This document shows positions 1 to 64,000 of a stretch of DNA of 64,000 nucleotides, one piece after another. Numbering within the stretch: position 1 is the first letter of the stretch; each line of letters starts with the position of its first letter. The position numbers were made by a program, and so were the translations under genes. The notes beneath the pieces were generated by a model that saw only the letters and a list, made by a program, of their open reading frames with translations, was not told where the DNA came from and did not search any database. This DNA comes from Candidatus Latescibacterota bacterium (GTDB lineage Bacteria; Latescibacterota; UBA2968; GCA-2709665), in assembly GCA_965226795.1 (NCBI GenBank), contig CBDDDZ010000005.1, positions 960,001 through 1,024,000 on the forward strand, in the 5' to 3' direction.

Positions 1-313
1 GGTGCCGAAGAAGGGAATGGTAAGCAGCGGATACGGTTTTGTCAAGCAATGCGGATCTGACCGAAGCGCGGGGACAATCAGAACTGGCTTGGCGCCGTGC
101 GCAGGGACACGTCGTCAATGGACAGTTTTTCAGACCGTGAATTTGCCCCGGTGAGGTGAAGGTCGATCTGATCGGGTCGCGAAGAGTGCCGGAGTTCAAG
201 CCGACTCCGGAAGACCCTGGCACCGGTGGACGGCAGGCGATTTTACCTGGCGGGGTGTTTGCCGCTGCATGCGGTTTCAGGGATGCGTTCATATCAGAAA
301 GGTAGGATTCCCC

Positions 314-1276
314 ATGAAGATTGTTCTGTGCCCGCCGGTGAGCGAGGCGTTGTGCGAACAGGTGCGTCGAACCGCGCCCGGGGCGGAAGTGGTGATGTCG
401 GCAATGGACGAAGCGCACGCGGTGGTTGTAGATGCAGACGTGATATTCGGTATGTATAACGAGGAAATCATCGGCGCAGCCAGGCGGGTGAAGTGGATTC
501 AGACCACCAGCGCGGGAATGGATATGTTGCTGGATATTCCCGGCGTTCGGAAGGGCCGGTTCAGACTGAGCAACGCCAGCGGACTGCATGCGCTACAGGT
601 GGCGGAACACGCGTGGGCGCTGACGTCGGCGCTGTTCCGTGGCCTGCAAGTGTCCATAAGGAATCAGCTTGCGCACAAATGGAAAGGTACGCCGATCCTG
701 GATCTTTACGGGGCCACGGCGGGGATTGTCGGGTTCGGAGGAATCGGACGGCGGTATGCCCGGCTGGCGCGCGGATTCGATATGCGAATCGTCGCCGTGG
801 ACGTCCAGCAATCCGACAGGCCGGATCACGTCGAGTCGCTCTGGGGAACCGATCGGCTGGACGATTTGCTGACGGCATCCGACGTGGTGTTTGTTGCCTG
901 TCCCTACACGCCGCAGACAGACAGGCTGATCGATGCAGGTGCGTTCCGCTTGATGAAGAATTCCGCTTTCCTGGTCAATACCGCGCGGGGTCCGATTGTG
1001 GACGAGGCGGCGCTGGTGGACGCGCTCAGGTCCGGTGAAATTGCCGGAGCCGGATTGGATGTCTTCGAGACGGAGCCCTTGCCGGAGACCAGCCCGCTCT
1101 GGGAAATGGAGAACGTGATTATCACCACTCATGCGGCGGGCGCATCGAACTACCGCCCTCAACGCACGGTTGACTTTTTCTGCGAGAATCTGAAACGATT
1201 TTTGGCGGGGGCGCCGCTGTTGAACGAGACGGACCGGAATCTGGGATACCCCACGCTGGATAGACGTGTTGAGTGA
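314..1276 (+). CDS. D-2-hydroxyacid dehydrogenase (NAD(P)-dependent)
   Basis: GFGGIG Rossmann motif, VNTARGPIVDE, LDVFETEP, THAAG; start taken at ATG 314. Confidence 0.9.
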   Translation: MKIVLCPPVSEALCEQVRRTAPGAEVVMSAMDEAHAVVVDADVIFGMYNEEIIGAARRVKWIQTTSAGMDMLLDIPGVRKGRFRLSNASGLHALQVAEHAWALTSALFRGLQVSIRNQLAHKWKGTPILDLYGATAGIVGFGGIGRRYARLARGFDMRIVAVDVQQSDRPDHVESLWGTDRLDDLLTASDVVFVACPYTPQTDRLIDAGAFRLMKNSAFLVNTARGPIVDEAALVDALRSGEIAGAGLDVFETEPLPETSPLWEMENVIITTHAAGASNYRPQRTVDFFCENLKRFLAGAPLLNETDRNLGYPTLDRRVE

Positions 1277-1439
1277 CGTTCGCCGGCCAATCGCGGAAAT
1301 TTCCGTACGTTCCGCGTCGTGGATGCGCGACAAGGTGGCAGGGCCAGACGGTCATCCGTGCCGTGATGTCGTGAGAGTGGCCGCTGCGGCGATGGGGACG
1401 GAATCCGGCGGCTGCAGGCAAATTTCGGAGAGATAGCTG

Positions 1440-2771
1440 ATGGCGGAAATCAGGGCGTTTCGTGGAATTCGGTACGCGACCGACAGGATAGGCAACGTTG
1501 AGGAGGTGGTCGCGCCCCCCTACGACGTGATTGACGGGTCGATGCAGCGGACGCTGTACGACTCGCACCCCAACAACATCGTGCGAATTATTCAGGGTGT
1601 GGAGAATGCAGGGGATTCGGCTGACGAGAATCGTTACACCCGCGCCGCGGAGACATATCGAAGCTGGCTTGAAAAAGGTGTCTTCGTCCGGGACCGGGAA
1701 GAGGGGATTTATCTCTACGCACAGGATTTCGATGTAAGTACCTCCGACGGGCCGAAGAATAAGACGAGGCTGGGGATTGTGGCGCTGGTGCGAGCAGATG
1801 CATTGGGAGAAGGCCCCATTTTGCCGCATGAGAATACCATGCCGGGTCCGAAGGCGGACCGGCTGGCGCTCATGCGGCACACCCGGGCGGCCTTTGGCCA
1901 GATTTTCTCGTTGTACTCCGACCCCAGGGGCCGCGTGCGAAATATCGTGTCGCCTGTCCTGGAGGACGCCCCGCTATTCGCGTTCACGGGAGGGGACGGT
2001 GTTGGACACAGGTTCTGGCGGGTAACGGATAAAGCCATGGTAGACAGCGTGGCCTGTACGCTTAAAGACAAGCCGTTCTTCATCGCGGACGGGCATCACC
2101 GATACGAAACCGCGGTGGTCTACCGGGATGAACGCGCGGCGGCCAATGGCGAGGATTGGCAAGGCAAGCCCTACGGGTACCGGATGCAGACCCTAGTGAA
2201 CATGGACGATACGGAGGGGATGGCCATCAACGCGATTCACCGGGTGGTTCTGGATCTGGGAGCCGGCGGAGTCGCAAGACTCATTGAGGGATTGGCGGAA
2301 CTGTTTGACGTGGAACGGGCGCCCCTCGGGGATACCGGATCGGTATTGCGGGAGTTGAAACGGCGCGGCGGCGGCCGGGCCGTTTTCGGATTCTGCCACG
2401 GAGCGTGTTCCGAAGTGCACTATTTGACGATGAAGAGAAGTGTGGATCCTTCGGACCTTGACGGCGGCGAACATTCGGAGGCGTGGCGTGCGCTGGACAC
2501 GGGGTTGCTGCAACTGGTTCTGGGAAAGGTGCTGGATCTCAATACGGAGACGCTGACCAGAGGCGAGAAGGTGAAGTTTGTTAAGGTCGAGCGCGAGGTG
2601 CTGGATCTGGTGAAGGCTGCGCCCGATCGGGCTGGTTTCTTTCTGATTCCCGTGGGCATGAACCGGTTGCGCAACGTTGTGCTGGCCGGGGAGCGAATGC
2701 CTCCCAAGTCCACGTTTTTTTATCCGAAAGTATATTCAGGAATGGTAATTCAGGATCTGGAGTCGTTTTAG
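1440..2771 (+). CDS. DUF1015 family protein
   Basis: IRAFRGIRY, PPYDVI, PHENT, FIADGHHRYETA, MPPKSTFFYPK motifs. Confidence 0.9.
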   Translation: MAEIRAFRGIRYATDRIGNVEEVVAPPYDVIDGSMQRTLYDSHPNNIVRIIQGVENAGDSADENRYTRAAETYRSWLEKGVFVRDREEGIYLYAQDFDVSTSDGPKNKTRLGIVALVRADALGEGPILPHENTMPGPKADRLALMRHTRAAFGQIFSLYSDPRGRVRNIVSPVLEDAPLFAFTGGDGVGHRFWRVTDKAMVDSVACTLKDKPFFIADGHHRYETAVVYRDERAAANGEDWQGKPYGYRMQTLVNMDDTEGMAINAIHRVVLDLGAGGVARLIEGLAELFDVERAPLGDTGSVLRELKRRGGGRAVFGFCHGACSEVHYLTMKRSVDPSDLDGGEHSEAWRALDTGLLQLVLGKVLDLNTETLTRGEKVKFVKVEREVLDLVKAAPDRAGFFLIPVGMNRLRNVVLAGERMPPKSTFFYPKVYSGMVIQDLESF

Positions 2772-2817
2772 CAGAAACAAACGGCACGCGAACACACGGA
2801 AATTCACACGAAAGACC

Positions 2818-2839
2818 GGGGCGCTATGCGCCCCTTTTT
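2818..2839 (+). terminator. Intrinsic terminator after the DUF1015 gene
   Basis: GGGGCGC-TAT-GCGCCCC followed by TTTTT, between convergent genes. Confidence 0.65.
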
Positions 2840-2900
2840 CGAATCGGTCCCGGCGTGGATGTCAATGCGGCTCAGCGTGTCGGTGGCATCCGGCAGGCGA

Positions 2901-4084
2901 CTACAGGACCGGCAATTCCCCGGGAGCGGGCTCCGAGAGGATTTCGCAGCCGGTATCGGTCACGACGACGTCTTCTTCGAGCATGAAGTACGCGCCGCCC
3001 GTGTACAGAGAAGGTTCGACCGTGAGAACCATGCCTTCCTCCAGCAGGGCGTCGTCTTCGAGCTCGATGAAGGGGGGTTCGATAATGTCGAGGCCGATGG
3101 CATGCCCGATTCCGGTGACGCGCTGCGCCTGCTCCACGTAACCCGCCCTTTTCAGCGTTTCGATCGAAACACGAACCAGGGTCGAGATCGGAACGCCGGG
3201 TCGGATCGCGTCGTTTGCGGCTTGCAGACACTCGTAGACGGTCCTGTAGGCGTCTTTGTGTTTTTGTTCGGCCCGACCCAGCGCGAACATGCGGGTGTAG
3301 TCCGACCAATATCCGCGGTACACGCCGCCGGCGTCGTGGGCGATGAGTTCGCCTTCGGTCAGCGTACGGTCGGTGTGTCGGCGCAGGCTGCGGTTGCTGC
3401 TACGCGCGTCGCCGGGGATACAGGTGGCCAGCGTGATCGAACCGGGCGCGTCCATCCCTCGTTTCAGGTGCTCTACACAGAGCAGGCTGTATAGATCCCT
3501 TTCGGTCATACCGGGTTTGACGGTGTCGAAGAGGGTGCGATAGGCCTGGTTGGTGATTTGGACGGCTTTGCGAATATAGGCGATCTCGGCGCGGGACTTG
3601 GAGAACCGGGTCTTCCAGAGTAGCTGCGCGGCATCGGTGAATTGTACGCCGGGAAGATTGGCCTTTAGACGGCCGAAGTTGTCGTATGGCATGCGCGACC
3701 AGAGGACGCCGCCCAGCTCGGCGCCGATGCGGGCACCGCCGAGGCCAAGTTCGCGGATGACTTCGGTCAGAAGGGAGACCCCTGCCCTCACGCGGATGGG
3801 CGGTTGATACGTGCGCACGTGTTCGATCCAGGCGTCCTCCTCACACATTCCTGTTTCCAGTGGCGGACGATGAGGACCGGATCGCGTTCGAGTGGAAGCA
3901 GGGCGAATAGAGAGGTGAACTTGTGTCCCCAGCGATGGGTCCAGTGCCCGCTGAAGTAGCGATGGTTCGTGTCGGTGGTAATCAGGACGGCGTCCATACG
4001 GTTGCGTGACATGAGATCCCGAAGTTTGGCCAGGCGTCGTTCATATTCGTGGGCGTCGAAATCGGCGAACTCTCCGGTCAGCAT
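2901..4084 (-). pseudogene. M24 (Xaa-Pro aminopeptidase/creatinase-like) peptidase split by a -1 frameshift
   Basis: N-terminal ORF 3788-4084 (EYERRLAKLR..DAVLIT) and C-terminal ORF 2901-3848 (YWSDYTR, GHAIGL, TVEP, LEEDVVVT) join if one base is added at about 3865; may be a sequencing error. Confidence 0.8.
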
Positions 4085-4222
4085 GACAGGAACCCTTTAC
4101 GGTAGGTTTTGAGACGAGACCGTTGGTAACAGGAAACGGGTGGCGTGCACGGGTACGCTGGCCGGGATGTGACTGCGATCCTGTTTTTTTTATGTCGGTA
4201 CTTGACGAACTGAGGTGACGCG

Positions 4223-5071
4223 ATGCCGTTGCAGGCCTTTATTCTGGTCATGATTTCCACCGTCATGCACGCCGCCTGGAATTTCGCGGTGCGAAAGGTA
4301 TCCGGAAACCTGGCGGTGCTCTGGGTGGGGATGTGGTTCGCGGTTGTTGCAAGCCTTCCAGCGGTTTGTTTTCTTTCCCTTCGGCTGGACGCGCTTGCGG
4401 CGGCCTGGCCCTTTATCGTGGCTACAGGATTGGCCCATTCCTTGTATTTCCTGATGCTGGCCAAAGCATACGAAGACGGCGAGATTTCGGTGGTATATCC
4501 GCTTGCGCGCGGCACCGGAGTGGGAGGAACGGCCCTAGCCGCGTGGATTATGATCGACGAGCGGCTTACGATCCCGGGAGTCATGGGCATCATAACCGTC
4601 TTGCTGGGCATTATTCTGCTCGGCGCCGGGGATGTGCGTTCTCGGAAGAATCGCCGGGCCATACCGTACGCGCTCATCGTAGGCGCAACGATCGCAGTCT
4701 ATTCCGTTGTGGACAAGCAGGGCGTATCGCTTATCCATCCCGTGCACTACGTCTTTTCACTGTTTATGATTCCGGGTGTGCTCCTGTCCCCGTACGTGCT
4801 CCTGCGGCACCGACCGGCGGTTGTCCAAACGTGGCGCGAACTGAAAGGATATGCGCTTTGGGCAGGGCCCGGTTCGATGGCGACGTATCTGATTGTCCTG
4901 TTCGCCATGCGCCTTGGCAAGGTCAGCTATATTCTTGCCGTCAGGGAGTTTTCGGTGGTCATCGGCGCCTTCCTGGGTATTCTCTTGCTGGGCGAACGAT
5001 TTCGATGGTATAAAGGCGTGGGAATTGGCGCTATTGTGCTGGGTCAGATGCTGGTCAAGTTTGGGGGATAG
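4223..5071 (+). CDS. DMT/EamA family transporter
   Basis: About 10 hydrophobic segments; HAAWN, YEDGEISVVYPLARG, REFSVV, LLGER motifs. Confidence 0.88.
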   Translation: MPLQAFILVMISTVMHAAWNFAVRKVSGNLAVLWVGMWFAVVASLPAVCFLSLRLDALAAAWPFIVATGLAHSLYFLMLAKAYEDGEISVVYPLARGTGVGGTALAAWIMIDERLTIPGVMGIITVLLGIILLGAGDVRSRKNRRAIPYALIVGATIAVYSVVDKQGVSLIHPVHYVFSLFMIPGVLLSPYVLLRHRPAVVQTWRELKGYALWAGPGSMATYLIVLFAMRLGKVSYILAVREFSVVIGAFLGILLLGERFRWYKGVGIGAIVLGQMLVKFGG

Positions 5072-5249
5072 GTGACTGACGCGCAGCAAAGGACAGCCGG
5101 CAGCGGCCGATGTGATGTCAGATGGACGTTGTATCCGGAAGCCGGTTTCGTGTTTCAGGAGAAATCGACGCTCCAAGATAGACGCGTGCAAGGAGGGCGT
5201 CAAGCGTTTAATCCCGCTGCATGGATGCCGTGAGATCGGGAGATTTCTC

Positions 5250-5278
5250 TTTACAGGCCATCGGCCGTTCCGTATCAT
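5250..5278 (+). promoter_or_regulatory. Putative sigma70 promoter for the GH38-like gene
   Basis: TTTACA-N17-TATCAT about 50 bp upstream of the ORF. Confidence 0.45.
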
Positions 5279-5328
5279 GTTGCGGCTGATTATGGCGATC
5301 AAACAACGCACGACGGCCGATCTGACCG

Positions 5329-7875
5329 ATGGTCGAATCCACTATGTCGAAAGAGGCAATATACGTCATTCCGTATTCACGGTTGACACTCTTCGGGTTG
5401 GGTGATAAAGAGGCGTGTCTGTCTCGCGGTGCGGAGATCATCGCGCAAGTCCTGCGCCTGTTGGCGGCCCGGGACGACTTCAGGTTCCTGATCGAGGATC
5501 TGGTCTGTCTTTACGCTTATCTCGAGGCGCATCCCGAGGCGGCGGAGCGGATCCGGGCCGCGGTTTCCGCGGGGCGCCTGGAGTTGGGGGCTGGCTGGAC
5601 CCAGATGGATCACCGGCTGTCCGCGGGCGAAGACCTGGTACGAAATCTTCTCTATGGAAAAGCCTTCGCCCGCGACGTGTTGGGCGCTGAACCGACGGTT
5701 GTAAATCTGGGTGACGGGACAGGTACGACTTCGCAATACGTTCAGGTTGCTCGCAAGTGCGGAATCGAGCAAGTCGTGCTGACGGGAATCGGGTGGAATC
5801 AAGACGTGTTATTCCGCTGGTTGGGGCCCGACGGTTCACAGGTGGTCTGTTGGAACGCAACCGGCGGCAGCCAGTTGCTCTGGGAAGCCGTTCGTGGAAC
5901 GCCGCAGTCCAGGCGGGCTCGAAACGCGGTGATTGACGGACAGCGTGAGAGGCACGAGGGGAGGCTGCCGCTTCACTGGGGCGCACTGATGGTTCAGCCG
6001 CGCGAAGCGGCTCTGGTGGAATTGGCGGAGTGGGCAGAGGCCGAAGCGGTCGATCTCGAACTGGGGACACCTTCGGATATTCTCCCGCGATCTCAGGCAA
6101 TTGAACAGCTGCAGTTGGTTTGCGAGCAGAATTCGCCGGCCGGATCGCATCTGGAGCCGGTATTTCCGGGAACCGCGTCTCTGAACGACCCTGCCGTCTG
6201 CGGGCTCATGCGGGCCGAGCAGATGTCGGCAATGGCGGAAACACTCTTCCCGTTTGCGTATCCCGGGACAGACCTGAAGGCGGCGTGGCTGCGGCAACTC
6301 GAGGCAACGTCGTACCGCTACGACGGCGCGGCGGCAAAGGAGGGGCTGGAGCGGAGGCGGAGCGATCAGCAGGCCGTCATCGCCACGGCGGTACGGATTG
6401 CACGCGAAGCTGAAAGGATGATTGCGGAACGCGTGATGCCCCGCGATGGACCGGTCGGCAGGTTGCCCATCGTCGTGTTCAATCCGCTTTCCTGGCCGCG
6501 CACCGACCTGGTCGAAGTACATATCACGTTTTACGGGGACGTGGAGGCGACCGATTTTTCCCGGTACGAAATATACAAACTGGTGGAAGCGTCCGGTCGC
6601 ACAGTGCCGTTCCAGGAACTGGCGGGCAGGCAGACGGAGACCGCCGAAGTACGTCTGATCTTCGCGGCGCGCGAGGTTCCGGCCAACGGATACGCCACCT
6701 ACTATCTTGTTCCCGGCGTTACGGAAACGCAGTCACTGGTGGGCATCCAGTCATCTGAAATGATGGCTCCGGGGCAGATGACGCCGGAATTTCCAGAGCC
6801 CTCGTTCGTTCTGGAAGATGTCGAAGACCACGTGTCCGAAGCATTCGGGAATGTGCGAATCGGCCGCCGCTTCAGGGCGGCTTTTGTCGGCCTCGAAGTA
6901 AACGAAATCACGGGATGGGTGCGCGTGTCGGACAGAAGCGCGGGCGTCTTGCTGGTTGACGGTATTCATCTCATCGGAAGAGAGGACGCGCTGACCGACG
7001 GATCCGCCGCCACCGGCAGGCGGTTCGAGATGGCGGTCGAACGCGTTGATCTTGAAGAAAGCGGCGAGGTGCGGGCAACGTTGCTGGTGGCCGGGAAACT
7101 GTTGTCGTCGCCCTGTGAGATCAGGTACCGGCTCTACGGAGAGATGGACCGGGTGGATGTGGACCTCCGGCTTCAATGGCGCGACCCGAAGCCGGTTCTG
7201 GTGCAAATGGTCTTCCCGGTCGCGGACGGCACAGTCCGGTATGGAATTCCACATGGACATCAGAGACTCGAGGCAGACGGTACTGAGGGAGATTCGCATG
7301 AAGTCCAGCGGGTCTGCCAGGGATGGGTGGCCGTGGATGGATCGCATGGCGGCTTTGTGCTCGCTTCGGACCGGAAGGCGTTCCAGTTCGGCGCCGGCGA
7401 AGTGCGCGGCGACGTTTTGCATTCCGGCCTCGATCCGGCATCGTATTCGTACAACGTCATCTGGCGCTCGTTTCCGGACGAGGTGAGGTGCAGGTACTCC
7501 CTCCGGGGATATCGGGGCGATTTCGCGCGGGGAAACGCGTTCCAGGACGGTTGGAACCTGCGCCAGCGGCTGCACGCCCGCGTCGTATATGACTCGGTTT
7601 CGGAGAAGTCATTGCCGGACCGATTGCAATTCCTTTTCCTCGACGGCCCTGGAATCGTATGCACAGCGATCAAGCGGGCCGAAGACGGCGAAGGACTGAT
7701 TTTGCGCGCGTACGAAACCGTGGGTAGATCCTGTGAAGCCAGGCTGGTTTCCTGCCGCGACGTCGTCTCGGTTCACGAAGCGGATCTGATGGAGCGCCGA
7801 GTGCGCGATCTGGATGGGGATACCATCGGGTTCGCCCCCTTTGAAATCAAGACCCTCCGGGTTTTACTGGGCTAA
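5329..7875 (+). CDS. Glycoside hydrolase family 38 (alpha-mannosidase-like) protein, atypical active site
   Basis: GRLELGAGW, GEDLVRNLLYGK, FRWLGPDGSQV, VVFNPLSWPR, VPANGYATY, AIKRAEDG..LILRAYE, FAPFEIKT; N-terminal HxD Zn motif replaced by PYSRLT. Confidence 0.8.
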   Translation: MVESTMSKEAIYVIPYSRLTLFGLGDKEACLSRGAEIIAQVLRLLAARDDFRFLIEDLVCLYAYLEAHPEAAERIRAAVSAGRLELGAGWTQMDHRLSAGEDLVRNLLYGKAFARDVLGAEPTVVNLGDGTGTTSQYVQVARKCGIEQVVLTGIGWNQDVLFRWLGPDGSQVVCWNATGGSQLLWEAVRGTPQSRRARNAVIDGQRERHEGRLPLHWGALMVQPREAALVELAEWAEAEAVDLELGTPSDILPRSQAIEQLQLVCEQNSPAGSHLEPVFPGTASLNDPAVCGLMRAEQMSAMAETLFPFAYPGTDLKAAWLRQLEATSYRYDGAAAKEGLERRRSDQQAVIATAVRIAREAERMIAERVMPRDGPVGRLPIVVFNPLSWPRTDLVEVHITFYGDVEATDFSRYEIYKLVEASGRTVPFQELAGRQTETAEVRLIFAAREVPANGYATYYLVPGVTETQSLVGIQSSEMMAPGQMTPEFPEPSFVLEDVEDHVSEAFGNVRIGRRFRAAFVGLEVNEITGWVRVSDRSAGVLLVDGIHLIGREDALTDGSAATGRRFEMAVERVDLEESGEVRATLLVAGKLLSSPCEIRYRLYGEMDRVDVDLRLQWRDPKPVLVQMVFPVADGTVRYGIPHGHQRLEADGTEGDSHEVQRVCQGWVAVDGSHGGFVLASDRKAFQFGAGEVRGDVLHSGLDPASYSYNVIWRSFPDEVRCRYSLRGYRGDFARGNAFQDGWNLRQRLHARVVYDSVSEKSLPDRLQFLFLDGPGIVCTAIKRAEDGEGLILRAYETVGRSCEARLVSCRDVVSVHEADLMERRVRDLDGDTIGFAPFEIKTLRVLLG

Positions 7876-7999
7876 CGGCAGCCGCACCGGGGTCCGCCGG
7901 CTGCCCGATTCTCACCCGGCTGGGTGCAAGGCATTTTTCCTCGCGTGCTCCCTCTCCGGAACCAACGGGGCGCGCGATAACCGGGAGGAGGTGTCCCTT

Positions 8000-8728
8000 A
8001 TGGCGAGCATCGAGATACCAGTACGTTTTTATAAGGATTACCCCGGCGGTTACGATTACGGGTTTGAGGATCTGAGGTTGCCTTTTGAGCGCTGTTGTTT
8101 CCTGCTTGTGGATGTGGATGGCGGCTATTCATTCAAGGGTGAAAGCACGCCGCATCCGACAACGCGGGATTACATCGCGCCGGCCCTGGAGGCGGCACGG
8201 ACCGTGAAAATGAAAGTGGCTTATGTCCACAACGACCTGAGGCTGGTGGCCGATCCCGGTTGTGTGGCGGGTCAATTCTGGAGCAGGACCAAGGTACCCA
8301 ACGGTGACCTGATGGAAAGTTGGACCAAGAAACCGGACTATAAGCCGGTCTACGTGGATTGCGTGGCGCCCCGCCCCGGCGAGCCGAATTTCCCCAAGTG
8401 GATGTGGAGCGGATTTCGCGATACGTTTCTCAACCAGAGGCTGCGCTCCTGGGGCATAGAGAATCTGTTTGTGGTGGGCTACAGCCGGCGGGCATGTCTG
8501 CACTACACATGCGCGGAGGCGATGGGCCACAACTATAGGGTAATCCTCTTGCGTGACTGTTCCAATCCGCCGGGTGAGATTGAATTTCCCGATACGCTGG
8601 ACGCCAGCCTGCCCGAAGGCGGATGGGTGAATCGGATGATGCTTCGCCAGTTTGAGCACCTGATCGGGTTTACCACGACGTCTGCCGAATTCGTGGCCTC
8701 CTGTAAACAACTGGAGGGATCGACATGA
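8000..8728 (+). CDS. Isochorismatase-family cysteine hydrolase
   Basis: D-K-C triad context LLVDVD / FPKWMWSGF / VGYSRRACLHYT; GGAGG RBS before ATG 8000. Confidence 0.85.
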   Translation: MASIEIPVRFYKDYPGGYDYGFEDLRLPFERCCFLLVDVDGGYSFKGESTPHPTTRDYIAPALEAARTVKMKVAYVHNDLRLVADPGCVAGQFWSRTKVPNGDLMESWTKKPDYKPVYVDCVAPRPGEPNFPKWMWSGFRDTFLNQRLRSWGIENLFVVGYSRRACLHYTCAEAMGHNYRVILLRDCSNPPGEIEFPDTLDASLPEGGWVNRMMLRQFEHLIGFTTTSAEFVASCKQLEGST

Positions 8729-9846
8729 AGATCCGTGACATCGATTCGATATTGATCAACTCACCAGGGCGGAAGTGGACTATCGTACGAGTACATACGG
8801 ACGAGGGACCGGTGGGGCTGGGTGAGGCCACCTACTCGCAAAAAGAGCCCGTGGTGGTTTCGGCGCTTGAACATATGAAGCAGGAACTGGTCGGTGAGGA
8901 TGTATCCCGGATCGAGTATCTATGGCACAAGATTTACCGGATTTCGTCACTCAGCGGCATCTGGCGGATGGTGGGGCCCGTCTGGATGAGCGCCCTGAGC
9001 GGAATCGATCAGGCGTTATGGGACCTGAAAGGCAAGGCGGCGAACCTCCCCCTCGTGGAGTTGCTCGGAGGAAGATTTCGAGACAGGGTCCGTGTTTATA
9101 CCCACTTCAGCGGCGCGACGCCCGAAGAATCGGCAAAACGCGCCAGGTATTGGGCCGACCGCGGATACAAGGCCCTGAAGACCGGCGCTCGCTCGAATAC
9201 AGGGCGCCCATTCGAATTCTACCTGGACGACGGGGCGCCGGCTGAAACGGCGGCCCATTTTGCGGCCGCCCGGGAAGCGGTAGGCCCGGAGATCGACCTT
9301 CTGGTGGACTGCCATGGGCGATTTACCGTTGGCGGGGCGGTACGGCTGGCGCGTGCGCTGGAACCCTATGATCTGTACTGTTTTGAAGACCCGGTACCAC
9401 CCGAGGATCTGTCCGCCTATCCGAAGGTAAGAAGCCAGACGTCCATTCCGATAATGGGCAGCGAACGGCTGAACACAAAGACGCAGTACCGACAACTGTT
9501 GGAGCTGGATGGGATCGATATCGCACAGCCTGATCTCATTTACGCGGGCGGGATAACGGAGGTGAAGAAGATCGCGGCGATAGCCGATACCTATCATGTC
9601 CCCATTTCCTTTCACAATACGAAGGGACCCGTGGGCATTCTGGCGGCGGCGCATCTGCTGGCTTCCATCCCGAACGAAGCGCCGATGGAGTTTGTCACCG
9701 GTATCGAATGGCGTGATGACATTCTGGTCGAACCGCTGAAGATCGAAGGTGGCTGCCTGGTGGTGCCGGAAGGGCCGGGCCTCGGGGTGGAGTTGAACAT
9801 GGAGGGCGTGGAGAAATATCGGTGGCGCGTGGGAGATCCCTATTGA
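8725..9846 (+). CDS. Mandelate racemase/enolase superfamily dehydratase (galactonate dehydratase-like)
   Basis: SGIDQALWDLKGK, LLGGRFRD, VDCHGR, FEDP, GSE, QPDL, GPGLGVE. Confidence 0.88.
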   Translation: MKIRDIDSILINSPGRKWTIVRVHTDEGPVGLGEATYSQKEPVVVSALEHMKQELVGEDVSRIEYLWHKIYRISSLSGIWRMVGPVWMSALSGIDQALWDLKGKAANLPLVELLGGRFRDRVRVYTHFSGATPEESAKRARYWADRGYKALKTGARSNTGRPFEFYLDDGAPAETAAHFAAAREAVGPEIDLLVDCHGRFTVGGAVRLARALEPYDLYCFEDPVPPEDLSAYPKVRSQTSIPIMGSERLNTKTQYRQLLELDGIDIAQPDLIYAGGITEVKKIAAIADTYHVPISFHNTKGPVGILAAAHLLASIPNEAPMEFVTGIEWRDDILVEPLKIEGGCLVVPEGPGLGVELNMEGVEKYRWRVGDPY

Positions 9847-9939
9847 CGGTGCGGCGAGCCACGGGTGTCCCGGTGTCTGTCTCGACAATGGGCGGCCCTC
9901 GGTCCTGTCGTTCGTTCGCGTTCCGGAATCGTTCCGACA

Positions 9940-11571
9940 ATGATTGACTTTGTGATCCGAAATGCCAGTATCGTCGATGGAACGGGAGCGGCCGCCTTTA
10001 CGGGCGACGTGGGTATAGAAGGGGACAGGGTCGCCGCCGTGGGCCGTGTGTCCGGCCCGGCCAGGGTGGAGATCGACGCGGCCGGGTTGACGGCGTCGCC
10101 TGGATTCATCGACATCCATACCCATTCGGACTACAGCCTGCTGATCGACGGGCGGGGCGAGAGCGCGCTCTACCAGGGTGTGACGACCCACGTATGTGGA
10201 AACTGCGGGATATCGGCATTTCCGGTGGCGGGGAACGGATTCTATTTCGGCCCGTTCGAGTCCGCTCGACTGCGATCTGAAGTCGCGGCGGATTGGGCTT
10301 CCGCAGCCGGGTATTTCGACGCGTTGGAGCGGCACGGCGTCGCCATCAATGCCGCGTTTTTTGTGGGTCATGGCGCTGTGCGGCACACGGTGATGGGACA
10401 ATCGGCGCAGCCGCCCGGCCGGGATGAGATGGAGGAAATGAAGCGGCTGGTCGACGCCCAGATGGCCGAGGGCGCGCTAGGCCTGTCCACCGGGCTGACC
10501 TATATGCCGGGCAGCAGTGCGAGGACAGACGAAATCATAGAACTGGCGGCCGTGACTGCACCATACGGCGGGATATACGCGACGCATATGCGCAACTATA
10601 CGGCGTCCATTATGGAAGCGCTGGAGGAGGCGATTGCGATCGGGAGGGAGGCGGGCGTTCCCGTTCATGCCTCTCACATAACGCCCTGTCCTCCGGCGAC
10701 GGGAAGTGCGCCGCGTCTGCTCGATCGGATTGAACGCGCGCGGGCGGAGGGGCAGGATGTAACGGCGGAAACGGAGTTCTATGCAACCGGGTCCACGTCT
10801 CTGAAGTCCCTCCTGCCGCCGTGGGCGCTGGAGGGCGGTAACGGGATGATGGTCGAACGATTGAAAGCGCCTCTATATCGACGGCGTATGTGGCGGGATA
10901 TACAGGAAGGCGGATCGGAACTGGGTGGGAGCACAAAGACGGTATTGATGCAGCGCGGTCTCTGGAGCAAACTCTGGCTGGGTAATTGCGACGTTAACGC
11001 GTCGCTGACGGGTAAGACCTTCGCTGAAATCGGTCGGATACGAAATACGCACCCGTTTGAGGCGATCTGCGACGTTCTGATCGATGAAGATGGCGCTGCC
11101 AGCTTTTATGGAGAGGACAAGACCGACCAGGACATCGACAGTCTCGCGAGGGGGGCGTATTGCGGTGTGGGTTCCGATGGCCTGGCAATGGCCAATACGG
11201 GTCCGCTGGCGGGCGAAAGGGAGCACCCCAGATGCTACGGAGGCATGGCGTATCTGATTCGAACGCTTGTACGTGAACGGCGTGTCCTGTCCCTTGAATC
11301 CCTCGTTCGAAAGCTGACCAGATTTCCGGCCGAGCGGATGGGATTTACGGATCGGGGTCTTCTTCAGGAAGGAAAACAGGCGGACCTGGTCCTGTTCGAT
11401 CCCGACGGGATGCTGGACCGGGCGACAATTCAGAATCCCTGTGTGTATTCTGAAGGGGTCCGTTGGCTTTTCGTCAACGGCGTAACCGCAATCAAGGACG
11501 GCAAAACTACGGGAAAGAGAGCCGGCATGGTGTTGCGGCGCGGGCTGCCCCCGAATGGCGGCCGTGATTAG
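9940..11571 (+). CDS. N-acyl-D-amino-acid deacylase family amidohydrolase
   Basis: PGFIDIHTHSD, GNCG, GLSTGL.Y.PG, YATHMR, GSDG, HPRCYG, ADLVLFDP. Confidence 0.9.
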   Translation: MIDFVIRNASIVDGTGAAAFTGDVGIEGDRVAAVGRVSGPARVEIDAAGLTASPGFIDIHTHSDYSLLIDGRGESALYQGVTTHVCGNCGISAFPVAGNGFYFGPFESARLRSEVAADWASAAGYFDALERHGVAINAAFFVGHGAVRHTVMGQSAQPPGRDEMEEMKRLVDAQMAEGALGLSTGLTYMPGSSARTDEIIELAAVTAPYGGIYATHMRNYTASIMEALEEAIAIGREAGVPVHASHITPCPPATGSAPRLLDRIERARAEGQDVTAETEFYATGSTSLKSLLPPWALEGGNGMMVERLKAPLYRRRMWRDIQEGGSELGGSTKTVLMQRGLWSKLWLGNCDVNASLTGKTFAEIGRIRNTHPFEAICDVLIDEDGAASFYGEDKTDQDIDSLARGAYCGVGSDGLAMANTGPLAGEREHPRCYGGMAYLIRTLVRERRVLSLESLVRKLTRFPAERMGFTDRGLLQEGKQADLVLFDPDGMLDRATIQNPCVYSEGVRWLFVNGVTAIKDGKTTGKRAGMVLRRGLPPNGGRD

Positions 11572-11688
11572 GCTGCGCCGAGCGGCCGAGTCGAAACCCG
11601 GGAACCGCGGGTTGCCGCCCTTCCACGAGACGCAGATCGCGGATGGCGGGCTTGTGGCGGCAGCGGTTCGCTTCTGCCACCGGGCCAT

Positions 11689-14109
11689 TTGTCTCAGGAG
11701 TCAATCTTGATAACGGGTTGTCCAGGTATACGATCAGGAACGCTCACGACACCGGAACGAAAGCAGTCTTCGCCATCCGGTGCGTGCCGTGCCGACTCGA
11801 AACGGGATTGTGGGGATTTCATTCGAGGACAGGGCACGGCTCGGGTCTTTGTACTCGTGTGGGTCTTGCTTGTCTGCGCCGCATGCGCCGGCGTCGCGGA
11901 ACCGGCGCCTCTGTCCACTTTCCAGGATAGCGTGAATATCCTGCTCGCCGAGGTCCCGCTGGATTCGCTCCTGGTCCAGTATGGGGATTTGCTGTTCATT
12001 CCACCTGAAGGCACGGCTCGGATCCTGCGGGATCGTTTTGGCGTGCCTCACATTTACGGTTCGCGGGACGTCGATGTCGCATTCGGATTCGGTTACGCAC
12101 AGGCCCAGGATCATCTGGTGCCAATGTTGCTGAACTACCGGGCGGCGGCGGGAACGGCCTCGGAGGTGCTTGGCGCCGGCCACCTGGAGGGCGATGAGCG
12201 GGCATTGCTCTGGCGAATTCGGAGCGTCGCCGTCGAACGATACGGCGCGCTGCCTCCCGAAACGCGGGATCTTATTGGCGCATTCGTGGACGGTGTAAAC
12301 CACTTTATCGATGTCTACAGGGACGGGTTGCCGGATTGGGTGACGCACGTGGGCGGCACGGACGTCGTGGCACTGTCCCGGTGGCTGGTTATGTTGTTTG
12401 CGGAGCAGACGGGGCGATCCGAGCTGGCGCAGAAGGGGTTGACGCCGTTCCTGCGTACCCGGGCGACCTCAAATATGTGGGTCGTCGGAGGTTCTCGGAC
12501 CGCCGCCGGAAACCCTGTATTCGTGATGGATCTGCACCTGCCGTGGGAGGCGCCCTTTCAGACGTACGAGGCCCACCTTGTGAGCCGTGAGGGGCTGAAC
12601 GTCGGTGGTGTCACCCTATTTGGCATTCCGGTTATTCTGGCCGGCCACAACCGACACATCGCCTGGTCGCTGGCGGCGAACGAGGCGGATGTATTCGATC
12701 TTTACGAGTTGAAGCTGGATCCGGCCAATCGGAAACGGTATGTGTTCGAGAAGGGAAAAAGACGCATGTCATCGCAGCGCGTGCGGATCAGGGTCAAGGA
12801 GCCCCAGGGAGTCCGGGAGGTCGAGCGTGAATTAACCTATTCGCACCAGGGGCCGATCTACAAGGCCGTAGACGGTTGGGCGTATGCGGGGCGATGCAGC
12901 GCCGAGGAGATTGTCAATACAATAGGTCAGTTTTATATGATCAATCGGGCCGGGGATCCGGATGAGTTCGAAGGCGCGCTACGGATGCTCCAGCTTCCCA
13001 TGTTCCATGTCATGTACGGCGACCTGGAAGGACGTCTGTTATATGTATACAATGCTCGCAGTCCGATCCGGTCGGAGGAGTTCGACTGGCAAAGTCCGGT
13101 CCCCGGCTGGGTACCGGAGACGGGATGGCGGGGAATTATGGGGTACGAGTGGCTCCCACGGATTTTGAATCCGCTGGCGGATTTTCTGCAGAACTGCAAT
13201 GTTGCACCCGAGTTCGTAACTCGAAACAGCGGGCTCTCGCCCAGGGACTTTCCTCCTTACATGGGCTGGGGCGGGTTGGACGACCGGGGCCAGCGTCTGT
13301 TGTCATGGCTGTCGGCCAACCGGAAAGCGACGTTGTGCCAACTGAAGGAACTGGCCAGAGATCCGTATCTGATCGCGGCGGAGGAACTGAAGGGCTTCAT
13401 ATTGCGTGCCTACAATCGAACCTGGTGGGAAATCTACGACCCGGACGGGCAACTGGCCCACGCCGTAGAGCTTCTGCGCGGTTGGGACAGCCGGGCGTCG
13501 GTCGACAGCCGTGCAACACTGTTGTTCTCGGTCTGGAAATCGAGATTTAATGTACTTTTATCCGGAGTCTTGCCAGAGCAACTGGATCGTTTACGGGTCC
13601 TGGAGAAACTGGCGCTCGAGGCATTGAGGATGGCCGTCGAGCATATAATGACGACCTATGGGCGGCTGGACGTATCCTGGGGTGAGGTACACGTGATTGA
13701 ACGGGGTGACCGTCTATTCCCGGTGGGCGGCTCGCCGCCTGGCACGCAGGCGCTGCATACCACCTGGTCGATGCCGGATGAGGACGGCCGGTTTCGCGTC
13801 AACGGCGGATCAGCCTATACAATGGTGGTGGAACTGGCGGACCCCGTTCGATCCTGGAGCCTTCAGGCTCTCGGCAACAGTGAGGATCCGGAGTCGGACA
13901 ACTATCACGATCAGGCGGCGATGCAGGCAACCGGGGAGCTGAAGCGGTTCCGACTTGACGATGACGAAATCAGTGCGGACCTGCGGTCCGTGCTAACCGT
14001 GCCGCTGGAGCAGGCGGAGTTCGAGCGTGAGCAGTTTCGTGTCCAGTGGAAGCTTAGGTCGGCGTCGGACGAGACGGCGGAACCAGAGCCGGTAGGCGGA
14101 GGCGGTTGA
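11689..14109 (+). CDS. Penicillin acylase family (Ntn hydrolase S45); true start uncertain
   Basis: RDRFGVPHIYG, FGFGYAQAQD, SNMW N-terminal nucleophile, HLPW, QNCN, HDQA; signal-peptide-like segment near the N-terminus. Confidence 0.88.
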   Translation: MSQESILITGCPGIRSGTLTTPERKQSSPSGACRADSKRDCGDFIRGQGTARVFVLVWVLLVCAACAGVAEPAPLSTFQDSVNILLAEVPLDSLLVQYGDLLFIPPEGTARILRDRFGVPHIYGSRDVDVAFGFGYAQAQDHLVPMLLNYRAAAGTASEVLGAGHLEGDERALLWRIRSVAVERYGALPPETRDLIGAFVDGVNHFIDVYRDGLPDWVTHVGGTDVVALSRWLVMLFAEQTGRSELAQKGLTPFLRTRATSNMWVVGGSRTAAGNPVFVMDLHLPWEAPFQTYEAHLVSREGLNVGGVTLFGIPVILAGHNRHIAWSLAANEADVFDLYELKLDPANRKRYVFEKGKRRMSSQRVRIRVKEPQGVREVERELTYSHQGPIYKAVDGWAYAGRCSAEEIVNTIGQFYMINRAGDPDEFEGALRMLQLPMFHVMYGDLEGRLLYVYNARSPIRSEEFDWQSPVPGWVPETGWRGIMGYEWLPRILNPLADFLQNCNVAPEFVTRNSGLSPRDFPPYMGWGGLDDRGQRLLSWLSANRKATLCQLKELARDPYLIAAEELKGFILRAYNRTWWEIYDPDGQLAHAVELLRGWDSRASVDSRATLLFSVWKSRFNVLLSGVLPEQLDRLRVLEKLALEALRMAVEHIMTTYGRLDVSWGEVHVIERGDRLFPVGGSPPGTQALHTTWSMPDEDGRFRVNGGSAYTMVVELADPVRSWSLQALGNSEDPESDNYHDQAAMQATGELKRFRLDDDEISADLRSVLTVPLEQAEFEREQFRVQWKLRSASDETAEPEPVGGGG

Positions 14110-14112
14110 ATC

Positions 14113-14570
14113 GTGTTGCCCCGCATGCGTTTGGAGGACAGAGTCGTGATGGTGACCGGTGCGGGCTCCGGCATCGGCATGGCCGCCGGATGGTGAACGC
14201 CGGAGGCGGAAAGATCGTCAATATCGCTTCACAGAATGGAGTGATTGGTTACTATCGCCGTGCGGCCTACTGTTCGAGCAAAGCCGGCGTGGTGAATCTG
14301 ACCCGAGTGCTGGCGCTCGAGTGGGCGCCACACGGCATCACCGTGAGCGCGGTGGGTCCCACGTTCATCCTGACGCCGCTGACGCAGTCCACGTTTGACG
14401 ATCCAGGGCTAAGAGAGGATCTAAGAGAGGATCTGTTAAAACGGATTCCGCTCGGGCGGGTGGGGCGTCCTGAGGACGTTGTCGGGGCCGTCGTTTTCCT
14501 CGCGAGCCCGGCCGCGGATCTGATAACGGGACATACATTGCTGGTAGACGGAGGCTGGACGGCCGTATAG
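14113..14570 (+). pseudogene. SDR oxidoreductase with internal deletion and frameshift
   Basis: VTGAGSGIG in one frame ends at TGA; KIVNIAS, YCSSK, ITGHTLLVDGG follow at once in another frame; 12-bp tandem duplication at 14409-14432. Confidence 0.85.
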
Positions 14571-14643
14571 GACGCGATAATCGGCGCATTGAATCCGGAT
14601 GTGCGCCTGCGACACCTGGATCCCGCTGGAGTGGGATGGACAA

Positions 14644-15609
14644 ATGGATTCGCACGAGATATCTGCAGTCGCCGTAATCGGGGCGGGAACCATGGGCCCC
14701 GGTATCGCCGACATGTTCGCCCGGGCGGGATGTCACGTCCATCTGGTAGACGTGAGCAATGTGCTGCTGGATCGGGCAATGGCGCGCCTGCGGCTGGGTC
14801 AGCAGGCGCTGATTGAAGCGGGCCTGCTGTTTTCCGATGACGCCGATGCGGCCGTATCGCGGGTGACGGTGACAACGGATCTGGCCGAAGCGTGTGACGG
14901 GTGTGAGTTTCTGTTGGAGGCCGTGACCGAAGACCTGGCGCTGAAGCAGGAGATGTTTACAACATTTGGCAGGCTTTGTCCGCCAGAAACCGTTCTGGCC
15001 ACCAATACGTCCGGTCTTTCCGTGTCCGCCATTGCCGGCGCGACCGTTCGTTCGGACAGGGTGGGTGGGATGCACTTCTGGAACCCGCCCCACTTGATTC
15101 CCCTGGTGGAAGTTATTCGCACCGATACGACCTCCGAAGACACGGCCGAACTCTTGAAATCGGTCGCACTCAGGCTGAACAAGAAGCCGATTGTGGTGCG
15201 GCGGGATATACCCGGGTTCGTGGGCAACCGCCTGCAGTTTGCCGTAGTGCGGGAGGCGTTGCACCTGCTGGAGGAAGGCGTGGCTTCGGCGGAGGATATC
15301 GACACCGCGATGACCGCGGGCCCCGGGCTCCGGTACAGCTTTCTGGGCCCTCTCCGGACGGCCGATCTGGGCGGATTGGACGTATTTCGAGCCATAAGCA
15401 GCTATCTGTTCGCCCAGCTTGGTGCGGATCGGGAGGCACCCGAAGCGTTGAATGCGCTTGTTGGGCAGGGAAAACTCGGTGCGAAAACCGGCTCGGGGTT
15501 TTATAATTATTCCGATGCCGATCTGGGGCGGTTTATACGGTATCGGGACCGGACCCTGTTGAGGTTGATGGAGGTCCTGAAAGCGGAAGAGGACGAAAAT
15601 CATGGCTGA
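14644..15609 (+). CDS. 3-hydroxyacyl-CoA dehydrogenase family protein
   Basis: GAGTMG, EAVTE..LK, ATNTS, GMHFWNPP, PGFVGNRLQ, GKLGAKTGSGFY. Confidence 0.92.
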   Translation: MDSHEISAVAVIGAGTMGPGIADMFARAGCHVHLVDVSNVLLDRAMARLRLGQQALIEAGLLFSDDADAAVSRVTVTTDLAEACDGCEFLLEAVTEDLALKQEMFTTFGRLCPPETVLATNTSGLSVSAIAGATVRSDRVGGMHFWNPPHLIPLVEVIRTDTTSEDTAELLKSVALRLNKKPIVVRRDIPGFVGNRLQFAVVREALHLLEEGVASAEDIDTAMTAGPGLRYSFLGPLRTADLGGLDVFRAISSYLFAQLGADREAPEALNALVGQGKLGAKTGSGFYNYSDADLGRFIRYRDRTLLRLMEVLKAEEDENHG

Positions 15610-16600
15610 GTTGGCATCCGGCGCAGGGCCGTTGTTTACAGACCCCGACCCCGAGGCGGCGCGAAGGGTCTTCCGCAAGAAACGCGCGGCGTTCGAAGAC
15701 AAAGTGACGTCCGTCCGCGATGCGGTGCGCCGATTCGTAAAGGACGGGGACTATGTCGCTTCCGGCGGGTTCGGCGCGAACCGGATTTCAACGGCGTGCA
15801 TGCACGAGATCCTGCGGCAGGGCAAGCTGGATCTGGGTTTTGCGGGGCATACGACCACACACGACTTCGAGATCCTGGCTGCCGGCAATCGGAATGGCCG
15901 AAAGCTGCTATCGCGGGTGGATGCGGCTTACATAGTGGGGCTGGAAGCAAGGGGGTTGTCGCCACAGGCCAGGCGGATGATGGAAAGCGGCGAAGTCACC
16001 GTGTGTGAGTGGTCGAACTTTGCCCTGGCGGCGCGTTTCAGGGCCGCGGCTGCGGGGGTGCCGTTTATGCCGATGCGGAGCCTTCTGGGTACGGACACCT
16101 TCTGGCGCAGCGCAGCAAAGGAAATCATCTGTCCGTTCACGGGCCATAAACTCCTGGCGGTGCCGGCACTGTATCCCGACGTTTCGTTTATCCACGTGCA
16201 CGAAAGCGATCCCTGCGGGAACTGCCGGATTCGCGGGATCACGGTTGCGGATTTCGACCTCGCGCGAGCGTCGAAACGACTTGTCATTACAACGGAGCGA
16301 CTCGTCAGCACAGATAAGATACGTCGGACACCGGAGGCCACTGTGATTCCCGCATTCTGCGTGGATGCGGTCTGTGAGGTCCCGTTTGGTTCTTACCCGG
16401 GAAACATGGCGGGCGAGTATTTTTCGGATGAGGACCATCTGAAGGAATGGTTGGATGTCGAACGGGATGCGGAGAGATTCGAAGCCTTTCTTCAGAAGTA
16501 CATCTTTGGGGTTGAGCACTTTGAGGAGTACGTGCACCTGTGCGGCGGCACGGAACGGCTTAAGGAACTGCGGGAAATGGAGTTGCATCCGGGTTCGTAG
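15602..16600 (+). CDS. CoA transferase subunit A (glutaconate CoA-transferase-like)
   Basis: VKDGDYVASGGFG, RAAAAGVPFMP, CPFTG, PALYPDV..IH, PFGSYPG. Confidence 0.88.
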   Translation: MAELASGAGPLFTDPDPEAARRVFRKKRAAFEDKVTSVRDAVRRFVKDGDYVASGGFGANRISTACMHEILRQGKLDLGFAGHTTTHDFEILAAGNRNGRKLLSRVDAAYIVGLEARGLSPQARRMMESGEVTVCEWSNFALAARFRAAAAGVPFMPMRSLLGTDTFWRSAAKEIICPFTGHKLLAVPALYPDVSFIHVHESDPCGNCRIRGITVADFDLARASKRLVITTERLVSTDKIRRTPEATVIPAFCVDAVCEVPFGSYPGNMAGEYFSDEDHLKEWLDVERDAERFEAFLQKYIFGVEHFEEYVHLCGGTERLKELREMELHPGS

Positions 16601-16674
16601 CCGGTCCCAAGACAAAGCGCTCCGGTTGTTTCCGGAGCATTCGCGGGCGACGAAGCGGCAGGAAGGAGAAGCGC

Positions 16675-17442
16675 ATGCCTGAATACAGCGCCACTGAACT
16701 GGCGATCTGCACGGCATCCAGAATGCTGGAGGACGGTGCGACGGTGGGTGTGGGAACCGGAGCGCCGTGCGCCACGGCGATGTTGGCACAGAAACGCCAT
16801 GCCCCGCATCTGCTTGTGGCGTTCGAAGCAGGAGGGCTCGCGCCCCTTTTGCCGTCTATGCCAATATCGGTTGGTGATTCGAGGACGTTCTTTCGAGCGC
16901 AGATGGCTACCAGTATGGGCGATGTTATGGAGGCGTGCCAGCGGGGGATGATGGACTATGCTTTTCTGGGCGGGGCGCAGATCGATCCGTTCGGCAATTT
17001 GAACTCAACGGTGATTGGGAGTCACAGACATCCCAGGGTACGGTTTCCCGGCAGTGGCGGCGGCAATGACTTCGCCAGTCTGTGCTGGCGCACAATGGTG
17101 ATGACGCAGCACGATCGAAGGAGGTTCGTGGAACGGCTGGATTTTTTGACCACACCCGGCTTCCTGTCGGGCCCGGGCGCCCGCGAAGCCGCAGGGTTGC
17201 CGCGTGGCGGGGGACCCCACAAGGTGATTACGGATCTGGCGGTGATGGGGTATGATCCCGATACCTGTCGGATGCAGGTGGAGAGTCTGCATCCGGGAGT
17301 CACGTTCGAAAGGGTCCAGGCGAACACCGGATTCGAGTTGTCGCTGGCGCACGAGGCGAGCGAGACGGTGCCGCCCGACGTGGAAGAATTGCGCATCCTG
17401 AGGGAAGAGGTGGATCCATTCCGGTACATTCTAGGCAGATGA
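16675..17442 (+). CDS. CoA transferase subunit B (glutaconate CoA-transferase-like)
   Basis: VGTGAP, FEAGG (catalytic Glu), FLGGAQID.FGNLNST, PGSGGGND, FLTTPG. Confidence 0.9.
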   Translation: MPEYSATELAICTASRMLEDGATVGVGTGAPCATAMLAQKRHAPHLLVAFEAGGLAPLLPSMPISVGDSRTFFRAQMATSMGDVMEACQRGMMDYAFLGGAQIDPFGNLNSTVIGSHRHPRVRFPGSGGGNDFASLCWRTMVMTQHDRRRFVERLDFLTTPGFLSGPGAREAAGLPRGGGPHKVITDLAVMGYDPDTCRMQVESLHPGVTFERVQANTGFELSLAHEASETVPPDVEELRILREEVDPFRYILGR

Positions 17443-17458
17443 AAGGCGGAGGTGACCG

Positions 17459-18322
17459 ATGGCATCTGTAAAAGAAACATATCGGTTCGACGAACTGACC
17501 TGGCCGGAGGTAAACGAAGCCGTGCGGTTGGGCAAGATTCCCATTATTCCGACGGGATCCGTGGAACAGCACGGGCACCATCTGCCGCTGAAGGTGGATC
17601 ATCTCTGCGCCAATGCGGTGGCAACCGAGGCTGCGAGGCTGAAGCCGGAGTTAAGCCTGGTATTACCGCCGGTCAGCTATGGCTACGTCCACCACGTCAT
17701 GGACTTTCCGGGTTCATTGAACATTCATTTTGAGCATTTTATACAATATGTGTTGGATATCTGCAAGAGTCTGGCCTATCATGGGTTCAAGAAGATGATT
17801 CTGGTGAACGGCCACGGATCCAACCACAATCTGGTGGATATGGTGGCCAGGCGCACGATTGTGGAGACGGACGCAAGCTGCGTGTTCTGTTCCTGGTGGC
17901 AGTTGTTGAAGGTGAATCCGGATTTCGACAGGAAGTGGCGGGAGAGCGTTTTTCCCGGCGGCTGCGCCCATGCGGGCGAACTGGAGACATCCATGATGCT
18001 GTACCTGGCGCCCGAAAGCGTGCGTACTGATCGGATCAGGAGTGAAATCGCAAAGACGAATAAACTCGGATCGAAATTCGTCTGGACGGATCTGTTTGCA
18101 AAGGGAGCGATGGGGTTGATCGAGTGGACCAGTCAGTATACGGACAGCGGTGTGATGGGCGAGGCGGAAAAGGCGACGGCGGAGAAGGGGAGGATCGTAT
18201 TCGAGGAAGCCAGCCGGAATCTGGCGGAGTTCATCGAGGAATACCACGCGATGAAAATCTCAGAACGCACACCGCGCCAGACGGATGCGCCCACGTTTCC
18301 TTTGTCGTTTCCCACGGATTAG
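17459..18322 (+). CDS. Creatininase family amidohydrolase
   Basis: PTGSVEQHGHHLPL..D, NGHGSN, HAGELETS, GVMG..ATAEKG. Confidence 0.92.
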   Translation: MASVKETYRFDELTWPEVNEAVRLGKIPIIPTGSVEQHGHHLPLKVDHLCANAVATEAARLKPELSLVLPPVSYGYVHHVMDFPGSLNIHFEHFIQYVLDICKSLAYHGFKKMILVNGHGSNHNLVDMVARRTIVETDASCVFCSWWQLLKVNPDFDRKWRESVFPGGCAHAGELETSMMLYLAPESVRTDRIRSEIAKTNKLGSKFVWTDLFAKGAMGLIEWTSQYTDSGVMGEAEKATAEKGRIVFEEASRNLAEFIEEYHAMKISERTPRQTDAPTFPLSFPTD

Positions 18323-18440
18323 TTTCTTATCTCCGAAGCCGTGCGAGCACGGGGGTCGATGACGACTTCTCTGCGTTCGAGCCGTGGAAGCACCCGGTCG
18401 GCGGTGGTTGTGGATAGCAGGTTCCAAAAGGGGGTGTAGA

Positions 18441-19409
18441 ATGAAGCTTGTTACATATGGGATTGGAAGAGACCGGTATGTGGGGTCCGTGGTGGCCGAT
18501 GGCAGAATCGTCGTGGATCTCGCGGCCGCGGAAAGGGAACTGGCCAGCGGCCAGGGTCGGGAGGCGCGTGGCTTTTTTGGCAATATGCTCGCGTTGCTCG
18601 ATGCGGGAGGGGCCGGTCTGCGCGCGGCGAAACAGGCAACGAAAATGGCTGAGGACCGGCTGGGAGGCAAAGCGGACGGCCGGCTTGGCCGACCGATCGG
18701 AATGGTGAAGATCAAGGCGCCTGTGCCGAACCCCCGCAAGGTGTTCTGCCTCGCGGGCAACTACCAGGACCATATCGAAGAAGGCGGCGGTAAAATAGCC
18801 ATTCAGGACAGGGAGACGCCGCGGGTTTTCATGAAGCCGCCGTCAACGACCGTGATCGGCCCCGGAGACCGCATTCTGATTCCACCCGTAGCCAGGTCGA
18901 TCGACTGGGAGGGGGAGTTGGCCGTGGTGATGGGGCGACGGGCGAAAGCGGTGAAGGCGCACGATGCACTGAAATACGTGGCCGGATATACCATTATGAA
19001 CGACGTGTCCGAACGGGATCTGCTGATCAAGGAACGCACCGAGAGCCGTGACCGCGACAAGTGGTTTGATTGGCTTAATGGCAAGTGGCTGGATACGTTC
19101 GGGCCCCAGGGCCCGTGGATTGTTACGTCCGACGAGATACAGGATCCACAGGCGCTGGAGATCAGCACGTACGTGAACGGCGAAAAAAAGCAGAACAACA
19201 ATACGGGGCAGATGTTGTACCCCGTCAATATGATCATAGAGTATATTTCAGCGATAATCACCCTCGAGCCGGGTGATCTGATCAGTACCGGAACAATATC
19301 AGGAGTAGGCGCGACCACCGGAACCTTCATGAAGCCGGGTGACCGCGTGGAGATTGAAATCTCCGGAATCGGAGTGTTGCGGAATGGAGTGGCGGCAAGC
19401 GAACGATGA
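18441..19409 (+). CDS. Fumarylacetoacetate hydrolase family protein
   Basis: LAGNY.DH, FMKP, DWEGELAVV, NDVSERD, GKWLDTF.P.GP, PGDLISTGT. Confidence 0.92.
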   Translation: MKLVTYGIGRDRYVGSVVADGRIVVDLAAAERELASGQGREARGFFGNMLALLDAGGAGLRAAKQATKMAEDRLGGKADGRLGRPIGMVKIKAPVPNPRKVFCLAGNYQDHIEEGGGKIAIQDRETPRVFMKPPSTTVIGPGDRILIPPVARSIDWEGELAVVMGRRAKAVKAHDALKYVAGYTIMNDVSERDLLIKERTESRDRDKWFDWLNGKWLDTFGPQGPWIVTSDEIQDPQALEISTYVNGEKKQNNNTGQMLYPVNMIIEYISAIITLEPGDLISTGTISGVGATTGTFMKPGDRVEIEISGIGVLRNGVAASER

Positions 19410-19484
19410 CATGCTGACGTGCCCGACGGAAGTCGTACCCGTCGGCGGAGCGCCGGCATGTTTTGCAACAAAACGGACGGTGAT

Positions 19485-20516
19485 ATGGACGCACGGAGCA
19501 AACGCAAAATCAACTGGTACAGGTGTCCGCTGGACAGGGAAACCCTTAATGCGCTGAATCGACGCAGCGACTTTAAGGGGTTTTTGCAGACCCTCGGTCA
19601 CCTCGGCGTACTCACCGTCTCCGGCGCCTTCGCCTGGTACTCAGCTGAACACCTTGGGCCGCCTTTCCTGATTTTGGCCCTGTTCCTGCACGGAACCGCC
19701 TACGCGTTCCTGTTGAATGGATTTCACGAGTTCTGTCACAGTACGGTGTTCAGATCCAAATGGTTGAACGTAGTATTCCTCAAAGTCTTCAGTTTTATGG
19801 GCTGGTACAATCCTGTTTTCTTCTGGACCAGCCACTCGAAGCACCATCGGTATACCCTCCATCCTCCCGACGATATGGAAGTCGTGCTTCCGGTGGAGAT
19901 TACGCTCGGGAGTTTTCTCAAGGCCGCGGTCGTCAATCCCTGGGGGTTGTACAACAGATTGAAGGGGGTCGTTCGCCTGAGTTTCGGTAATCTGGAGGGT
20001 CCATGGGAACACGCGCTGTTCCCCGAGTCGGAGCCAGCGCTGCTGCGGCGCCTGTTCAACTGGGCCCGTATCCTGCTGGCGGGGCACGCGGCGCTTGTGG
20101 GCGTGTCGCTCTATCTCGGTCTGTGGATGCTTCCGGTGCTGGTCACGCTGGCCCCTTTCTACGGCGGGTGGCTGTTGTTCCTCTGCAATAACACACAGCA
20201 TGTGGGACTTCAGGACAACGTGCCCGATTTCCGGTTGAATAGCCGGACGGTGATACTGAACCCCCTATTTCAGTTTCTCTATTGGCACATGAATTACCAC
20301 GTCGAACATCACATGTATGCCGCTGTTCCCTGTTATCATCTGGGAAAACTGCACAAGTTGATAAAACCCGACCTGTCCCGGTGTCCAGTTGGTCTCATCG
20401 CCTGCTGGAAGGAGATTGTCGGCATCTTGAGAAAGCAGAAGACGGACTCCGAATACCAATTCGTGCCGGAACTGCCCGCGCGGGTTGAAGGTTTCGAGTC
20501 AAAGCCCGCGGATTGA
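19485..20516 (+). CDS. Membrane fatty-acid-desaturase-like diiron enzyme
   Basis: Three His boxes HEFCH, HSKHH, HVEHH plus TQH; hydrophobic segments. Confidence 0.85.
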   Translation: MDARSKRKINWYRCPLDRETLNALNRRSDFKGFLQTLGHLGVLTVSGAFAWYSAEHLGPPFLILALFLHGTAYAFLLNGFHEFCHSTVFRSKWLNVVFLKVFSFMGWYNPVFFWTSHSKHHRYTLHPPDDMEVVLPVEITLGSFLKAAVVNPWGLYNRLKGVVRLSFGNLEGPWEHALFPESEPALLRRLFNWARILLAGHAALVGVSLYLGLWMLPVLVTLAPFYGGWLLFLCNNTQHVGLQDNVPDFRLNSRTVILNPLFQFLYWHMNYHVEHHMYAAVPCYHLGKLHKLIKPDLSRCPVGLIACWKEIVGILRKQKTDSEYQFVPELPARVEGFESKPAD

Positions 20517-21754
20517 CCTCTTCTTTCAAAACCCCTCTCCCCGAAGGACATATAGCCACTGTGGTCGACCGCCCGAAGATCGCCGCCGTCGTTACCGAGT
20601 ATCGAAAGTACTCCCACGCCCAGCACATCTGCGACCGTTTTCTCGAAGGTTACGGGTGGAACGGCAGGCATCACCGCCCGCCGATGGACCTGGTTTCGCT
20701 GTACGTGGACCAGCGCCCCGAAGGCGACCTCAGCGGAGAACGGGCTGCCCGATTTCCCGGCATGGTCATCTATCCCACCGTGGGCGATGCCCTGACCCTG
20801 GGCGGCAGTGAACTGGCCGTGGACGGGGTCCTGCTCGTGGGCGAACACGGTCAGTACGGCACTAACGAAAAGGGACAGCATCTCTATCCGCGCTATGAAT
20901 TGTTCAAGCAGATCGCGTCGGTGTACCGTACCTCGGGCAGGTGCGCGCCGGTTTTCAACGACAAGCATCTGTCGTGGCGCTGGGAATGGGCGAAGGAGAT
21001 GTACGACATCTCCCGGAATATGGGCTTCGCCTTTATGGCGGGCTCGTCGCTCCCCGTGACCTGGCGCACGCCCTCCATCGACATGCCCCTGGACGCCCGG
21101 GTGACCGAAGCCATGTGTATCGGCTACGGCGGGGTGGACAGCTACGATTTCCACGCTCTGGAGACGCTGCAGTGTATGGTCGAGCGACGCATGGGCGGCG
21201 AAAGCGGCGTGCGCTGGATCGACACCTACCGCGGTGAGCGATTCTGGGCGGCTCACCATGACTGCGTCTGGTCCCGGGAGTTGTTCGAGGCCTGCCTGGC
21301 GCGCAGTCATACGCTCACGCCGGCCCGCGCCGGGTTCAACCACGTGTTTCCGACCCTGAACGAGATGAAATTGCTCGTGGAGGATCCCATCGCCTACCGG
21401 TACGAGCACCACGACGGTCTGATATCAACCATGATTCTGTTCAACGGCCTGGTGCGGGACTTCAATTTCGCGGTGAACCTGCCGGGGCGCGGCGAACCCC
21501 TGTCCACGCAGATGTACCTGCCCATGCCGCCCGCGCATACGACGCTGGCGAATTTCTTCTCGCCTCAGGTCAACAACGTGGAGAAGATGTTCCTCACGGG
21601 AAAGGCCACGTACCCCGTCGAGCGGACCCTGCTTACAACGGGACTCGTGGCCGCCGCTGTGGACAGTCTGAACCGGGACCAGATCCGTATTCCCACACCA
21701 CATCTGCGTGTGCCGTACAGACCCAACCCCGAATCGACCTTCTGGAGAACATAA
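20513..21754 (+). CDS. Conserved hypothetical protein, paralogue 1 (possible Gfo/Idh/MocA-like fold)
   Basis: 413-aa ORF overlapping the upstream stop; shares long motifs with the next ORF. Confidence 0.8.
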   Translation: MTSSFKTPLPEGHIATVVDRPKIAAVVTEYRKYSHAQHICDRFLEGYGWNGRHHRPPMDLVSLYVDQRPEGDLSGERAARFPGMVIYPTVGDALTLGGSELAVDGVLLVGEHGQYGTNEKGQHLYPRYELFKQIASVYRTSGRCAPVFNDKHLSWRWEWAKEMYDISRNMGFAFMAGSSLPVTWRTPSIDMPLDARVTEAMCIGYGGVDSYDFHALETLQCMVERRMGGESGVRWIDTYRGERFWAAHHDCVWSRELFEACLARSHTLTPARAGFNHVFPTLNEMKLLVEDPIAYRYEHHDGLISTMILFNGLVRDFNFAVNLPGRGEPLSTQMYLPMPPAHTTLANFFSPQVNNVEKMFLTGKATYPVERTLLTTGLVAAAVDSLNRDQIRIPTPHLRVPYRPNPESTFWRT

Positions 21755-22969
21755 GTGGATCGTCCCGTAGAACAGGCCGCGCCGGGCGCCGCACCCGCGC
21801 GTCTTGCCGTGGTCGCCACGATCTATCGATACCTCTCTCACGCACAGCATATCGCGGACCGGTTCGTGGCAGGGTACCCGTACGAAGGAAAATGGCGGCG
21901 GCCGAACACGTGCATCGCGTCGCTCTACGTCGACCAGAAGCCCGGGGGAGACCAGAGCGGAGACCGCGCAAAGGAGTTCGGGTTCGACGTTTACGACACC
22001 ATCGCCGGGGCGTTGCGCTGCGGCACCGACCGGCTGGCCGTGGATGCTGTACTGATTATCGGAGAGCACGGCGAGTATCCGAAGAATGACAAAGGACAGA
22101 TCCTCTACCCAAGGTATGAATTTTTCAAAGAATGCGTGGAAGTCTTTGAACAGGATGGCGTTGCCGTGCCGGTGTTCAACGACAAGCACCTGTCCTACAG
22201 CTTTGGGAAAGCCCGCGAAATGGTGGCGGACTCCCGCCGGCTCCGCTTTCCGCTGCTTGCCGGCTCCTCGTTGCCGGTGAGCTATCGGCTTCCCGACGTG
22301 GAGTTGCCGCTGGATTGCCGCGTAGGAGAGGCCCTGATGGTGGGGGTGGGTGGCTCGGACGCCATGGATTATCACGCGCTCGAGGCCATGCAGTGCATGG
22401 TCGAACGCAGGCGCGGAGGGGAAACCGGCGTCAGGGCCGTGCAAATGATCGAAGGCGATGCCGTCTGGCGGGCCGGTGAGGAGGGCCGCTGGTCACGTGA
22501 ACTGCTGGAGGCGGCCCTTTCGCGAAGCGATACGCCCTGCGGCCTGCCCGAAGATGACGGCCGCACCAGGGACCTGCTGGGAGCCGGCGAGTTACCGGGC
22601 CTCGCAAAGAATCCCGCAGCCTATTTCATCGAGTACCGCGATGGTTTGCGTGCGACGCTACTCATGCTTAACGGTGCACTGCGCGACTATTGTTTCGCGG
22701 CGCAGTTGGAAGGGTATGACGCACCGGTGTCCACACAGTTTTTCATGACACCCACGCCCAACGTGACTTATTCGGCCTGCCTGGTTGCCAAGATCGTGGA
22801 GATGATCAAAAGTGGGCGGGCCCCCTACCCGCCCGAACGCACCCTGATCGTGTGCGGCATTCTCGAGAGTTGTCTTGCTTCCAGGTTGCAGGGCGAACGG
22901 CGCCTGGAGACACCCGGCATCGACGTGGTATATCGAGCGCCCACGGAATCGCAGCACGCGCGGGCCTGA
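21755..22969 (+). CDS. Conserved hypothetical protein, paralogue 2
   Basis: 404-aa ORF abutting paralogue 1 (TAA|GTG); shared SHAQHI, GEHG.Y, PVFNDKHLS, AGSSLPV, HALE.QCMVERR. Confidence 0.8.
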   Translation: MDRPVEQAAPGAAPARLAVVATIYRYLSHAQHIADRFVAGYPYEGKWRRPNTCIASLYVDQKPGGDQSGDRAKEFGFDVYDTIAGALRCGTDRLAVDAVLIIGEHGEYPKNDKGQILYPRYEFFKECVEVFEQDGVAVPVFNDKHLSYSFGKAREMVADSRRLRFPLLAGSSLPVSYRLPDVELPLDCRVGEALMVGVGGSDAMDYHALEAMQCMVERRRGGETGVRAVQMIEGDAVWRAGEEGRWSRELLEAALSRSDTPCGLPEDDGRTRDLLGAGELPGLAKNPAAYFIEYRDGLRATLLMLNGALRDYCFAAQLEGYDAPVSTQFFMTPTPNVTYSACLVAKIVEMIKSGRAPYPPERTLIVCGILESCLASRLQGERRLETPGIDVVYRAPTESQHARA

Positions 22970-23123
22970 TCCCGTCGGGCACTTCGTACCCACATGGTTT
23001 TCTGAGGGCGGGACGTAATGCGCAGGAAGCAGAGTGCCGACAGCGCGAGGCGGTAAGATCGCGACCCACGCGACGGTCCTTCCCGGTCTAACTCCCGCCC
23101 TCAGTCCCGGGCCCTTCGCCGCA

Positions 23124-23202
23124 CTTCGACAGGCTCAGGGTTCAGGTGGGGGATCCCGTTCGCTGCTGAACGACGCTCGTTGTGGTCGTTGAGCCTGTTG
23201 AA
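23124..23202. repeat. Inverted pair of a short REP-like element (CTTCGACAGGCTCAG ... TGAGCCTGTTGAA)
   Basis: Intergenic; the same motif family recurs at 63042-63198. Confidence 0.6.
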
Positions 23203-23420
23203 ACGGGCCTGCTTGTGACGAAGTTCTCTACTGGGAACGAGGGCATCCTGCCCTCGAGATCCGCTTGACCACAGGGGCGCCTGTCTCCAAGGCGAAAAGC
23301 AGTGAGAAGGGAGGAGTGGAAAAGGCGCAATACAACAGCCTGCGGGGTGGTTTTCTCACTTCTTCCCTCTTGTTTCTAACCGAATAGTCGATTTTTCCCC
23401 TACCACAAAGGAGGTGTGTC

Positions 23421-24518
23421 ATGAAAATGAAGGCGTCGGTACTGCTGGAGCCGCTCAAGCCTCTGGTCGTTGAGGATTTGGATCTGGACGGGCCAAAGCA
23501 GGACGAGGTGATGGTGCGGATGGCGGCCAGCGGGGTGTGCCACAGTTGTTTGCACGTTGTGGACGGAGGCTGGAAGGGGTTCCCGATGCCCATGGTACTG
23601 GGCGATGAAGGCGCCGGTGTGGTGGAGGAGGTGGGGCCTGGGGTGACGCACGTGAAGCCGGGCGATCATGTAATCCTTTCTTGGTCGCCGACCTGCGGAC
23701 GCTGTCACTACTGTGTCACCGGGCTTTCGCACCTGTGCGAGCGCGGCGTACCGTCCAACGGTATGCTGATGGACGGTACTTCAAGAATGAAATTGAGGGG
23801 CGAGACAGTCTACCACTACGGACCGGCGTGCAGCTTTGCCTCCCATTCGGTGATGCCGGCCTCGTGCGCGGTGCCCATTCGCGAGGATATGCCGCTCGAC
23901 GTGGCCGCCCTGATCGGGTGTTCGGTGATGACAGGCGTGGGTTCGGTCATCAATACTGCTGCGGTGACACCGGGGGCGAGCATGGCGGTTTTCGGCGCTG
24001 GCGGAATCGGGCTGAACGTGGTCCAGGGCGGAACGCTGGTGCACGCACACCCCATTATCGCCGTGGATATCAATCCGGCGAAGCTCGAATATGCGAAGTC
24101 GTTCGGCGCCACGCACACGATCAATGCGGCCGAGGACAATCCAGTGGAGGCGATCCGGGACCTGACGGGGCGGGGTTCCGATTTCTCGTTTGTAGCCGTG
24201 GGCGAGCCGAGGGTGATCAACCAAGCGTGGGACTGCCTGGCGCCCAGGGGCCAGTGCGTGCTGATCGGTCTGCCCCCGACCGGTTCCACGGTGACCTTTG
24301 ATACGGGGAATCTCCAGGCGAATGAGCGAATCATGCGGGGGTCGAGATACGGAAGTGCGAGGACGTGGGACGATTTTCCGCGGATGGTGGAGCTCTATCT
24401 GGCCGGAAAACTCAAAATCGACGAACTGGTAACCCGAAAATACGGTGTGGATGAGGCGAACGAGGCCTTTGATGCCCTCACTGCGGGGGAGGTGGCGCGG
24501 GGCCTTATCGTCTTCTGA
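23421..24518 (+). CDS. Zn-dependent alcohol dehydrogenase (MDR family)
   Basis: GVCHS, LGDEGAG, CGRCHYC..C, LIGCSV.TG, GAGGIG; AGGAGG RBS. Confidence 0.93.
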   Translation: MKMKASVLLEPLKPLVVEDLDLDGPKQDEVMVRMAASGVCHSCLHVVDGGWKGFPMPMVLGDEGAGVVEEVGPGVTHVKPGDHVILSWSPTCGRCHYCVTGLSHLCERGVPSNGMLMDGTSRMKLRGETVYHYGPACSFASHSVMPASCAVPIREDMPLDVAALIGCSVMTGVGSVINTAAVTPGASMAVFGAGGIGLNVVQGGTLVHAHPIIAVDINPAKLEYAKSFGATHTINAAEDNPVEAIRDLTGRGSDFSFVAVGEPRVINQAWDCLAPRGQCVLIGLPPTGSTVTFDTGNLQANERIMRGSRYGSARTWDDFPRMVELYLAGKLKIDELVTRKYGVDEANEAFDALTAGEVARGLIVF

Positions 24519-24606
24519 TCAAGGCCGAATGCGCGACCGTACGGCAGGAGACGGCCTGGCCCTGTCCACCGTCTTCCGTTCGACTTCAGACCCCGTTTCG
24601 ACCTGT

Positions 24607-25524
24607 CTATTCATTCGACCTGTCGTCCCGCCACGACGGCGTCGTCCAGGTGTTAAACCAGTTCCATTTCCAGAGGACACGTTTTGATGGCAGTTCGACT
24701 TCGTATTCTACTCCCGCCGTGAAGGGCAACACGCGGGTTCTGGATCCAACGGCTTCTCGAATCCACTCGCTGAAGGCACCGGCATCCGTGACGTTGGGCG
24801 GCCAGGTGCCGTGCGGTATCGGGTCCGAAGCTCGGTCGGTGCGGTAGTGGATGGGAATAAGGAATTCCGGCTGGATGGCGTCAACGCATTGAAGGAGTTT
24901 CTCGGTTCGGTCCTCGCCGCCCCATTCCGTGAGGCCCATCTTCATGTGGATAAGGTATGTGACCCGTCCTCGCAGTTTCTCGAGCGCGCGGTAGGGTTCG
25001 GTGAGATCGCCGGTATGTAGAAACGAAATGCCGAATTCACGGACGGTAACGAGGTATCCGCAGTTGGGCAGGTCCGGTCTCTGATTCTCTCCGCTTTCGA
25101 TGACGTCCACCTGGATGGGGCCGAGGTCCAGTTCACAGGGGCCGGGAAAGGTGCGGGATTCCCCGCCGATGTGGCTCAGGTGCCCGGGAAAGACAACCTG
25201 AACAATTTTGGGATCCAGGTATTTCGTGACGGGCAGGTCCCGGTCGAAAGCGGCGTCGCCGTATTTTTCGTCCACGGGCTTGTCGGGATCGCAGCAACCC
25301 GGGCTCACGTAGAGCTTCTTGAACCGTTCACCACGGCAGAGCCTGCGCAGGGTGGCGGGGTGGCAGTGGTCGAAGTGTTCGTGGCTGATGAAGATGTAGT
25401 CGAGGTCCGGCGAAGCACCGGTCAGATGTTCTCCGAACAGGTATGGGTCAAAGGCAAAGTTGATCGCGTCGGTACGGACCTCGAAACCGCCGCAACCGGT
25501 CCATTTCAGAAAGATCGGGTTCAT
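24607..25524 (-). CDS. MBL-fold metallo-hydrolase
   Basis: FDPY, SHEHFDH, HTGDL, IPIHY. Confidence 0.88.
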   Translation of the reverse strand: MNPIFLKWTGCGGFEVRTDAINFAFDPYLFGEHLTGASPDLDYIFISHEHFDHCHPATLRRLCRGERFKKLYVSPGCCDPDKPVDEKYGDAAFDRDLPVTKYLDPKIVQVVFPGHLSHIGGESRTFPGPCELDLGPIQVDVIESGENQRPDLPNCGYLVTVREFGISFLHTGDLTEPYRALEKLRGRVTYLIHMKMGLTEWGGEDRTEKLLQCVDAIQPEFLIPIHYRTDRASDPIPHGTWPPNVTDAGAFSEWIREAVGSRTRVLPFTAGVEYEVELPSKRVLWKWNWFNTWTTPSWRDDRSNE

Positions 25525-25685
25525 GGTGGACTCGTGACGGAGAAAGGGTGAAGAAGTACCCGGGCGCGCTTCCCGTTAACGATCACATACGGCCGCACGC
25601 CGGCGTTGGCAGAGACAGAAGGGCCCCTGTCCAGACAACATATCGATAGCGAATTGTAAAGCAAAGCGGATAATAGGGTGCATAC

Positions 25686-26321
25686 GTGGCACAAAGCGCA
25701 GACACTCGCGCTGAACCGATGCGCGGGCCCATCCATCCGTCCTGTTCGGACCACGAAAGAAGGCATAACTCTTCGATCCGTGCGACGAGGTGTTCGGCGC
25801 GCTCGAATGAGACCCATGCCGGTACGTCGATCAGCCTCTTCGTCTACGGCACGCTCAAACGCGGGTACTCGAACCACGACAGTTATTGTCGGGGCGTGCG
25901 GGCGATTGAAAAGGCGCTGGTCCGCGGACACCTCTACATCAGGCCCGATCGCATCCCTTTTCTCGAGGTGCCGGAGCAGGATATCCTTGCGGAAGGAACC
26001 GCAGACCCCATCGCCGACGCGGCCGCGCAGGAACGCCTTTCCAGTCACATCGGACCTCCACAATTGGCCGAAAGCCCGCCCGGAAAGCCCGCGAGCGGCC
26101 GGGGCGTCGTGCACGGGGAATTGCTCGTATTCGACGATCCCGAAACCCGCCTGCCCGCCATCGACCGCCTGGAAGGCTTCCGGCCAGGCGGTCGAAGTCT
26201 TTACCGCCGGGTACTGGCGCCGGTTCTTGTAAAGGAAACCTGGCGGGCGGCGTGGGTCTACGCGGTCGATACAAAGCCCCTCGAATGGCCCAGGCAGAAC
26301 TCCGGGCGCTGGATGGGGTGA
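25686..26321 (+). CDS. Gamma-glutamylcyclotransferase family protein; start uncertain
   Basis: LFVYGTLKRG..NH, VHGELL, IDRLEGF, YRRVL, AWVY. Confidence 0.85.
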   Translation: MAQSADTRAEPMRGPIHPSCSDHERRHNSSIRATRCSARSNETHAGTSISLFVYGTLKRGYSNHDSYCRGVRAIEKALVRGHLYIRPDRIPFLEVPEQDILAEGTADPIADAAAQERLSSHIGPPQLAESPPGKPASGRGVVHGELLVFDDPETRLPAIDRLEGFRPGGRSLYRRVLAPVLVKETWRAAWVYAVDTKPLEWPRQNSGRWMG

Positions 26322-26430
26322 TAGACGCACTGGGGAAACACGGATTGCGACGGCATAAGACCGGGACGCAGTTCCCGGACTTGCGGAAATCGACCAATAG
26401 AAAATTTGTGAAATCACAAGATTTCTTGTG
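26120..26430 (+). repeat. Left copy of the diverged direct repeat bracketing the defence island
   Basis: Co-linear with 51191-51500; shared blocks TGCCCGCCATCGACCGCCTGGAAGG, CTGGCGCCGGTTCT, ACGGATTGCGACGG, AAATTTGTGAAA. Confidence 0.8.
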
Positions 26431-26432
26431 AT
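26413..26432. promoter_or_regulatory. Perfect palindrome, candidate operator upstream of the HTH-helicase
   Basis: ATCACAAGA-TT-TCTTGTGAT, about 180 bp upstream of ATG 26615. Confidence 0.45.
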
Positions 26433-26614
26433 ATCCCATCGCTTACCGGACGTACTTCCCCCTTATATTTCTGAATTCAGCCCCCAGAGCCCCGAATTCG
26501 TCCTCGTGGCCCACTTAATCGCCCAAATATAGCATCTGCGATAAATATTCGTGACAGTCACCCGATCATCATTTATATTTCGTGTGTCCTATATAGGAAC
26601 GACTGAGAGGCCGT

Positions 26615-29600
26615 ATGTCAACCGTTATGTCAAACGTGGTGCCAGAAGATTGTGCTTCGCGGATCAAGAGCGGGAGGGGCGTCAGGGGGCTGACCCAAAC
26701 GCAATTCGCCAATCTGATCGGTGTCTCCTTTGCGTCCGTGAATCGTTGGGAAAATGGGCAGTCTCGGCCGAATAATCTGGCCTGGAAGCGGATTGCCGAA
26801 CTCGAGCGGCAGTGGACAAGTTCCCGGGATGACGGTCAGTACGATTCATCGACGATGCCGACCACGGCGCCGATCCTTGATTTCGCTGGTGACCCGAACG
26901 CCGTTTCCGTCCTTGCAGAGGCGCATCGTCTGGCGTCAGGTCATCTCTTCAACCCCACGTTCGCCACCGAAACCTCGTCAATAGATCCACTTCCGCATCA
27001 ACGCATCGCCGTCTATGAGACGATGATGCAACAGGCCCCTCTGCGATTCCTGCTGGCCGACGATGCGGGTGCCGGAAAGACAATCATGACTGGTCTGTAC
27101 GTGCGCGAAATGTTGTCGCGGGGATTGATACGTCGCGTCTTGATTGTGCCTCCCGCCGGTCTGGTGGGCAATTGGGAGCGGGAGATGCGGACGCTGTTTC
27201 GCCTCCAGTTCCGAATCGTCCACGGCGCGGACGCCCGATCAGGCAATCCTTTCGCTGGACCGGATAGCGACCTCGTCATCGTCAGTGTCGATACGCTGGC
27301 AGGAAAAGGGATGTTTGCACATCTCCGAAACCAGGATACGGACGGTTATGACCTGGTTGTTTTCGACGAAGCTCACAAGCTGTCAGCCCACAGGGAACCG
27401 GGTTACCGGGTGCGGAGGACGGACCGGTACAGACTCGCCGAAGCAATTGCTGCCGCTGAATCCGATAATTCCGCCTGGACGCTTCCCTGGTCTGCCCAGC
27501 ATCTGCTGCTTCTGACGGCAACGCCGCATATGGGGAAGGACTATCCGTACTTCGCTCTCTGGCGCCTGCTGCTTCCGGAAACACTCACGACCCAGGACGC
27601 CTTCGACGAGTTTTCGCCTGATTCCCGATCCAAACACTTTCTCCGTCGGACGAAAGAGGAGATGGTCCATTTTGACGGATCCGCGTTGTATCCACAGAGG
27701 AACTGCGATACCCTGAGCTACGTTCTTTCGCAGGGTCCGGGGAGCGAGCAGGAACTGTACGACGAGACCACTGATTACATCAGGTATTTCTACAACCGAG
27801 CCAGACAGCTGAACCGTTCCGCCGCACGGCTGGCGATGAGCGTGTTCCAGCGGCGACTGGCGAGTTCCACGTACGCGTTAATGCGTTCCTTCGAGCGCCG
27901 CGAAGAGAAACTGGCCGCTTTGATCGACGCAATACGCGATGGAAGCGTAACCGAGAAACAGCTTACTCGTGAACAGCGGAAGCTGGATGTTCTCGACGAT
28001 GCATTTGAAACGCGGACCTTTGACGAGGACACGGATGATGCACAAGAGGGAGACGAGGCGTTCGAAAGCCAGGCGTTGGGTGGCACCGTGGCTGTCAGCC
28101 TTAGCGAACTCGAGGATGAACGTCAAAGGGTCGAGGGGCTACTGAGCAAGGCACGCCAGAGACTCGAAGCGGGCGAGGAATCGAAATTCGAAAAGCTCCG
28201 CGAGGTGCTCCGGGATCCCAGTTACGCAAATGAGAAATTCATTATCTTCACGGAGCACCGGGACACCGCCGTCTTTCTGGTACGTCGACTTGAGGGTCTC
28301 GGATTTACGGGGCGTGTCGCGATGATTCATGGTGGCCTGCCGTACCCGGAGCGCGAGAGACAGGTGGAGTTCTTCCGCCGCTCCGCTAACGAAGGCGGTG
28401 CCAGCTACCTGGTAGCGACTGACGCGGCTGGCGAGGGCATCAATCTCCAATTCTGCTGGCTGATGGTGAATTACGACATACCCTGGAATCCGGCCCGGCT
28501 TGAACAGCGGATGGGGCGGATTCACCGCTACGGCCAAAAGCACGATCCGGTGATCATTGTCAATCTCCTCGCCGGCGGGACCCGCGAGGGGCGGGTTTTG
28601 AAAACCCTGCTCGACAAGCTGGAGGTGATGCGTCGCCAGCTTCAATCTGACAAGGTTTTCGACGTGGTCGGACGGCTCTTTTCGGAAGTATCCATACGGG
28701 AATATCTTGAGCAGGCGGTCACTGAAGATCCCGGAACCGCCGCCGCGCGACTGGTGGGCGATCTTACTGCGGAGCAGGTCCAGGCGCTCGAACAAAAGGA
28801 ACGCTCGCTCTTTGGCGATGGGGGCGACGTGCGCCGCCAGCTTGCCCGTCTCAATGAAGAGGCAGAGAAGGAAACCTTTCGCAGGCTCCTGCCCGGATAT
28901 GTTCGCCGTTTCGTGGCTAAGGCCGCGACCCTGCTCGACCTGCGGGTGGATGGCGACCTGGAAGAAACCTTCGCCTTGGTTCCCGATCGCGTGCGGGCTG
29001 CCGATCCCCTGTTATCTGCACTTGACGTGTATCCCGAGACAGCGCAGGGCCGGCTCACGGTCTACAAGCCCACCAGCCGGGAGGAAGTCGTGTGGTTGCA
29101 TCCGGGAGAACCGGTCTTCGACGCTATCTCCGCATCGATTATAGGTCGGTACGGACGCGAGGGTCTCCGGGGGTCGGTGTTTATCGACCCAGAAGCGTCC
29201 GTACCCTATCTGTTTCACATCGCGAGAATATCCGTCGAAGAGTACAGCCAGGTCGCCACCGTGGGTGCGGGCGAAACGACCGATGGGGATGGGCGCCAGG
29301 TAAAGGCCTCAAGACTCATCGATTCCAGACTGGTCGGGCTACGGCAATCGGCCGAGGGTACGGTGGAGGAGTCACCGGTGGAACGTCTCCTTCTTTTGCG
29401 AGAAGCGAAAGACTTTCCGCCGGGCCGCGTACCACTCGCGGCGGCGGCTCGGGGTCTCCTTTCCGATGCCGAACGGTCTGCGCGTGAGGACATACTGGAG
29501 TCCCTATTGCAACATTATCAACAGAGTCGTATCGCCGATCTGCCGGCTCACATCGACTTCGTCAGCCGCGGATTCGACTATGAGGCCGCCGAACTCGCCG

Positions 29601-30220
29601 CCGCTCGGTCGCGCCTTACCCACGTGGCTCGGGCCGGCGACAAAAAGGCGAATGCGAGACTGAGCGACGTCAAGGCGCGACAGCGGCGCCAGGCGGCAAC
29701 CCGTGCTCGCCGGCTGGCCCAACTGTCGGCCGAGTCAGACCTTGTTCGGGCCGGCGAGGTCGAATTCCTGGTTCATGCGCTCGTCGTTCCAGTAAGGGAT
29801 AGCGAAGACGCAAAACGCTACGATGCCGACGTCGAAGCGATCGCCGTGGCGGTCGCTGTCGATTTCGAAGAGAACTCCGACGCTGTGGTTAAGGATGTAT
29901 CCAAGCCCGAACTCGCCCGGCGCGCCGGACTGCCCGACTGGCCGGGATTTGATCTTCTCTCCGTCGGAGCCGACGGAGAACGCCGCCGGATAGAAGTCAA
30001 GGGTCGCGCCGGAACCGGAAGTGTAGAGATGAGAGAGAACGAGTGGGCTAACGCCTGCATCCACAGGGAAGAATACTGGCTATACGTCGTTTTCGACTGC
30101 GCGTCGTCGAGACCACGCCTGGTCAGGGTGCGGGATCCCTTTTCCAAACTGCTTGTCCGGGGACGCGAGTCTATGGCCCATACCATCACGGCTGGCGAAG
30201 TATTAAAGGCGGCTGTGTAG
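26615..30220 (+). CDS. XRE-HTH / SNF2-type helicase / DUF3883 (PD-(D/E)xK) nuclease fusion
   Basis: GLTQTQFANLIGVSFASVNRWENG HTH; LADDAGAGKT, DEAH, TATPH, AAGEGINLQ, EQRMGRIHRYGQ; C-terminal GFDLLS..IEVKG..NEW..YWLYVV. Confidence 0.92.
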   Translation: MSTVMSNVVPEDCASRIKSGRGVRGLTQTQFANLIGVSFASVNRWENGQSRPNNLAWKRIAELERQWTSSRDDGQYDSSTMPTTAPILDFAGDPNAVSVLAEAHRLASGHLFNPTFATETSSIDPLPHQRIAVYETMMQQAPLRFLLADDAGAGKTIMTGLYVREMLSRGLIRRVLIVPPAGLVGNWEREMRTLFRLQFRIVHGADARSGNPFAGPDSDLVIVSVDTLAGKGMFAHLRNQDTDGYDLVVFDEAHKLSAHREPGYRVRRTDRYRLAEAIAAAESDNSAWTLPWSAQHLLLLTATPHMGKDYPYFALWRLLLPETLTTQDAFDEFSPDSRSKHFLRRTKEEMVHFDGSALYPQRNCDTLSYVLSQGPGSEQELYDETTDYIRYFYNRARQLNRSAARLAMSVFQRRLASSTYALMRSFERREEKLAALIDAIRDGSVTEKQLTREQRKLDVLDDAFETRTFDEDTDDAQEGDEAFESQALGGTVAVSLSELEDERQRVEGLLSKARQRLEAGEESKFEKLREVLRDPSYANEKFIIFTEHRDTAVFLVRRLEGLGFTGRVAMIHGGLPYPERERQVEFFRRSANEGGASYLVATDAAGEGINLQFCWLMVNYDIPWNPARLEQRMGRIHRYGQKHDPVIIVNLLAGGTREGRVLKTLLDKLEVMRRQLQSDKVFDVVGRLFSEVSIREYLEQAVTEDPGTAAARLVGDLTAEQVQALEQKERSLFGDGGDVRRQLARLNEEAEKETFRRLLPGYVRRFVAKAATLLDLRVDGDLEETFALVPDRVRAADPLLSALDVYPETAQGRLTVYKPTSREEVVWLHPGEPVFDAISASIIGRYGREGLRGSVFIDPEASVPYLFHIARISVEEYSQVATVGAGETTDGDGRQVKASRLIDSRLVGLRQSAEGTVEESPVERLLLLREAKDFPPGRVPLAAAARGLLSDAERSAREDILESLLQHYQQSRIADLPAHIDFVSRGFDYEAAELAAARSRLTHVARAGDKKANARLSDVKARQRRQAATRARRLAQLSAESDLVRAGEVEFLVHALVVPVRDSEDAKRYDADVEAIAVAVAVDFEENSDAVVKDVSKPELARRAGLPDWPGFDLLSVGADGERRRIEVKGRAGTGSVEMRENEWANACIHREEYWLYVVFDCASSRPRLVRVRDPFSKLLVRGRESMAHTITAGEVLKAAV

Positions 30221-30230
30221 TTTTCCGGAG

Positions 30231-31034
30231 ATGGATGTAGGAACAAATTCTGACCACTCAAAGTCGGGAAATCCTGATATGAAACCCGGTGAGAAAGATT
30301 ATCAGGCGTTAAATCAATATTCTGAAACTCGTTACAAAGAGTTATCGGGATTGCTCAAACCATACGTCGCAATAACCGACGCATTTGGAAAGCTGGTATG
30401 CCGCATCAGCATCTGCCTCGGCATCACGCCACCTACGGATACTCAGGATTCTGTGGTCAGAGATCTTATGGCTGATGTTTTCGATTTTCTCTTCGAATCC
30501 AGAGCCATGATTCTGCAGGGTAAAATCCAAATTGCCTATGTGCTGGCACGCAGAGCCTATGAATCGCTTTCGCTGTTGTCACTTTGTGCCCAAGACTCAG
30601 AATATGCAGATAAGTGGGAATCAGGTAAGAAGATTTTTAATAAAGAGGTGAGGAAGCAACTCGAAAAGCAACCATTCAGCGAATCAGCGGACCGAACACA
30701 AGAGCTATATAGTTTCTTTAGCAAGGTGGCGCACCCCAATAGAGACTTAGTTGCCCATCGCTACCTTGGGCAGGGCAACCGTTTCGTCTTCGGTTCAATA
30801 GGAAAGCCGGATCTTGTTTTTATCGCTGATTTCTGCTATAGGCACCTACAGCTTTGGTTTTGGTTTGGTGCCCTAGCGGGTTATAGACATCACGTGCTTC
30901 TGGATAAGCACGATCCAGATTTCATAAAGGAATATTTCCTCGCCACAGATCAAGCAGAAGAGATAGCCGAGTGGTTGGCAAAACAGTTCAATCGTCTGCT
31001 CAAAGAAGCCCAGGAAAACCTGGCAACGACATGA
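30231..31034 (+). CDS. Hypothetical protein, HEPN/DUF5677-like; alternative start 30279
   Basis: Helical-looking AT-rich ORF with ARRAYE and LYSFFSKVAHP, matching the R-x-x-E / Y-x-x-x-S-x-x-x-H pattern. Confidence 0.55.
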   Translation: MDVGTNSDHSKSGNPDMKPGEKDYQALNQYSETRYKELSGLLKPYVAITDAFGKLVCRISICLGITPPTDTQDSVVRDLMADVFDFLFESRAMILQGKIQIAYVLARRAYESLSLLSLCAQDSEYADKWESGKKIFNKEVRKQLEKQPFSESADRTQELYSFFSKVAHPNRDLVAHRYLGQGNRFVFGSIGKPDLVFIADFCYRHLQLWFWFGALAGYRHHVLLDKHDPDFIKEYFLATDQAEEIAEWLAKQFNRLLKEAQENLATT

Positions 31035-31297
31035 AGAGTGCCGCATAAACCATTCGCGAACTAGGTATGACACCAGTCAGCTATCAGGGTGGCAAGTTAC
31101 GGTCCCCCAAAAGCTGTGACGAATGACGAAGTGCTTTGGACGCATAAGTGAAAGCAATTCTCGGGCATCAAACGTCTGTAAGATCGCGGCATTAGTGGTT
31201 AGTTGATTCCGGCAATTTGGATATCCAAGTACAGGTACTTCAACGGCTGCGCCGGATGTTACCGGCAGAGCCATGATGCGTTGACTCGAATGTGTAA

Positions 31298-32668
31298 ATG
31301 TCATACTTGACCGAAATGAAAGTTGTGCGCGATCACATCTTTATCAGTTACGCGACTGAACAGTCCGCGCTTTGCGACTGGCTTGCCCGTCGACTTGCTG
31401 CCGAAGGGTACGCTATATGGTGCGACCGCCAGAAGCTGCTTGGCGGTGAGAACTGGCCCAACGACATCGATGCGGCGATTAATGAGCGAACTTTCCGTAT
31501 GCTTGCGCTGCTATCCCGGGCATCTATGAACAAGCAGAATCCGCAAGGAGAGTGGCTGAAAGGTAATGCAATCGGAAAAAAGCTGGGCATTGTCGACTTC
31601 GTTATACCGTTGAATACGGAAGGGCTCCGACCGGACGAAATCACCTGGAATCTGCAACCCATCAACTACATTCCGTTTACGCCGAGTTGGGCCGAAGGAT
31701 TAGCGGCGCTGCTGAAGAAACTCACTTCCTTGGACGCACCCCGGTCATTAAGGGACGGTCCGCGGATTGCCGTGGGGTCAATGGTCGCAAACAGCACGAT
31801 TCGAGATGAATCCGAAATTCTGGTAAGTAACTGCTTCGAGATTGTGCAGACACCACGATACATTCGGAAGTATACATCTGAGACAAATCTCTCCCCGGCC
31901 GAGCGCCGTGTATTACGGAAAGAATGGGCATGTCGCGATTTGTCGCCGACTCTCGTGATTGCCTTTGACGATCCGACCTCGACGGTGAAAGAGAGATATA
32001 GTTTTTCGTACGTCAATCAGGTTTCATGGCGTGATACACCGTTCATAAATGGAATTAAAGCAAGAGACCTTGTGGTTAACCTGGTACATAAATCTCTCCA
32101 TCGTCTGCTGGAAGGGCGGGGATTGAAGTACAGCGACGGAAGGAGGCAATGGTATATTCCGCCTGGCCTTCTAGCGGAAGATAACCTAACCTTCACGTCT
32201 CCTGACGGTAAGAAACGTTGGTTCAAGGCGGTCAGTGAACGTACATTTCATTCACGAAACGGAGGAGAGGTATACCGATACCACCTTAGCCCATCGTTAT
32301 CGCTGCTGCGCGATCAAACTGATCCATTTGTGCTATTTCTTCGAAACAGGGTTTATTTTACCGATACAAATGGCAAACCCTTAGATGAACGCAAGATTGT
32401 ATCGCGCCGCAAACATCTATGCAAAGCATGGTTTAACTACGAGTGGTGGGCGCGTACTCTTGGCGTAGCACAGCTACTCGCCGATGAAGATATGTACATC
32501 CGTTTCGGGCCGGAGGGAGAGCAGCAACTCGTCATCAATGCAGTACCCATTTCCTTAGATGTTTCCAAAGGTATCGACGATGATCATGTTGACGAATCTG
32601 ATGGGTATTGCACCACTTGGCTTGAGGGGGTCGGGTTGGAAGTTGATATTGTCTCGGTAATTGAGTGA
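31298..32668 (+). CDS. TIR-APAZ protein (SPARTA-type NADase effector)
   Basis: N-terminal TIR: IFISYA, WLARRL..GY.IWCD, catalytic Glu in QGEW, FVIPL, SWAEGL; C-terminal APAZ-like RRKHLCKAWFNYEW; directly upstream of a short pAgo. Confidence 0.9.
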   Translation: MSYLTEMKVVRDHIFISYATEQSALCDWLARRLAAEGYAIWCDRQKLLGGENWPNDIDAAINERTFRMLALLSRASMNKQNPQGEWLKGNAIGKKLGIVDFVIPLNTEGLRPDEITWNLQPINYIPFTPSWAEGLAALLKKLTSLDAPRSLRDGPRIAVGSMVANSTIRDESEILVSNCFEIVQTPRYIRKYTSETNLSPAERRVLRKEWACRDLSPTLVIAFDDPTSTVKERYSFSYVNQVSWRDTPFINGIKARDLVVNLVHKSLHRLLEGRGLKYSDGRRQWYIPPGLLAEDNLTFTSPDGKKRWFKAVSERTFHSRNGGEVYRYHLSPSLSLLRDQTDPFVLFLRNRVYFTDTNGKPLDERKIVSRRKHLCKAWFNYEWWARTLGVAQLLADEDMYIRFGPEGEQQLVINAVPISLDVSKGIDDDHVDESDGYCTTWLEGVGLEVDIVSVIE

Positions 32669-32675
32669 GGATCCG

Positions 32676-34181
32676 ATGTTGAGGGATATTACAATTCTCG
32701 ATGAGCCAAAGTTAGAGTTTCGGTATGGGCAGCAGCTCGCCGATCCACGCGATGGACTTTCGTTATTCGGGCCTTACGGAGCCGACGCTCCGGGCCATCC
32801 CGGTGCCGTATCGTACGGCGTCGTTGGCACACCCGTAGGTATTGAGCTATTCTCCGCGTGGTCGCACGCGATGGTGTGTTCCTGGACAGATGCGCCGAAT
32901 GACCGTCGTCGGCTATGGCCACCGTACCCTGGATTTGAGGCAGCGTTCGCCAGCGTCTGGCGTAGCAAACCAGTATGGAAGAAGGCGTTGGAAAGTGATG
33001 AGCTGAGTGACTTCGCCAATCGCCATGATCCCTACGAACGGGTCTATTCCGTCGCAAACCAATATCTTTCAGCTGTTAAGGATTTAGAAAAGTTAGATGA
33101 GCGTGTGAGCGTCATGGTCTGCGTGGTTCCCGACGAAGTCTACAAAACATGCAGGATAAAATCGCGCGCGATCCAGCCGACAGGAGAGGTCGTTTCTAAG
33201 GTCAGACGCGACTCCCGCAAGAAACGACAACTTGAGCTATTCTCGAAGTACGCGCCGGAGCAGTACGACCTCTCGCTGGATTTTCGAAGACAGATCAAGG
33301 CAAGGACAATGGCGCATGGTGTTCCGATTCAGATTGTACGTGAATCGACGCTGAGGCTTAATGACGAGAATCCTTTTGGTTCACGGCAGCTTACACCGCT
33401 TTCACATAGAATGTGGAATCTCGCCACTACACTGTTTTATAAGGGAGGCGGTAAGCCATGGAGGCTTGCTACGGCCAGGGAAGGTGTGTGCTATGTCGGC
33501 CTTGCTTTTCGTCGGTCCGATACCCAAGACGGACCCAAGAGCGCAGCCTGCGCCGCACAGATGTTCCTTGACGATGGCGACGGTGTGGTATTCTTGGGCA
33601 ACTATGGGCCGTGGTATTCACCAGAAAAAAAACAGTTCCGCCTCACTCGTAAAGCTGCCCACGATCTGATAAAGGGCGCTCTTGATACGTACAACCAGCT
33701 ACACGGAAAAAGGCTGACCGAAGTCTTTCTGCATTCACGGTCTGATATCAATGCTGAGGAATTCGAGGGATATCGATCTGCTGCACCCGAAGGGTTGAAG
33801 GTCGTTGGCATTCGCGTGCGTCCGAATCACGACGGACCGCGATTGTACCGGCCGGACAAGAAGTGGCCGGTGATCCGGGGAACGCTGTGGCAGCATTCCC
33901 CAACGAGAGGATATCTGTTTGGATCTGGCTTCAAACCAAGGCTCGGAACCTACGATGGATGGGAGACGCCCGCACCGCTTCAAATTGACATTCAACATGG
34001 TGATGCGGATGTCGTTGATGTGGCACGCGATATTCTCGGTCTTACAAAGCTCAACTATAACGCATGTAACGCCGGTGACACCCAGCCGGTTACTGTCAAA
34101 TTCTCTGATGCCGTGGGCGAAATACTTGTAAGCAACCCGACCGTGACCGACCGACAACCCACTTTCAGGTTTTACATCTAA
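32676..34181 (+). CDS. Short prokaryotic Argonaute (MID-PIWI, no catalytic tetrad)
   Basis: DEPKLEF, DPRDGLSLFGP, FRRQIKA, PIQIVREST, YKGGGKPW, CYVGL, CAAQMFLDDGDGVVF, DILGLTKLNYNAC, PVTVKFSDAVGEIL, C-terminal FRFYI; GAGG RBS before ATG 32676. Confidence 0.95.
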   Translation: MLRDITILDEPKLEFRYGQQLADPRDGLSLFGPYGADAPGHPGAVSYGVVGTPVGIELFSAWSHAMVCSWTDAPNDRRRLWPPYPGFEAAFASVWRSKPVWKKALESDELSDFANRHDPYERVYSVANQYLSAVKDLEKLDERVSVMVCVVPDEVYKTCRIKSRAIQPTGEVVSKVRRDSRKKRQLELFSKYAPEQYDLSLDFRRQIKARTMAHGVPIQIVRESTLRLNDENPFGSRQLTPLSHRMWNLATTLFYKGGGKPWRLATAREGVCYVGLAFRRSDTQDGPKSAACAAQMFLDDGDGVVFLGNYGPWYSPEKKQFRLTRKAAHDLIKGALDTYNQLHGKRLTEVFLHSRSDINAEEFEGYRSAAPEGLKVVGIRVRPNHDGPRLYRPDKKWPVIRGTLWQHSPTRGYLFGSGFKPRLGTYDGWETPAPLQIDIQHGDADVVDVARDILGLTKLNYNACNAGDTQPVTVKFSDAVGEILVSNPTVTDRQPTFRFYI

Positions 34182-34199
34182 GAGAGGCACAGTAGTAGG

Positions 34200-37100
34200 A
34201 TGACTAAAGAAAATTCCGACAAACGCCTAATCGAAGTCGCCTTTCCGCTGAAACAGGTCTCGCTCGACTCTGTCCACGAGAAAAACGTGCGGCACGGGCA
34301 TATCTCCACGCTTCACATCTGGCCGGCGAGGAGGCCGTTAGCTGCGTGCCGCGCGGCCCTGATCGCGACGTTGCTTCCCGATCCAGGTGATGCGGACACG
34401 CGAAACGAGATCTTGGAGCGTATGGCTGGCCGCATAATTGAGAAGATCGACCGCAAGCGCGTGAACGGCCGTTTGGTTGAAAAGGTCAAGGAGGAAACGC
34501 TTGGCGGCATCCTTCACTGGAAGCGGGAAAACGACCCGAATCTCGCCTGGTTTCGCGAAGAGATCCGCAAGGCGTATGGTGGTCGGGCGCCCAAGGTATT
34601 GGACCCGTTCGCCGGTGGCGGCGCCATTCCCCTCGAAGCGATGCGCCTTGGGTGCGACGTGACGGCCATGGACATCAACCCGGTCGCTTGGTTCATCCTT
34701 AAGTGTACACTCGAGTACCCCCAAAAGCTCGTCGGTCAGACCCGCCCGCTTCCCGGCTTCGCGCTGGAGGACGCCGAATTCATGGAGGCATTCCTGAAGG
34801 CGAAAGGGTTTAAGGGTGCGAGCTTGCGGACGTTTCTGGAGCGCCTCGGCCACGGCGATGGCGGCGAAATCCAGCTCAATGCCCTGGCCCGCAACGACGC
34901 TACGCTCAAAGCGGACCTCGCCTGGCACGTGCGCGCCTGGGGCCGCTGGGTGCTGGCAAGGGCGCGCAAGGAACTGGCTTCGTATTATCCGACCTATGCT
35001 GAGTTCGAGCCGCTGGAGCCGGGCAGAAAGTTCGAGCCGCACCCCATTCGGCTGCTGGAGATCGATGATAACGGGATTCCGCAACTCAATCCGCTCAATG
35101 TCGAATTCGACGACGCCTATCTCAAGGATCCGCGCAACCCGCGCTGGGTCGCCAAACCGACCGTGGCGTATCTCTGGGCGCGGACCGTGACCTGCAAACA
35201 GTGCCGCGCAACGTTGCCGCTGCTCAAGACGCGCTGGTTGTGCAAGAAGGACCACAAGCGGGTGCTGCTGACGATGGAGCCGATGACCGACCAGACCGGC
35301 CGGCCGGCCGAGCACGGCACGGCGCAGGCAGGCGTTGTCTTCGGCGTGCAGTGCGACATCCCGAAAAACGGCGGCAACTCGGCGCAACGGCGGGAGTACG
35401 ACAAACGCATTGGAACGGGCACTATGTCGCGTACCGGCGCATCCTGCCCGTGCTGTGGCGCGATTATGACTATGGCGGACATCCGTTTCGAAGGCCGCGC
35501 CGGTCGGTTGGGCGCGACCATGACGGCTGTGGTGGTGGATGGGCCGAAGGGCAAGGGCAAGGGCAAGGAATACCGCTTGCCCACGGACCCTGAGCGTGCG
35601 GTTGCGGAAGTGCCCGAGGAACAGCTTCAGGCGCTCTATGCGGACATCCCGTTTGGGTTGCCGGAGGAACAGACGCCCAAGGCAGGAATCGGTGCGTCGC
35701 GTGCTTTTTCAGTGGACGGCTATGGCTTTGATACTTGGCGGAAACTGTTTACGAATCGGCAGCTATTGGCGGTTGGAGGGTTCGTTCTGATCCTTAGGAG
35801 ACTGATGCAAGAACTCAAAAATTGGCCGGAGAGTTGGTCCGAGGCGCTGATTGCAAATCTTGCACTCGTGAACGACCGGCTGGCCGACTACTCCAGCGCG
35901 ATTTGCTCTTGGCACAATAGTGGTGAGAAGCTTAGAAATACGTTTGGTCGCTTTGCTCTGCCTATCGTTTGGGATTATACCGAAGTCAATCCGTTGTCGG
36001 ATACCTCCGGCAACTTCCTCGGTGCGCTTGAATGGGTTTCCAAGGTGTGCGAGCATTTGCAAAAAAGCGTCGATTCAGCCCGAAGCGGAGAGAGCATTTG
36101 TGCATCAGCCATCACCTGCCCAACCAATAGTGTCGATCTTATCTTAACCGATCCTCCCTACTACGACGCGATCCCCTATTCCGATCTGATGGACTTCTTC
36201 TATGTCTGGCTGAGGCGCTCGATACCGGGATTATCTGTCGAGGTTGAGGCGGTTTTCTCCGATGCCCTTGGCCCCAAATGGGATCATGACGAAGATGATG
36301 GCGAGCTCATAGACGACGCCAGCCGATTTGGCGGCGACAAAGAGCGGTCCCGGCAGAATTATGAAGAAGGAATGGCCCGCGCATTCTGCTCTTGTCACGC
36401 TGCGTTGCGGCCTCACGGGCGGCTTGTGGTCGTGTTCGCCAACAAGCTTCCCGATGCCTGGGAGACGTTGGTAGCCGCTTTGATCCGTGCCGGTTTCGTC
36501 GTTGACGGCTCCTGGCCCATCCAGACGGAGATGATTAACCGCAACCGAGCAATTGCCTCCGCCGCGTTGTCATCATCCGTCTGGATAGTCTGCAAGAAAC
36601 GGTCCGCCATCCGCCCTGGATGGGACAATAATGTGCTCAAAGAAATGCGAGAGAATATCACCCAGAAGCTTCGAGATTTCTGGGACGCCGGAATCCGCGG
36701 GCCAGACTTCGTATGGGCTGCGACCGGCCCGGCTCTCGAAGCCTTTAGCAAGCACCCCGTGGTGAAGAAGGCAAACGATCCTAACCAACTGATGACGGTG
36801 TCGGAGTTCCTGCGCGAAGTGCGCCGCATGGTTGTGGATTTCGTCGTCGGGCGCGTATTGACACAGGTACCGGGTCAGGAGGCTGCGACCGGCCTCGACG
36901 ACGTGAGCACCTATTACCTGCTCCATCGTCACGACTTCGGCATGTATGAAGCACCCGTTGGCGCCTGCATTCTTTATGCACTGTCGTGTAACCTCTCCGA
37001 TACGGCCCTCGTCAATCAACACGATCTCCTTGCGAAGTCGGGCAAGGGGGGAGGGAGCGACGAACTTGAGGAAGACGACTCGTCCGAAGACGTCGAAGAG

Positions 37101-37445
37101 TCGAGCGGTGGTGCCAAAGTCAAGCTCAGACCCTGGAACCGCCGCGAGGGCCGCACCCTCGGCCTTGATGCCCCGGGCGGAGGCCCAGTACCCCTAATCG
37201 ACCAGTTACATAAGCTCATGCACCTGTGGCGTGCCGGTGACCAGGTCAAGGTGGACGACTATCTCGACACTCGCGGCCTCCAGCGCAACGCCCTGTTCAA
37301 TCAGATCCTTCAGGCCCTCATCGAACTGGCCGACGCTGGTTCTGACGAGCGATCAATACTAGAAGCCTTGAGCAATCACGTCGCGGCGCGGGGTGATGTC
37401 GGGAAACCGGGACAGACGCGGTTTCAGTTCGGACCGGTTAAATAA
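34200..37445 (+). CDS. DUF1156-domain amino-DNA methyltransferase with Zn ribbon
   Basis: LIEVAFP, TLHIWPARRPL, DPFAGGGAIPLEA (motif I), CKQC..CPCC, TDPPYYD (motif IV). Confidence 0.92.
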   Translation: MTKENSDKRLIEVAFPLKQVSLDSVHEKNVRHGHISTLHIWPARRPLAACRAALIATLLPDPGDADTRNEILERMAGRIIEKIDRKRVNGRLVEKVKEETLGGILHWKRENDPNLAWFREEIRKAYGGRAPKVLDPFAGGGAIPLEAMRLGCDVTAMDINPVAWFILKCTLEYPQKLVGQTRPLPGFALEDAEFMEAFLKAKGFKGASLRTFLERLGHGDGGEIQLNALARNDATLKADLAWHVRAWGRWVLARARKELASYYPTYAEFEPLEPGRKFEPHPIRLLEIDDNGIPQLNPLNVEFDDAYLKDPRNPRWVAKPTVAYLWARTVTCKQCRATLPLLKTRWLCKKDHKRVLLTMEPMTDQTGRPAEHGTAQAGVVFGVQCDIPKNGGNSAQRREYDKRIGTGTMSRTGASCPCCGAIMTMADIRFEGRAGRLGATMTAVVVDGPKGKGKGKEYRLPTDPERAVAEVPEEQLQALYADIPFGLPEEQTPKAGIGASRAFSVDGYGFDTWRKLFTNRQLLAVGGFVLILRRLMQELKNWPESWSEALIANLALVNDRLADYSSAICSWHNSGEKLRNTFGRFALPIVWDYTEVNPLSDTSGNFLGALEWVSKVCEHLQKSVDSARSGESICASAITCPTNSVDLILTDPPYYDAIPYSDLMDFFYVWLRRSIPGLSVEVEAVFSDALGPKWDHDEDDGELIDDASRFGGDKERSRQNYEEGMARAFCSCHAALRPHGRLVVVFANKLPDAWETLVAALIRAGFVVDGSWPIQTEMINRNRAIASAALSSSVWIVCKKRSAIRPGWDNNVLKEMRENITQKLRDFWDAGIRGPDFVWAATGPALEAFSKHPVVKKANDPNQLMTVSEFLREVRRMVVDFVVGRVLTQVPGQEAATGLDDVSTYYLLHRHDFGMYEAPVGACILYALSCNLSDTALVNQHDLLAKSGKGGGSDELEEDDSSEDVEESSGGAKVKLRPWNRREGRTLGLDAPGGGPVPLIDQLHKLMHLWRAGDQVKVDDYLDTRGLQRNALFNQILQALIELADAGSDERSILEALSNHVAARGDVGKPGQTRFQFGPVK

Positions 37446-37613
37446 TCAATTGCTTTCCGTACACGGCCCAGCGTGTTCCCTCTTTGCAGAAATTTTCGGA
37501 TTTGACCCGAAAGAGACTCCGATGAAGTAGGGTTTTTTGTCGACTTGTATAACAACAGACATTGGAAGGGTTTGGTCACGAACCGAACTCAAACTTGATC
37601 CGAGGATCCTAGC

Positions 37614-39713
37614 ATGAATCATCGCAAGCAAATCTCAGGCAATTTACTCGGTTCAACTCGCGCTGAAGCCGATATGCGCATGCTGGAAGAGGCCTTTGTA
37701 GAGACCAGCGACTATCTTGCCCTAAAAAATACGGACGACTTCAATTTCATTGTCGGACGTCGTGGCACAGGCAAGACCGCGCTTTACCTCAGGCTCATAT
37801 CTGCATTTTCTCAAGATAAACGATCATTTATGCACTGTGTGAAGCCCCAAGAGCACGATTCGCTCATGGTCTTGGGACTGATTCGCAAACTTGGTCTTAG
37901 TACATACGAGTCCGTTCGCTCTACGTCGAGAGTATTATGGAGAGTGTCGCTGCTATTCTCCGTGGCCGTCGATCTTTGCGGTCACTGGAAGTTCAAGGGT
38001 ACTCAAGAATGTGGAATTCTCAATGGATATCTCGCGAAGCGAAAACACCTGCGGAGACTCGGTGAACTTCAACGGTGTCACGGTATACTAAATGATCTGT
38101 CACCCTCTTTCAATCTGCCAGAGGAGTTACCGGCGCTCATCGCTTCCAAATTTGAAATGAGCACACTGGAGGCAGCAGTCAGGAAAGGATTGGATACCAC
38201 TGGTTCAAAATCAGTCTTTCTGTTCGATGGCCTTGATGAAGGCTGGGGTACCGATACCCTCTCAATTGGAATTCTTGGCGGCCTAGCAATCACGATCTCC
38301 GGTTTTCAGGACGCCGCCCTACCCATACATGGCGAGGTTTTTGTTCGTGACAACATATTCAGATCATTGGCGGCCCAAGATAGTGACTACTCCCGACACA
38401 TTGAGGGTAACACCCTGCGCCTTCACTGGGACGAAGACTCCTTGTTTAATTTTATCACAAACCGGTTACGCATCGTGCTTAATTTACAAGACGTAGAGAG
38501 TAATGTCCGCGTATGGAATCGATTCGCTCACAGGAATGTAAGAGATAGAGAGGGGTTTTATCGCTGTCTCCGGCACACATTGTACAGACCGAGAGACCTG
38601 TTGGTGCTGCTAAACAGCGCAATCGTCAGGGCCAACCGCGCGGGGCGAAGAGAGATCATTGAGGACGACATCCAAAGTACATCGAAGCAAGTGTCGATGG
38701 ATAGACTGGCAGATTTGAAAAAAGAATATGAAGGTGTTTTTCCCGGCTCGAGCATCGTAACTGATTCCCTTGTTGGAGGTGAAGCCTTCCAGACGCTACG
38801 TTACATAACAAATGGTCTTCAAAGTTTGGTTGACGGATTGGACTATTCCCAGCCACAATCTGGGGACATCGCGCTATTGGGCAATGGATCTCAGGTACTG
38901 GACGCTCTATACAGCATCGGACTCTTGGGACTGGTCGAGCCTGCGACGAGCGCTGTTAGATTCTGTCATGACGGGGCACGCTCCATTATCTCGGACTTGC
39001 CCGAGGACAGGTACATCGCGATGCACCCCTGTTACTGGAAGGCCTTGGATATTCGCGCGGGTGAAATTTCCACAGATGTTCTCGTGGAGATTCACGACGA
39101 TTACGAAGTGCGGGCTACCGGCACTGTCCCCGCACTGAGAGCGCGTCGGCTTGGCCGGTTGGTTTCGGACCTGTCAGATATTCCTCTCGGTTCCGGCGGA
39201 GCATCTGGCTTTGAAGATTGGATGTTGCGAACCTGCCGCATCCTGTTTTCGGGGTACCTGAGCAACTTTGAACTTCACCCAGCTAGCGATGGTGTGCAGC
39301 GTCGAGATGTGGTTGCTACGAACAATGCCGAGAGCGGATTTTGGAAGCGTGTACTTGACGACTATGGATCCCGGCAGGTAGTTTTCGAGGTGAAGAACTA
39401 TGAAGACCTTAAGATTGATGACTTCCGGCAATCTCTGTCTTATTCGGGTCGACAGTACGGAAGATTAGTGATTATTGTTCACCGTAGCGAGTCGGAAGCG
39501 TTGAACCAGAGAGCGAGAGGGTGGGTCAAAGAGTTCTGGGACCAACATAACACTCTTGTAATGACTATTCCGTCTGTGGTGCTTGTAAGATGTATACAAA
39601 AAACTCGGAGTCCCAAAAACAGAAAGCGTAGCTATGTTGATCGTAATCTTGGCAAACGCCTTGATACATTTGAGCGTAGTTACGTGGTGCTGCGCCATAT
39701 CAGGCGGTCTTGA
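37614..39713 (+). CDS. P-loop ATPase fused to a C-terminal restriction-endonuclease-like domain
   Basis: GRRGTGKT Walker A, FLFDGLDE Walker B, RPRD; C-terminal FEDW..RRDVV..FEVKNY (E..D..ExK). Confidence 0.8.
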   Translation: MNHRKQISGNLLGSTRAEADMRMLEEAFVETSDYLALKNTDDFNFIVGRRGTGKTALYLRLISAFSQDKRSFMHCVKPQEHDSLMVLGLIRKLGLSTYESVRSTSRVLWRVSLLFSVAVDLCGHWKFKGTQECGILNGYLAKRKHLRRLGELQRCHGILNDLSPSFNLPEELPALIASKFEMSTLEAAVRKGLDTTGSKSVFLFDGLDEGWGTDTLSIGILGGLAITISGFQDAALPIHGEVFVRDNIFRSLAAQDSDYSRHIEGNTLRLHWDEDSLFNFITNRLRIVLNLQDVESNVRVWNRFAHRNVRDREGFYRCLRHTLYRPRDLLVLLNSAIVRANRAGRREIIEDDIQSTSKQVSMDRLADLKKEYEGVFPGSSIVTDSLVGGEAFQTLRYITNGLQSLVDGLDYSQPQSGDIALLGNGSQVLDALYSIGLLGLVEPATSAVRFCHDGARSIISDLPEDRYIAMHPCYWKALDIRAGEISTDVLVEIHDDYEVRATGTVPALRARRLGRLVSDLSDIPLGSGGASGFEDWMLRTCRILFSGYLSNFELHPASDGVQRRDVVATNNAESGFWKRVLDDYGSRQVVFEVKNYEDLKIDDFRQSLSYSGRQYGRLVIIVHRSESEALNQRARGWVKEFWDQHNTLVMTIPSVVLVRCIQKTRSPKNRKRSYVDRNLGKRLDTFERSYVVLRHIRRS

Positions 39714-40131
39714 ACTAAAGTGACCAGGTGAGTCGGACAGCCATTACGTCCTACATGCCACTATATGGTGAGTTATATCCTCATCCGAGTTTTCGGGTGG
39801 TATTTGGGACGAAGTGCAAAACACGAGATAGCGGCGAGAACGGATATCGGTGATTACGGCACTGAGAAGGCCTTCGTTGCAGAGGTGTATTGGCAATCCC
39901 AAATCTCAACCGTGCAGAACTCTCACTTCCAAAACGATACTGATTGTCTGACTTTGAAAATAGGCAAGTCAGCTCCCTGACGACAAGACTGTTCCTGCAC
40001 TCCTTATAAATAGCGAGGACGCAATTGCAATAGCAGTGTCCTGGTTACCACCTTATGTGGTTGTGAAACAACGAAAAACATCCAGGATTCTTTACATCAC
40101 TTCTTAGTCAAGTTCGAGCGAGGACTCAGAA

Positions 40132-41451
40132 ATGCCCAGGATAGAGGGTTTCAGAGTTAGAAACTTCAAGGTGCTCAGGGATGTTTCGTTGGGACGGCTT
40201 TGGAACCAACAACGAACCAGACCATTAACCCCTATGACCGCAGCAATCGGAAAAAACGGTGTGGGGAAGAGTGCTCTCTTCGACGCATTTGGGTTTTTAG
40301 CAGATGCACTCAAATCCGGCGTCGAAGAGGCGTGCGACGCACGGGGACGTGGCGGATTCGAGAAGGTGCGGTCGCAGGGTGAAACAGGCCCTATTGAGTT
40401 CGAAGTGTATTACAGACAACACGGCAACGCACGGCCGATTACCTACGAAATTGCAATTAAGGCGGACGAGTCTGGCCGCCCTTACGTAGTGCGGGAACGT
40501 CTTAGGCAAAGACGAAGAAACCAGAGATACGGCCGTCCATTCTCATTCTTGTGGCTGGAGGCAGGCAACGGCGTGGCGTGGAAAGGCGAGGAGGGGTATC
40601 AGAAGGAAGACCTTGAGTCGTTGCTTGAGAAAGCTCTCGAGCAGGATGACGTTGAGGCGAGGTTGTCGATGGTGAGGGAATTTATGGAATTGATGCGGAA
40701 GGAGGAACCGAACGATACAGAGCGCATTGAATTAAAAGATCCGCGCAGACTCGGGATAGCGACACTCGGCGCCTTGAAACAACATCCGCGAATTTCTGCG
40801 TTTAGCCAGTTTATTGAGGGATGGTATCTTAGCTACTTCACGCCGGATGCTGCTCGGAGCCTTCCCCTGGCCGGTCCCCAGAGCCGGCTCAGTATCCATG
40901 GAGACAACCTCGGAAACGTCGTTCAATTCATGGAGCGTGAACATCCGAAGCGATTCGAGACGATACTAGAAAAGATCGCAAACAAAATCCCGGGTATAGA
41001 CCGGATCGACACGGAAAGATCCAAAGACGGTCGGGTGCTGCTCCGATTCAACGACAAGGGCTTTCAGGATCCATTTTACGCACAACAAATGTCCGATGGA
41101 ACTCTTAAGATCTTTGCCTATTTGTTGCTCCTTGAAGATCCCAGTCCGCCTCCGTTTATATGTATCGAAGAGCCGGAAAATGGTCTCTATCACAAGTTGC
41201 TTGAGACGCTTGCCCACGAATTCCGCCAACACGCCAGCGGATCCGCGACCGGTTCGCAGGTCTTTGTTACCACACACCAACCCTATTTCATCGATGCTCT
41301 AGACCCAAGTGAAGTTTGGATTCTGGGAAAGGGAAGGGACGGTTTTTCAACAATTCGCAGGGCGAGCGACGATCCGATCGTCAACAATATGGTCGAGGAG
41401 GGCCTGCCCCTGGGCGGCCTCTGGTATAGCGACTATTTGGACGCGAGGTGA
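40132..41451 (+). CDS. ABC-type ATPase (AAA_21-like)
   Basis: NFKVL, GKNGVGKS, MSDGT signature, ICIEEPENGL, VTTH. Confidence 0.9.
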   Translation: MPRIEGFRVRNFKVLRDVSLGRLWNQQRTRPLTPMTAAIGKNGVGKSALFDAFGFLADALKSGVEEACDARGRGGFEKVRSQGETGPIEFEVYYRQHGNARPITYEIAIKADESGRPYVVRERLRQRRRNQRYGRPFSFLWLEAGNGVAWKGEEGYQKEDLESLLEKALEQDDVEARLSMVREFMELMRKEEPNDTERIELKDPRRLGIATLGALKQHPRISAFSQFIEGWYLSYFTPDAARSLPLAGPQSRLSIHGDNLGNVVQFMEREHPKRFETILEKIANKIPGIDRIDTERSKDGRVLLRFNDKGFQDPFYAQQMSDGTLKIFAYLLLLEDPSPPPFICIEEPENGLYHKLLETLAHEFRQHASGSATGSQVFVTTHQPYFIDALDPSEVWILGKGRDGFSTIRRASDDPIVNNMVEEGLPLGGLWYSDYLDAR

Positions 41452-41455
41452 TCGG

Positions 41456-42106
41456 ATGCACTTTGATATACTCGTCGAAGACGCGTCTGGCAAGACGGTC
41501 CTAGATATTTTGATTCCTAAGATCATCGGGGATCAAGATACATTCAGAGTTACCAGTTACAAAGGAATTGGCCATATTCCCAGAAATCTGAAGAGTGGAG
41601 CCGATGCGTCAAAACGCATTTTGCTTGGCCAACTACCCAAGTTGCTCAGGGGGTATGGAAAGACATATGCCGGTTACGGCGCGGACTATCCTGCGGCGGT
41701 AATTTTAGTTTGCGACCTGGACAATGAGTGCCTGAAGACGTTTCGGCAGCGACTCTTCGCTGTCCTCAAGGCCTGCAACCCCAGACCGGAAACCCGGTTC
41801 TGTATTGCCATTGAAGAAAGTGAAGCATGGCTGCTCGGCGACATTTCCGCGGTGAGGGCAGCATATCCGAGACTCAAGGACAACGTGCTGAGTGGTTACA
41901 AAAATGACTCGATTTGCGGCACATGGGAGCTTCTGGCCGATGCCGTCTACACCGGTGGCTCGAGTGCACTCGAGGGTCAGGGCTGGCGGTCAGTTGGCAG
42001 GGAGAAATCTGCATGGTCCGAGAAAATCGCGCCTCTGATGGATGTGGACAACAACGCGTCGCCCAGTTTCCGTTACTTTCGAGAGAAGCTTCGTGAGCTT
42101 ACCTGA
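41456..42106 (+). CDS. DUF4276 family (TOPRIM-like) protein
   Basis: ILVEDAS, VCDLD, AIEESEAWLLGD, NASPSF; starts 4 bp after the ATPase stop. Confidence 0.8.
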   Translation: MHFDILVEDASGKTVLDILIPKIIGDQDTFRVTSYKGIGHIPRNLKSGADASKRILLGQLPKLLRGYGKTYAGYGADYPAAVILVCDLDNECLKTFRQRLFAVLKACNPRPETRFCIAIEESEAWLLGDISAVRAAYPRLKDNVLSGYKNDSICGTWELLADAVYTGGSSALEGQGWRSVGREKSAWSEKIAPLMDVDNNASPSFRYFREKLRELT

Positions 42107-42178
42107 GTATCCAGTCCGAGCCCACATGGTGGCAATTGATCGTTTTTTCTCACATAGACAACAGTTCGGCGGAATGAG

Positions 42179-45100
42179 GTGACTATGGCAATCAAATCTT
42201 CCCACAGACCCTGGCACGAAATAGTGCAGCTACGCGACGACCTGAGAACCGGGGAACTCTCGCTGGCCATATTCGCTGCCGATCTGTACGATGTGGTGAT
42301 GCAGAAGGGTAGGAGACAGGTGTACGAGCGCCCAGAAGATTTCTTCGCCCTGACGTATCCGACTTTAAATCTTCGTGAACTGGTCAAGGACGTCGCGACA
42401 CGGTTGGCCGGCCAGAGCGACAAGGCCTATCGGAAACTGTCGATAAATTACGGCGGTGGCAAGACCCACACACTCATCGCGCTCCGGCATCTCGCGCACG
42501 ATCCGGACAACTTGCCGGACCTGCCGGCGGTCAGGGATTTTGATGCGCACATCGGGTTCAGGATGCCAAAGGCCCGCGTGGCGGCGCTATGCTTTGACAA
42601 GATCGACCTCGAAAAGGGTGTCGAGACGCTGGGCCCCGGCGGCGAGATCAGAATGCTCAAGAACCCGTGGAGCATCCTCGCGTTCCAACTGGCGGGGACA
42701 GACGGCCTCCGACTCATTCACGCCGACGGCGAGGACGAAGAGCGCGACACGCCCCCGGCCGAACCGTTAGTGGTGGAACTTCTGTCAAAGCCGCAAGCGG
42801 AGGGGCTCTCGACGCTGGTGCTGATTGACGAAGTGCTGATGTATATCCGTACGCTGGTTGAAGCGCATCCGGATTCGCGAGGACGCTTGATCAGCTTCTT
42901 CCAATATCTAACCCAGGCCGTGGTTAAAGTGGACCGCTGTGCAATGGTGGCCTCACTTCTCGCCTCGGATCCGAGGAAGCACGACGAATTTGGAAATGAA
43001 CTCCTGCGGGACGTAGCCGACGTCTTCGGCCGCCAGATGGAAGAGGATGCAAGCCCGGTAAGCAAGGAGGACGTGGCGGAGGTGCTGCGGCGTCGATTCT
43101 TTAAACCAGAATCCATCCGCAACACAGGCGAATTCCGTCCGATTGTCACTTCCATAGTCGGCAGTATTGCGGCGATGGACGAGAATACGAGGAAGGAGCG
43201 CGCAGCAGCCGAGGAACGATTCCTTTCCAGTTATCCCTTCCACCCTGACCTCACGGAGGTCTTCTACACCCGATGGACTCAACTCGAAGGGTTTCAGCGC
43301 ACCCGTGGTATCCTGCGTACGTTTGCCATTGGCCTGCGCGATGCCGAGAAGTGGGATACGAGTCCGCTTGTCGGGCCGAATATTCTGCTGGCCGATCGAG
43401 AAAAGGACGGTCTCGCCGAAGCCGCGAGTGAACTCGCTTCCTTTGCCAGCGTCGACACGGCTACGGGTAAGCATCAGGAATGGCGGCCGATCCTCGAAGG
43501 CGAGTTGGCGAAGGCGCGCGCCATCCAGGCCGAGTCGACTGGCCTCAGCCATCGGGAGATGGAACAGGCTGTTATAGCCGTATTCCTGAGTTCTCAGCCC
43601 ATTGGTCACAAGGCACTTACCCGAGAAATCATGGTGCTTGTTGGAGCAGCCAATCCGGATAAGATTGAATTGGAGAAGGCTCTGCGTCGCTGGATCGAGG
43701 TGTCGTGGTTTCTCGACGAATCAGAGGTCGCCACAGGAGATAACGGATCGGAGGGGCAATTGCCCATGGCATGGCGGTTGGGTAATCGTCCCAACCTGCG
43801 CCAAATGCACCACGATGCCTGCAGCAATCGTGTATCTCAGTCTCTCGTAGAGGCGCAAGTGATCGATGCGATCGAGAAACAGCGTTCGCTTACCTCCGGT
43901 GCGTCCGCAGCCGGCGCAACGGTGCATAACCTTCCCGAGAGACCTCGAGACATCGGGGACGACGGAAAGTTCCACTACGCTGTGCTTGGCCCGGACATGT
44001 CGTCGGAGTCGGGCAAACCTAGTACCGCAGCCAGGCGGTTCATCGACGAGACGACTGCCCCCGACCGCCCGCGTGTGAATCGCAACGCAATCGTCCTCGC
44101 CGCTCCTTCCAGGGACGGTCTCGATGCCGCTCGCGTTCGCGTTCGAGAGTATCTCGGCTGGATGGAGGTAGGTGAGCAACTTAAGGGCCAGCCAATCGAC
44201 CCGATTCGAGAACAGATGCTCTCGAGCGAGACCGAAGCGGCGCGAAGGCGGATCCCGGAGGCCGTCAGGCAGGCCTATTCCATTGTTGTTACGGTGAACG
44301 AAAGCAACGATGTCCATGCCTTCAAGGTCGTCGTGACTGAAGAACCGCTGTTCACGACCATAAAGGCCGACAGGCGAGCCCGCATCCAGGAGACGCCCAT
44401 CAACTCCGAGGCAATGATGCCCGGAGGCCCCTATGACTTGTGGAGGGAAGACGAACCGTCACGTCGGGTAAAGGATCTTGTCGGAGCCTTCGCCCAGTTT
44501 GCAAAATTGCCGAAAATGCTGCGGCAGAAGGAAATTTCCGATACCGTAGTACATGGCGTTCAGGAAGGGATATGGGTGGCACAGGTAACCCGCCCCGACA
44601 GGACCATCAGGACTTTCTGGCGGACGCCAATCGACGAGACTGCCATACAAGATCCGGGCCTTGAAGTGTTTCTGCCGGAAGCGGCCACGTTAAGTGAACT
44701 CGTTCCAGACCTGCTCGTGCACAAAAAACTCCCTGGGCTCTGGTCGTCCGATGAACTCGCGGTGCAGGATGTTTATGACTATTTCTCGGGTGGCCACACA
44801 GTAGTCGTACAAAGGGAGGGTTACGAAGAAACAGTTATGATCCCTAAATGTGACTCAATGGATGTCGAAGCCGCCATTTCTCAAGGCGTTGAGCAGGGTC
44901 TGTTGTGGTTGACGAACGGGCCGGCCTCGATTCTCGAAGAAGCCGTGCCGCCTGGAGTACTCACCTCGTCGGCCGTGCTAAGGCCGCCGCCGGAAGGAAT
45001 CGACGTTGCTCAATTGATGCCGCCTTCGATTCCGAGCGCATGGGTAGAAGGCAAGGCCAACGCGCTTGCCATCGCCACCGCGCTTTCTGCTCAGTGGGCA

Positions 45101-45505
45101 AGGACCCTGCCCTGGTCGACGGTCGAAGCAGTGATCGATGCTGGTATACGAGCGCGATGGATTGAGGTCGGCACTGACAGCGCGCCCTGGCCAAGCGGCA
45201 TCGGCAACGCACAACACGTAATCCTGCAAATTCCGTTGCCGGGAGGTGTGGGCGACGCCGACGGGAGGCCATATGGCAGCGGAGATGAACCAAAGGGAGT
45301 GCTCCGTGCCGAAGCTGCACTTGAAGCCAATGGTATCCAGGACCTGGCTGATCAGATTCCGGAAATTACCAAAGCCGCTGTGGGTAATGATCTTAAATTC
45401 AAAGTCCGAATTGACTTCGGAGGAGAAAAGTCTCCCGATCTGGAGGCGGTGAAAAAGATTAACGAACTGCTTTCTGATGTGTCGGACTCATTCAAGCTTG
45501 AATGA
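42179..45505 (+). CDS. DUF499 domain AAA+ ATPase
   Basis: FAADL, FFALTYPT, YGGGKTH Walker A, LVLIDE Walker B, LRRRFF, SYPFHP, FQRTRGILR. Confidence 0.9.
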   Translation: MTMAIKSSHRPWHEIVQLRDDLRTGELSLAIFAADLYDVVMQKGRRQVYERPEDFFALTYPTLNLRELVKDVATRLAGQSDKAYRKLSINYGGGKTHTLIALRHLAHDPDNLPDLPAVRDFDAHIGFRMPKARVAALCFDKIDLEKGVETLGPGGEIRMLKNPWSILAFQLAGTDGLRLIHADGEDEERDTPPAEPLVVELLSKPQAEGLSTLVLIDEVLMYIRTLVEAHPDSRGRLISFFQYLTQAVVKVDRCAMVASLLASDPRKHDEFGNELLRDVADVFGRQMEEDASPVSKEDVAEVLRRRFFKPESIRNTGEFRPIVTSIVGSIAAMDENTRKERAAAEERFLSSYPFHPDLTEVFYTRWTQLEGFQRTRGILRTFAIGLRDAEKWDTSPLVGPNILLADREKDGLAEAASELASFASVDTATGKHQEWRPILEGELAKARAIQAESTGLSHREMEQAVIAVFLSSQPIGHKALTREIMVLVGAANPDKIELEKALRRWIEVSWFLDESEVATGDNGSEGQLPMAWRLGNRPNLRQMHHDACSNRVSQSLVEAQVIDAIEKQRSLTSGASAAGATVHNLPERPRDIGDDGKFHYAVLGPDMSSESGKPSTAARRFIDETTAPDRPRVNRNAIVLAAPSRDGLDAARVRVREYLGWMEVGEQLKGQPIDPIREQMLSSETEAARRRIPEAVRQAYSIVVTVNESNDVHAFKVVVTEEPLFTTIKADRRARIQETPINSEAMMPGGPYDLWREDEPSRRVKDLVGAFAQFAKLPKMLRQKEISDTVVHGVQEGIWVAQVTRPDRTIRTFWRTPIDETAIQDPGLEVFLPEAATLSELVPDLLVHKKLPGLWSSDELAVQDVYDYFSGGHTVVVQREGYEETVMIPKCDSMDVEAAISQGVEQGLLWLTNGPASILEEAVPPGVLTSSAVLRPPPEGIDVAQLMPPSIPSAWVEGKANALAIATALSAQWARTLPWSTVEAVIDAGIRARWIEVGTDSAPWPSGIGNAQHVILQIPLPGGVGDADGRPYGSGDEPKGVLRAEAALEANGIQDLADQIPEITKAAVGNDLKFKVRIDFGGEKSPDLEAVKKINELLSDVSDSFKLE

Positions 45506-45689
45506 CAATGGACTCCTTCCACCGAAATGGATCGTATCGTTTTCTGATGTCACGTCCCTGAATCTGACGTGGTCTCGGTCGTGTTGCTTTCTGTATCAGG
45601 TGCACCGTCATTCAGGGCGCACTTGGTGCGAACTGCCTGATCCTTATCTTTAGCGGATCCAATGCCACGGCTGTTATGGACGGAGTGCA

Positions 45690-45926
45690 GTGATGCTTCT
45701 AGTCGACGCAGAGGAGGCCAGCACCCAACTCTCCCACCTAATGGCGCGAGTCGAAGCGGGTGAAGAGGTGGTTATTACCCAAAACGGTGTTCCGATTGTG
45801 CGGCTCGTCCCTTATGGGATTCGCGCTGGAAGTCGGAAGTTTGGTGCCATGAAGGGCCGAGTTGTGGTCCACGACGAAATCTTCGATCCGCTTCCAGAGG
45901 TCGAGTTGGACGCGTGGGGGACGTGA
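45690..45926 (+). CDS. Phd/YefM family antitoxin (orphan)
   Basis: EA.TQLS.L..RVEAGEEVVIT.NG.PIVRLVP, C-terminal FDPLPE.EL.AW; no toxin ORF follows. Confidence 0.8.
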   Translation: MMLLVDAEEASTQLSHLMARVEAGEEVVITQNGVPIVRLVPYGIRAGSRKFGAMKGRVVVHDEIFDPLPEVELDAWGT

Positions 45927-46111
45927 TCGCATGCGCACACGACTTTACATTCTTAACTTTCTGCAGCCGACTGTGTCAACAACCCCGTTTCATTAACTCG
46001 ATCCAGCCCAGTTTTTCAATCCATTCTACGATGCCGAACTGAGCGCCGGAAGGGATATTTAATGTCCGGGCGTGGTGAGTGGTTTCGGTGCCACGGTAAA
46101 GGCGTTCATGA

Positions 46112-46447
46112 ATGACACAGGTCACAGATACTCTCATAGACCGGATGGTTCAGGCTATTGTTGATGAAGTCGATCCCGAGCAGGTGATCCTCTTCGGATC
46201 CCGCGGGCGCGGCGATGAGCGGCAGGACTCGGACGTGGATCTGGTTGTTGTGGAAGCGGCGCCCTTCGGCCCGAAGCGAAGTCGCCACAAAGAGATGGTC
46301 AGACTCTACCACGCCGTGGCGGGGTTTCCGGTCGCAGCCGACGTCCTTGTCTACTCTCGTGACGATGTGGACTACTGGCGCGACTCGCTCAACCACGTGC
46401 TGGCGCGGGCGCTAAGGGAGGGTGAGGTGCTCTATGAGCGACGTTAA
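46112..46447 (+). CDS. Minimal nucleotidyltransferase (MntA-like antitoxin)
   Basis: ILFGSRGRGD..DSDVDLVVV, ALREGEVLY. Confidence 0.85.
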   Translation: MTQVTDTLIDRMVQAIVDEVDPEQVILFGSRGRGDERQDSDVDLVVVEAAPFGPKRSRHKEMVRLYHAVAGFPVAADVLVYSRDDVDYWRDSLNHVLARALREGEVLYERR

Positions 46448-46938
46448 GTGTGCACAGAGGGGATGCTCGTTCGTGCAGGGGAGCACGTTCGCAGCGATCA
46501 AGAGTGACGATGTTGCCAGGATCAAGGTACCACTGCCGCCGCTAGCTGAACAACGCCGTATCGTCGAAATTCTCGACCATGCTGATCGCCTCCGCCGTCT
46601 CCGCGCCGAAGCAGATGTCAAAGCGACGCGGGTCCCACATGCCCTTTTCATCAAATGTTCGGCGATCCGGCAACGAATCCAATGGGTTGGTCGGTCAAGC
46701 GTTTTGATAGCGTTTGTCAGTCACGTCTCGGTAAGATGCTGGATCAAAAGCAACAAACGGGTCGAATTCCCGTTTTTATCTTAGAAATGCAAATGAATAC
46801 TGGGATCGGCTGGACCTACGTGAGGTTCTGGAAATGGACTTCAATGAGTATGGTCGTGATGAATTCAGACTAAGGAAAGGGGACGTCCTGATCTGCGAAG
46901 GCGGCGAGCTTGGTCGTTGCGCGATTTGGAACAGCTGA
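46434..46938 (+). pseudogene. hsdS: Chimeric relic: a few codons of a probable HEPN toxin start joined to a frameshifted type I RM specificity subunit fragment
   Basis: PLPPLAEQRRIVEILD, F.KMFGDP..NPMGW and LRKGDVLICEGGELGRCAIW in shifting frames. Confidence 0.8.
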
Positions 46939-46947
46939 GGTGAATCA

Positions 46948-47172
46948 ATGAAAACCAAGGCAATCAGCAGGAGTCCCGGCATCCTCGGCGGAACCCCCGT
47001 ATTCTCTGGAACCAGGGTCCCGATACGTATCCTGATCGAACACCTGGAAGCAGGGGACTGTCTCGACGACTTTCTTTATAGCTATCCCACCGTGTCACGT
47101 GATCAGGCGATTGAGGTCCTCACAACCGCGAAGATGGCGCTGACCGGGAAAACTGATGAAACTGTTGTTTGA
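46948..47172 (+). CDS. DUF433 family antitoxin
   Basis: PGILGGTPVFSGTRVPI, LEAGD.LDDFL..YP. Confidence 0.88.
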   Translation: MKTKAISRSPGILGGTPVFSGTRVPIRILIEHLEAGDCLDDFLYSYPTVSRDQAIEVLTTAKMALTGKTDETVV

Positions 47173-47539
47173 CGAGTCCATGCCCAGACCACTCGAAGCG
47201 TACTTCCCTGGATCGTTTGAGTTAATTGCGGTCCAGCGCATGGGCTGGACGGGGCGATCATACGGTGTTCTCCTGCGCCTGGCCATGGCGCACGATGTCG
47301 AGCACGAGAGTTTCTTCGACTACTGCTCTGCTCGACTGGTTTTCAGTCGGTCCGAATCGCTGGGGTCGTTTCTAAAGGAGTCAAAGCAGCACCTCTTCCG
47401 TCGCGCTCAGGCTCCGCAGGCGCTGGCCTGCCTCCGTGACACGGATTCCGCCAGGTATGTGCAGGAGGTCCGTAGCCTGTTATCGGATGATAGAATCCGG
47501 CTGCAAAACTATAGAGACAAAATGGTGACACGATGCTGA
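47156..47539 (+). pseudogene. Truncated DUF5615/PIN-like toxin joined to unrelated sequence
   Basis: MKLLFDESMP..V..MGW.G N-terminus; the later T-x-D PIN motif is absent. Confidence 0.65.
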
Positions 47540-49275
47540 CCAAACTAACCATCCGCAACTTTAAGCGCTTCGGCGAAGTGGAGATCGAATTGGGGAGTCC
47601 GGTTGTCTTCATCGGGCCCAACAACTCGGGCAAAACCTCGGCGATGCAGGCGCTGGCGCTCTGGGACATCGGTCTCAAGCGCTGGAACGAAAAACGATCC
47701 GGAAAGAGCGCAACCGAAAAACGCCCGGGAGTGACCATTAACCGGCGAGACCTCGTTGCAATTCCGATTCCTGAGGCGAACCTTCTCTGGCGCGATCTTC
47801 ACGTGAGGGACGTGCGAACCGTGGATGGGAGGCAACGTACCAGCAACATTCGAATAGACATCATTGTCGAGGGAGTTACAGAGGACAGGCACTGGAAATG
47901 CGGCCTTGAGTTCGACTACGCAAACGACGAGTCCTTCTACTGCAGGCCGCTACGCCTATCAGATTGTAAAACACCAGATCGTATGCCCGTTCCTGACGAA
48001 GCCGGAAGCACGCGAATTGCCTTCCTGCCGCCGATGTCGGGCTTGGCAGCGACGGAAACGCGCCTCGATGAGGGGGCCGTCAACGTACGAATTGGCGAGG
48101 GTCGTACGGCAGAAGTTCTGCGAAACCTGTGCTTTCAAGTCCATCAGACACAACCCGAACAGTGGAATATCCTTGTTGAGCATATACTGACCCTGTTCGG
48201 ATCACGGCTCGATCCGCCCCGTTACATCACCGAGCGGGGGGAGATCGCGATGACCTACACCGAAGAGAACGTCCGTCTTGACCTGTCGTCATCCGGACAA
48301 GGTCTGCAACAGACACTGCTCCTTCTGGCGTACATTTACGCTAATCCTGGTTCGGTTCTGCTCCTGGAGGAGCCGGACGCGCATTTAGAGATTCTTCGTC
48401 AGCGCCAGATCTACGGGCTGCTCACCGACATCGCGAGAGAAAGTGGTAGTCAGATCATTGCCGCCAGCCACTCCGAAGTGCTGCTCAACGAGGTCGCAGG
48501 TCGGGAAGTGGTCATCTCGTTCGATGGAGGGCCGCATCCGATTGACGACAGCGGAAGCCAGGTTCTGAAGGCGCTCAATGGAATCAGTTTCGACCAGTAC
48601 TATCAGGCCCAACATACCGGCTGGGTGCTCTACCTGAAGAGCTCGGCGGACCTATCGATACTGCAGGCGTTCGCCAGGAGACTGGGACACGAACGCTCGA
48701 TCCGGGCGCTCGAGCGGCCCTTTGTGAAATACGTGCAAAATCAGCCGACGACCGCTCAGCACCATTACCACGGCCTGCGCGAGGCTCTCCCCGCGCTTCG
48801 GGGCGTTGCCCTCTTCGATCGCCTCGAATCGGAGAGTTCCGATATCGCCCAAATCGAGTGTTTGACGTGGACGCGTAGAGAGATTGAGAACTACGTCTGC
48901 TCGCGGGCGACACTCGAAGCATACGCGACGGGTACCGCAAAGGACGCCTCGGCAGGACCCCTGTTCGCTGCGTCTGAAGTAAGCAGGCGCCAGAACGCCA
49001 TGCGCGAAGCTATTGCGGAAGTAGAAGCGGCGCTGATGACGCTGGGTAAGGAATCTCCCTGGAGTGCAGACGCCAAGGTAAGTGACGATTTCCTGGCTCC
49101 GCTCTTCGAAGCATACTTTTACAAGCTCGGACTACCGAACCTGATGGCCAAGAAAAACTCCTGTCAGTTGGTCGAATACGTGCCGGATAGCGAAATCGAT
49201 CCGGAAATCTGTGCCAAACTCGACGCAATTGCGAACGTCGCGGAAATCGCGACACCTGGGGGAGAACGAACGTGA
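47533..49275 (+). CDS. ABC-ATPase with C-terminal TOPRIM-like domain (OLD/AriAB-like architecture)
   Basis: NFKRF, GPNNSGKT, SSGQG, LLLEEPDAHL, ASHS; C-terminal VLYLKS..D, LFDR, REIENY. Confidence 0.8.
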   Translation: MLTKLTIRNFKRFGEVEIELGSPVVFIGPNNSGKTSAMQALALWDIGLKRWNEKRSGKSATEKRPGVTINRRDLVAIPIPEANLLWRDLHVRDVRTVDGRQRTSNIRIDIIVEGVTEDRHWKCGLEFDYANDESFYCRPLRLSDCKTPDRMPVPDEAGSTRIAFLPPMSGLAATETRLDEGAVNVRIGEGRTAEVLRNLCFQVHQTQPEQWNILVEHILTLFGSRLDPPRYITERGEIAMTYTEENVRLDLSSSGQGLQQTLLLLAYIYANPGSVLLLEEPDAHLEILRQRQIYGLLTDIARESGSQIIAASHSEVLLNEVAGREVVISFDGGPHPIDDSGSQVLKALNGISFDQYYQAQHTGWVLYLKSSADLSILQAFARRLGHERSIRALERPFVKYVQNQPTTAQHHYHGLREALPALRGVALFDRLESESSDIAQIECLTWTRREIENYVCSRATLEAYATGTAKDASAGPLFAASEVSRRQNAMREAIAEVEAALMTLGKESPWSADAKVSDDFLAPLFEAYFYKLGLPNLMAKKNSCQLVEYVPDSEIDPEICAKLDAIANVAEIATPGGERT

Positions 49276-49291
49276 ACCTGACTGCCTATAG

Positions 49292-50191
<900 letters not shown>

Positions 50192-50315
50192 ATTAACGTG
50201 GCAAATTGGACCCGTACCGAAAACCCAGTTCCGATTAAATCGTGTCCGGCCTGTAAAATTAAGTGTGGCGCCACCAAATATGATGACGGCGGCGAAATGA
50301 CGCCAGTCAAGGTCA

Positions 50316-51074
50316 TTGCCAATACGGCCATCTCTAGCAAACGGAAGGCGATCGACGGTGTTTTCGGGATTTGACGAGGCAGTGGTCGTCGATGTAGAAA
50401 CAACAGGTCTCGATCCGACGAGTGACAGAATTGTCTCGGTAGCGATGGTACGCGCACGCTTCGCAGACCTGAGGCAAGACCCTGATGGATTACATGGTGA
50501 CACCATCGACGCTATCGTTAACCCGCAATGCCGAATACCCCCACAAGCGTCGCGTATTCACGGCATAAGAGACAAAGACGTAAAACACAAAGGTCGCTTT
50601 TTCGAAATCGCGCAGCAGCTTCGGAATTTCATCGGCGACCGTCCGATAATTGCCCACAACGCTTCATTTGACAAGAATTTCCTTAACGCTGAATTCAAAA
50701 GGGCAGGGGTCAAAACCCTCTCTCGCAACAAGAGTTTTTGTACGATGCGGCGATTTCAGGAATTTAATCATGGCTTCCGACGGGGGAGCAATCTTGAGAA
50801 TGTAGCTATCGTCATGGGGGTGAAGGGACGAAAAAGCTCAAAACATGAAGCCACCGAGGATGTCAGGATGGTGTGGGAGGTGGCTGGTTTGTTCTACATG
50901 ATGGACAACCGGATAAATATACCAGGCGGCAAACCATCCCCTCCACCACGTAACAAACAGGTCAATCAACGTAGAGTCTATACACGCCAAAAACAAGATG
51001 ACGCTAATGTCGGATGTGGCGTTATCGCCTCTGCAATTATAGTAATTGCGTTGTTATTCTGGTGGCTTTCCTAG
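50316..51074 (+). CDS. DEDDh 3'-5' exonuclease with C-terminal transmembrane helix; start uncertain
   Basis: DVETTGL, IHGI, AHNASFD, HEATED; hydrophobic tail GVIASAIIVIALLFWWLS. Confidence 0.82.
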   Translation: MPIRPSLANGRRSTVFSGFDEAVVVDVETTGLDPTSDRIVSVAMVRARFADLRQDPDGLHGDTIDAIVNPQCRIPPQASRIHGIRDKDVKHKGRFFEIAQQLRNFIGDRPIIAHNASFDKNFLNAEFKRAGVKTLSRNKSFCTMRRFQEFNHGFRRGSNLENVAIVMGVKGRKSSKHEATEDVRMVWEVAGLFYMMDNRINIPGGKPSPPPRNKQVNQRRVYTRQKQDDANVGCGVIASAIIVIALLFWWLS

Positions 51075-51190
51075 CCTCTAACGCTGTTAAATTGAGATGC
51101 AGTTGGTCGTTTGAGGTGCGTCCCTTGCGTCTGCACTGTCGATCTTACGAACAGTTCTCTACCGAACGTGCGGGACATCGATTCTTGAGT

Positions 51191-51500
51191 ATTGTTCGTA
51201 TTCGACTCTCCCGACATCCGCATGCCCGCCATCGACCGCCTGGAAGGTTTCCGCACCGGCTGTCGAGGTCTTTACCGCCAGATGCTGGCGCCGGTTCTGG
51301 TGAAAAAAATCGGGCTGTCCGTGTGGATGTACGGGGTCGAGATAGAGCCCCTCAAATGGCCAAGGCTGGCCGCCGGCTATTGGACGGATTGAAAGGGCCA
51401 CGTTTGAAATACGGATTGCGACGGGATCAGACGTGGATGCATCTGGCGGGAACGCGAAGATAGACCAGAAGGAAATTTGTGAAACCATAAATTTTCTATG
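51191..51500 (+). pseudogene. 3' fragment of a second gamma-glutamylcyclotransferase gene plus downstream DNA (right copy of the direct repeat)
   Basis: VFDSPDIRMPAIDRLEGFRTGCRGLYRQMLAPVLV matches VFDDPETRLPAIDRLEGFRPGGRSLYRRVLAPVLV of 25686-26321; the YGTL N-terminus is missing. Confidence 0.85.
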
Positions 51501-51701
51501 TTTGACGATGTTCTGTGAGTCCGCACGGTGATTCTACTCCGGATTGACCGTACGCCTGGCGTCCGCAGGAGATCGACGCGGGCGCTTCCAGGCTGACATT
51601 GCGCGCGTTCGGCGATGGCACGTGGTTTGCACAGTCTTTGTCTGCTGCGAAAGCCGATCGGTGGCGCGTTCGAAACGGCTGAATTCGACAATGACTTTAA
51701 T

Positions 51702-51730
51702 TTGACATGTAACTATTAAATGGTTACTTT
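51702..51730 (+). promoter_or_regulatory. Sigma70 promoter with overlapping operator palindrome for the TA pair
   Basis: TTGACA-N17-TACTTT; GTAACTAT-TAA-ATGGTTAC imperfect palindrome at 51709-51727. Confidence 0.6.
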
Positions 51731-51732
51731 GG

Positions 51733-51996
51733 ATGTATCAAACCCTAATTAGGAGAAGTGTGCTGCGGCGTATTCAGAGGCTGCCAGATACGGTTCAACG
51801 ACGGGTAGCCAACCTGGTCGAGGACCTGCTGGCCTGTGGGCCGATCAGAAATGAACGGCCCAACTCCCGAAAATCTGAACTGGACAAATTCCACGGCCAC
51901 CTTGCGCGTGATTGCGTCGTCTGTTGGACATACAAGAAAGACTCTCAAGTCATTGAGGTTTACTATGCAGGCAGTCGTAAAAACGCCCCATATTGA
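51733..51996 (+). CDS. RelE/HigB-like toxin
   Basis: 87 aa, basic, LP..VQ, IEVYYAGSR.NAPY; toxin-first layout overlapping an XRE gene. Confidence 0.65.
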   Translation: MYQTLIRRSVLRRIQRLPDTVQRRVANLVEDLLACGPIRNERPNSRKSELDKFHGHLARDCVVCWTYKKDSQVIEVYYAGSRKNAPY

Positions 51997-52333
51997 GATT
52001 CTCATCAACGGAGACATCCCCGACAAGCTGATGTCCGTGCTGAATGATGAATACGGCGAACAGGTTCGGTTATCCGAAGACAACAGCGGCGACCTCGTCG
52101 ATATCTTTGAGACCGACTGGTACCGCAGCGTCAAATCAGGAATGACACCGGGAGACAATCTGAGGATCTACCGGCAGAATCACGGTTTCACTCAGACAAG
52201 GCTGGGCGAGATGCTCGATGGCGTTCCTCGCCAGCATATCTCGAATATGGAGAGGGAAGTCCGGTCGATCAGCCTGAAGACCGCTCGAAAGTTGGCGGAG
52301 ATATTTCAAGTGTCACCCGGGAAATTCATTTGA
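51965..52333 (+). CDS. XRE-HTH antitoxin (HigA-like)
   Basis: TPG.NLRIYR..GFTQ..LGE.L.GV.RQHISNME...R.IS...ARKLA. Confidence 0.8.
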   Translation: MQAVVKTPHIEILINGDIPDKLMSVLNDEYGEQVRLSEDNSGDLVDIFETDWYRSVKSGMTPGDNLRIYRQNHGFTQTRLGEMLDGVPRQHISNMEREVRSISLKTARKLAEIFQVSPGKFI

Positions 52334-52364
52334 CGAATAACGGCGCGCGAAGACTTTCAATGAA

Positions 52365-53636
52365 ATGAAGAAAATGACCGATTTGTTCAATAAGCCTGAC
52401 GATGTGTTTCGCGTTGTGCACACTGCCGATTGGCATCTGGGAAAGACGCTGAACGATCAATCCCGGGACGAGGAGCACGGCAAGTTCTTGGACTGGCTGC
52501 TCGGGGTTATTGAGAAACGCGAAGTCGACGCTTTGATTATTGCAGGGGACGTATTCGACGCCGCAAACCCGCCTCAGTCCGCACTGTCCCGATATTACGA
52601 TTTCGTGTCCAAACTCTACAGGAAAACCGCGTGTTCGCTCGTCGTGATTGGAGGGAACCACGATTCGCCCTTACAACTGGAAGCACCGCGGGAGGTGCTG
52701 CGCGCGCTGAGGGTTCATGTGGTGGGTTTCCTTCCCGAGGATCCCGGCGACCGCCTCATTGTTCTTCCGTCGCCTGACAATCCGCGCCTGGTGATCGCGG
52801 CCATACCCTTTCTGCGTGACAGAGATATCCGAACGGGATACGCCGGTCAGGATGCGGAAGACATTCGAAGAGCGATTACCGAGGGCATAGCGCAGCGTTA
52901 CGCGGAGACCGCAAGAACCGCCGCCAAGTGGGCCGAAAAAGGTGTACCGATATTGGTAACAGGCCACCTCACTGTCTTGGGCGCGACAAAATCGGATAGC
53001 GAAAGGGAAATCCATATTGGTGGTCTTGGTGCCGTTGCTCCAGACGCCTTTCCAGATATCTGTACTTATGTTGCCCTCGGACATCTACACCGACCACAAG
53101 AACCATATAGCCGCGTATGTTATTCCGGATCTCCCATTGCGTTAAGCTTCAGCGAAGCAAATGATACCAAAGAAATCCAAATCCTAGATTTCGCAGACGG
53201 CAACTTAAAAGCACACACGCCAATTCCTGTGCCAGTATTCCGCAGATTGGCGCAGATTCGCACATCATGGGGAGATCTATCGCAAGCAATCAGCAAATTT
53301 AGCCCGGACAGTGGCGAACTGAAAACTTGGGTCGAGGTCGTTGTCAAAGATGCGAGCTCTAGTGAGGATATCAACGAAACGGTACAAAGTTTGGTGGCAG
53401 AGCTGGATTTTATGGTGTTAAAAGTAATGAGAGAAAGGGCGACTCCGCTGCAGGGCATGCGTATTGGGGACGATTCGGATGACGAAGCAATCGAGACAGT
53501 CCTCGATAATCCCGTGCGCGTATTCGAACACCGATTGGATGAAGAAGCCAACTTGGACGACGAACGCAAGCGGGAACTCAAAATCGCTTTTGCTCAGCTA
53601 CTCAATCTCCACCAGACGGAGAGCACGGACACATGA
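52365..53636 (+). CDS. sbcD: Exonuclease SbcCD subunit D
   Basis: HTADWHLG, AGDVFD..NPP, GNHDS, TGHL, YVALGHLH, YSGSPI.LSFSE. Confidence 0.95.
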   Translation: MKKMTDLFNKPDDVFRVVHTADWHLGKTLNDQSRDEEHGKFLDWLLGVIEKREVDALIIAGDVFDAANPPQSALSRYYDFVSKLYRKTACSLVVIGGNHDSPLQLEAPREVLRALRVHVVGFLPEDPGDRLIVLPSPDNPRLVIAAIPFLRDRDIRTGYAGQDAEDIRRAITEGIAQRYAETARTAAKWAEKGVPILVTGHLTVLGATKSDSEREIHIGGLGAVAPDAFPDICTYVALGHLHRPQEPYSRVCYSGSPIALSFSEANDTKEIQILDFADGNLKAHTPIPVPVFRRLAQIRTSWGDLSQAISKFSPDSGELKTWVEVVVKDASSSEDINETVQSLVAELDFMVLKVMRERATPLQGMRIGDDSDDEAIETVLDNPVRVFEHRLDEEANLDDERKRELKIAFAQLLNLHQTESTDT

Positions 53637-56563
53637 AAATCGATCGAATCATCCTCAATAATCTGAATTCTCTACGCGGCGAACATACAATCGACCTGAC
53701 CGTTGAACCGCTTTCAACCGCGGGCTTGTTTGCGATTACGGGACCGACCGGCGCAGGCAAGTCGACATTGCTGGATGCCATCACCCTGGCTCTTTACGGC
53801 CGGGCCGCCCGGTACGGCCGCCGGCCCAATCCCGAAGACATGATGAGCCGCCGTTGCGGCGAATGTTCCGCCGAAGTTGAATTTGAAGTCCCCGCCGGCA
53901 AATACAGGGCCGTCTGGCAACTCCGGCGTGCAAAAGTTAGAGCGGCTGGAAAGGTTCAGGCGCCGAGACGATATGTATATGATATGGACGGCGTTACGCT
54001 CGCACAGCAGGTGCGTGAGTGCGACAATAAGATCCTCGACCTGACAGGGCTAGACTACGACCGCTTTGTACGAAGCGTTATGCTCGCACAGGGCGAGTTC
54101 GCGCGGTTCCTGAAAGCCGGCGCAGATGAACGCGCTGAACTTCTGGAATGCCTCACGGGGACGGAGATATATTCCGACCTGGGCATTCTTGCCCACAAGG
54201 AAGCAACACGCAGTGAGAATGATCTGATGCTCAAACAGCAACTGCTCGAACAAATCGAGATCCTTGAAGATGAAGAGCGCAGAGAAGTCGAAGATCATGT
54301 CACAGAGTTAAAAAGAGACAGACGTGTGGTGGAAAAAGACCTCGATGAAAAATCTGCAATTGTCACAAGCGTTGATAAACTTGCATCGGCATTGACGCGA
54401 CGGACGGAAATAAATGAAAGTTTGAAAGATCTGGAAGCAAGTCAGAGAGATGCCGAACCCGATTTGAAACTCCTCACACGACACCGCGAGACGGTTCCCT
54501 TTCAGGCCAACCTCATTCGACTCCAAAATGCTGAATATACGGCACAAAACAGTCAAGAGAACAGACAAGTAGCACAAGACGAGCGCGAAGAAAGATATGT
54601 CCAATATCAGCAAGCAAGAATGAACTATCATAGAACTTTGAAAAATGAGATCGCCGAACAAGAATCGACAATCCAAGATGCCAAAGCTCGTGCGCGTAAA
54701 GCCAACAAAACTTCTATAGCAGAAAAGGAGTGGCTGGAAGCCCACCGGATAGACGCCGACCTTTCAGCCCACATCGCAGATCTGGCAGCTAATCTGACAG
54801 AACTAAAATCCAAACGGGCAACGCTGCTGCGGGAATTGGAACAGGTATGCGACATAACATCCGTATTGGAATCTGGCGTGATAGAACCGTTGTCACTTGA
54901 AAATACAAAAGGAGAAGAGCTAAGTACGATCCTTAGTGCAATTGCAGAAAGACTTGCGGAAGAACTTAAAAATGCCCGAGATGAGCGCACTTCTGCCGAG
55001 AAAGATCTCGGTCTTCGTAAGGATCATTTACAGAAGGCCCGATTGATTGCAAACTACGATACACATCGCTCTTCCCTTGCAAAAGGTGAACCATGTCCAC
55101 TTTGTGGTGCAACCGAGCATCCTTATGCGGAAGGCGACGAGCCCAGTTTTGCATTTGAAGAACTGCAACTGGAAGTCGCGAGAGCGGAGGAAACGCGCAA
55201 CGCCCAGACCGATCGCGTCTCGAAACTCTCTGACGCGATCGGTAAACTGACGTCTCAACAAACTGTTGCTATTAGAGTACGTCAAGATTTGACGGTATAC
55301 GAAGCCGAGCTTCTGGAGCGCCTCCACGTTTTTGAGGTCGCATTGCCAGAGGAAGGCAAGGAGGAGGAAACGCGAAAATCCCTTCAAGAACGCGAAAAGG
55401 CGTATCAAACACATCGGGAAAATTTCCACGACACCGAAGAAGCTGCAACACACGCAAGAGAAGATGAGTACAAGGCTCAGGACTTGCTTGAGAAGCGGGC
55501 TCGTGATCTTCAACAACTCGACGTATTTGATACTGAAGATGTTGAAGTCGTTAGCGATGTGGTTGAACGGCTCAGTGTAGAAGAGGCACGGCAGGATTGG
55601 TCGGACAAAAAAACCAAATTGGAAATTCAAGAGGCTGAACTCAGAGCCCAGTTAAGGAACGAGGAAGCCGCGCGAAAATCTCTGAAAGAAATCCAAGAAC
55701 GACTAATGTCGGCGATAGACAGTTCCGATTTCCAAAATCTGGATGATCTGCGCGACGCAAGTTTGGATCAAGAAGAAGCCGACCGTATCGAACAAATCGA
55801 AATCGATTTCAAAAACAGAAAACACGATCTAACCACCCGGCTGGAAGTTGCAAAAGAAGAAATCGAATCCCTTCGAGAAGCCGAAATTCCAGAAGGAGAT
55901 GAGGCAGAACAGTTTAAAGCAGAATATGAAAAATCAAAAAATAACCGAGATATACTCATCGAAAAGCTTACTACCCAGCAAAATCGGGTTGAAATGGACG
56001 ACAAGAACCGCCGGAAATTCGCCGATCGGAAGGAATTATTGGAAAAGGCACAAAAGGACGCGGCCATCTGGGACCGTTTGCGTTTGTTGATAGGCTCTCA
56101 CGATGGTGCGAAATTTCGCAAATATGCACAGAGTATATCTCTGGATATACTCATTCGTCACGCCAACCAGCACCTGAGCCGCTTGAGCGATCGTTACCGA
56201 ATTCAGAGGCTTTCAGGGGAGGAACTTCAACTTGAGATCGAAGATTTGCACCAGGCAGGAGTCACGCGGCCCATGACTAGTCTTTCCGGCGGCGAAAGCT
56301 TTCTTGCCAGCCTGGCGCTTGCCCTTGGCCTCTCTGAATTGGCAGGAAGAAATGTCCGTATTGATTCGCTTTTTATCGATGAAGGATTCGGCAGTCTGGA
56401 TTCGGAAGTTCTTGATCTCGCCATTGGAACCCTTGAAGCATTGCATCAGCATAATAAAAGTGTGGGCGTGATATCACACGTCGAGCTGCTAAAGCAGCGT
56501 ATCACAACGCAGATCAGAGTGATAAAACAAACGGCCGGCGACAGCGTCCTGGAAATCGTCTGA
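53633..56563 (+). CDS. sbcC: Exonuclease SbcCD subunit C (SMC-like ATPase)
   Basis: NLNSL.G, GPTGAGKST, LAQGEF, central CPLC hook, LSGGE, LFIDEGFG, GVISHV. Confidence 0.95.
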   Translation: MKIDRIILNNLNSLRGEHTIDLTVEPLSTAGLFAITGPTGAGKSTLLDAITLALYGRAARYGRRPNPEDMMSRRCGECSAEVEFEVPAGKYRAVWQLRRAKVRAAGKVQAPRRYVYDMDGVTLAQQVRECDNKILDLTGLDYDRFVRSVMLAQGEFARFLKAGADERAELLECLTGTEIYSDLGILAHKEATRSENDLMLKQQLLEQIEILEDEERREVEDHVTELKRDRRVVEKDLDEKSAIVTSVDKLASALTRRTEINESLKDLEASQRDAEPDLKLLTRHRETVPFQANLIRLQNAEYTAQNSQENRQVAQDEREERYVQYQQARMNYHRTLKNEIAEQESTIQDAKARARKANKTSIAEKEWLEAHRIDADLSAHIADLAANLTELKSKRATLLRELEQVCDITSVLESGVIEPLSLENTKGEELSTILSAIAERLAEELKNARDERTSAEKDLGLRKDHLQKARLIANYDTHRSSLAKGEPCPLCGATEHPYAEGDEPSFAFEELQLEVARAEETRNAQTDRVSKLSDAIGKLTSQQTVAIRVRQDLTVYEAELLERLHVFEVALPEEGKEEETRKSLQEREKAYQTHRENFHDTEEAATHAREDEYKAQDLLEKRARDLQQLDVFDTEDVEVVSDVVERLSVEEARQDWSDKKTKLEIQEAELRAQLRNEEAARKSLKEIQERLMSAIDSSDFQNLDDLRDASLDQEEADRIEQIEIDFKNRKHDLTTRLEVAKEEIESLREAEIPEGDEAEQFKAEYEKSKNNRDILIEKLTTQQNRVEMDDKNRRKFADRKELLEKAQKDAAIWDRLRLLIGSHDGAKFRKYAQSISLDILIRHANQHLSRLSDRYRIQRLSGEELQLEIEDLHQAGVTRPMTSLSGGESFLASLALALGLSELAGRNVRIDSLFIDEGFGSLDSEVLDLAIGTLEALHQHNKSVGVISHVELLKQRITTQIRVIKQTAGDSVLEIV

Positions 56564-56669
56564 CGCAAGACCTGCCTCGCTCGAATTGTGTCAGTGTTCT
56601 GCGGTGCCCGATTGAGCCGCGCCTGGCTTCGTCGCCATGCTTTTTTGGATTATTTGTAGGGAGAGATGG

Positions 56670-56912
56670 ATGATCCTCAAGATCAACACGCGGCGGCGGG
56701 TGACCATTCCCGAGAGTGTGCTGGATGCACTGGGGATCCGGCCCGGCGACCAGCTTGAGTTGGAAGAGCGCCCGGACGGATTTTTCCTGCGGTCCCGGCA
56801 AGTCGACCCCAACCGGCTTGCGCCCTTGCGCGACAAGCTTGAACGCGGCCGCGGCGAGTTCAAACTATGGTCGTTCCGCGATCAACGGCATGATCCATCG
56901 CTTCGGAATTAA
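56670..56912 (+). CDS. AbrB/MazE/SpoVT family antitoxin
   Basis: KINTRRRVTIP..VLDALGIRPGDQLEL; overlapping ATG 56890 gives only a short MIHRFGIN start, no intact PIN toxin. Confidence 0.8.
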   Translation: MILKINTRRRVTIPESVLDALGIRPGDQLELEERPDGFFLRSRQVDPNRLAPLRDKLERGRGEFKLWSFRDQRHDPSLRN

Positions 56913-56986
56913 TGCGATTGACATACTAAACTATCGGATGCCGCAAAAGTGTCATGTAGATATAAAGGGTTTTTGGGGAAAATGGC

Positions 56987-57015
56987 TTGACATGCGGGAT
57001 CAGTGGACATACTTT
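56987..57015 (+). promoter_or_regulatory. Putative sigma70 promoter
   Basis: TTGACA-N17-TACTTT; GGAGG RBS before ATG 57061. Confidence 0.55.
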
Positions 57016-57060
57016 TTTACATACCCGTCGGAAACGTTCCCCCATAAAGGGAGGTAGGAC

Positions 57061-57588
57061 ATGCCCGTAGTCTTAGATATGTCGTGTATGTCGCAGGTTG
57101 CTTCTATCTGGGCGCAAGGCGATACGCTTCCTATTAGCGGGAAAGAGGGGCAAATAAGAGACCTGAAGCGAAGGATGGCCAATTTTAGAGAACTATCTTC
57201 CAGGACGAGGGAAGCTTTGAGTCAGTTTGATTCTCTGATCCTCGAAGCCGTCGGAGAATTGAGAAGGGGATTGGATTTCCTGGAGAAAAACCCGGAAGAA
57301 TATCTGGGTCTGTGTAATGGTGATGCGAAAACTGCAATCGAGGGGATGAATAGCGGAGAAGCCATGGCAAAGGAAATGATCGATGAGATTTCCCCGATGT
57401 TAGAGTTATTCGAGGAATTCGATGAGCCACTATTCGATTCAACTAAGGGGGTCATGGACAATCTTCGGTCGCTTGCAGCATTGATTCGAGAAATTCGATG
57501 GTATATCATAATTCTCCGTAGGAAAAACGAGCCTGCAACTGGAGGCATCTATTCAGTGGATGAAGCGATCGCCCAGCTGCGGGGTTGA
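57061..57588 (+). CDS. Hypothetical acidic helical protein, candidate antitoxin
   Basis: Good RBS; overlaps the downstream toxin-like ORF; C-terminal YSVDEAIAQL resembles RelB-type tails. Confidence 0.6.
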   Translation: MPVVLDMSCMSQVASIWAQGDTLPISGKEGQIRDLKRRMANFRELSSRTREALSQFDSLILEAVGELRRGLDFLEKNPEEYLGLCNGDAKTAIEGMNSGEAMAKEMIDEISPMLELFEEFDEPLFDSTKGVMDNLRSLAALIREIRWYIIILRRKNEPATGGIYSVDEAIAQLRG

Positions 57589-57899
57589 ATGTGCATGGGT
57601 ATCGATTTCCACCCATAGAACAAATAGAGTACCACAACAATAGCGTCGAGAAATCTGCCAGAAAACTACCCCCAAACACAAGAAACAATCTTGGGAGATT
57701 TTACAAAGAACTCCAGGAGCAAGTCGTTCTGCCGGGAAGGAGGCTCAAGAAGATAGACGATGTTTGGACCGCTCGCATTGGGAAAAAACATCGAATAGGA
57801 TTTGTGATCGAAGAAAACAATGCTCGAATTCTATACATAGAATCACATGATGAATCTGACAGATATTTGGATAGGGTTCGATCCGGAACAAACACATAA
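57585..57899 (+). CDS. RelE/ParE-like toxin
   Basis: KSARKLP, LKKI..VWTARIGKKHRI, ILYIESHDE.DR. Confidence 0.65.
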   Translation: MNVHGYRFPPIEQIEYHNNSVEKSARKLPPNTRNNLGRFYKELQEQVVLPGRRLKKIDDVWTARIGKKHRIGFVIEENNARILYIESHDESDRYLDRVRSGTNT

Positions 57900-58055
57900 A
57901 TCAAGTGGCTCCCAGAATACCGCCCACGTCCAGAAGGCTTAAGGCAGGCGGTTTTTTAATGTACGAAAATAACGCCGGGCGATTGCCACCTATCACGTGA
58001 ACGGGGGGTCCATGTCGAAGAAGCGCAAGCAGTATATCCCGAAATTATACATTTT

Positions 58056-59873
58056 CTACTTTCCATACCATCCCGCCTGCAGGGCCCACATTCGTGCGTA
58101 CTCTCCGCCCTTGGATATCAGATCATCGTGGGTGCCGTCTTCGATCAGCCGCCCTTCCTTGAGGACGAGTATCCGGTCGCACATCCGCGCTGAGCCGAGG
58201 CGATGAGAGACCACGATCGTGGTTCTCCCGCCGGCCATGGCAAGAAAGCGGCGGAATACGTCGGCCTCGGCCTTCGGATCCAGGGAGGCGGTCGGTTCGT
58301 CGAGGACGACGAGGTCGGCGTCCCGCATGAAGCCCCTGGAAATCGCAACCCGCTGCCACTCCCCGCCTGACAACTCCGTGCCGCCTTCAAACTCCCTGCC
58401 AAGCAGGGTATCGTAGCCCTCCGGGAGCCGGCTGGCCACGGCGTCCGCTCCGCCCCGGCGCGCCGCGGTTTCGATTTCGGCCTGCTCTCGCATCCGCTCC
58501 CAGCGACCGAAACCGATGTTCTCTCCCAAAGTGAAGGCGAAACGGGTATAATCCTGGAAGACCGCCGTTGACTGGTCCCGGAACTGGTGGCGGTTTGCCC
58601 GTTCCGCCGGGAGGTCGCCGTAAAAAAGCTCGCCGGTGGTGGGGTGGAACAGCCCCAGCAGGAGCTTGACTAGGGTGGTTTTGCCTGAGCCGTTCGCGCC
58701 AACCAGGGCCACGCGCTCTCCCGGACGGATGGTTAGGGTGACTTCCTGGAGAGCGTAGCGCTGCGACTGAGGATAGCGGAAGGAAAGGCCCCGAGCGACG
58801 ATTGGCGTCCTGTCGAGGGAGGTGACGGCCGCGCCCCCTGGGGGCTCTTCCGGGCCCAGATCCAGGTAGATGAACAGGTCGGCGATGTTCAACAGCCGGA
58901 TTCCAAGGTAGCCGATCCGGGAGATGACCCGGTCGACGCTCTGGCGCACCTGGCGCAGAGCGACGATCATGGCGGCGAACTGTCCCGCCGACAGCCCACC
59001 CTCAAGGACCGCCCACGCCGACCAGCCAACGCCGGCGGCGAACGCGAGGAGGCTGAGAGCCGACAGGACCCCTCGTAGGGCCCAGTTCCTGCGAAGTTGC
59101 TGATAGATGGCCTTGGCAACTCGCCAGTAGAGGTACACCCACCAGCCGGTCAGGGCGGGACCCAGGCCGAACACCCGCACCTCGTTGGCGGCCTCCCGCT
59201 CCGTTAGCGTCCTTTCCAGGTACCCGCGCAGCCGCTGCGCCTGCGTCGACCGTCGAAACGTGTAAAACCTGCCGCGGTCGTGAATCATGCACATGAGGGG
59301 AGGCGGTAATGAGACCAGCACGACGGCGACGAGGAGTACCGGGTTCCAGAGCCCGACAACGGTGGCGACGGAGACCGCGGTCACGGTTCCCGTAAAGATT
59401 GTACGGATTTCGCCGAAGAGGTTCAGGAAAAAGCCGGGTTTGGCTGCCTCCTGGGCACGGCGCAGGAGGTCGTGGAAGTCGGCCCGCTCGAAGGTCTCCA
59501 GGTGAAGCGCCCGGGACTTGACCTGGAGTTGTTCAAGCAGCCGATCCTCCAGTTCTTGCTTCACTCGCTCGAGCAAAATCAATCGGGTCCAGGTTTGAAT
59601 GCCGGTTTCTTTCACGATAACGGCCGCCCACAGGGCCAGCCACGGAAGCATGGTACTGACCGGTAGCTGGCCCTCGTAGATGCCGAGGCCACGGTCGAAC
59701 AGTTCCCGTACGATCCAGACCATCGCGGCCGGCAGCACACCTACCCCGAGATCCAGCCCCAGTGCGGCGATGGCCCTCCCCGGCTCGGCTCGGATCATCC
59801 AGCCCAGGAATCGGAGGAGGGTACGGGGCCCGCGAGGGCCCGTCGGAATGGGATCGGGTTCTACCGGTACCAC
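58056..59873 (-). CDS. ABC exporter, fused TMD + NBD
   Basis: Hydrophobic N-terminal half; GANGSGKTT, VFQDY, LSGGEWQR, VLDEPT, VSHRL; GGAGG RBS before GTG 59873. Confidence 0.92.
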   Translation of the reverse strand: MVPVEPDPIPTGPRGPRTLLRFLGWMIRAEPGRAIAALGLDLGVGVLPAAMVWIVRELFDRGLGIYEGQLPVSTMLPWLALWAAVIVKETGIQTWTRLILLERVKQELEDRLLEQLQVKSRALHLETFERADFHDLLRRAQEAAKPGFFLNLFGEIRTIFTGTVTAVSVATVVGLWNPVLLVAVVLVSLPPPLMCMIHDRGRFYTFRRSTQAQRLRGYLERTLTEREAANEVRVFGLGPALTGWWVYLYWRVAKAIYQQLRRNWALRGVLSALSLLAFAAGVGWSAWAVLEGGLSAGQFAAMIVALRQVRQSVDRVISRIGYLGIRLLNIADLFIYLDLGPEEPPGGAAVTSLDRTPIVARGLSFRYPQSQRYALQEVTLTIRPGERVALVGANGSGKTTLVKLLLGLFHPTTGELFYGDLPAERANRHQFRDQSTAVFQDYTRFAFTLGENIGFGRWERMREQAEIETAARRGGADAVASRLPEGYDTLLGREFEGGTELSGGEWQRVAISRGFMRDADLVVLDEPTASLDPKAEADVFRRFLAMAGGRTTIVVSHRLGSARMCDRILVLKEGRLIEDGTHDDLISKGGEYARMWALQAGWYGK

Positions 59874-61835
59874 GATGCCTGTTCCTCCCACATGCCGGCG
59901 CACACGCCTCCGGTCGCCAGCAGGTCGTCGTGCCGTCCGTCCTCGACGATGCGACCGTCCCGCAGCACCAGAATACGATCTGCCATGCGCGCGGAGCCGA
60001 GCCGGTGGCTGATCAGAAGGGCGGTTCGCCCCTCGAGGAGTTCGGCGAACTGCCGGTACAGCGCTGCCTCCGCCACGGCATCGAGGGCCGTGGCCGGTTC
60101 GTCGAGAACGAGCAACTCCGGATCACGGGTGAAGGCGCGGGCGATGGCGATGCGCTGCCATTCGCCGCCGGACAGCCCCTTCCCGCCGTCGAGGACGTGC
60201 CCGACGGGGGTGTCGTAGCCATTGGGAAGCCGTTCCGCGAGCTCGTCGGCGCCAGAGCGGCGCGCGGCCTCTCGGACCACCGCTGTGTCCGGTTGCAGCC
60301 AGGTGGGCCATAGTTCGGTGGCCGGCCCCTCCCCCGTGTTACCCAATGTGCCGATGCCGATGGATTGTCCCAGGGTGAGTTCAAACCGGCAGTAGTCCTG
60401 GAAAGCGGCACTTACGGCGTCTGACAGGCTGTCGGGGTCGATATCAGTGTAGTCCCAGACCGTCGGCCGCAACACGTCCCTTGGTCGGCCGGTAGAGACC
60501 GAGAAGGATCCTGGCCAGGGTGGACTTTCCGGCGCCGTTATCGTCGACGAGGGCGACGCGTTCGCCCGGCGCAAGGTGGAAACTGACACCCCGCAGGATG
60601 GGCGGGGCCGAATCCCCTGGAGAGGCTGCCGGGTAGGCAAAGTGGACGTTGTCGACGATAAGCCCACTGTCAATTGGCCTCGGAAACGAGGCGAATGGGG
60701 TTCCCCCTTTTTCACCAGGGGTTCGGGTCTCGGGGTCGACGCCGTCGGACAGGGCGAAGAAATCACGTACGTAACCGACTTCGGCCGAGTGGGCCTGCAG
60801 TTCCCGGGAATTGTGGCCGAGACTGGCGCCCGCGCGCAGCATGTCGTCGACACCCTGAAAAAGCGCCACGAATTGTCCGGGTGTTAGTACCCGGCCTCCG
60901 AGCAGGTATGCGAGGATGCCTGCGACGCCGAGGCCCACAGCGACACGCAACCCCGTGGCCGGCAGGCCTTCGATGACCTGGCGCTGGCGTTGGTCCAACA
61001 GCCGCTCCCTTAGTGCCCGTCGCACCGAGCGCCAGCGTTCGGTGAGTGGCGCGTGCAGGGCGAAGAGGCGCATCTCCTTCTGCTCGGTCCGCCCGGTCAG
61101 AATTCGGTCGAAGTAACCGGCCCTGCGCTCCTCCGGCGTTTCGCCGTAGGTGAAAGCCATGAACATGCGGCTCTGATCCATATCCAGACGAACCTGCGGC
61201 GCCAGTACGGCCAGCAGAACGAGGGTAATCCACGGCGAAACCACGGCGAACATGGCCGCCACGGAGACCGCCTTGATCGCGGCCTCGAATACGTGAAGGG
61301 TCGTGAAGAACAGCCGATCCAGCTTCCGTCCGGGATCCCGGGCCCGCTCCAGGCGGTTGTACGTCTCGCTTACATCGAAAAAAAGCAAGGGGAGCCGCGA
61401 CGAACGTTCCAGAAGTTGTCTGCCCAGGATGTGAGCAAGGTTCTGCTCCATCCGGAGATGGAGGATGTCTCGCACGTTCCAGAGCACTTCTATGGTGGGC
61501 AGCAGAACCAGGCCGAAGGCGATGAGCCAGGGAAGGACGTCGTTGAAGCCTTTGGAGCCGCCACCGGCGGCGTCGACAACGGAATCGACAAGGTTCCTGG
61601 TGACATGGATGAGCAGGGCGGGTTGGATGCCCAGCAGGATGTGCACGGCGATCAGACAAAGAGCGGCACCTTTTGCCTGTTTCCAGATGTGGCTCCAGGC
61701 CCATCGAAGGTTCGAAGTAACCGCACCGACGCTCTGGCGGCGGTTCCAGAATTCCAGGTCAGATCGCGGCAGCAAAGAACGCTCCCTAAAGGTACTCGTG
61801 TACGCGAGAAATCTTACTGGCAGACAGACCGACAA
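59861..61835 (-). pseudogene. ABC exporter (TMD + NBD) split by a +1 frameshift
   Basis: ORF 60444-61835 (TMD, Walker A DDNGAGKST) and 59861-60453 (AFQDY, LSGGEWQR, VLDEPA) join if one C of CCC at 60454-60456 is removed. Confidence 0.82.
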
Positions 61836-61907
61836 AGATAAGTCATCCAGTGTACGATTGCAACGAAAAATACCTCCTAAATAATTGTTTATAAATAATT
61901 TATGTGC

Positions 61908-61936
61908 TTGACATTCAGGCGGTTTTATGTTATATT
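61908..61936 (+). promoter_or_regulatory. Near-consensus sigma70 promoter
   Basis: TTGACA-N17-TATATT preceded by an AT-rich UP-like tract. Confidence 0.75.
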
Positions 61937-61942
61937 ATCTAC

Positions 61943-62003
61943 GTGGGAAATCAAAGAGGGAGTTGGAGGCAACCGCCTCCAACTCCCTCTTTTTCGTTTC
62001 TTT
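61943..62003 (+). ncRNA. Candidate ~60-nt small RNA
   Basis: Promoter immediately followed by an 18-bp perfect hairpin and T-rich tail; no ORF in between. Confidence 0.45.
61953..62003. terminator. Strong hairpin, possibly a bidirectional terminator
   Basis: AAAGAGGGAGTTGGAGGC-AACC-GCCTCCAACTCCCTCTTT then TTCGTTTCTTT. Confidence 0.75.
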
Positions 62004-62353
62004 AATTCTGCCTTCGTAACCGTCCTGGGCACCAGACCGGAGAGGTATATCGTTCAACTGAAGGCTATACAACGCAATCAGTCGGGTACCGGTGGGGCGG
62101 TTGTCGACGAGTCTGGGCGATTGTCAACCTCCGGTTAGTACGTGTTCTCAGGCTTTTCGTTCACCGCGGTTACAGCTCGTGCTGCACCTTGTCTATCGAC
62201 CAGATCGATCACCCGTTTCGGTGCCTCGATGCCTCCGTCTCATTGAGCGACAACCTGCGACCACGGACGTATATCGGTATTGGGATGGGCACGATGTGGA
62301 AGGCGCCCCGCCGCGTGAACCTTGAACAGAAATCCCGCCAATTCGTCTCCCCT

Positions 62354-62611
62354 TTATAATCGTTCATGCAGATATCGCTCTGCGTAAATATCCAACACTT
62401 TTCGGATCATGCTCTGATAGGGTACGCCATTCTCCCGGGCGCTCGACTTAAAGAAATCGACGCTTCTTTTGTTGAGATCAAGGGTCACCCGCACGGTTTC
62501 ATCTTTCAGGACAAGCTGGTCGGGAGACGGAAGAAAGTCCGGAATCACCTCGGCATGTTCGATTGCTTCCACAAGTTCAGCAAGTGCTTTTTCATATTTC
62601 GTATTGCTTAT
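62354..62611 (-). CDS. BrnA/CopG-like RHH antitoxin; expected start codon reads ATA
   Basis: DFLPSPDQLV, VRVTL.L..RSVDFFK..A...GVPYQSMIRKVLD.Y. Confidence 0.75.
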   Translation of the reverse strand: MSNTKYEKALAELVEAIEHAEVIPDFLPSPDQLVLKDETVRVTLDLNKRSVDFFKSSARENGVPYQSMIRKVLDIYAERYLHERL

Positions 62612-62879
62612 AACGCTTCCTTCCTTCGCGCCAATAACCTGCGCCAAAAATGCGAATTTTGCCGTTCCGGTACGTAAAACGGGCGGTCAATATTCAATCC
62701 TCAACCAGTCCGAAACAGAAATACCGCGTTTCGTCGGATGTGCTATGTTAACGATCAATGGCGTTTATACGATACGGGTCCATAAACACAAGCCGGGCCC
62801 TGGCAAATGTGACACCGTGTCTGACCCGGTTGAAGCGGTCCTTTTGGTCATCCCGCTCAAATACAGGGTTCGTCTTCAT
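62592..62879 (-). pseudogene. brnT: BrnT family toxin with two in-frame stops
   Basis: FE.D..K...N...HGVTF..A..VF.DP, ETRYFCFG, FTYR..KIRIFGAGYWR; TAA at 62748-62750 and TGA at 62694-62696. Confidence 0.85.
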
Positions 62880-63041
62880 TCAATCTCATAAAAATATACA
62901 CATATATCTGTAGTTTATGTCAAGACCGTTTTCACACCAAATTGGGATTCCGTCTCACCGGAGACGGGAGCTGCGTGAGCATCCCTATGCTGAGGCTGCG
63001 CGCAAACGTGGTCATTGCGTGCGTTGCCTGTGCTGACTGCA

Positions 63042-63198
63042 CTAAGCTTGTCGAAGTGGCCTGTCGGAGCAAGCCTGTCGAAAGGAACGTGTCGAAATGT
63101 GGACGCTGAGCTTGTCGAAGCGCCCGCGTTTTGCAACCCGTCGCCGACCCTCCGACAGGCTCAGGACTAGGCTTGGGGAGCGGCTCAGGGTTCAGGTG
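63042..63198. repeat. Cluster of REP-like CTGAGCTTGTCGAAG-family motifs
   Basis: Copies at 63042, 63071, 63106, inverted copy at 63149; GGCTCAGGGTTCAGGTG at 63182 is identical to 23132. Confidence 0.65.
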
Positions 63199-63257
63199 CC
63201 TTGCGATTCGGGCGATTCGACGGTAAAATGCCAGCAATCTAACGCTGGGACTTAACG

Positions 63258-64000
63258 CTAGCGATGATGGAATCCGTGACCCAACTCAAAGCGGATGCCT
63301 ATTACCAGCGCATTTTCGAGCGTCCGATCGGCGCCGGGGTTGATGATATATTGAATGTCCGGCTGGATCTTCAACCTGTCGTTGATCCGCACAAGATACG
63401 ATAATTCGATTGCTGTTTCGTGGCTACGTGCGCTGTTGGCGGCCCGAAAAGCATCGCCGCACCGCGCCATGGCGATTCCGAATTGGTCGCCCGGCCGTCC
63501 GGGGTTAAACCCCGATAGGACGGTTCCGACGCCGACGTAGCTCCCGAAGGGATTGAGCGCGTCGTTGGCGGTTCCGTAGCGAATGAAGGCTGATACGGAC
63601 CGACGTTTGGCGGGGTCCACGTAGGGCGTACCTTCGGCGAATCCGTACCAGCCGGCATTGCCGTCCCGGCGCACGGGATTCCCCCAATCGTCGGTTTCAC
63701 GAAGCGTATGGAACTCGGCACTATAAGAGAATGCCCCGAGCCCTATCCGAAACGCGCCGGAGAATCCGCGGGTGTACTCGATGGCATGCAGAACGCCCTC
63801 GCGGCTGCTCAACTTGATTGCGGTGGCCGAGGGATTTGCGGGATCGCCCGGGACGGCGTCGAGCAGCGCGTAACGTATGATATTATCGTTGTCAATCTCC
63901 CACTGCAGGCGCGCGGACAGGGACGTGAAGGGGAATACCGACGGCCCGCGCTCCCCGGTCTGGGAATAGGTGGGCACGATGCCGTGCGACCCGTTCAGAA
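63258..64000 (-). CDS. OprB family carbohydrate porin, 5' end outside the window
   Basis: DAVPGDP, GWYGFAE, RPGDQFGIA, ETAIELSY, IQPDIQYIINPG, ALVIGIRF; frame open to the window edge. Confidence 0.85.
   Translation of the reverse strand, partial: LNGSHGIVPTYSQTGERGPSVFPFTSLSARLQWEIDNDNIIRYALLDAVPGDPANPSATAIKLSSREGVLHAIEYTRGFSGAFRIGLGAFSYSAEFHTLRETDDWGNPVRRDGNAGWYGFAEGTPYVDPAKRRSVSAFIRYGTANDALNPFGSYVGVGTVLSGFNPGRPGDQFGIAMARCGDAFRAANSARSHETAIELSYLVRINDRLKIQPDIQYIINPGADRTLENALVIGIRFELGHGFHHR

Follow-up and report, generated by a model that had tools for sequence, protein, structure and literature searches.

A divergent Hma operon with four known or putative defence modules between its core genes in a Latescibacterota bacterium

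In the window, a stretch of 64,000 nucleotides from a Candidatus Latescibacterota bacterium, ORF calling finds nine open reading frames spanning positions 26615–45505, all on the + strand. They raise the question of whether a helicase, a methyltransferase and a DUF499 protein, together with the genes lying between theirs, make up one undescribed defence system, as an earlier note proposed, or a known operon housing modules of other origin. The answer that we consider probable is that the locus is an Hma operon with two gaps holding four self-contained modules, which differ in close relatives and are likely to act as independent defence layers rather than as one machine.

Core genes and class of the operon

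Pfam matches across the locus are to SNF2/Helicase_C/NOV_C, TIR_2, DUF1156, AAA_21, DUF4276 and DUF499. The first gene, hmaA (26615..30220, + strand; Pfam, PADLOC), encodes an XRE helix-turn-helix (HTH_3), an SNF2 helicase and a C-terminal NOV_C nuclease of the PD-(D/E)xK type; the PADLOC profile matches amino acids 88–1178 (E=1.9e-159), with Walker A at 149, DEAH at 251 and nuclease residues D1113, E1127 and K1129. The second, hmaB (34200..37445, +), encodes a DUF1156 amino-methyltransferase with a predicted N6-adenine specificity (Pfam DUF1156; PADLOC E=6.4e-113) and carries DPFAGGG at 135 and DPPY at 651 (motifs I and IV). The third, hmaC (42179..45505, +), encodes a DUF499 AAA+ ATPase (Pfam DUF499; PADLOC E=3.4e-76 from amino acid 9) with Walker A at 90 and Walker B at 213, and lacks an N-terminal HEPN domain. 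By definition, an Hma locus has three core genes that are each present once, intact and on one strand, and no gap between them holds more than three embedded genes (Payne et al., 2024; bioRxiv 10.1101/2024.01.29.577857). The genes of the window occur in exactly this way, once each, intact, co-oriented and in the order A/B/C, with three embedded genes in each of the two inter-core gaps (PADLOC). Judged by sequence, the locus is a copy of the known Hma (helicase-methylase-ATPase, BREX-related) anti-phage operon, with four smaller modules, known or predicted to act in defence, between its core genes. The interruption of the core by cargo on a single strand was thus correctly read in the earlier note, whereas the idea of an undescribed system falls, because the scaffold is Hma, and its embedded genes and their mining are already published (Payne et al., 2024; PMC11232893).

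The core belongs to a divergent subfamily relative to the PADLOC models, HmaA, HmaB and HmaC scoring 530, 376 and 255 bits, versus 1594, 1523 and 1106 for the second Hma of the same genome. Three co-oriented core genes, co-oriented defence cargo, HEC-01 in the hmaB–hmaC gap and a maximum of three embedded genes in a gap are shared with the Hma loci of Payne and co-workers (PMC8565338; Payne et al., 2024), from which the locus differs in that HmaA begins with an XRE HTH; the main text of that work does not mention SPARTA, the HEPN-like protein or the Sll1717 ATPase-nuclease among the cargo of Hma. The Hma of Halomonas meridiana has the same SNF2-NOV_C HmaA, with the PD-(D/E)xK residues that were mutated there, and is likewise an insertion hotspot whose hmaB–hmaC gap contains an AAA_21 ATPase pair, but its cargo is Septu, PARIS, Ppl or GmrSD-like, and neither an HTH nor an operator, both predicted here, is mentioned (Liu et al., 2024, PMC11232893). 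In Halomonas, the C-terminal nuclease of HmaA nicks invading DNA and anti-phage activity is nuclease-dependent (PMC11232893), and HmaA would act in the same way here. By analogy with related systems, HmaB is likely to methylate adenine in host DNA and HmaC to be an ATP-driven scaffold, although a restriction-modification-like role of HmaB is unproven, because passage through HmaB left the sensitivity of T4 to HmaA unchanged in Halomonas (PMC11232893).

The tripartite core, the C-terminal, predicted active REase of the helicase and the DUF1156 methyltransferase are also typical of the DUF499-centred Type-1 BREX-related systems, which likewise contain auxiliary nucleases and OLD-ABC pairs and have no PglZ or HKD (bioRxiv 10.1101/2025.10.09.681413; NAR gkag035). 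A scan of the 22 ORFs between 23421 and 56563 gave no match to PglZ or to an HKD fusion. The helicases of this group are described with an N-terminal TUDOR domain (bioRxiv 10.1101/2025.10.09.681413; NAR gkag035), which appears to be absent from HmaA, where HTH_3 occupies amino acids 24–62 and a short linker leads to the region matched by the HmaA profile, from amino acid 88 onwards. The locus is therefore classed as a variant rather than a textbook member of the Type-1 BREX-related group, as an XRE HTH stands in the place of TUDOR; its HmaC, without HEPN, differs as well.

Modules in the two gaps

The first gap opens with a gene for an all-helical protein of an unnamed family (30231..31034, +). 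Its probable start is the ATG at 30279, giving 251 aa, the length of three of its four closest homologues; the distance from hmaA is then 58 bp, versus 10 bp with the first ATG. The protein matches nothing in Pfam, PADLOC or NCBIfam, but 294 homologues were found. H152-P153 is invariant in the family (H152 in 110 sequences), whereas RxxxxH is missing, with no conserved Arg 5–7 residues before H152 in the 110 sequences (Rx4-6H test), and 11 of 110 members match DUF5677 weakly. Structural comparison of the model ranks HEPN folds among the top matches (2hsb, Z 10.3, rmsd 2.8, 119 aligned; 4nqf, 10.0; 3o10, 9.1), but at Z 9–10.3 they tie with unrelated helical/GPCR bundles, below the threshold of about 13 for helical bundles, and Foldseek gives no match for the 251-aa model at E<=0.001. 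The label "HEPN-like" given in the earlier note thus stands tentatively, at the level of the fold only, and not for the motif.

The rest of this gap encodes a SPARTA system. The TIR-APAZ gene (31298..32668, +; Pfam TIR_2; PADLOC Aga_TIR-PNTD1-PNTD2, E=1.7e-74) encodes a protein matching TIR-APAZ chains of the PDB over amino acids 11–444 (E ~1e-22). In this alignment, E85 falls on the GVLKE glutamate of chain 8qlo_A, which we take to be the equivalent of the catalytic TIR E77 of Map/Crt. The short pAgo (MID-PIWI) gene follows after 7 bp (32676..34181, +; PADLOC pAgo_I, E=1.5e-170), its product matching the SPARTA pAgo chains 8j8h, 8qlo and 8fex over its full length (E ~1e-100), and by its sequence the system is intact-looking. 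The TIR-APAZ/short pAgo operon and the TIR glutamate are as in the SPARTA of Koopal et al. (2022, PMC9097488). In the Map/Crt systems, a guide RNA on foreign single-stranded DNA leads to NAD+ depletion and cell death, mainly against plasmids (PMC9097488), and the copy in the window would be expected to work likewise. SPARTA was described there as stand-alone, whereas the lineage in the window sits in the first gap, fixed against the start of hmaB; most of its more distant relatives have no Hma in their neighbourhood, with no Hma gene beside 74 such relatives from metagenomes, only 32 of whose contigs are at least 8 kb long. The statement that SPARTA inside this scaffold is undescribed held for word searches of the open-access literature and for the main texts consulted.

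The second gap begins with an ORC/Cdc6-like AAA+ ATPase of the Sll1717 family, fused to a predicted PD-(D/E)xK nuclease (37614..39713, +), assigned by NCBIfam NF047389 (206.7 bits, cut-off 75), Walker A/B motifs, conserved D565, E592 and K594, similarity of the model to Cdc6/Orc1 (Foldseek E=1.6e-4) and an Atlas cluster bearing the same family name (0.99). Word searches of the open-access literature found nothing on this family as Hma or defence cargo. The HEC-01 pair follows. The ABC ATPase HEC-01A (40132..41451, +) matches its PADLOC profile from end to end (E=5.2e-192) and carries Walker A, Walker B, signature and H-loop motifs; 4 bp downstream lies the gene for HEC-01B, a DUF4276 TOPRIM-like nuclease (41456..42106, +; PADLOC E=1.7e-93; Pfam DUF4276), whose 216 residues include the motifs LVED and DLD. 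This ATPase/DUF4276 module, also put forward as part of the undescribed system, is therefore a published one; HEC-01 was a Hma-embedded candidate that gave no defence in E. coli (Payne et al., 2024). A role as sensor-nuclease or RNase effectors is predicted for HEC-01, for the ATPase-nuclease and for the HEPN-like protein.

All six cargo genes are AT-richer than all of the core, as the earlier note had stated for most of the cargo: their GC content of 46–53% lies in the 0.5–7.7th percentile of 3,074 genome ORFs, and that of the three core genes (58–60%) in the 32nd–54th.

Exchange of cargo and its relation to the core

In relatives, the two slots were occupied in 54/56 and 41/45 measurable loci, and the 232 cargo ORFs formed 118 clusters, 223 of the ORFs being on the core strand. 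The cargo is enriched in defence genes, with PADLOC matches (E<=1e-40) for 25/92 cargo representatives versus 2/88 flanking controls, and for 17 cargo representatives when the HEC/PDC models were set aside because they were built from embedded genes. The scaffold with variable slots and the suggestion that these be mined for defence genes are both borne out, but the idea adds little alone since such a scaffold is already published: of 1,485 Hma loci, 931 had embedded genes, and these were mined for new defences (Payne et al., 2024). Three genomes of the same genus (G003, G010, G011) share 77–89% amino acid identity over the core, and the same flanking genes, but carry different cargo, and in relatives the same core is accompanied by CBASS, Avs2, type II RM, a long pAgo or retron-unrelated ATPase pairs, or has no cargo at all. 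In one public contig (depth 2.9), hmaB runs directly into HEC-01A, skipping the ATPase-nuclease. Two sister loci (G124 and G122) differ in most of their cargo, although they share 94% identity from the upstream flank through hmaA and 93% across hmaB, where the similarity restarts at about codon 5. Cargo probably enters by homologous recombination in which the conserved core genes serve as arms, and the first hmaB codons move together with the upstream cargo. This free exchange among close relatives disfavours tight biochemical coupling.

SPARTA holds a constant place, its close homologues in the phylum lying immediately upstream of hmaB, or of an hmaB stub, in 7/7 cases, which fits linkage and would also fit coupling. 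It is nevertheless patchy on the core tree (8/27 HmaB tips, six changes, no more clustered than in shuffles, 103/500, on a quick tree), and thus behaves as exchangeable cargo.

The slots might instead be a neutral sink, tolerating insertions that use their own promoters and are largely decaying, with no shared regulation and no selection for the combination; this seems improbable. The gaps from hmaA to hmaC measure 10, 263, 7, 18, 168, 418, 4 and 72 bp, so that the tight junctions reported earlier hold for helicase/cargo (10 bp) and pAgo/methyltransferase (18 bp), but not for the gaps of 263, 168 and 418 bp, which are roomy enough for promoters and matched no sequence in any relative. Three metatranscriptome runs yielded short contigs over core and cargo genes at a depth of about 2–7, for which DNA carry-over is possible; none of the pieces listed bridges two genes, and one that spans the gap before the ATPase-nuclease stops short of hmaB, which would fit a separate promoter. 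Broken cargo also occurs in relatives, as a split ATPase-nuclease (G011) and a 32-codon pAgo remnant (G117). The six cargo ORFs of the window are, however, all intact, with catalytic motifs, cargo is co-oriented and defence-enriched rather than random, and no sigma-70 match was found within the gaps, although this is a weak test.

Even less probable is a single co-transcribed machine in which cargo such as HEC-01 or SPARTA is restrained by, or monitors, the Hma core and fires when a phage inhibits it. In EcoprrI, the effector PrrC likewise sits between genes of restriction-modification type; it is hardly ever found outside such loci and is kept inactive by its host enzyme, and PrrC, PARIS and similar ABC-ATPase defences sense anti-RM proteins (Payne et al., 2024). 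The analogy with PrrC was already drawn in the discussion of that study. The constant position of SPARTA, the recurrence of close HEC-01A in slot 2 (10/62 loci, the count for the module resting on HEC-01A) and the lack of any predicted intrinsic terminator in the + strand gaps would suit such a guard, but the cargo, unlike PrrC, is interchangeable on the same core, SPARTA is described as stand-alone, and HEC candidates were chosen for occurring outside Hma too (Payne et al., 2024), so that the comparative data lean against restraint by the core.

Predicted regulation, possible stacking and significance

A predicted sigma-70-type promoter (GTGACA-17-TATATT, 26551..26579, +) lies ahead of hmaA; it is the best match in 26300–46200 (10/12), where 11 sites were found versus 10.5 expected by chance, and its -35/-10 positions are kept in relatives. 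Promoter and terminator predictions across the locus were no more numerous than chance would give. An operator-like palindrome (26528..26543, +; consensus TATARCA-NN-TGYTATA, one mismatch), the predicted site of the HmaA HTH, lies 7 nt upstream of the -35 box and is the only site with at most one mismatch in the 5.41-Mb genome (12 with at most two). With up to two mismatches, it is present in 37/44 loci with an HTH-bearing HmaA versus 0/9 HTH-less loci, the consensus having been derived from the loci on which it was scored and eight of the nine HTH-less loci being close kin with a common truncated start. A perfect 20-bp palindrome at 26413–26432, also considered as an operator, was dropped because it is not conserved in relatives. 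The XRE domain of HmaA likely binds the palindrome beside the -35 box and regulates the head promoter, from which part of the cargo may be transcribed as well. Word searches of the open-access literature found no description of Hma autoregulation, and the combination of an XRE HTH on HmaA with a conserved upstream palindrome was not found there or in the main texts.

Short duplicated core-gene ends, such as an hmaB stub, are present in loci of relatives and suggest stacking of cargo by recombination. This mechanism is seen in relatives only, as self-BLAST and DNA profiles found no core-gene-end copy in the slots of the window; repeats at the slot boundaries were short families at chance level, no tRNA lies near the locus, and Rfam gave no match in 25000–52000. 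Word searches of the open-access literature on duplication at defence hotspots and on pglX shuffling gave no description of stub-based stacking. It is conceivable, if somewhat doubtful, that the Hma subfamily seen here forms a defence array able to regulate and enlarge itself, with HTH-palindrome control of core and cargo, cassettes bearing core-end copies of about 100 bp, and SPARTA at the start of hmaB. If so, such a copy would serve as a second homology arm, allowing insertion without displacement of resident cargo and providing an integrase-free route to stacked defences.

For the Hma family, the locus provides two cargo families that carry no defence label and are ready for testing, those of the HEPN-like protein (251 aa) and of the Sll1717 ATPase-nuclease (699 aa), and a natural pairing of SPARTA with Hma as material for asking whether layers directed at plasmids and at phages interact. 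The predicted pair of HTH and operator, together with the duplicated gene ends, offers leads, unexplored by Payne et al., on how embedded genes may enter and be regulated.

The locus and its modules

By sequence, the scaffold at 26615..45505 is assigned to Hma, the best PADLOC matches of its core being HmaA (26615–30220; E=1.9e-159), HmaB (34200–37445; E=6.4e-113) and HmaC (42179–45505; E=3.4e-76). All three core proteins keep their catalytic motifs: HmaA has Walker A, DEAH and D1113/E1127/K1129, HmaB has DPFAGGG and DPPY, and HmaC has Walker A/B. A second, canonical Hma, with two full tandem hmaB copies and its own cargo, lies on another contig of this genome (C2, ~155000–184500; L188, L189). 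The window's system is a divergent copy, because its PADLOC bit scores are lower (HmaA/HmaB/HmaC 530/376/255, versus 1594/1523/1106 on C2) and the two HmaA proteins are 32% identical. The genome has 5 contigs (5.41 Mb, GC ~58%), its closest named relatives by HmaB are Candidatus Latescibacterota genomes, and parts of the window are present in sponge metagenome runs. The ORF positions of the earlier note were borne out, with every ORF on the + strand; its "tight junctions" hold for some joints and not for others, successive intergenic gaps being 10, 263, 7, 18, 168, 418, 4 and 72 bp. Against 3,074 ORFs of the genome, cargo GC falls in the 0.5–7.7th percentile and core GC in the 32nd–54th. The locus is a real, intact and richly loaded Hma.

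In slot 1, between hmaA and hmaB, the SPARTA TIR-APAZ (31298–32668) and pAgo (32676–34181) both align with solved SPARTA chains across their length, TIR E85 being aligned to the glutamate of the GVLKE motif. The preceding 251/267-aa protein (30231–31034) has 294 homologues, without any family label. Its predicted model (pLDDT 92.9) matches HEPN domains at Z 9–10.3, tied with unrelated helical bundles; in the homologue alignment, H152 is invariant and the HEPN arginine is absent. The proposed "HEPN-like gene" stands at the level of the modelled fold only. Slot 2, between hmaB and hmaC, begins with a 699-aa protein (37614–39713) above the NCBIfam cut-off for Sll1717 ATPase, with a predicted Cdc6/Orc1-like fold (pLDDT 87.5) and a D-x-E-x-K nuclease motif kept in its family (alignment of 105 of 463 homologues). 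HEC-01A (40132–41451; E=5.2e-192) and HEC-01B (41456–42106; E=1.7e-93; both PADLOC) follow.

Variable slots and SPARTA as recurrent cargo

In three genomes of the same genus (G003, G010, G011), the core is flanked by the same genes and carries different cargo. Across 62 loci, slot 1 was filled in 54/56 and slot 2 in 41/45 measurable cases. A set of 46 loci yielded 232 cargo ORFs, grouped in 118 clusters; 223 of the 232 lay on the core strand. PADLOC was run on 92 of the 118 cluster representatives; the window's own cargo (six clusters) and 20 ORFs that were short or on the opposite strand were set aside. At E<=1e-40, 25 of these 92 matched (eight to HEC/PDC models, circular as evidence), versus 2/88 flanking control ORFs. 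Homologous loci carry variable, defence-enriched inserts. The types matched were CBASS, Avs2, type II RM, long pAgo with a Cas4-like nuclease, AriAB-like, HEC and PDC. At L022:3442-6748, slot 1 of a related Hma carries the long pAgo (PADLOC pAgo_II) and Cas4-like nuclease, a second Argonaute type as cargo.

The main idea, a scaffold with variable slots, is correct and already in print as Hma embedding. In Payne et al. (2024, bioRxiv 10.1101/2024.01.29.577857), 931 of 1,485 Hma systems contain embedded genes, of which 22.8% are known defences and 96.7% are co-oriented; nine Hma-embedded candidates were assayed, no protection was seen for HEC-01, and PrrC-type back-up, a genomic sink and co-regulation are discussed. 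Liu et al. (2024, PMC11232893) report insertions in ~66.5% of hma loci, restriction of T4 by HmaA alone via its NOV_C nickase, and no effect of passage through HmaB. Such loci have also been classed as Type-1 BREX-related (TUDOR-helicase-REase), with numerous nested auxiliary nucleases (bioRxiv 10.1101/2025.10.09.681413; PMC12839542). SPARTA and Hma are used here as defined in Koopal 2022 (PMC9097488) and Payne 2021 (PMC8565338), respectively. SPARTA or pAgo as Hma cargo is unnamed in the main texts of these papers, as far as consulted; supplements may differ. Table S7 of Liu et al. has no Pfam Piwi entry. For Sphingosinicella it gives, adjoining hmaC, a TIR_2 gene (~459 codons) and another gene (~518 codons) without a label, a pair compatible with SPARTA in gene size (PMC11232893).

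SPARTA in Hma is recurrent, yet it is cargo. A pAgo match was found in 20/168 phylum genomes, seven besides the window's own at 78–93% identity, and all seven close SPARTA homologues directly precede hmaB or a stub (short second copy) of its start. Among 29 close hmaB loci, six carry the SPARTA pair in slot 1 (the TIR-APAZ of one, G028, may be interrupted), one has SPARTA at a contig edge (G123) and one keeps only the last 32 codons of pAgo (G117). On a quick 27-row HmaB tree, from which G140 and G150 were left out because their matches were short, the SPARTA label needs 6 changes, and 103/500 shuffles need no more. One of nine more distant phylum SPARTA loci examined (G076, 39%) lies between canonical hmaB and hmaC, with AbiE, and is likely an independent capture. 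Among 76 metagenome loci, the SPARTA of L073 (75%) comes after an hmaA, and L074 has the same downstream junction; Hma genes were not found in the remaining 74, only 32 of which are at least 8 kb.

Probable cargo movement, stubs and flanks

Two relatives, G124 and G122, are 93–94% identical across hmaA and hmaB and differ in most of slot 1. Identity resumes at about codon 5 of hmaB; when cargo moves, it takes the start codon and ribosome site of that gene along. This pattern fits recombination through the core genes, by which cargo probably moves. By profiles of core-gene ends, slot 1 contains a second copy of the 5' end of hmaB in 8/59 loci, slot 2 one of its 3' end in 4/51, and a second hmaA 3' end occurs in 4/56, several of these stubs being of common ancestry; none was found for the hmaC 5' end (0/46), and no true duplicate was seen for any of seven segments from within the core genes. 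The window contains no core-end stub. The sequence 5' of the stub is the junction found 5' of full hmaB in relatives without the extra cassette (G029 versus G030/G039; G124 versus G123). In loci with different residents ahead of the stub, the cassette after it is the same ABC-ATPase one. The stub may represent a second homology arm, through which cassettes would be added without replacing residents; an identical scar would also result from circle integration or from recombination at one end only (homology-facilitated illegitimate).

In L073, the 3' end of the gene upstream of SPARTA recurs on its other side as an 80-bp direct repeat of 76% identity (8503–8582 and 11596–11675), the same scar pattern except that the arm is a cargo gene. 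Orphan hmaB 5' stubs in G119 (L162:4537-4644) and G126 (L234:6407-6495) are followed by the same non-Hma gene, and several independent-looking stubs terminate at hmaB codons 37–39, give or take a few bases. A 0.7–0.8 kb insertion splits hmaB at about codon 371–379 in G150 and in L055 (~8900–9600), where it is in frame (1350-aa ORF).

A 307-bp, 75% direct repeat (26120–26426 and 51191–51497), consisting of the 3' part of ORF 25686–26321 (presumably a gamma-glutamylcyclotransferase) and DNA downstream, brackets hma and a further ~5.7 kb of TA/ABC/exonuclease genes; a similar repeat lies right after hmaC in G003. The 307-bp repeat may delimit the island. The downstream tail (45694–51074) comprises a short, antitoxin-like ORF near 45694, a minimal nucleotidyltransferase (46112–46447), an HsdS fragment (46422–46784), a 580-aa ABC ATPase (47533–49275) and a pair of DEDDh exonucleases, of which one matches BRCT weakly.

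Regulation and transcription

HmaA starts with an XRE helix-turn-helix (HTH), and a palindrome, TATARCA-NN-TGYTATA, is found ~60–90 nt upstream of HTH-bearing hmaA in several phyla. With <=2 mismatches it occurs in 37/44 HTH-bearing loci versus 0/9 HTH-less loci, the consensus having been drawn from the very loci scored and eight of the nine HTH-less loci being close kin. The candidate operator in the window (26528–26543) is the best site in the genome, with a predicted -35 box 7 nt away; upstream of the operator is a perfect 20-bp palindrome (26413–26432) that is not conserved in relatives. HTH-operator logic of this kind would be like the C-protein control of RM systems. RNA contigs of depth 2–7 touch core and cargo genes, and none of those listed spans two genes. 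What is added to the published picture is modest and testable: an HTH-operator variant, a SPARTA lineage, and the scars left as stubs.
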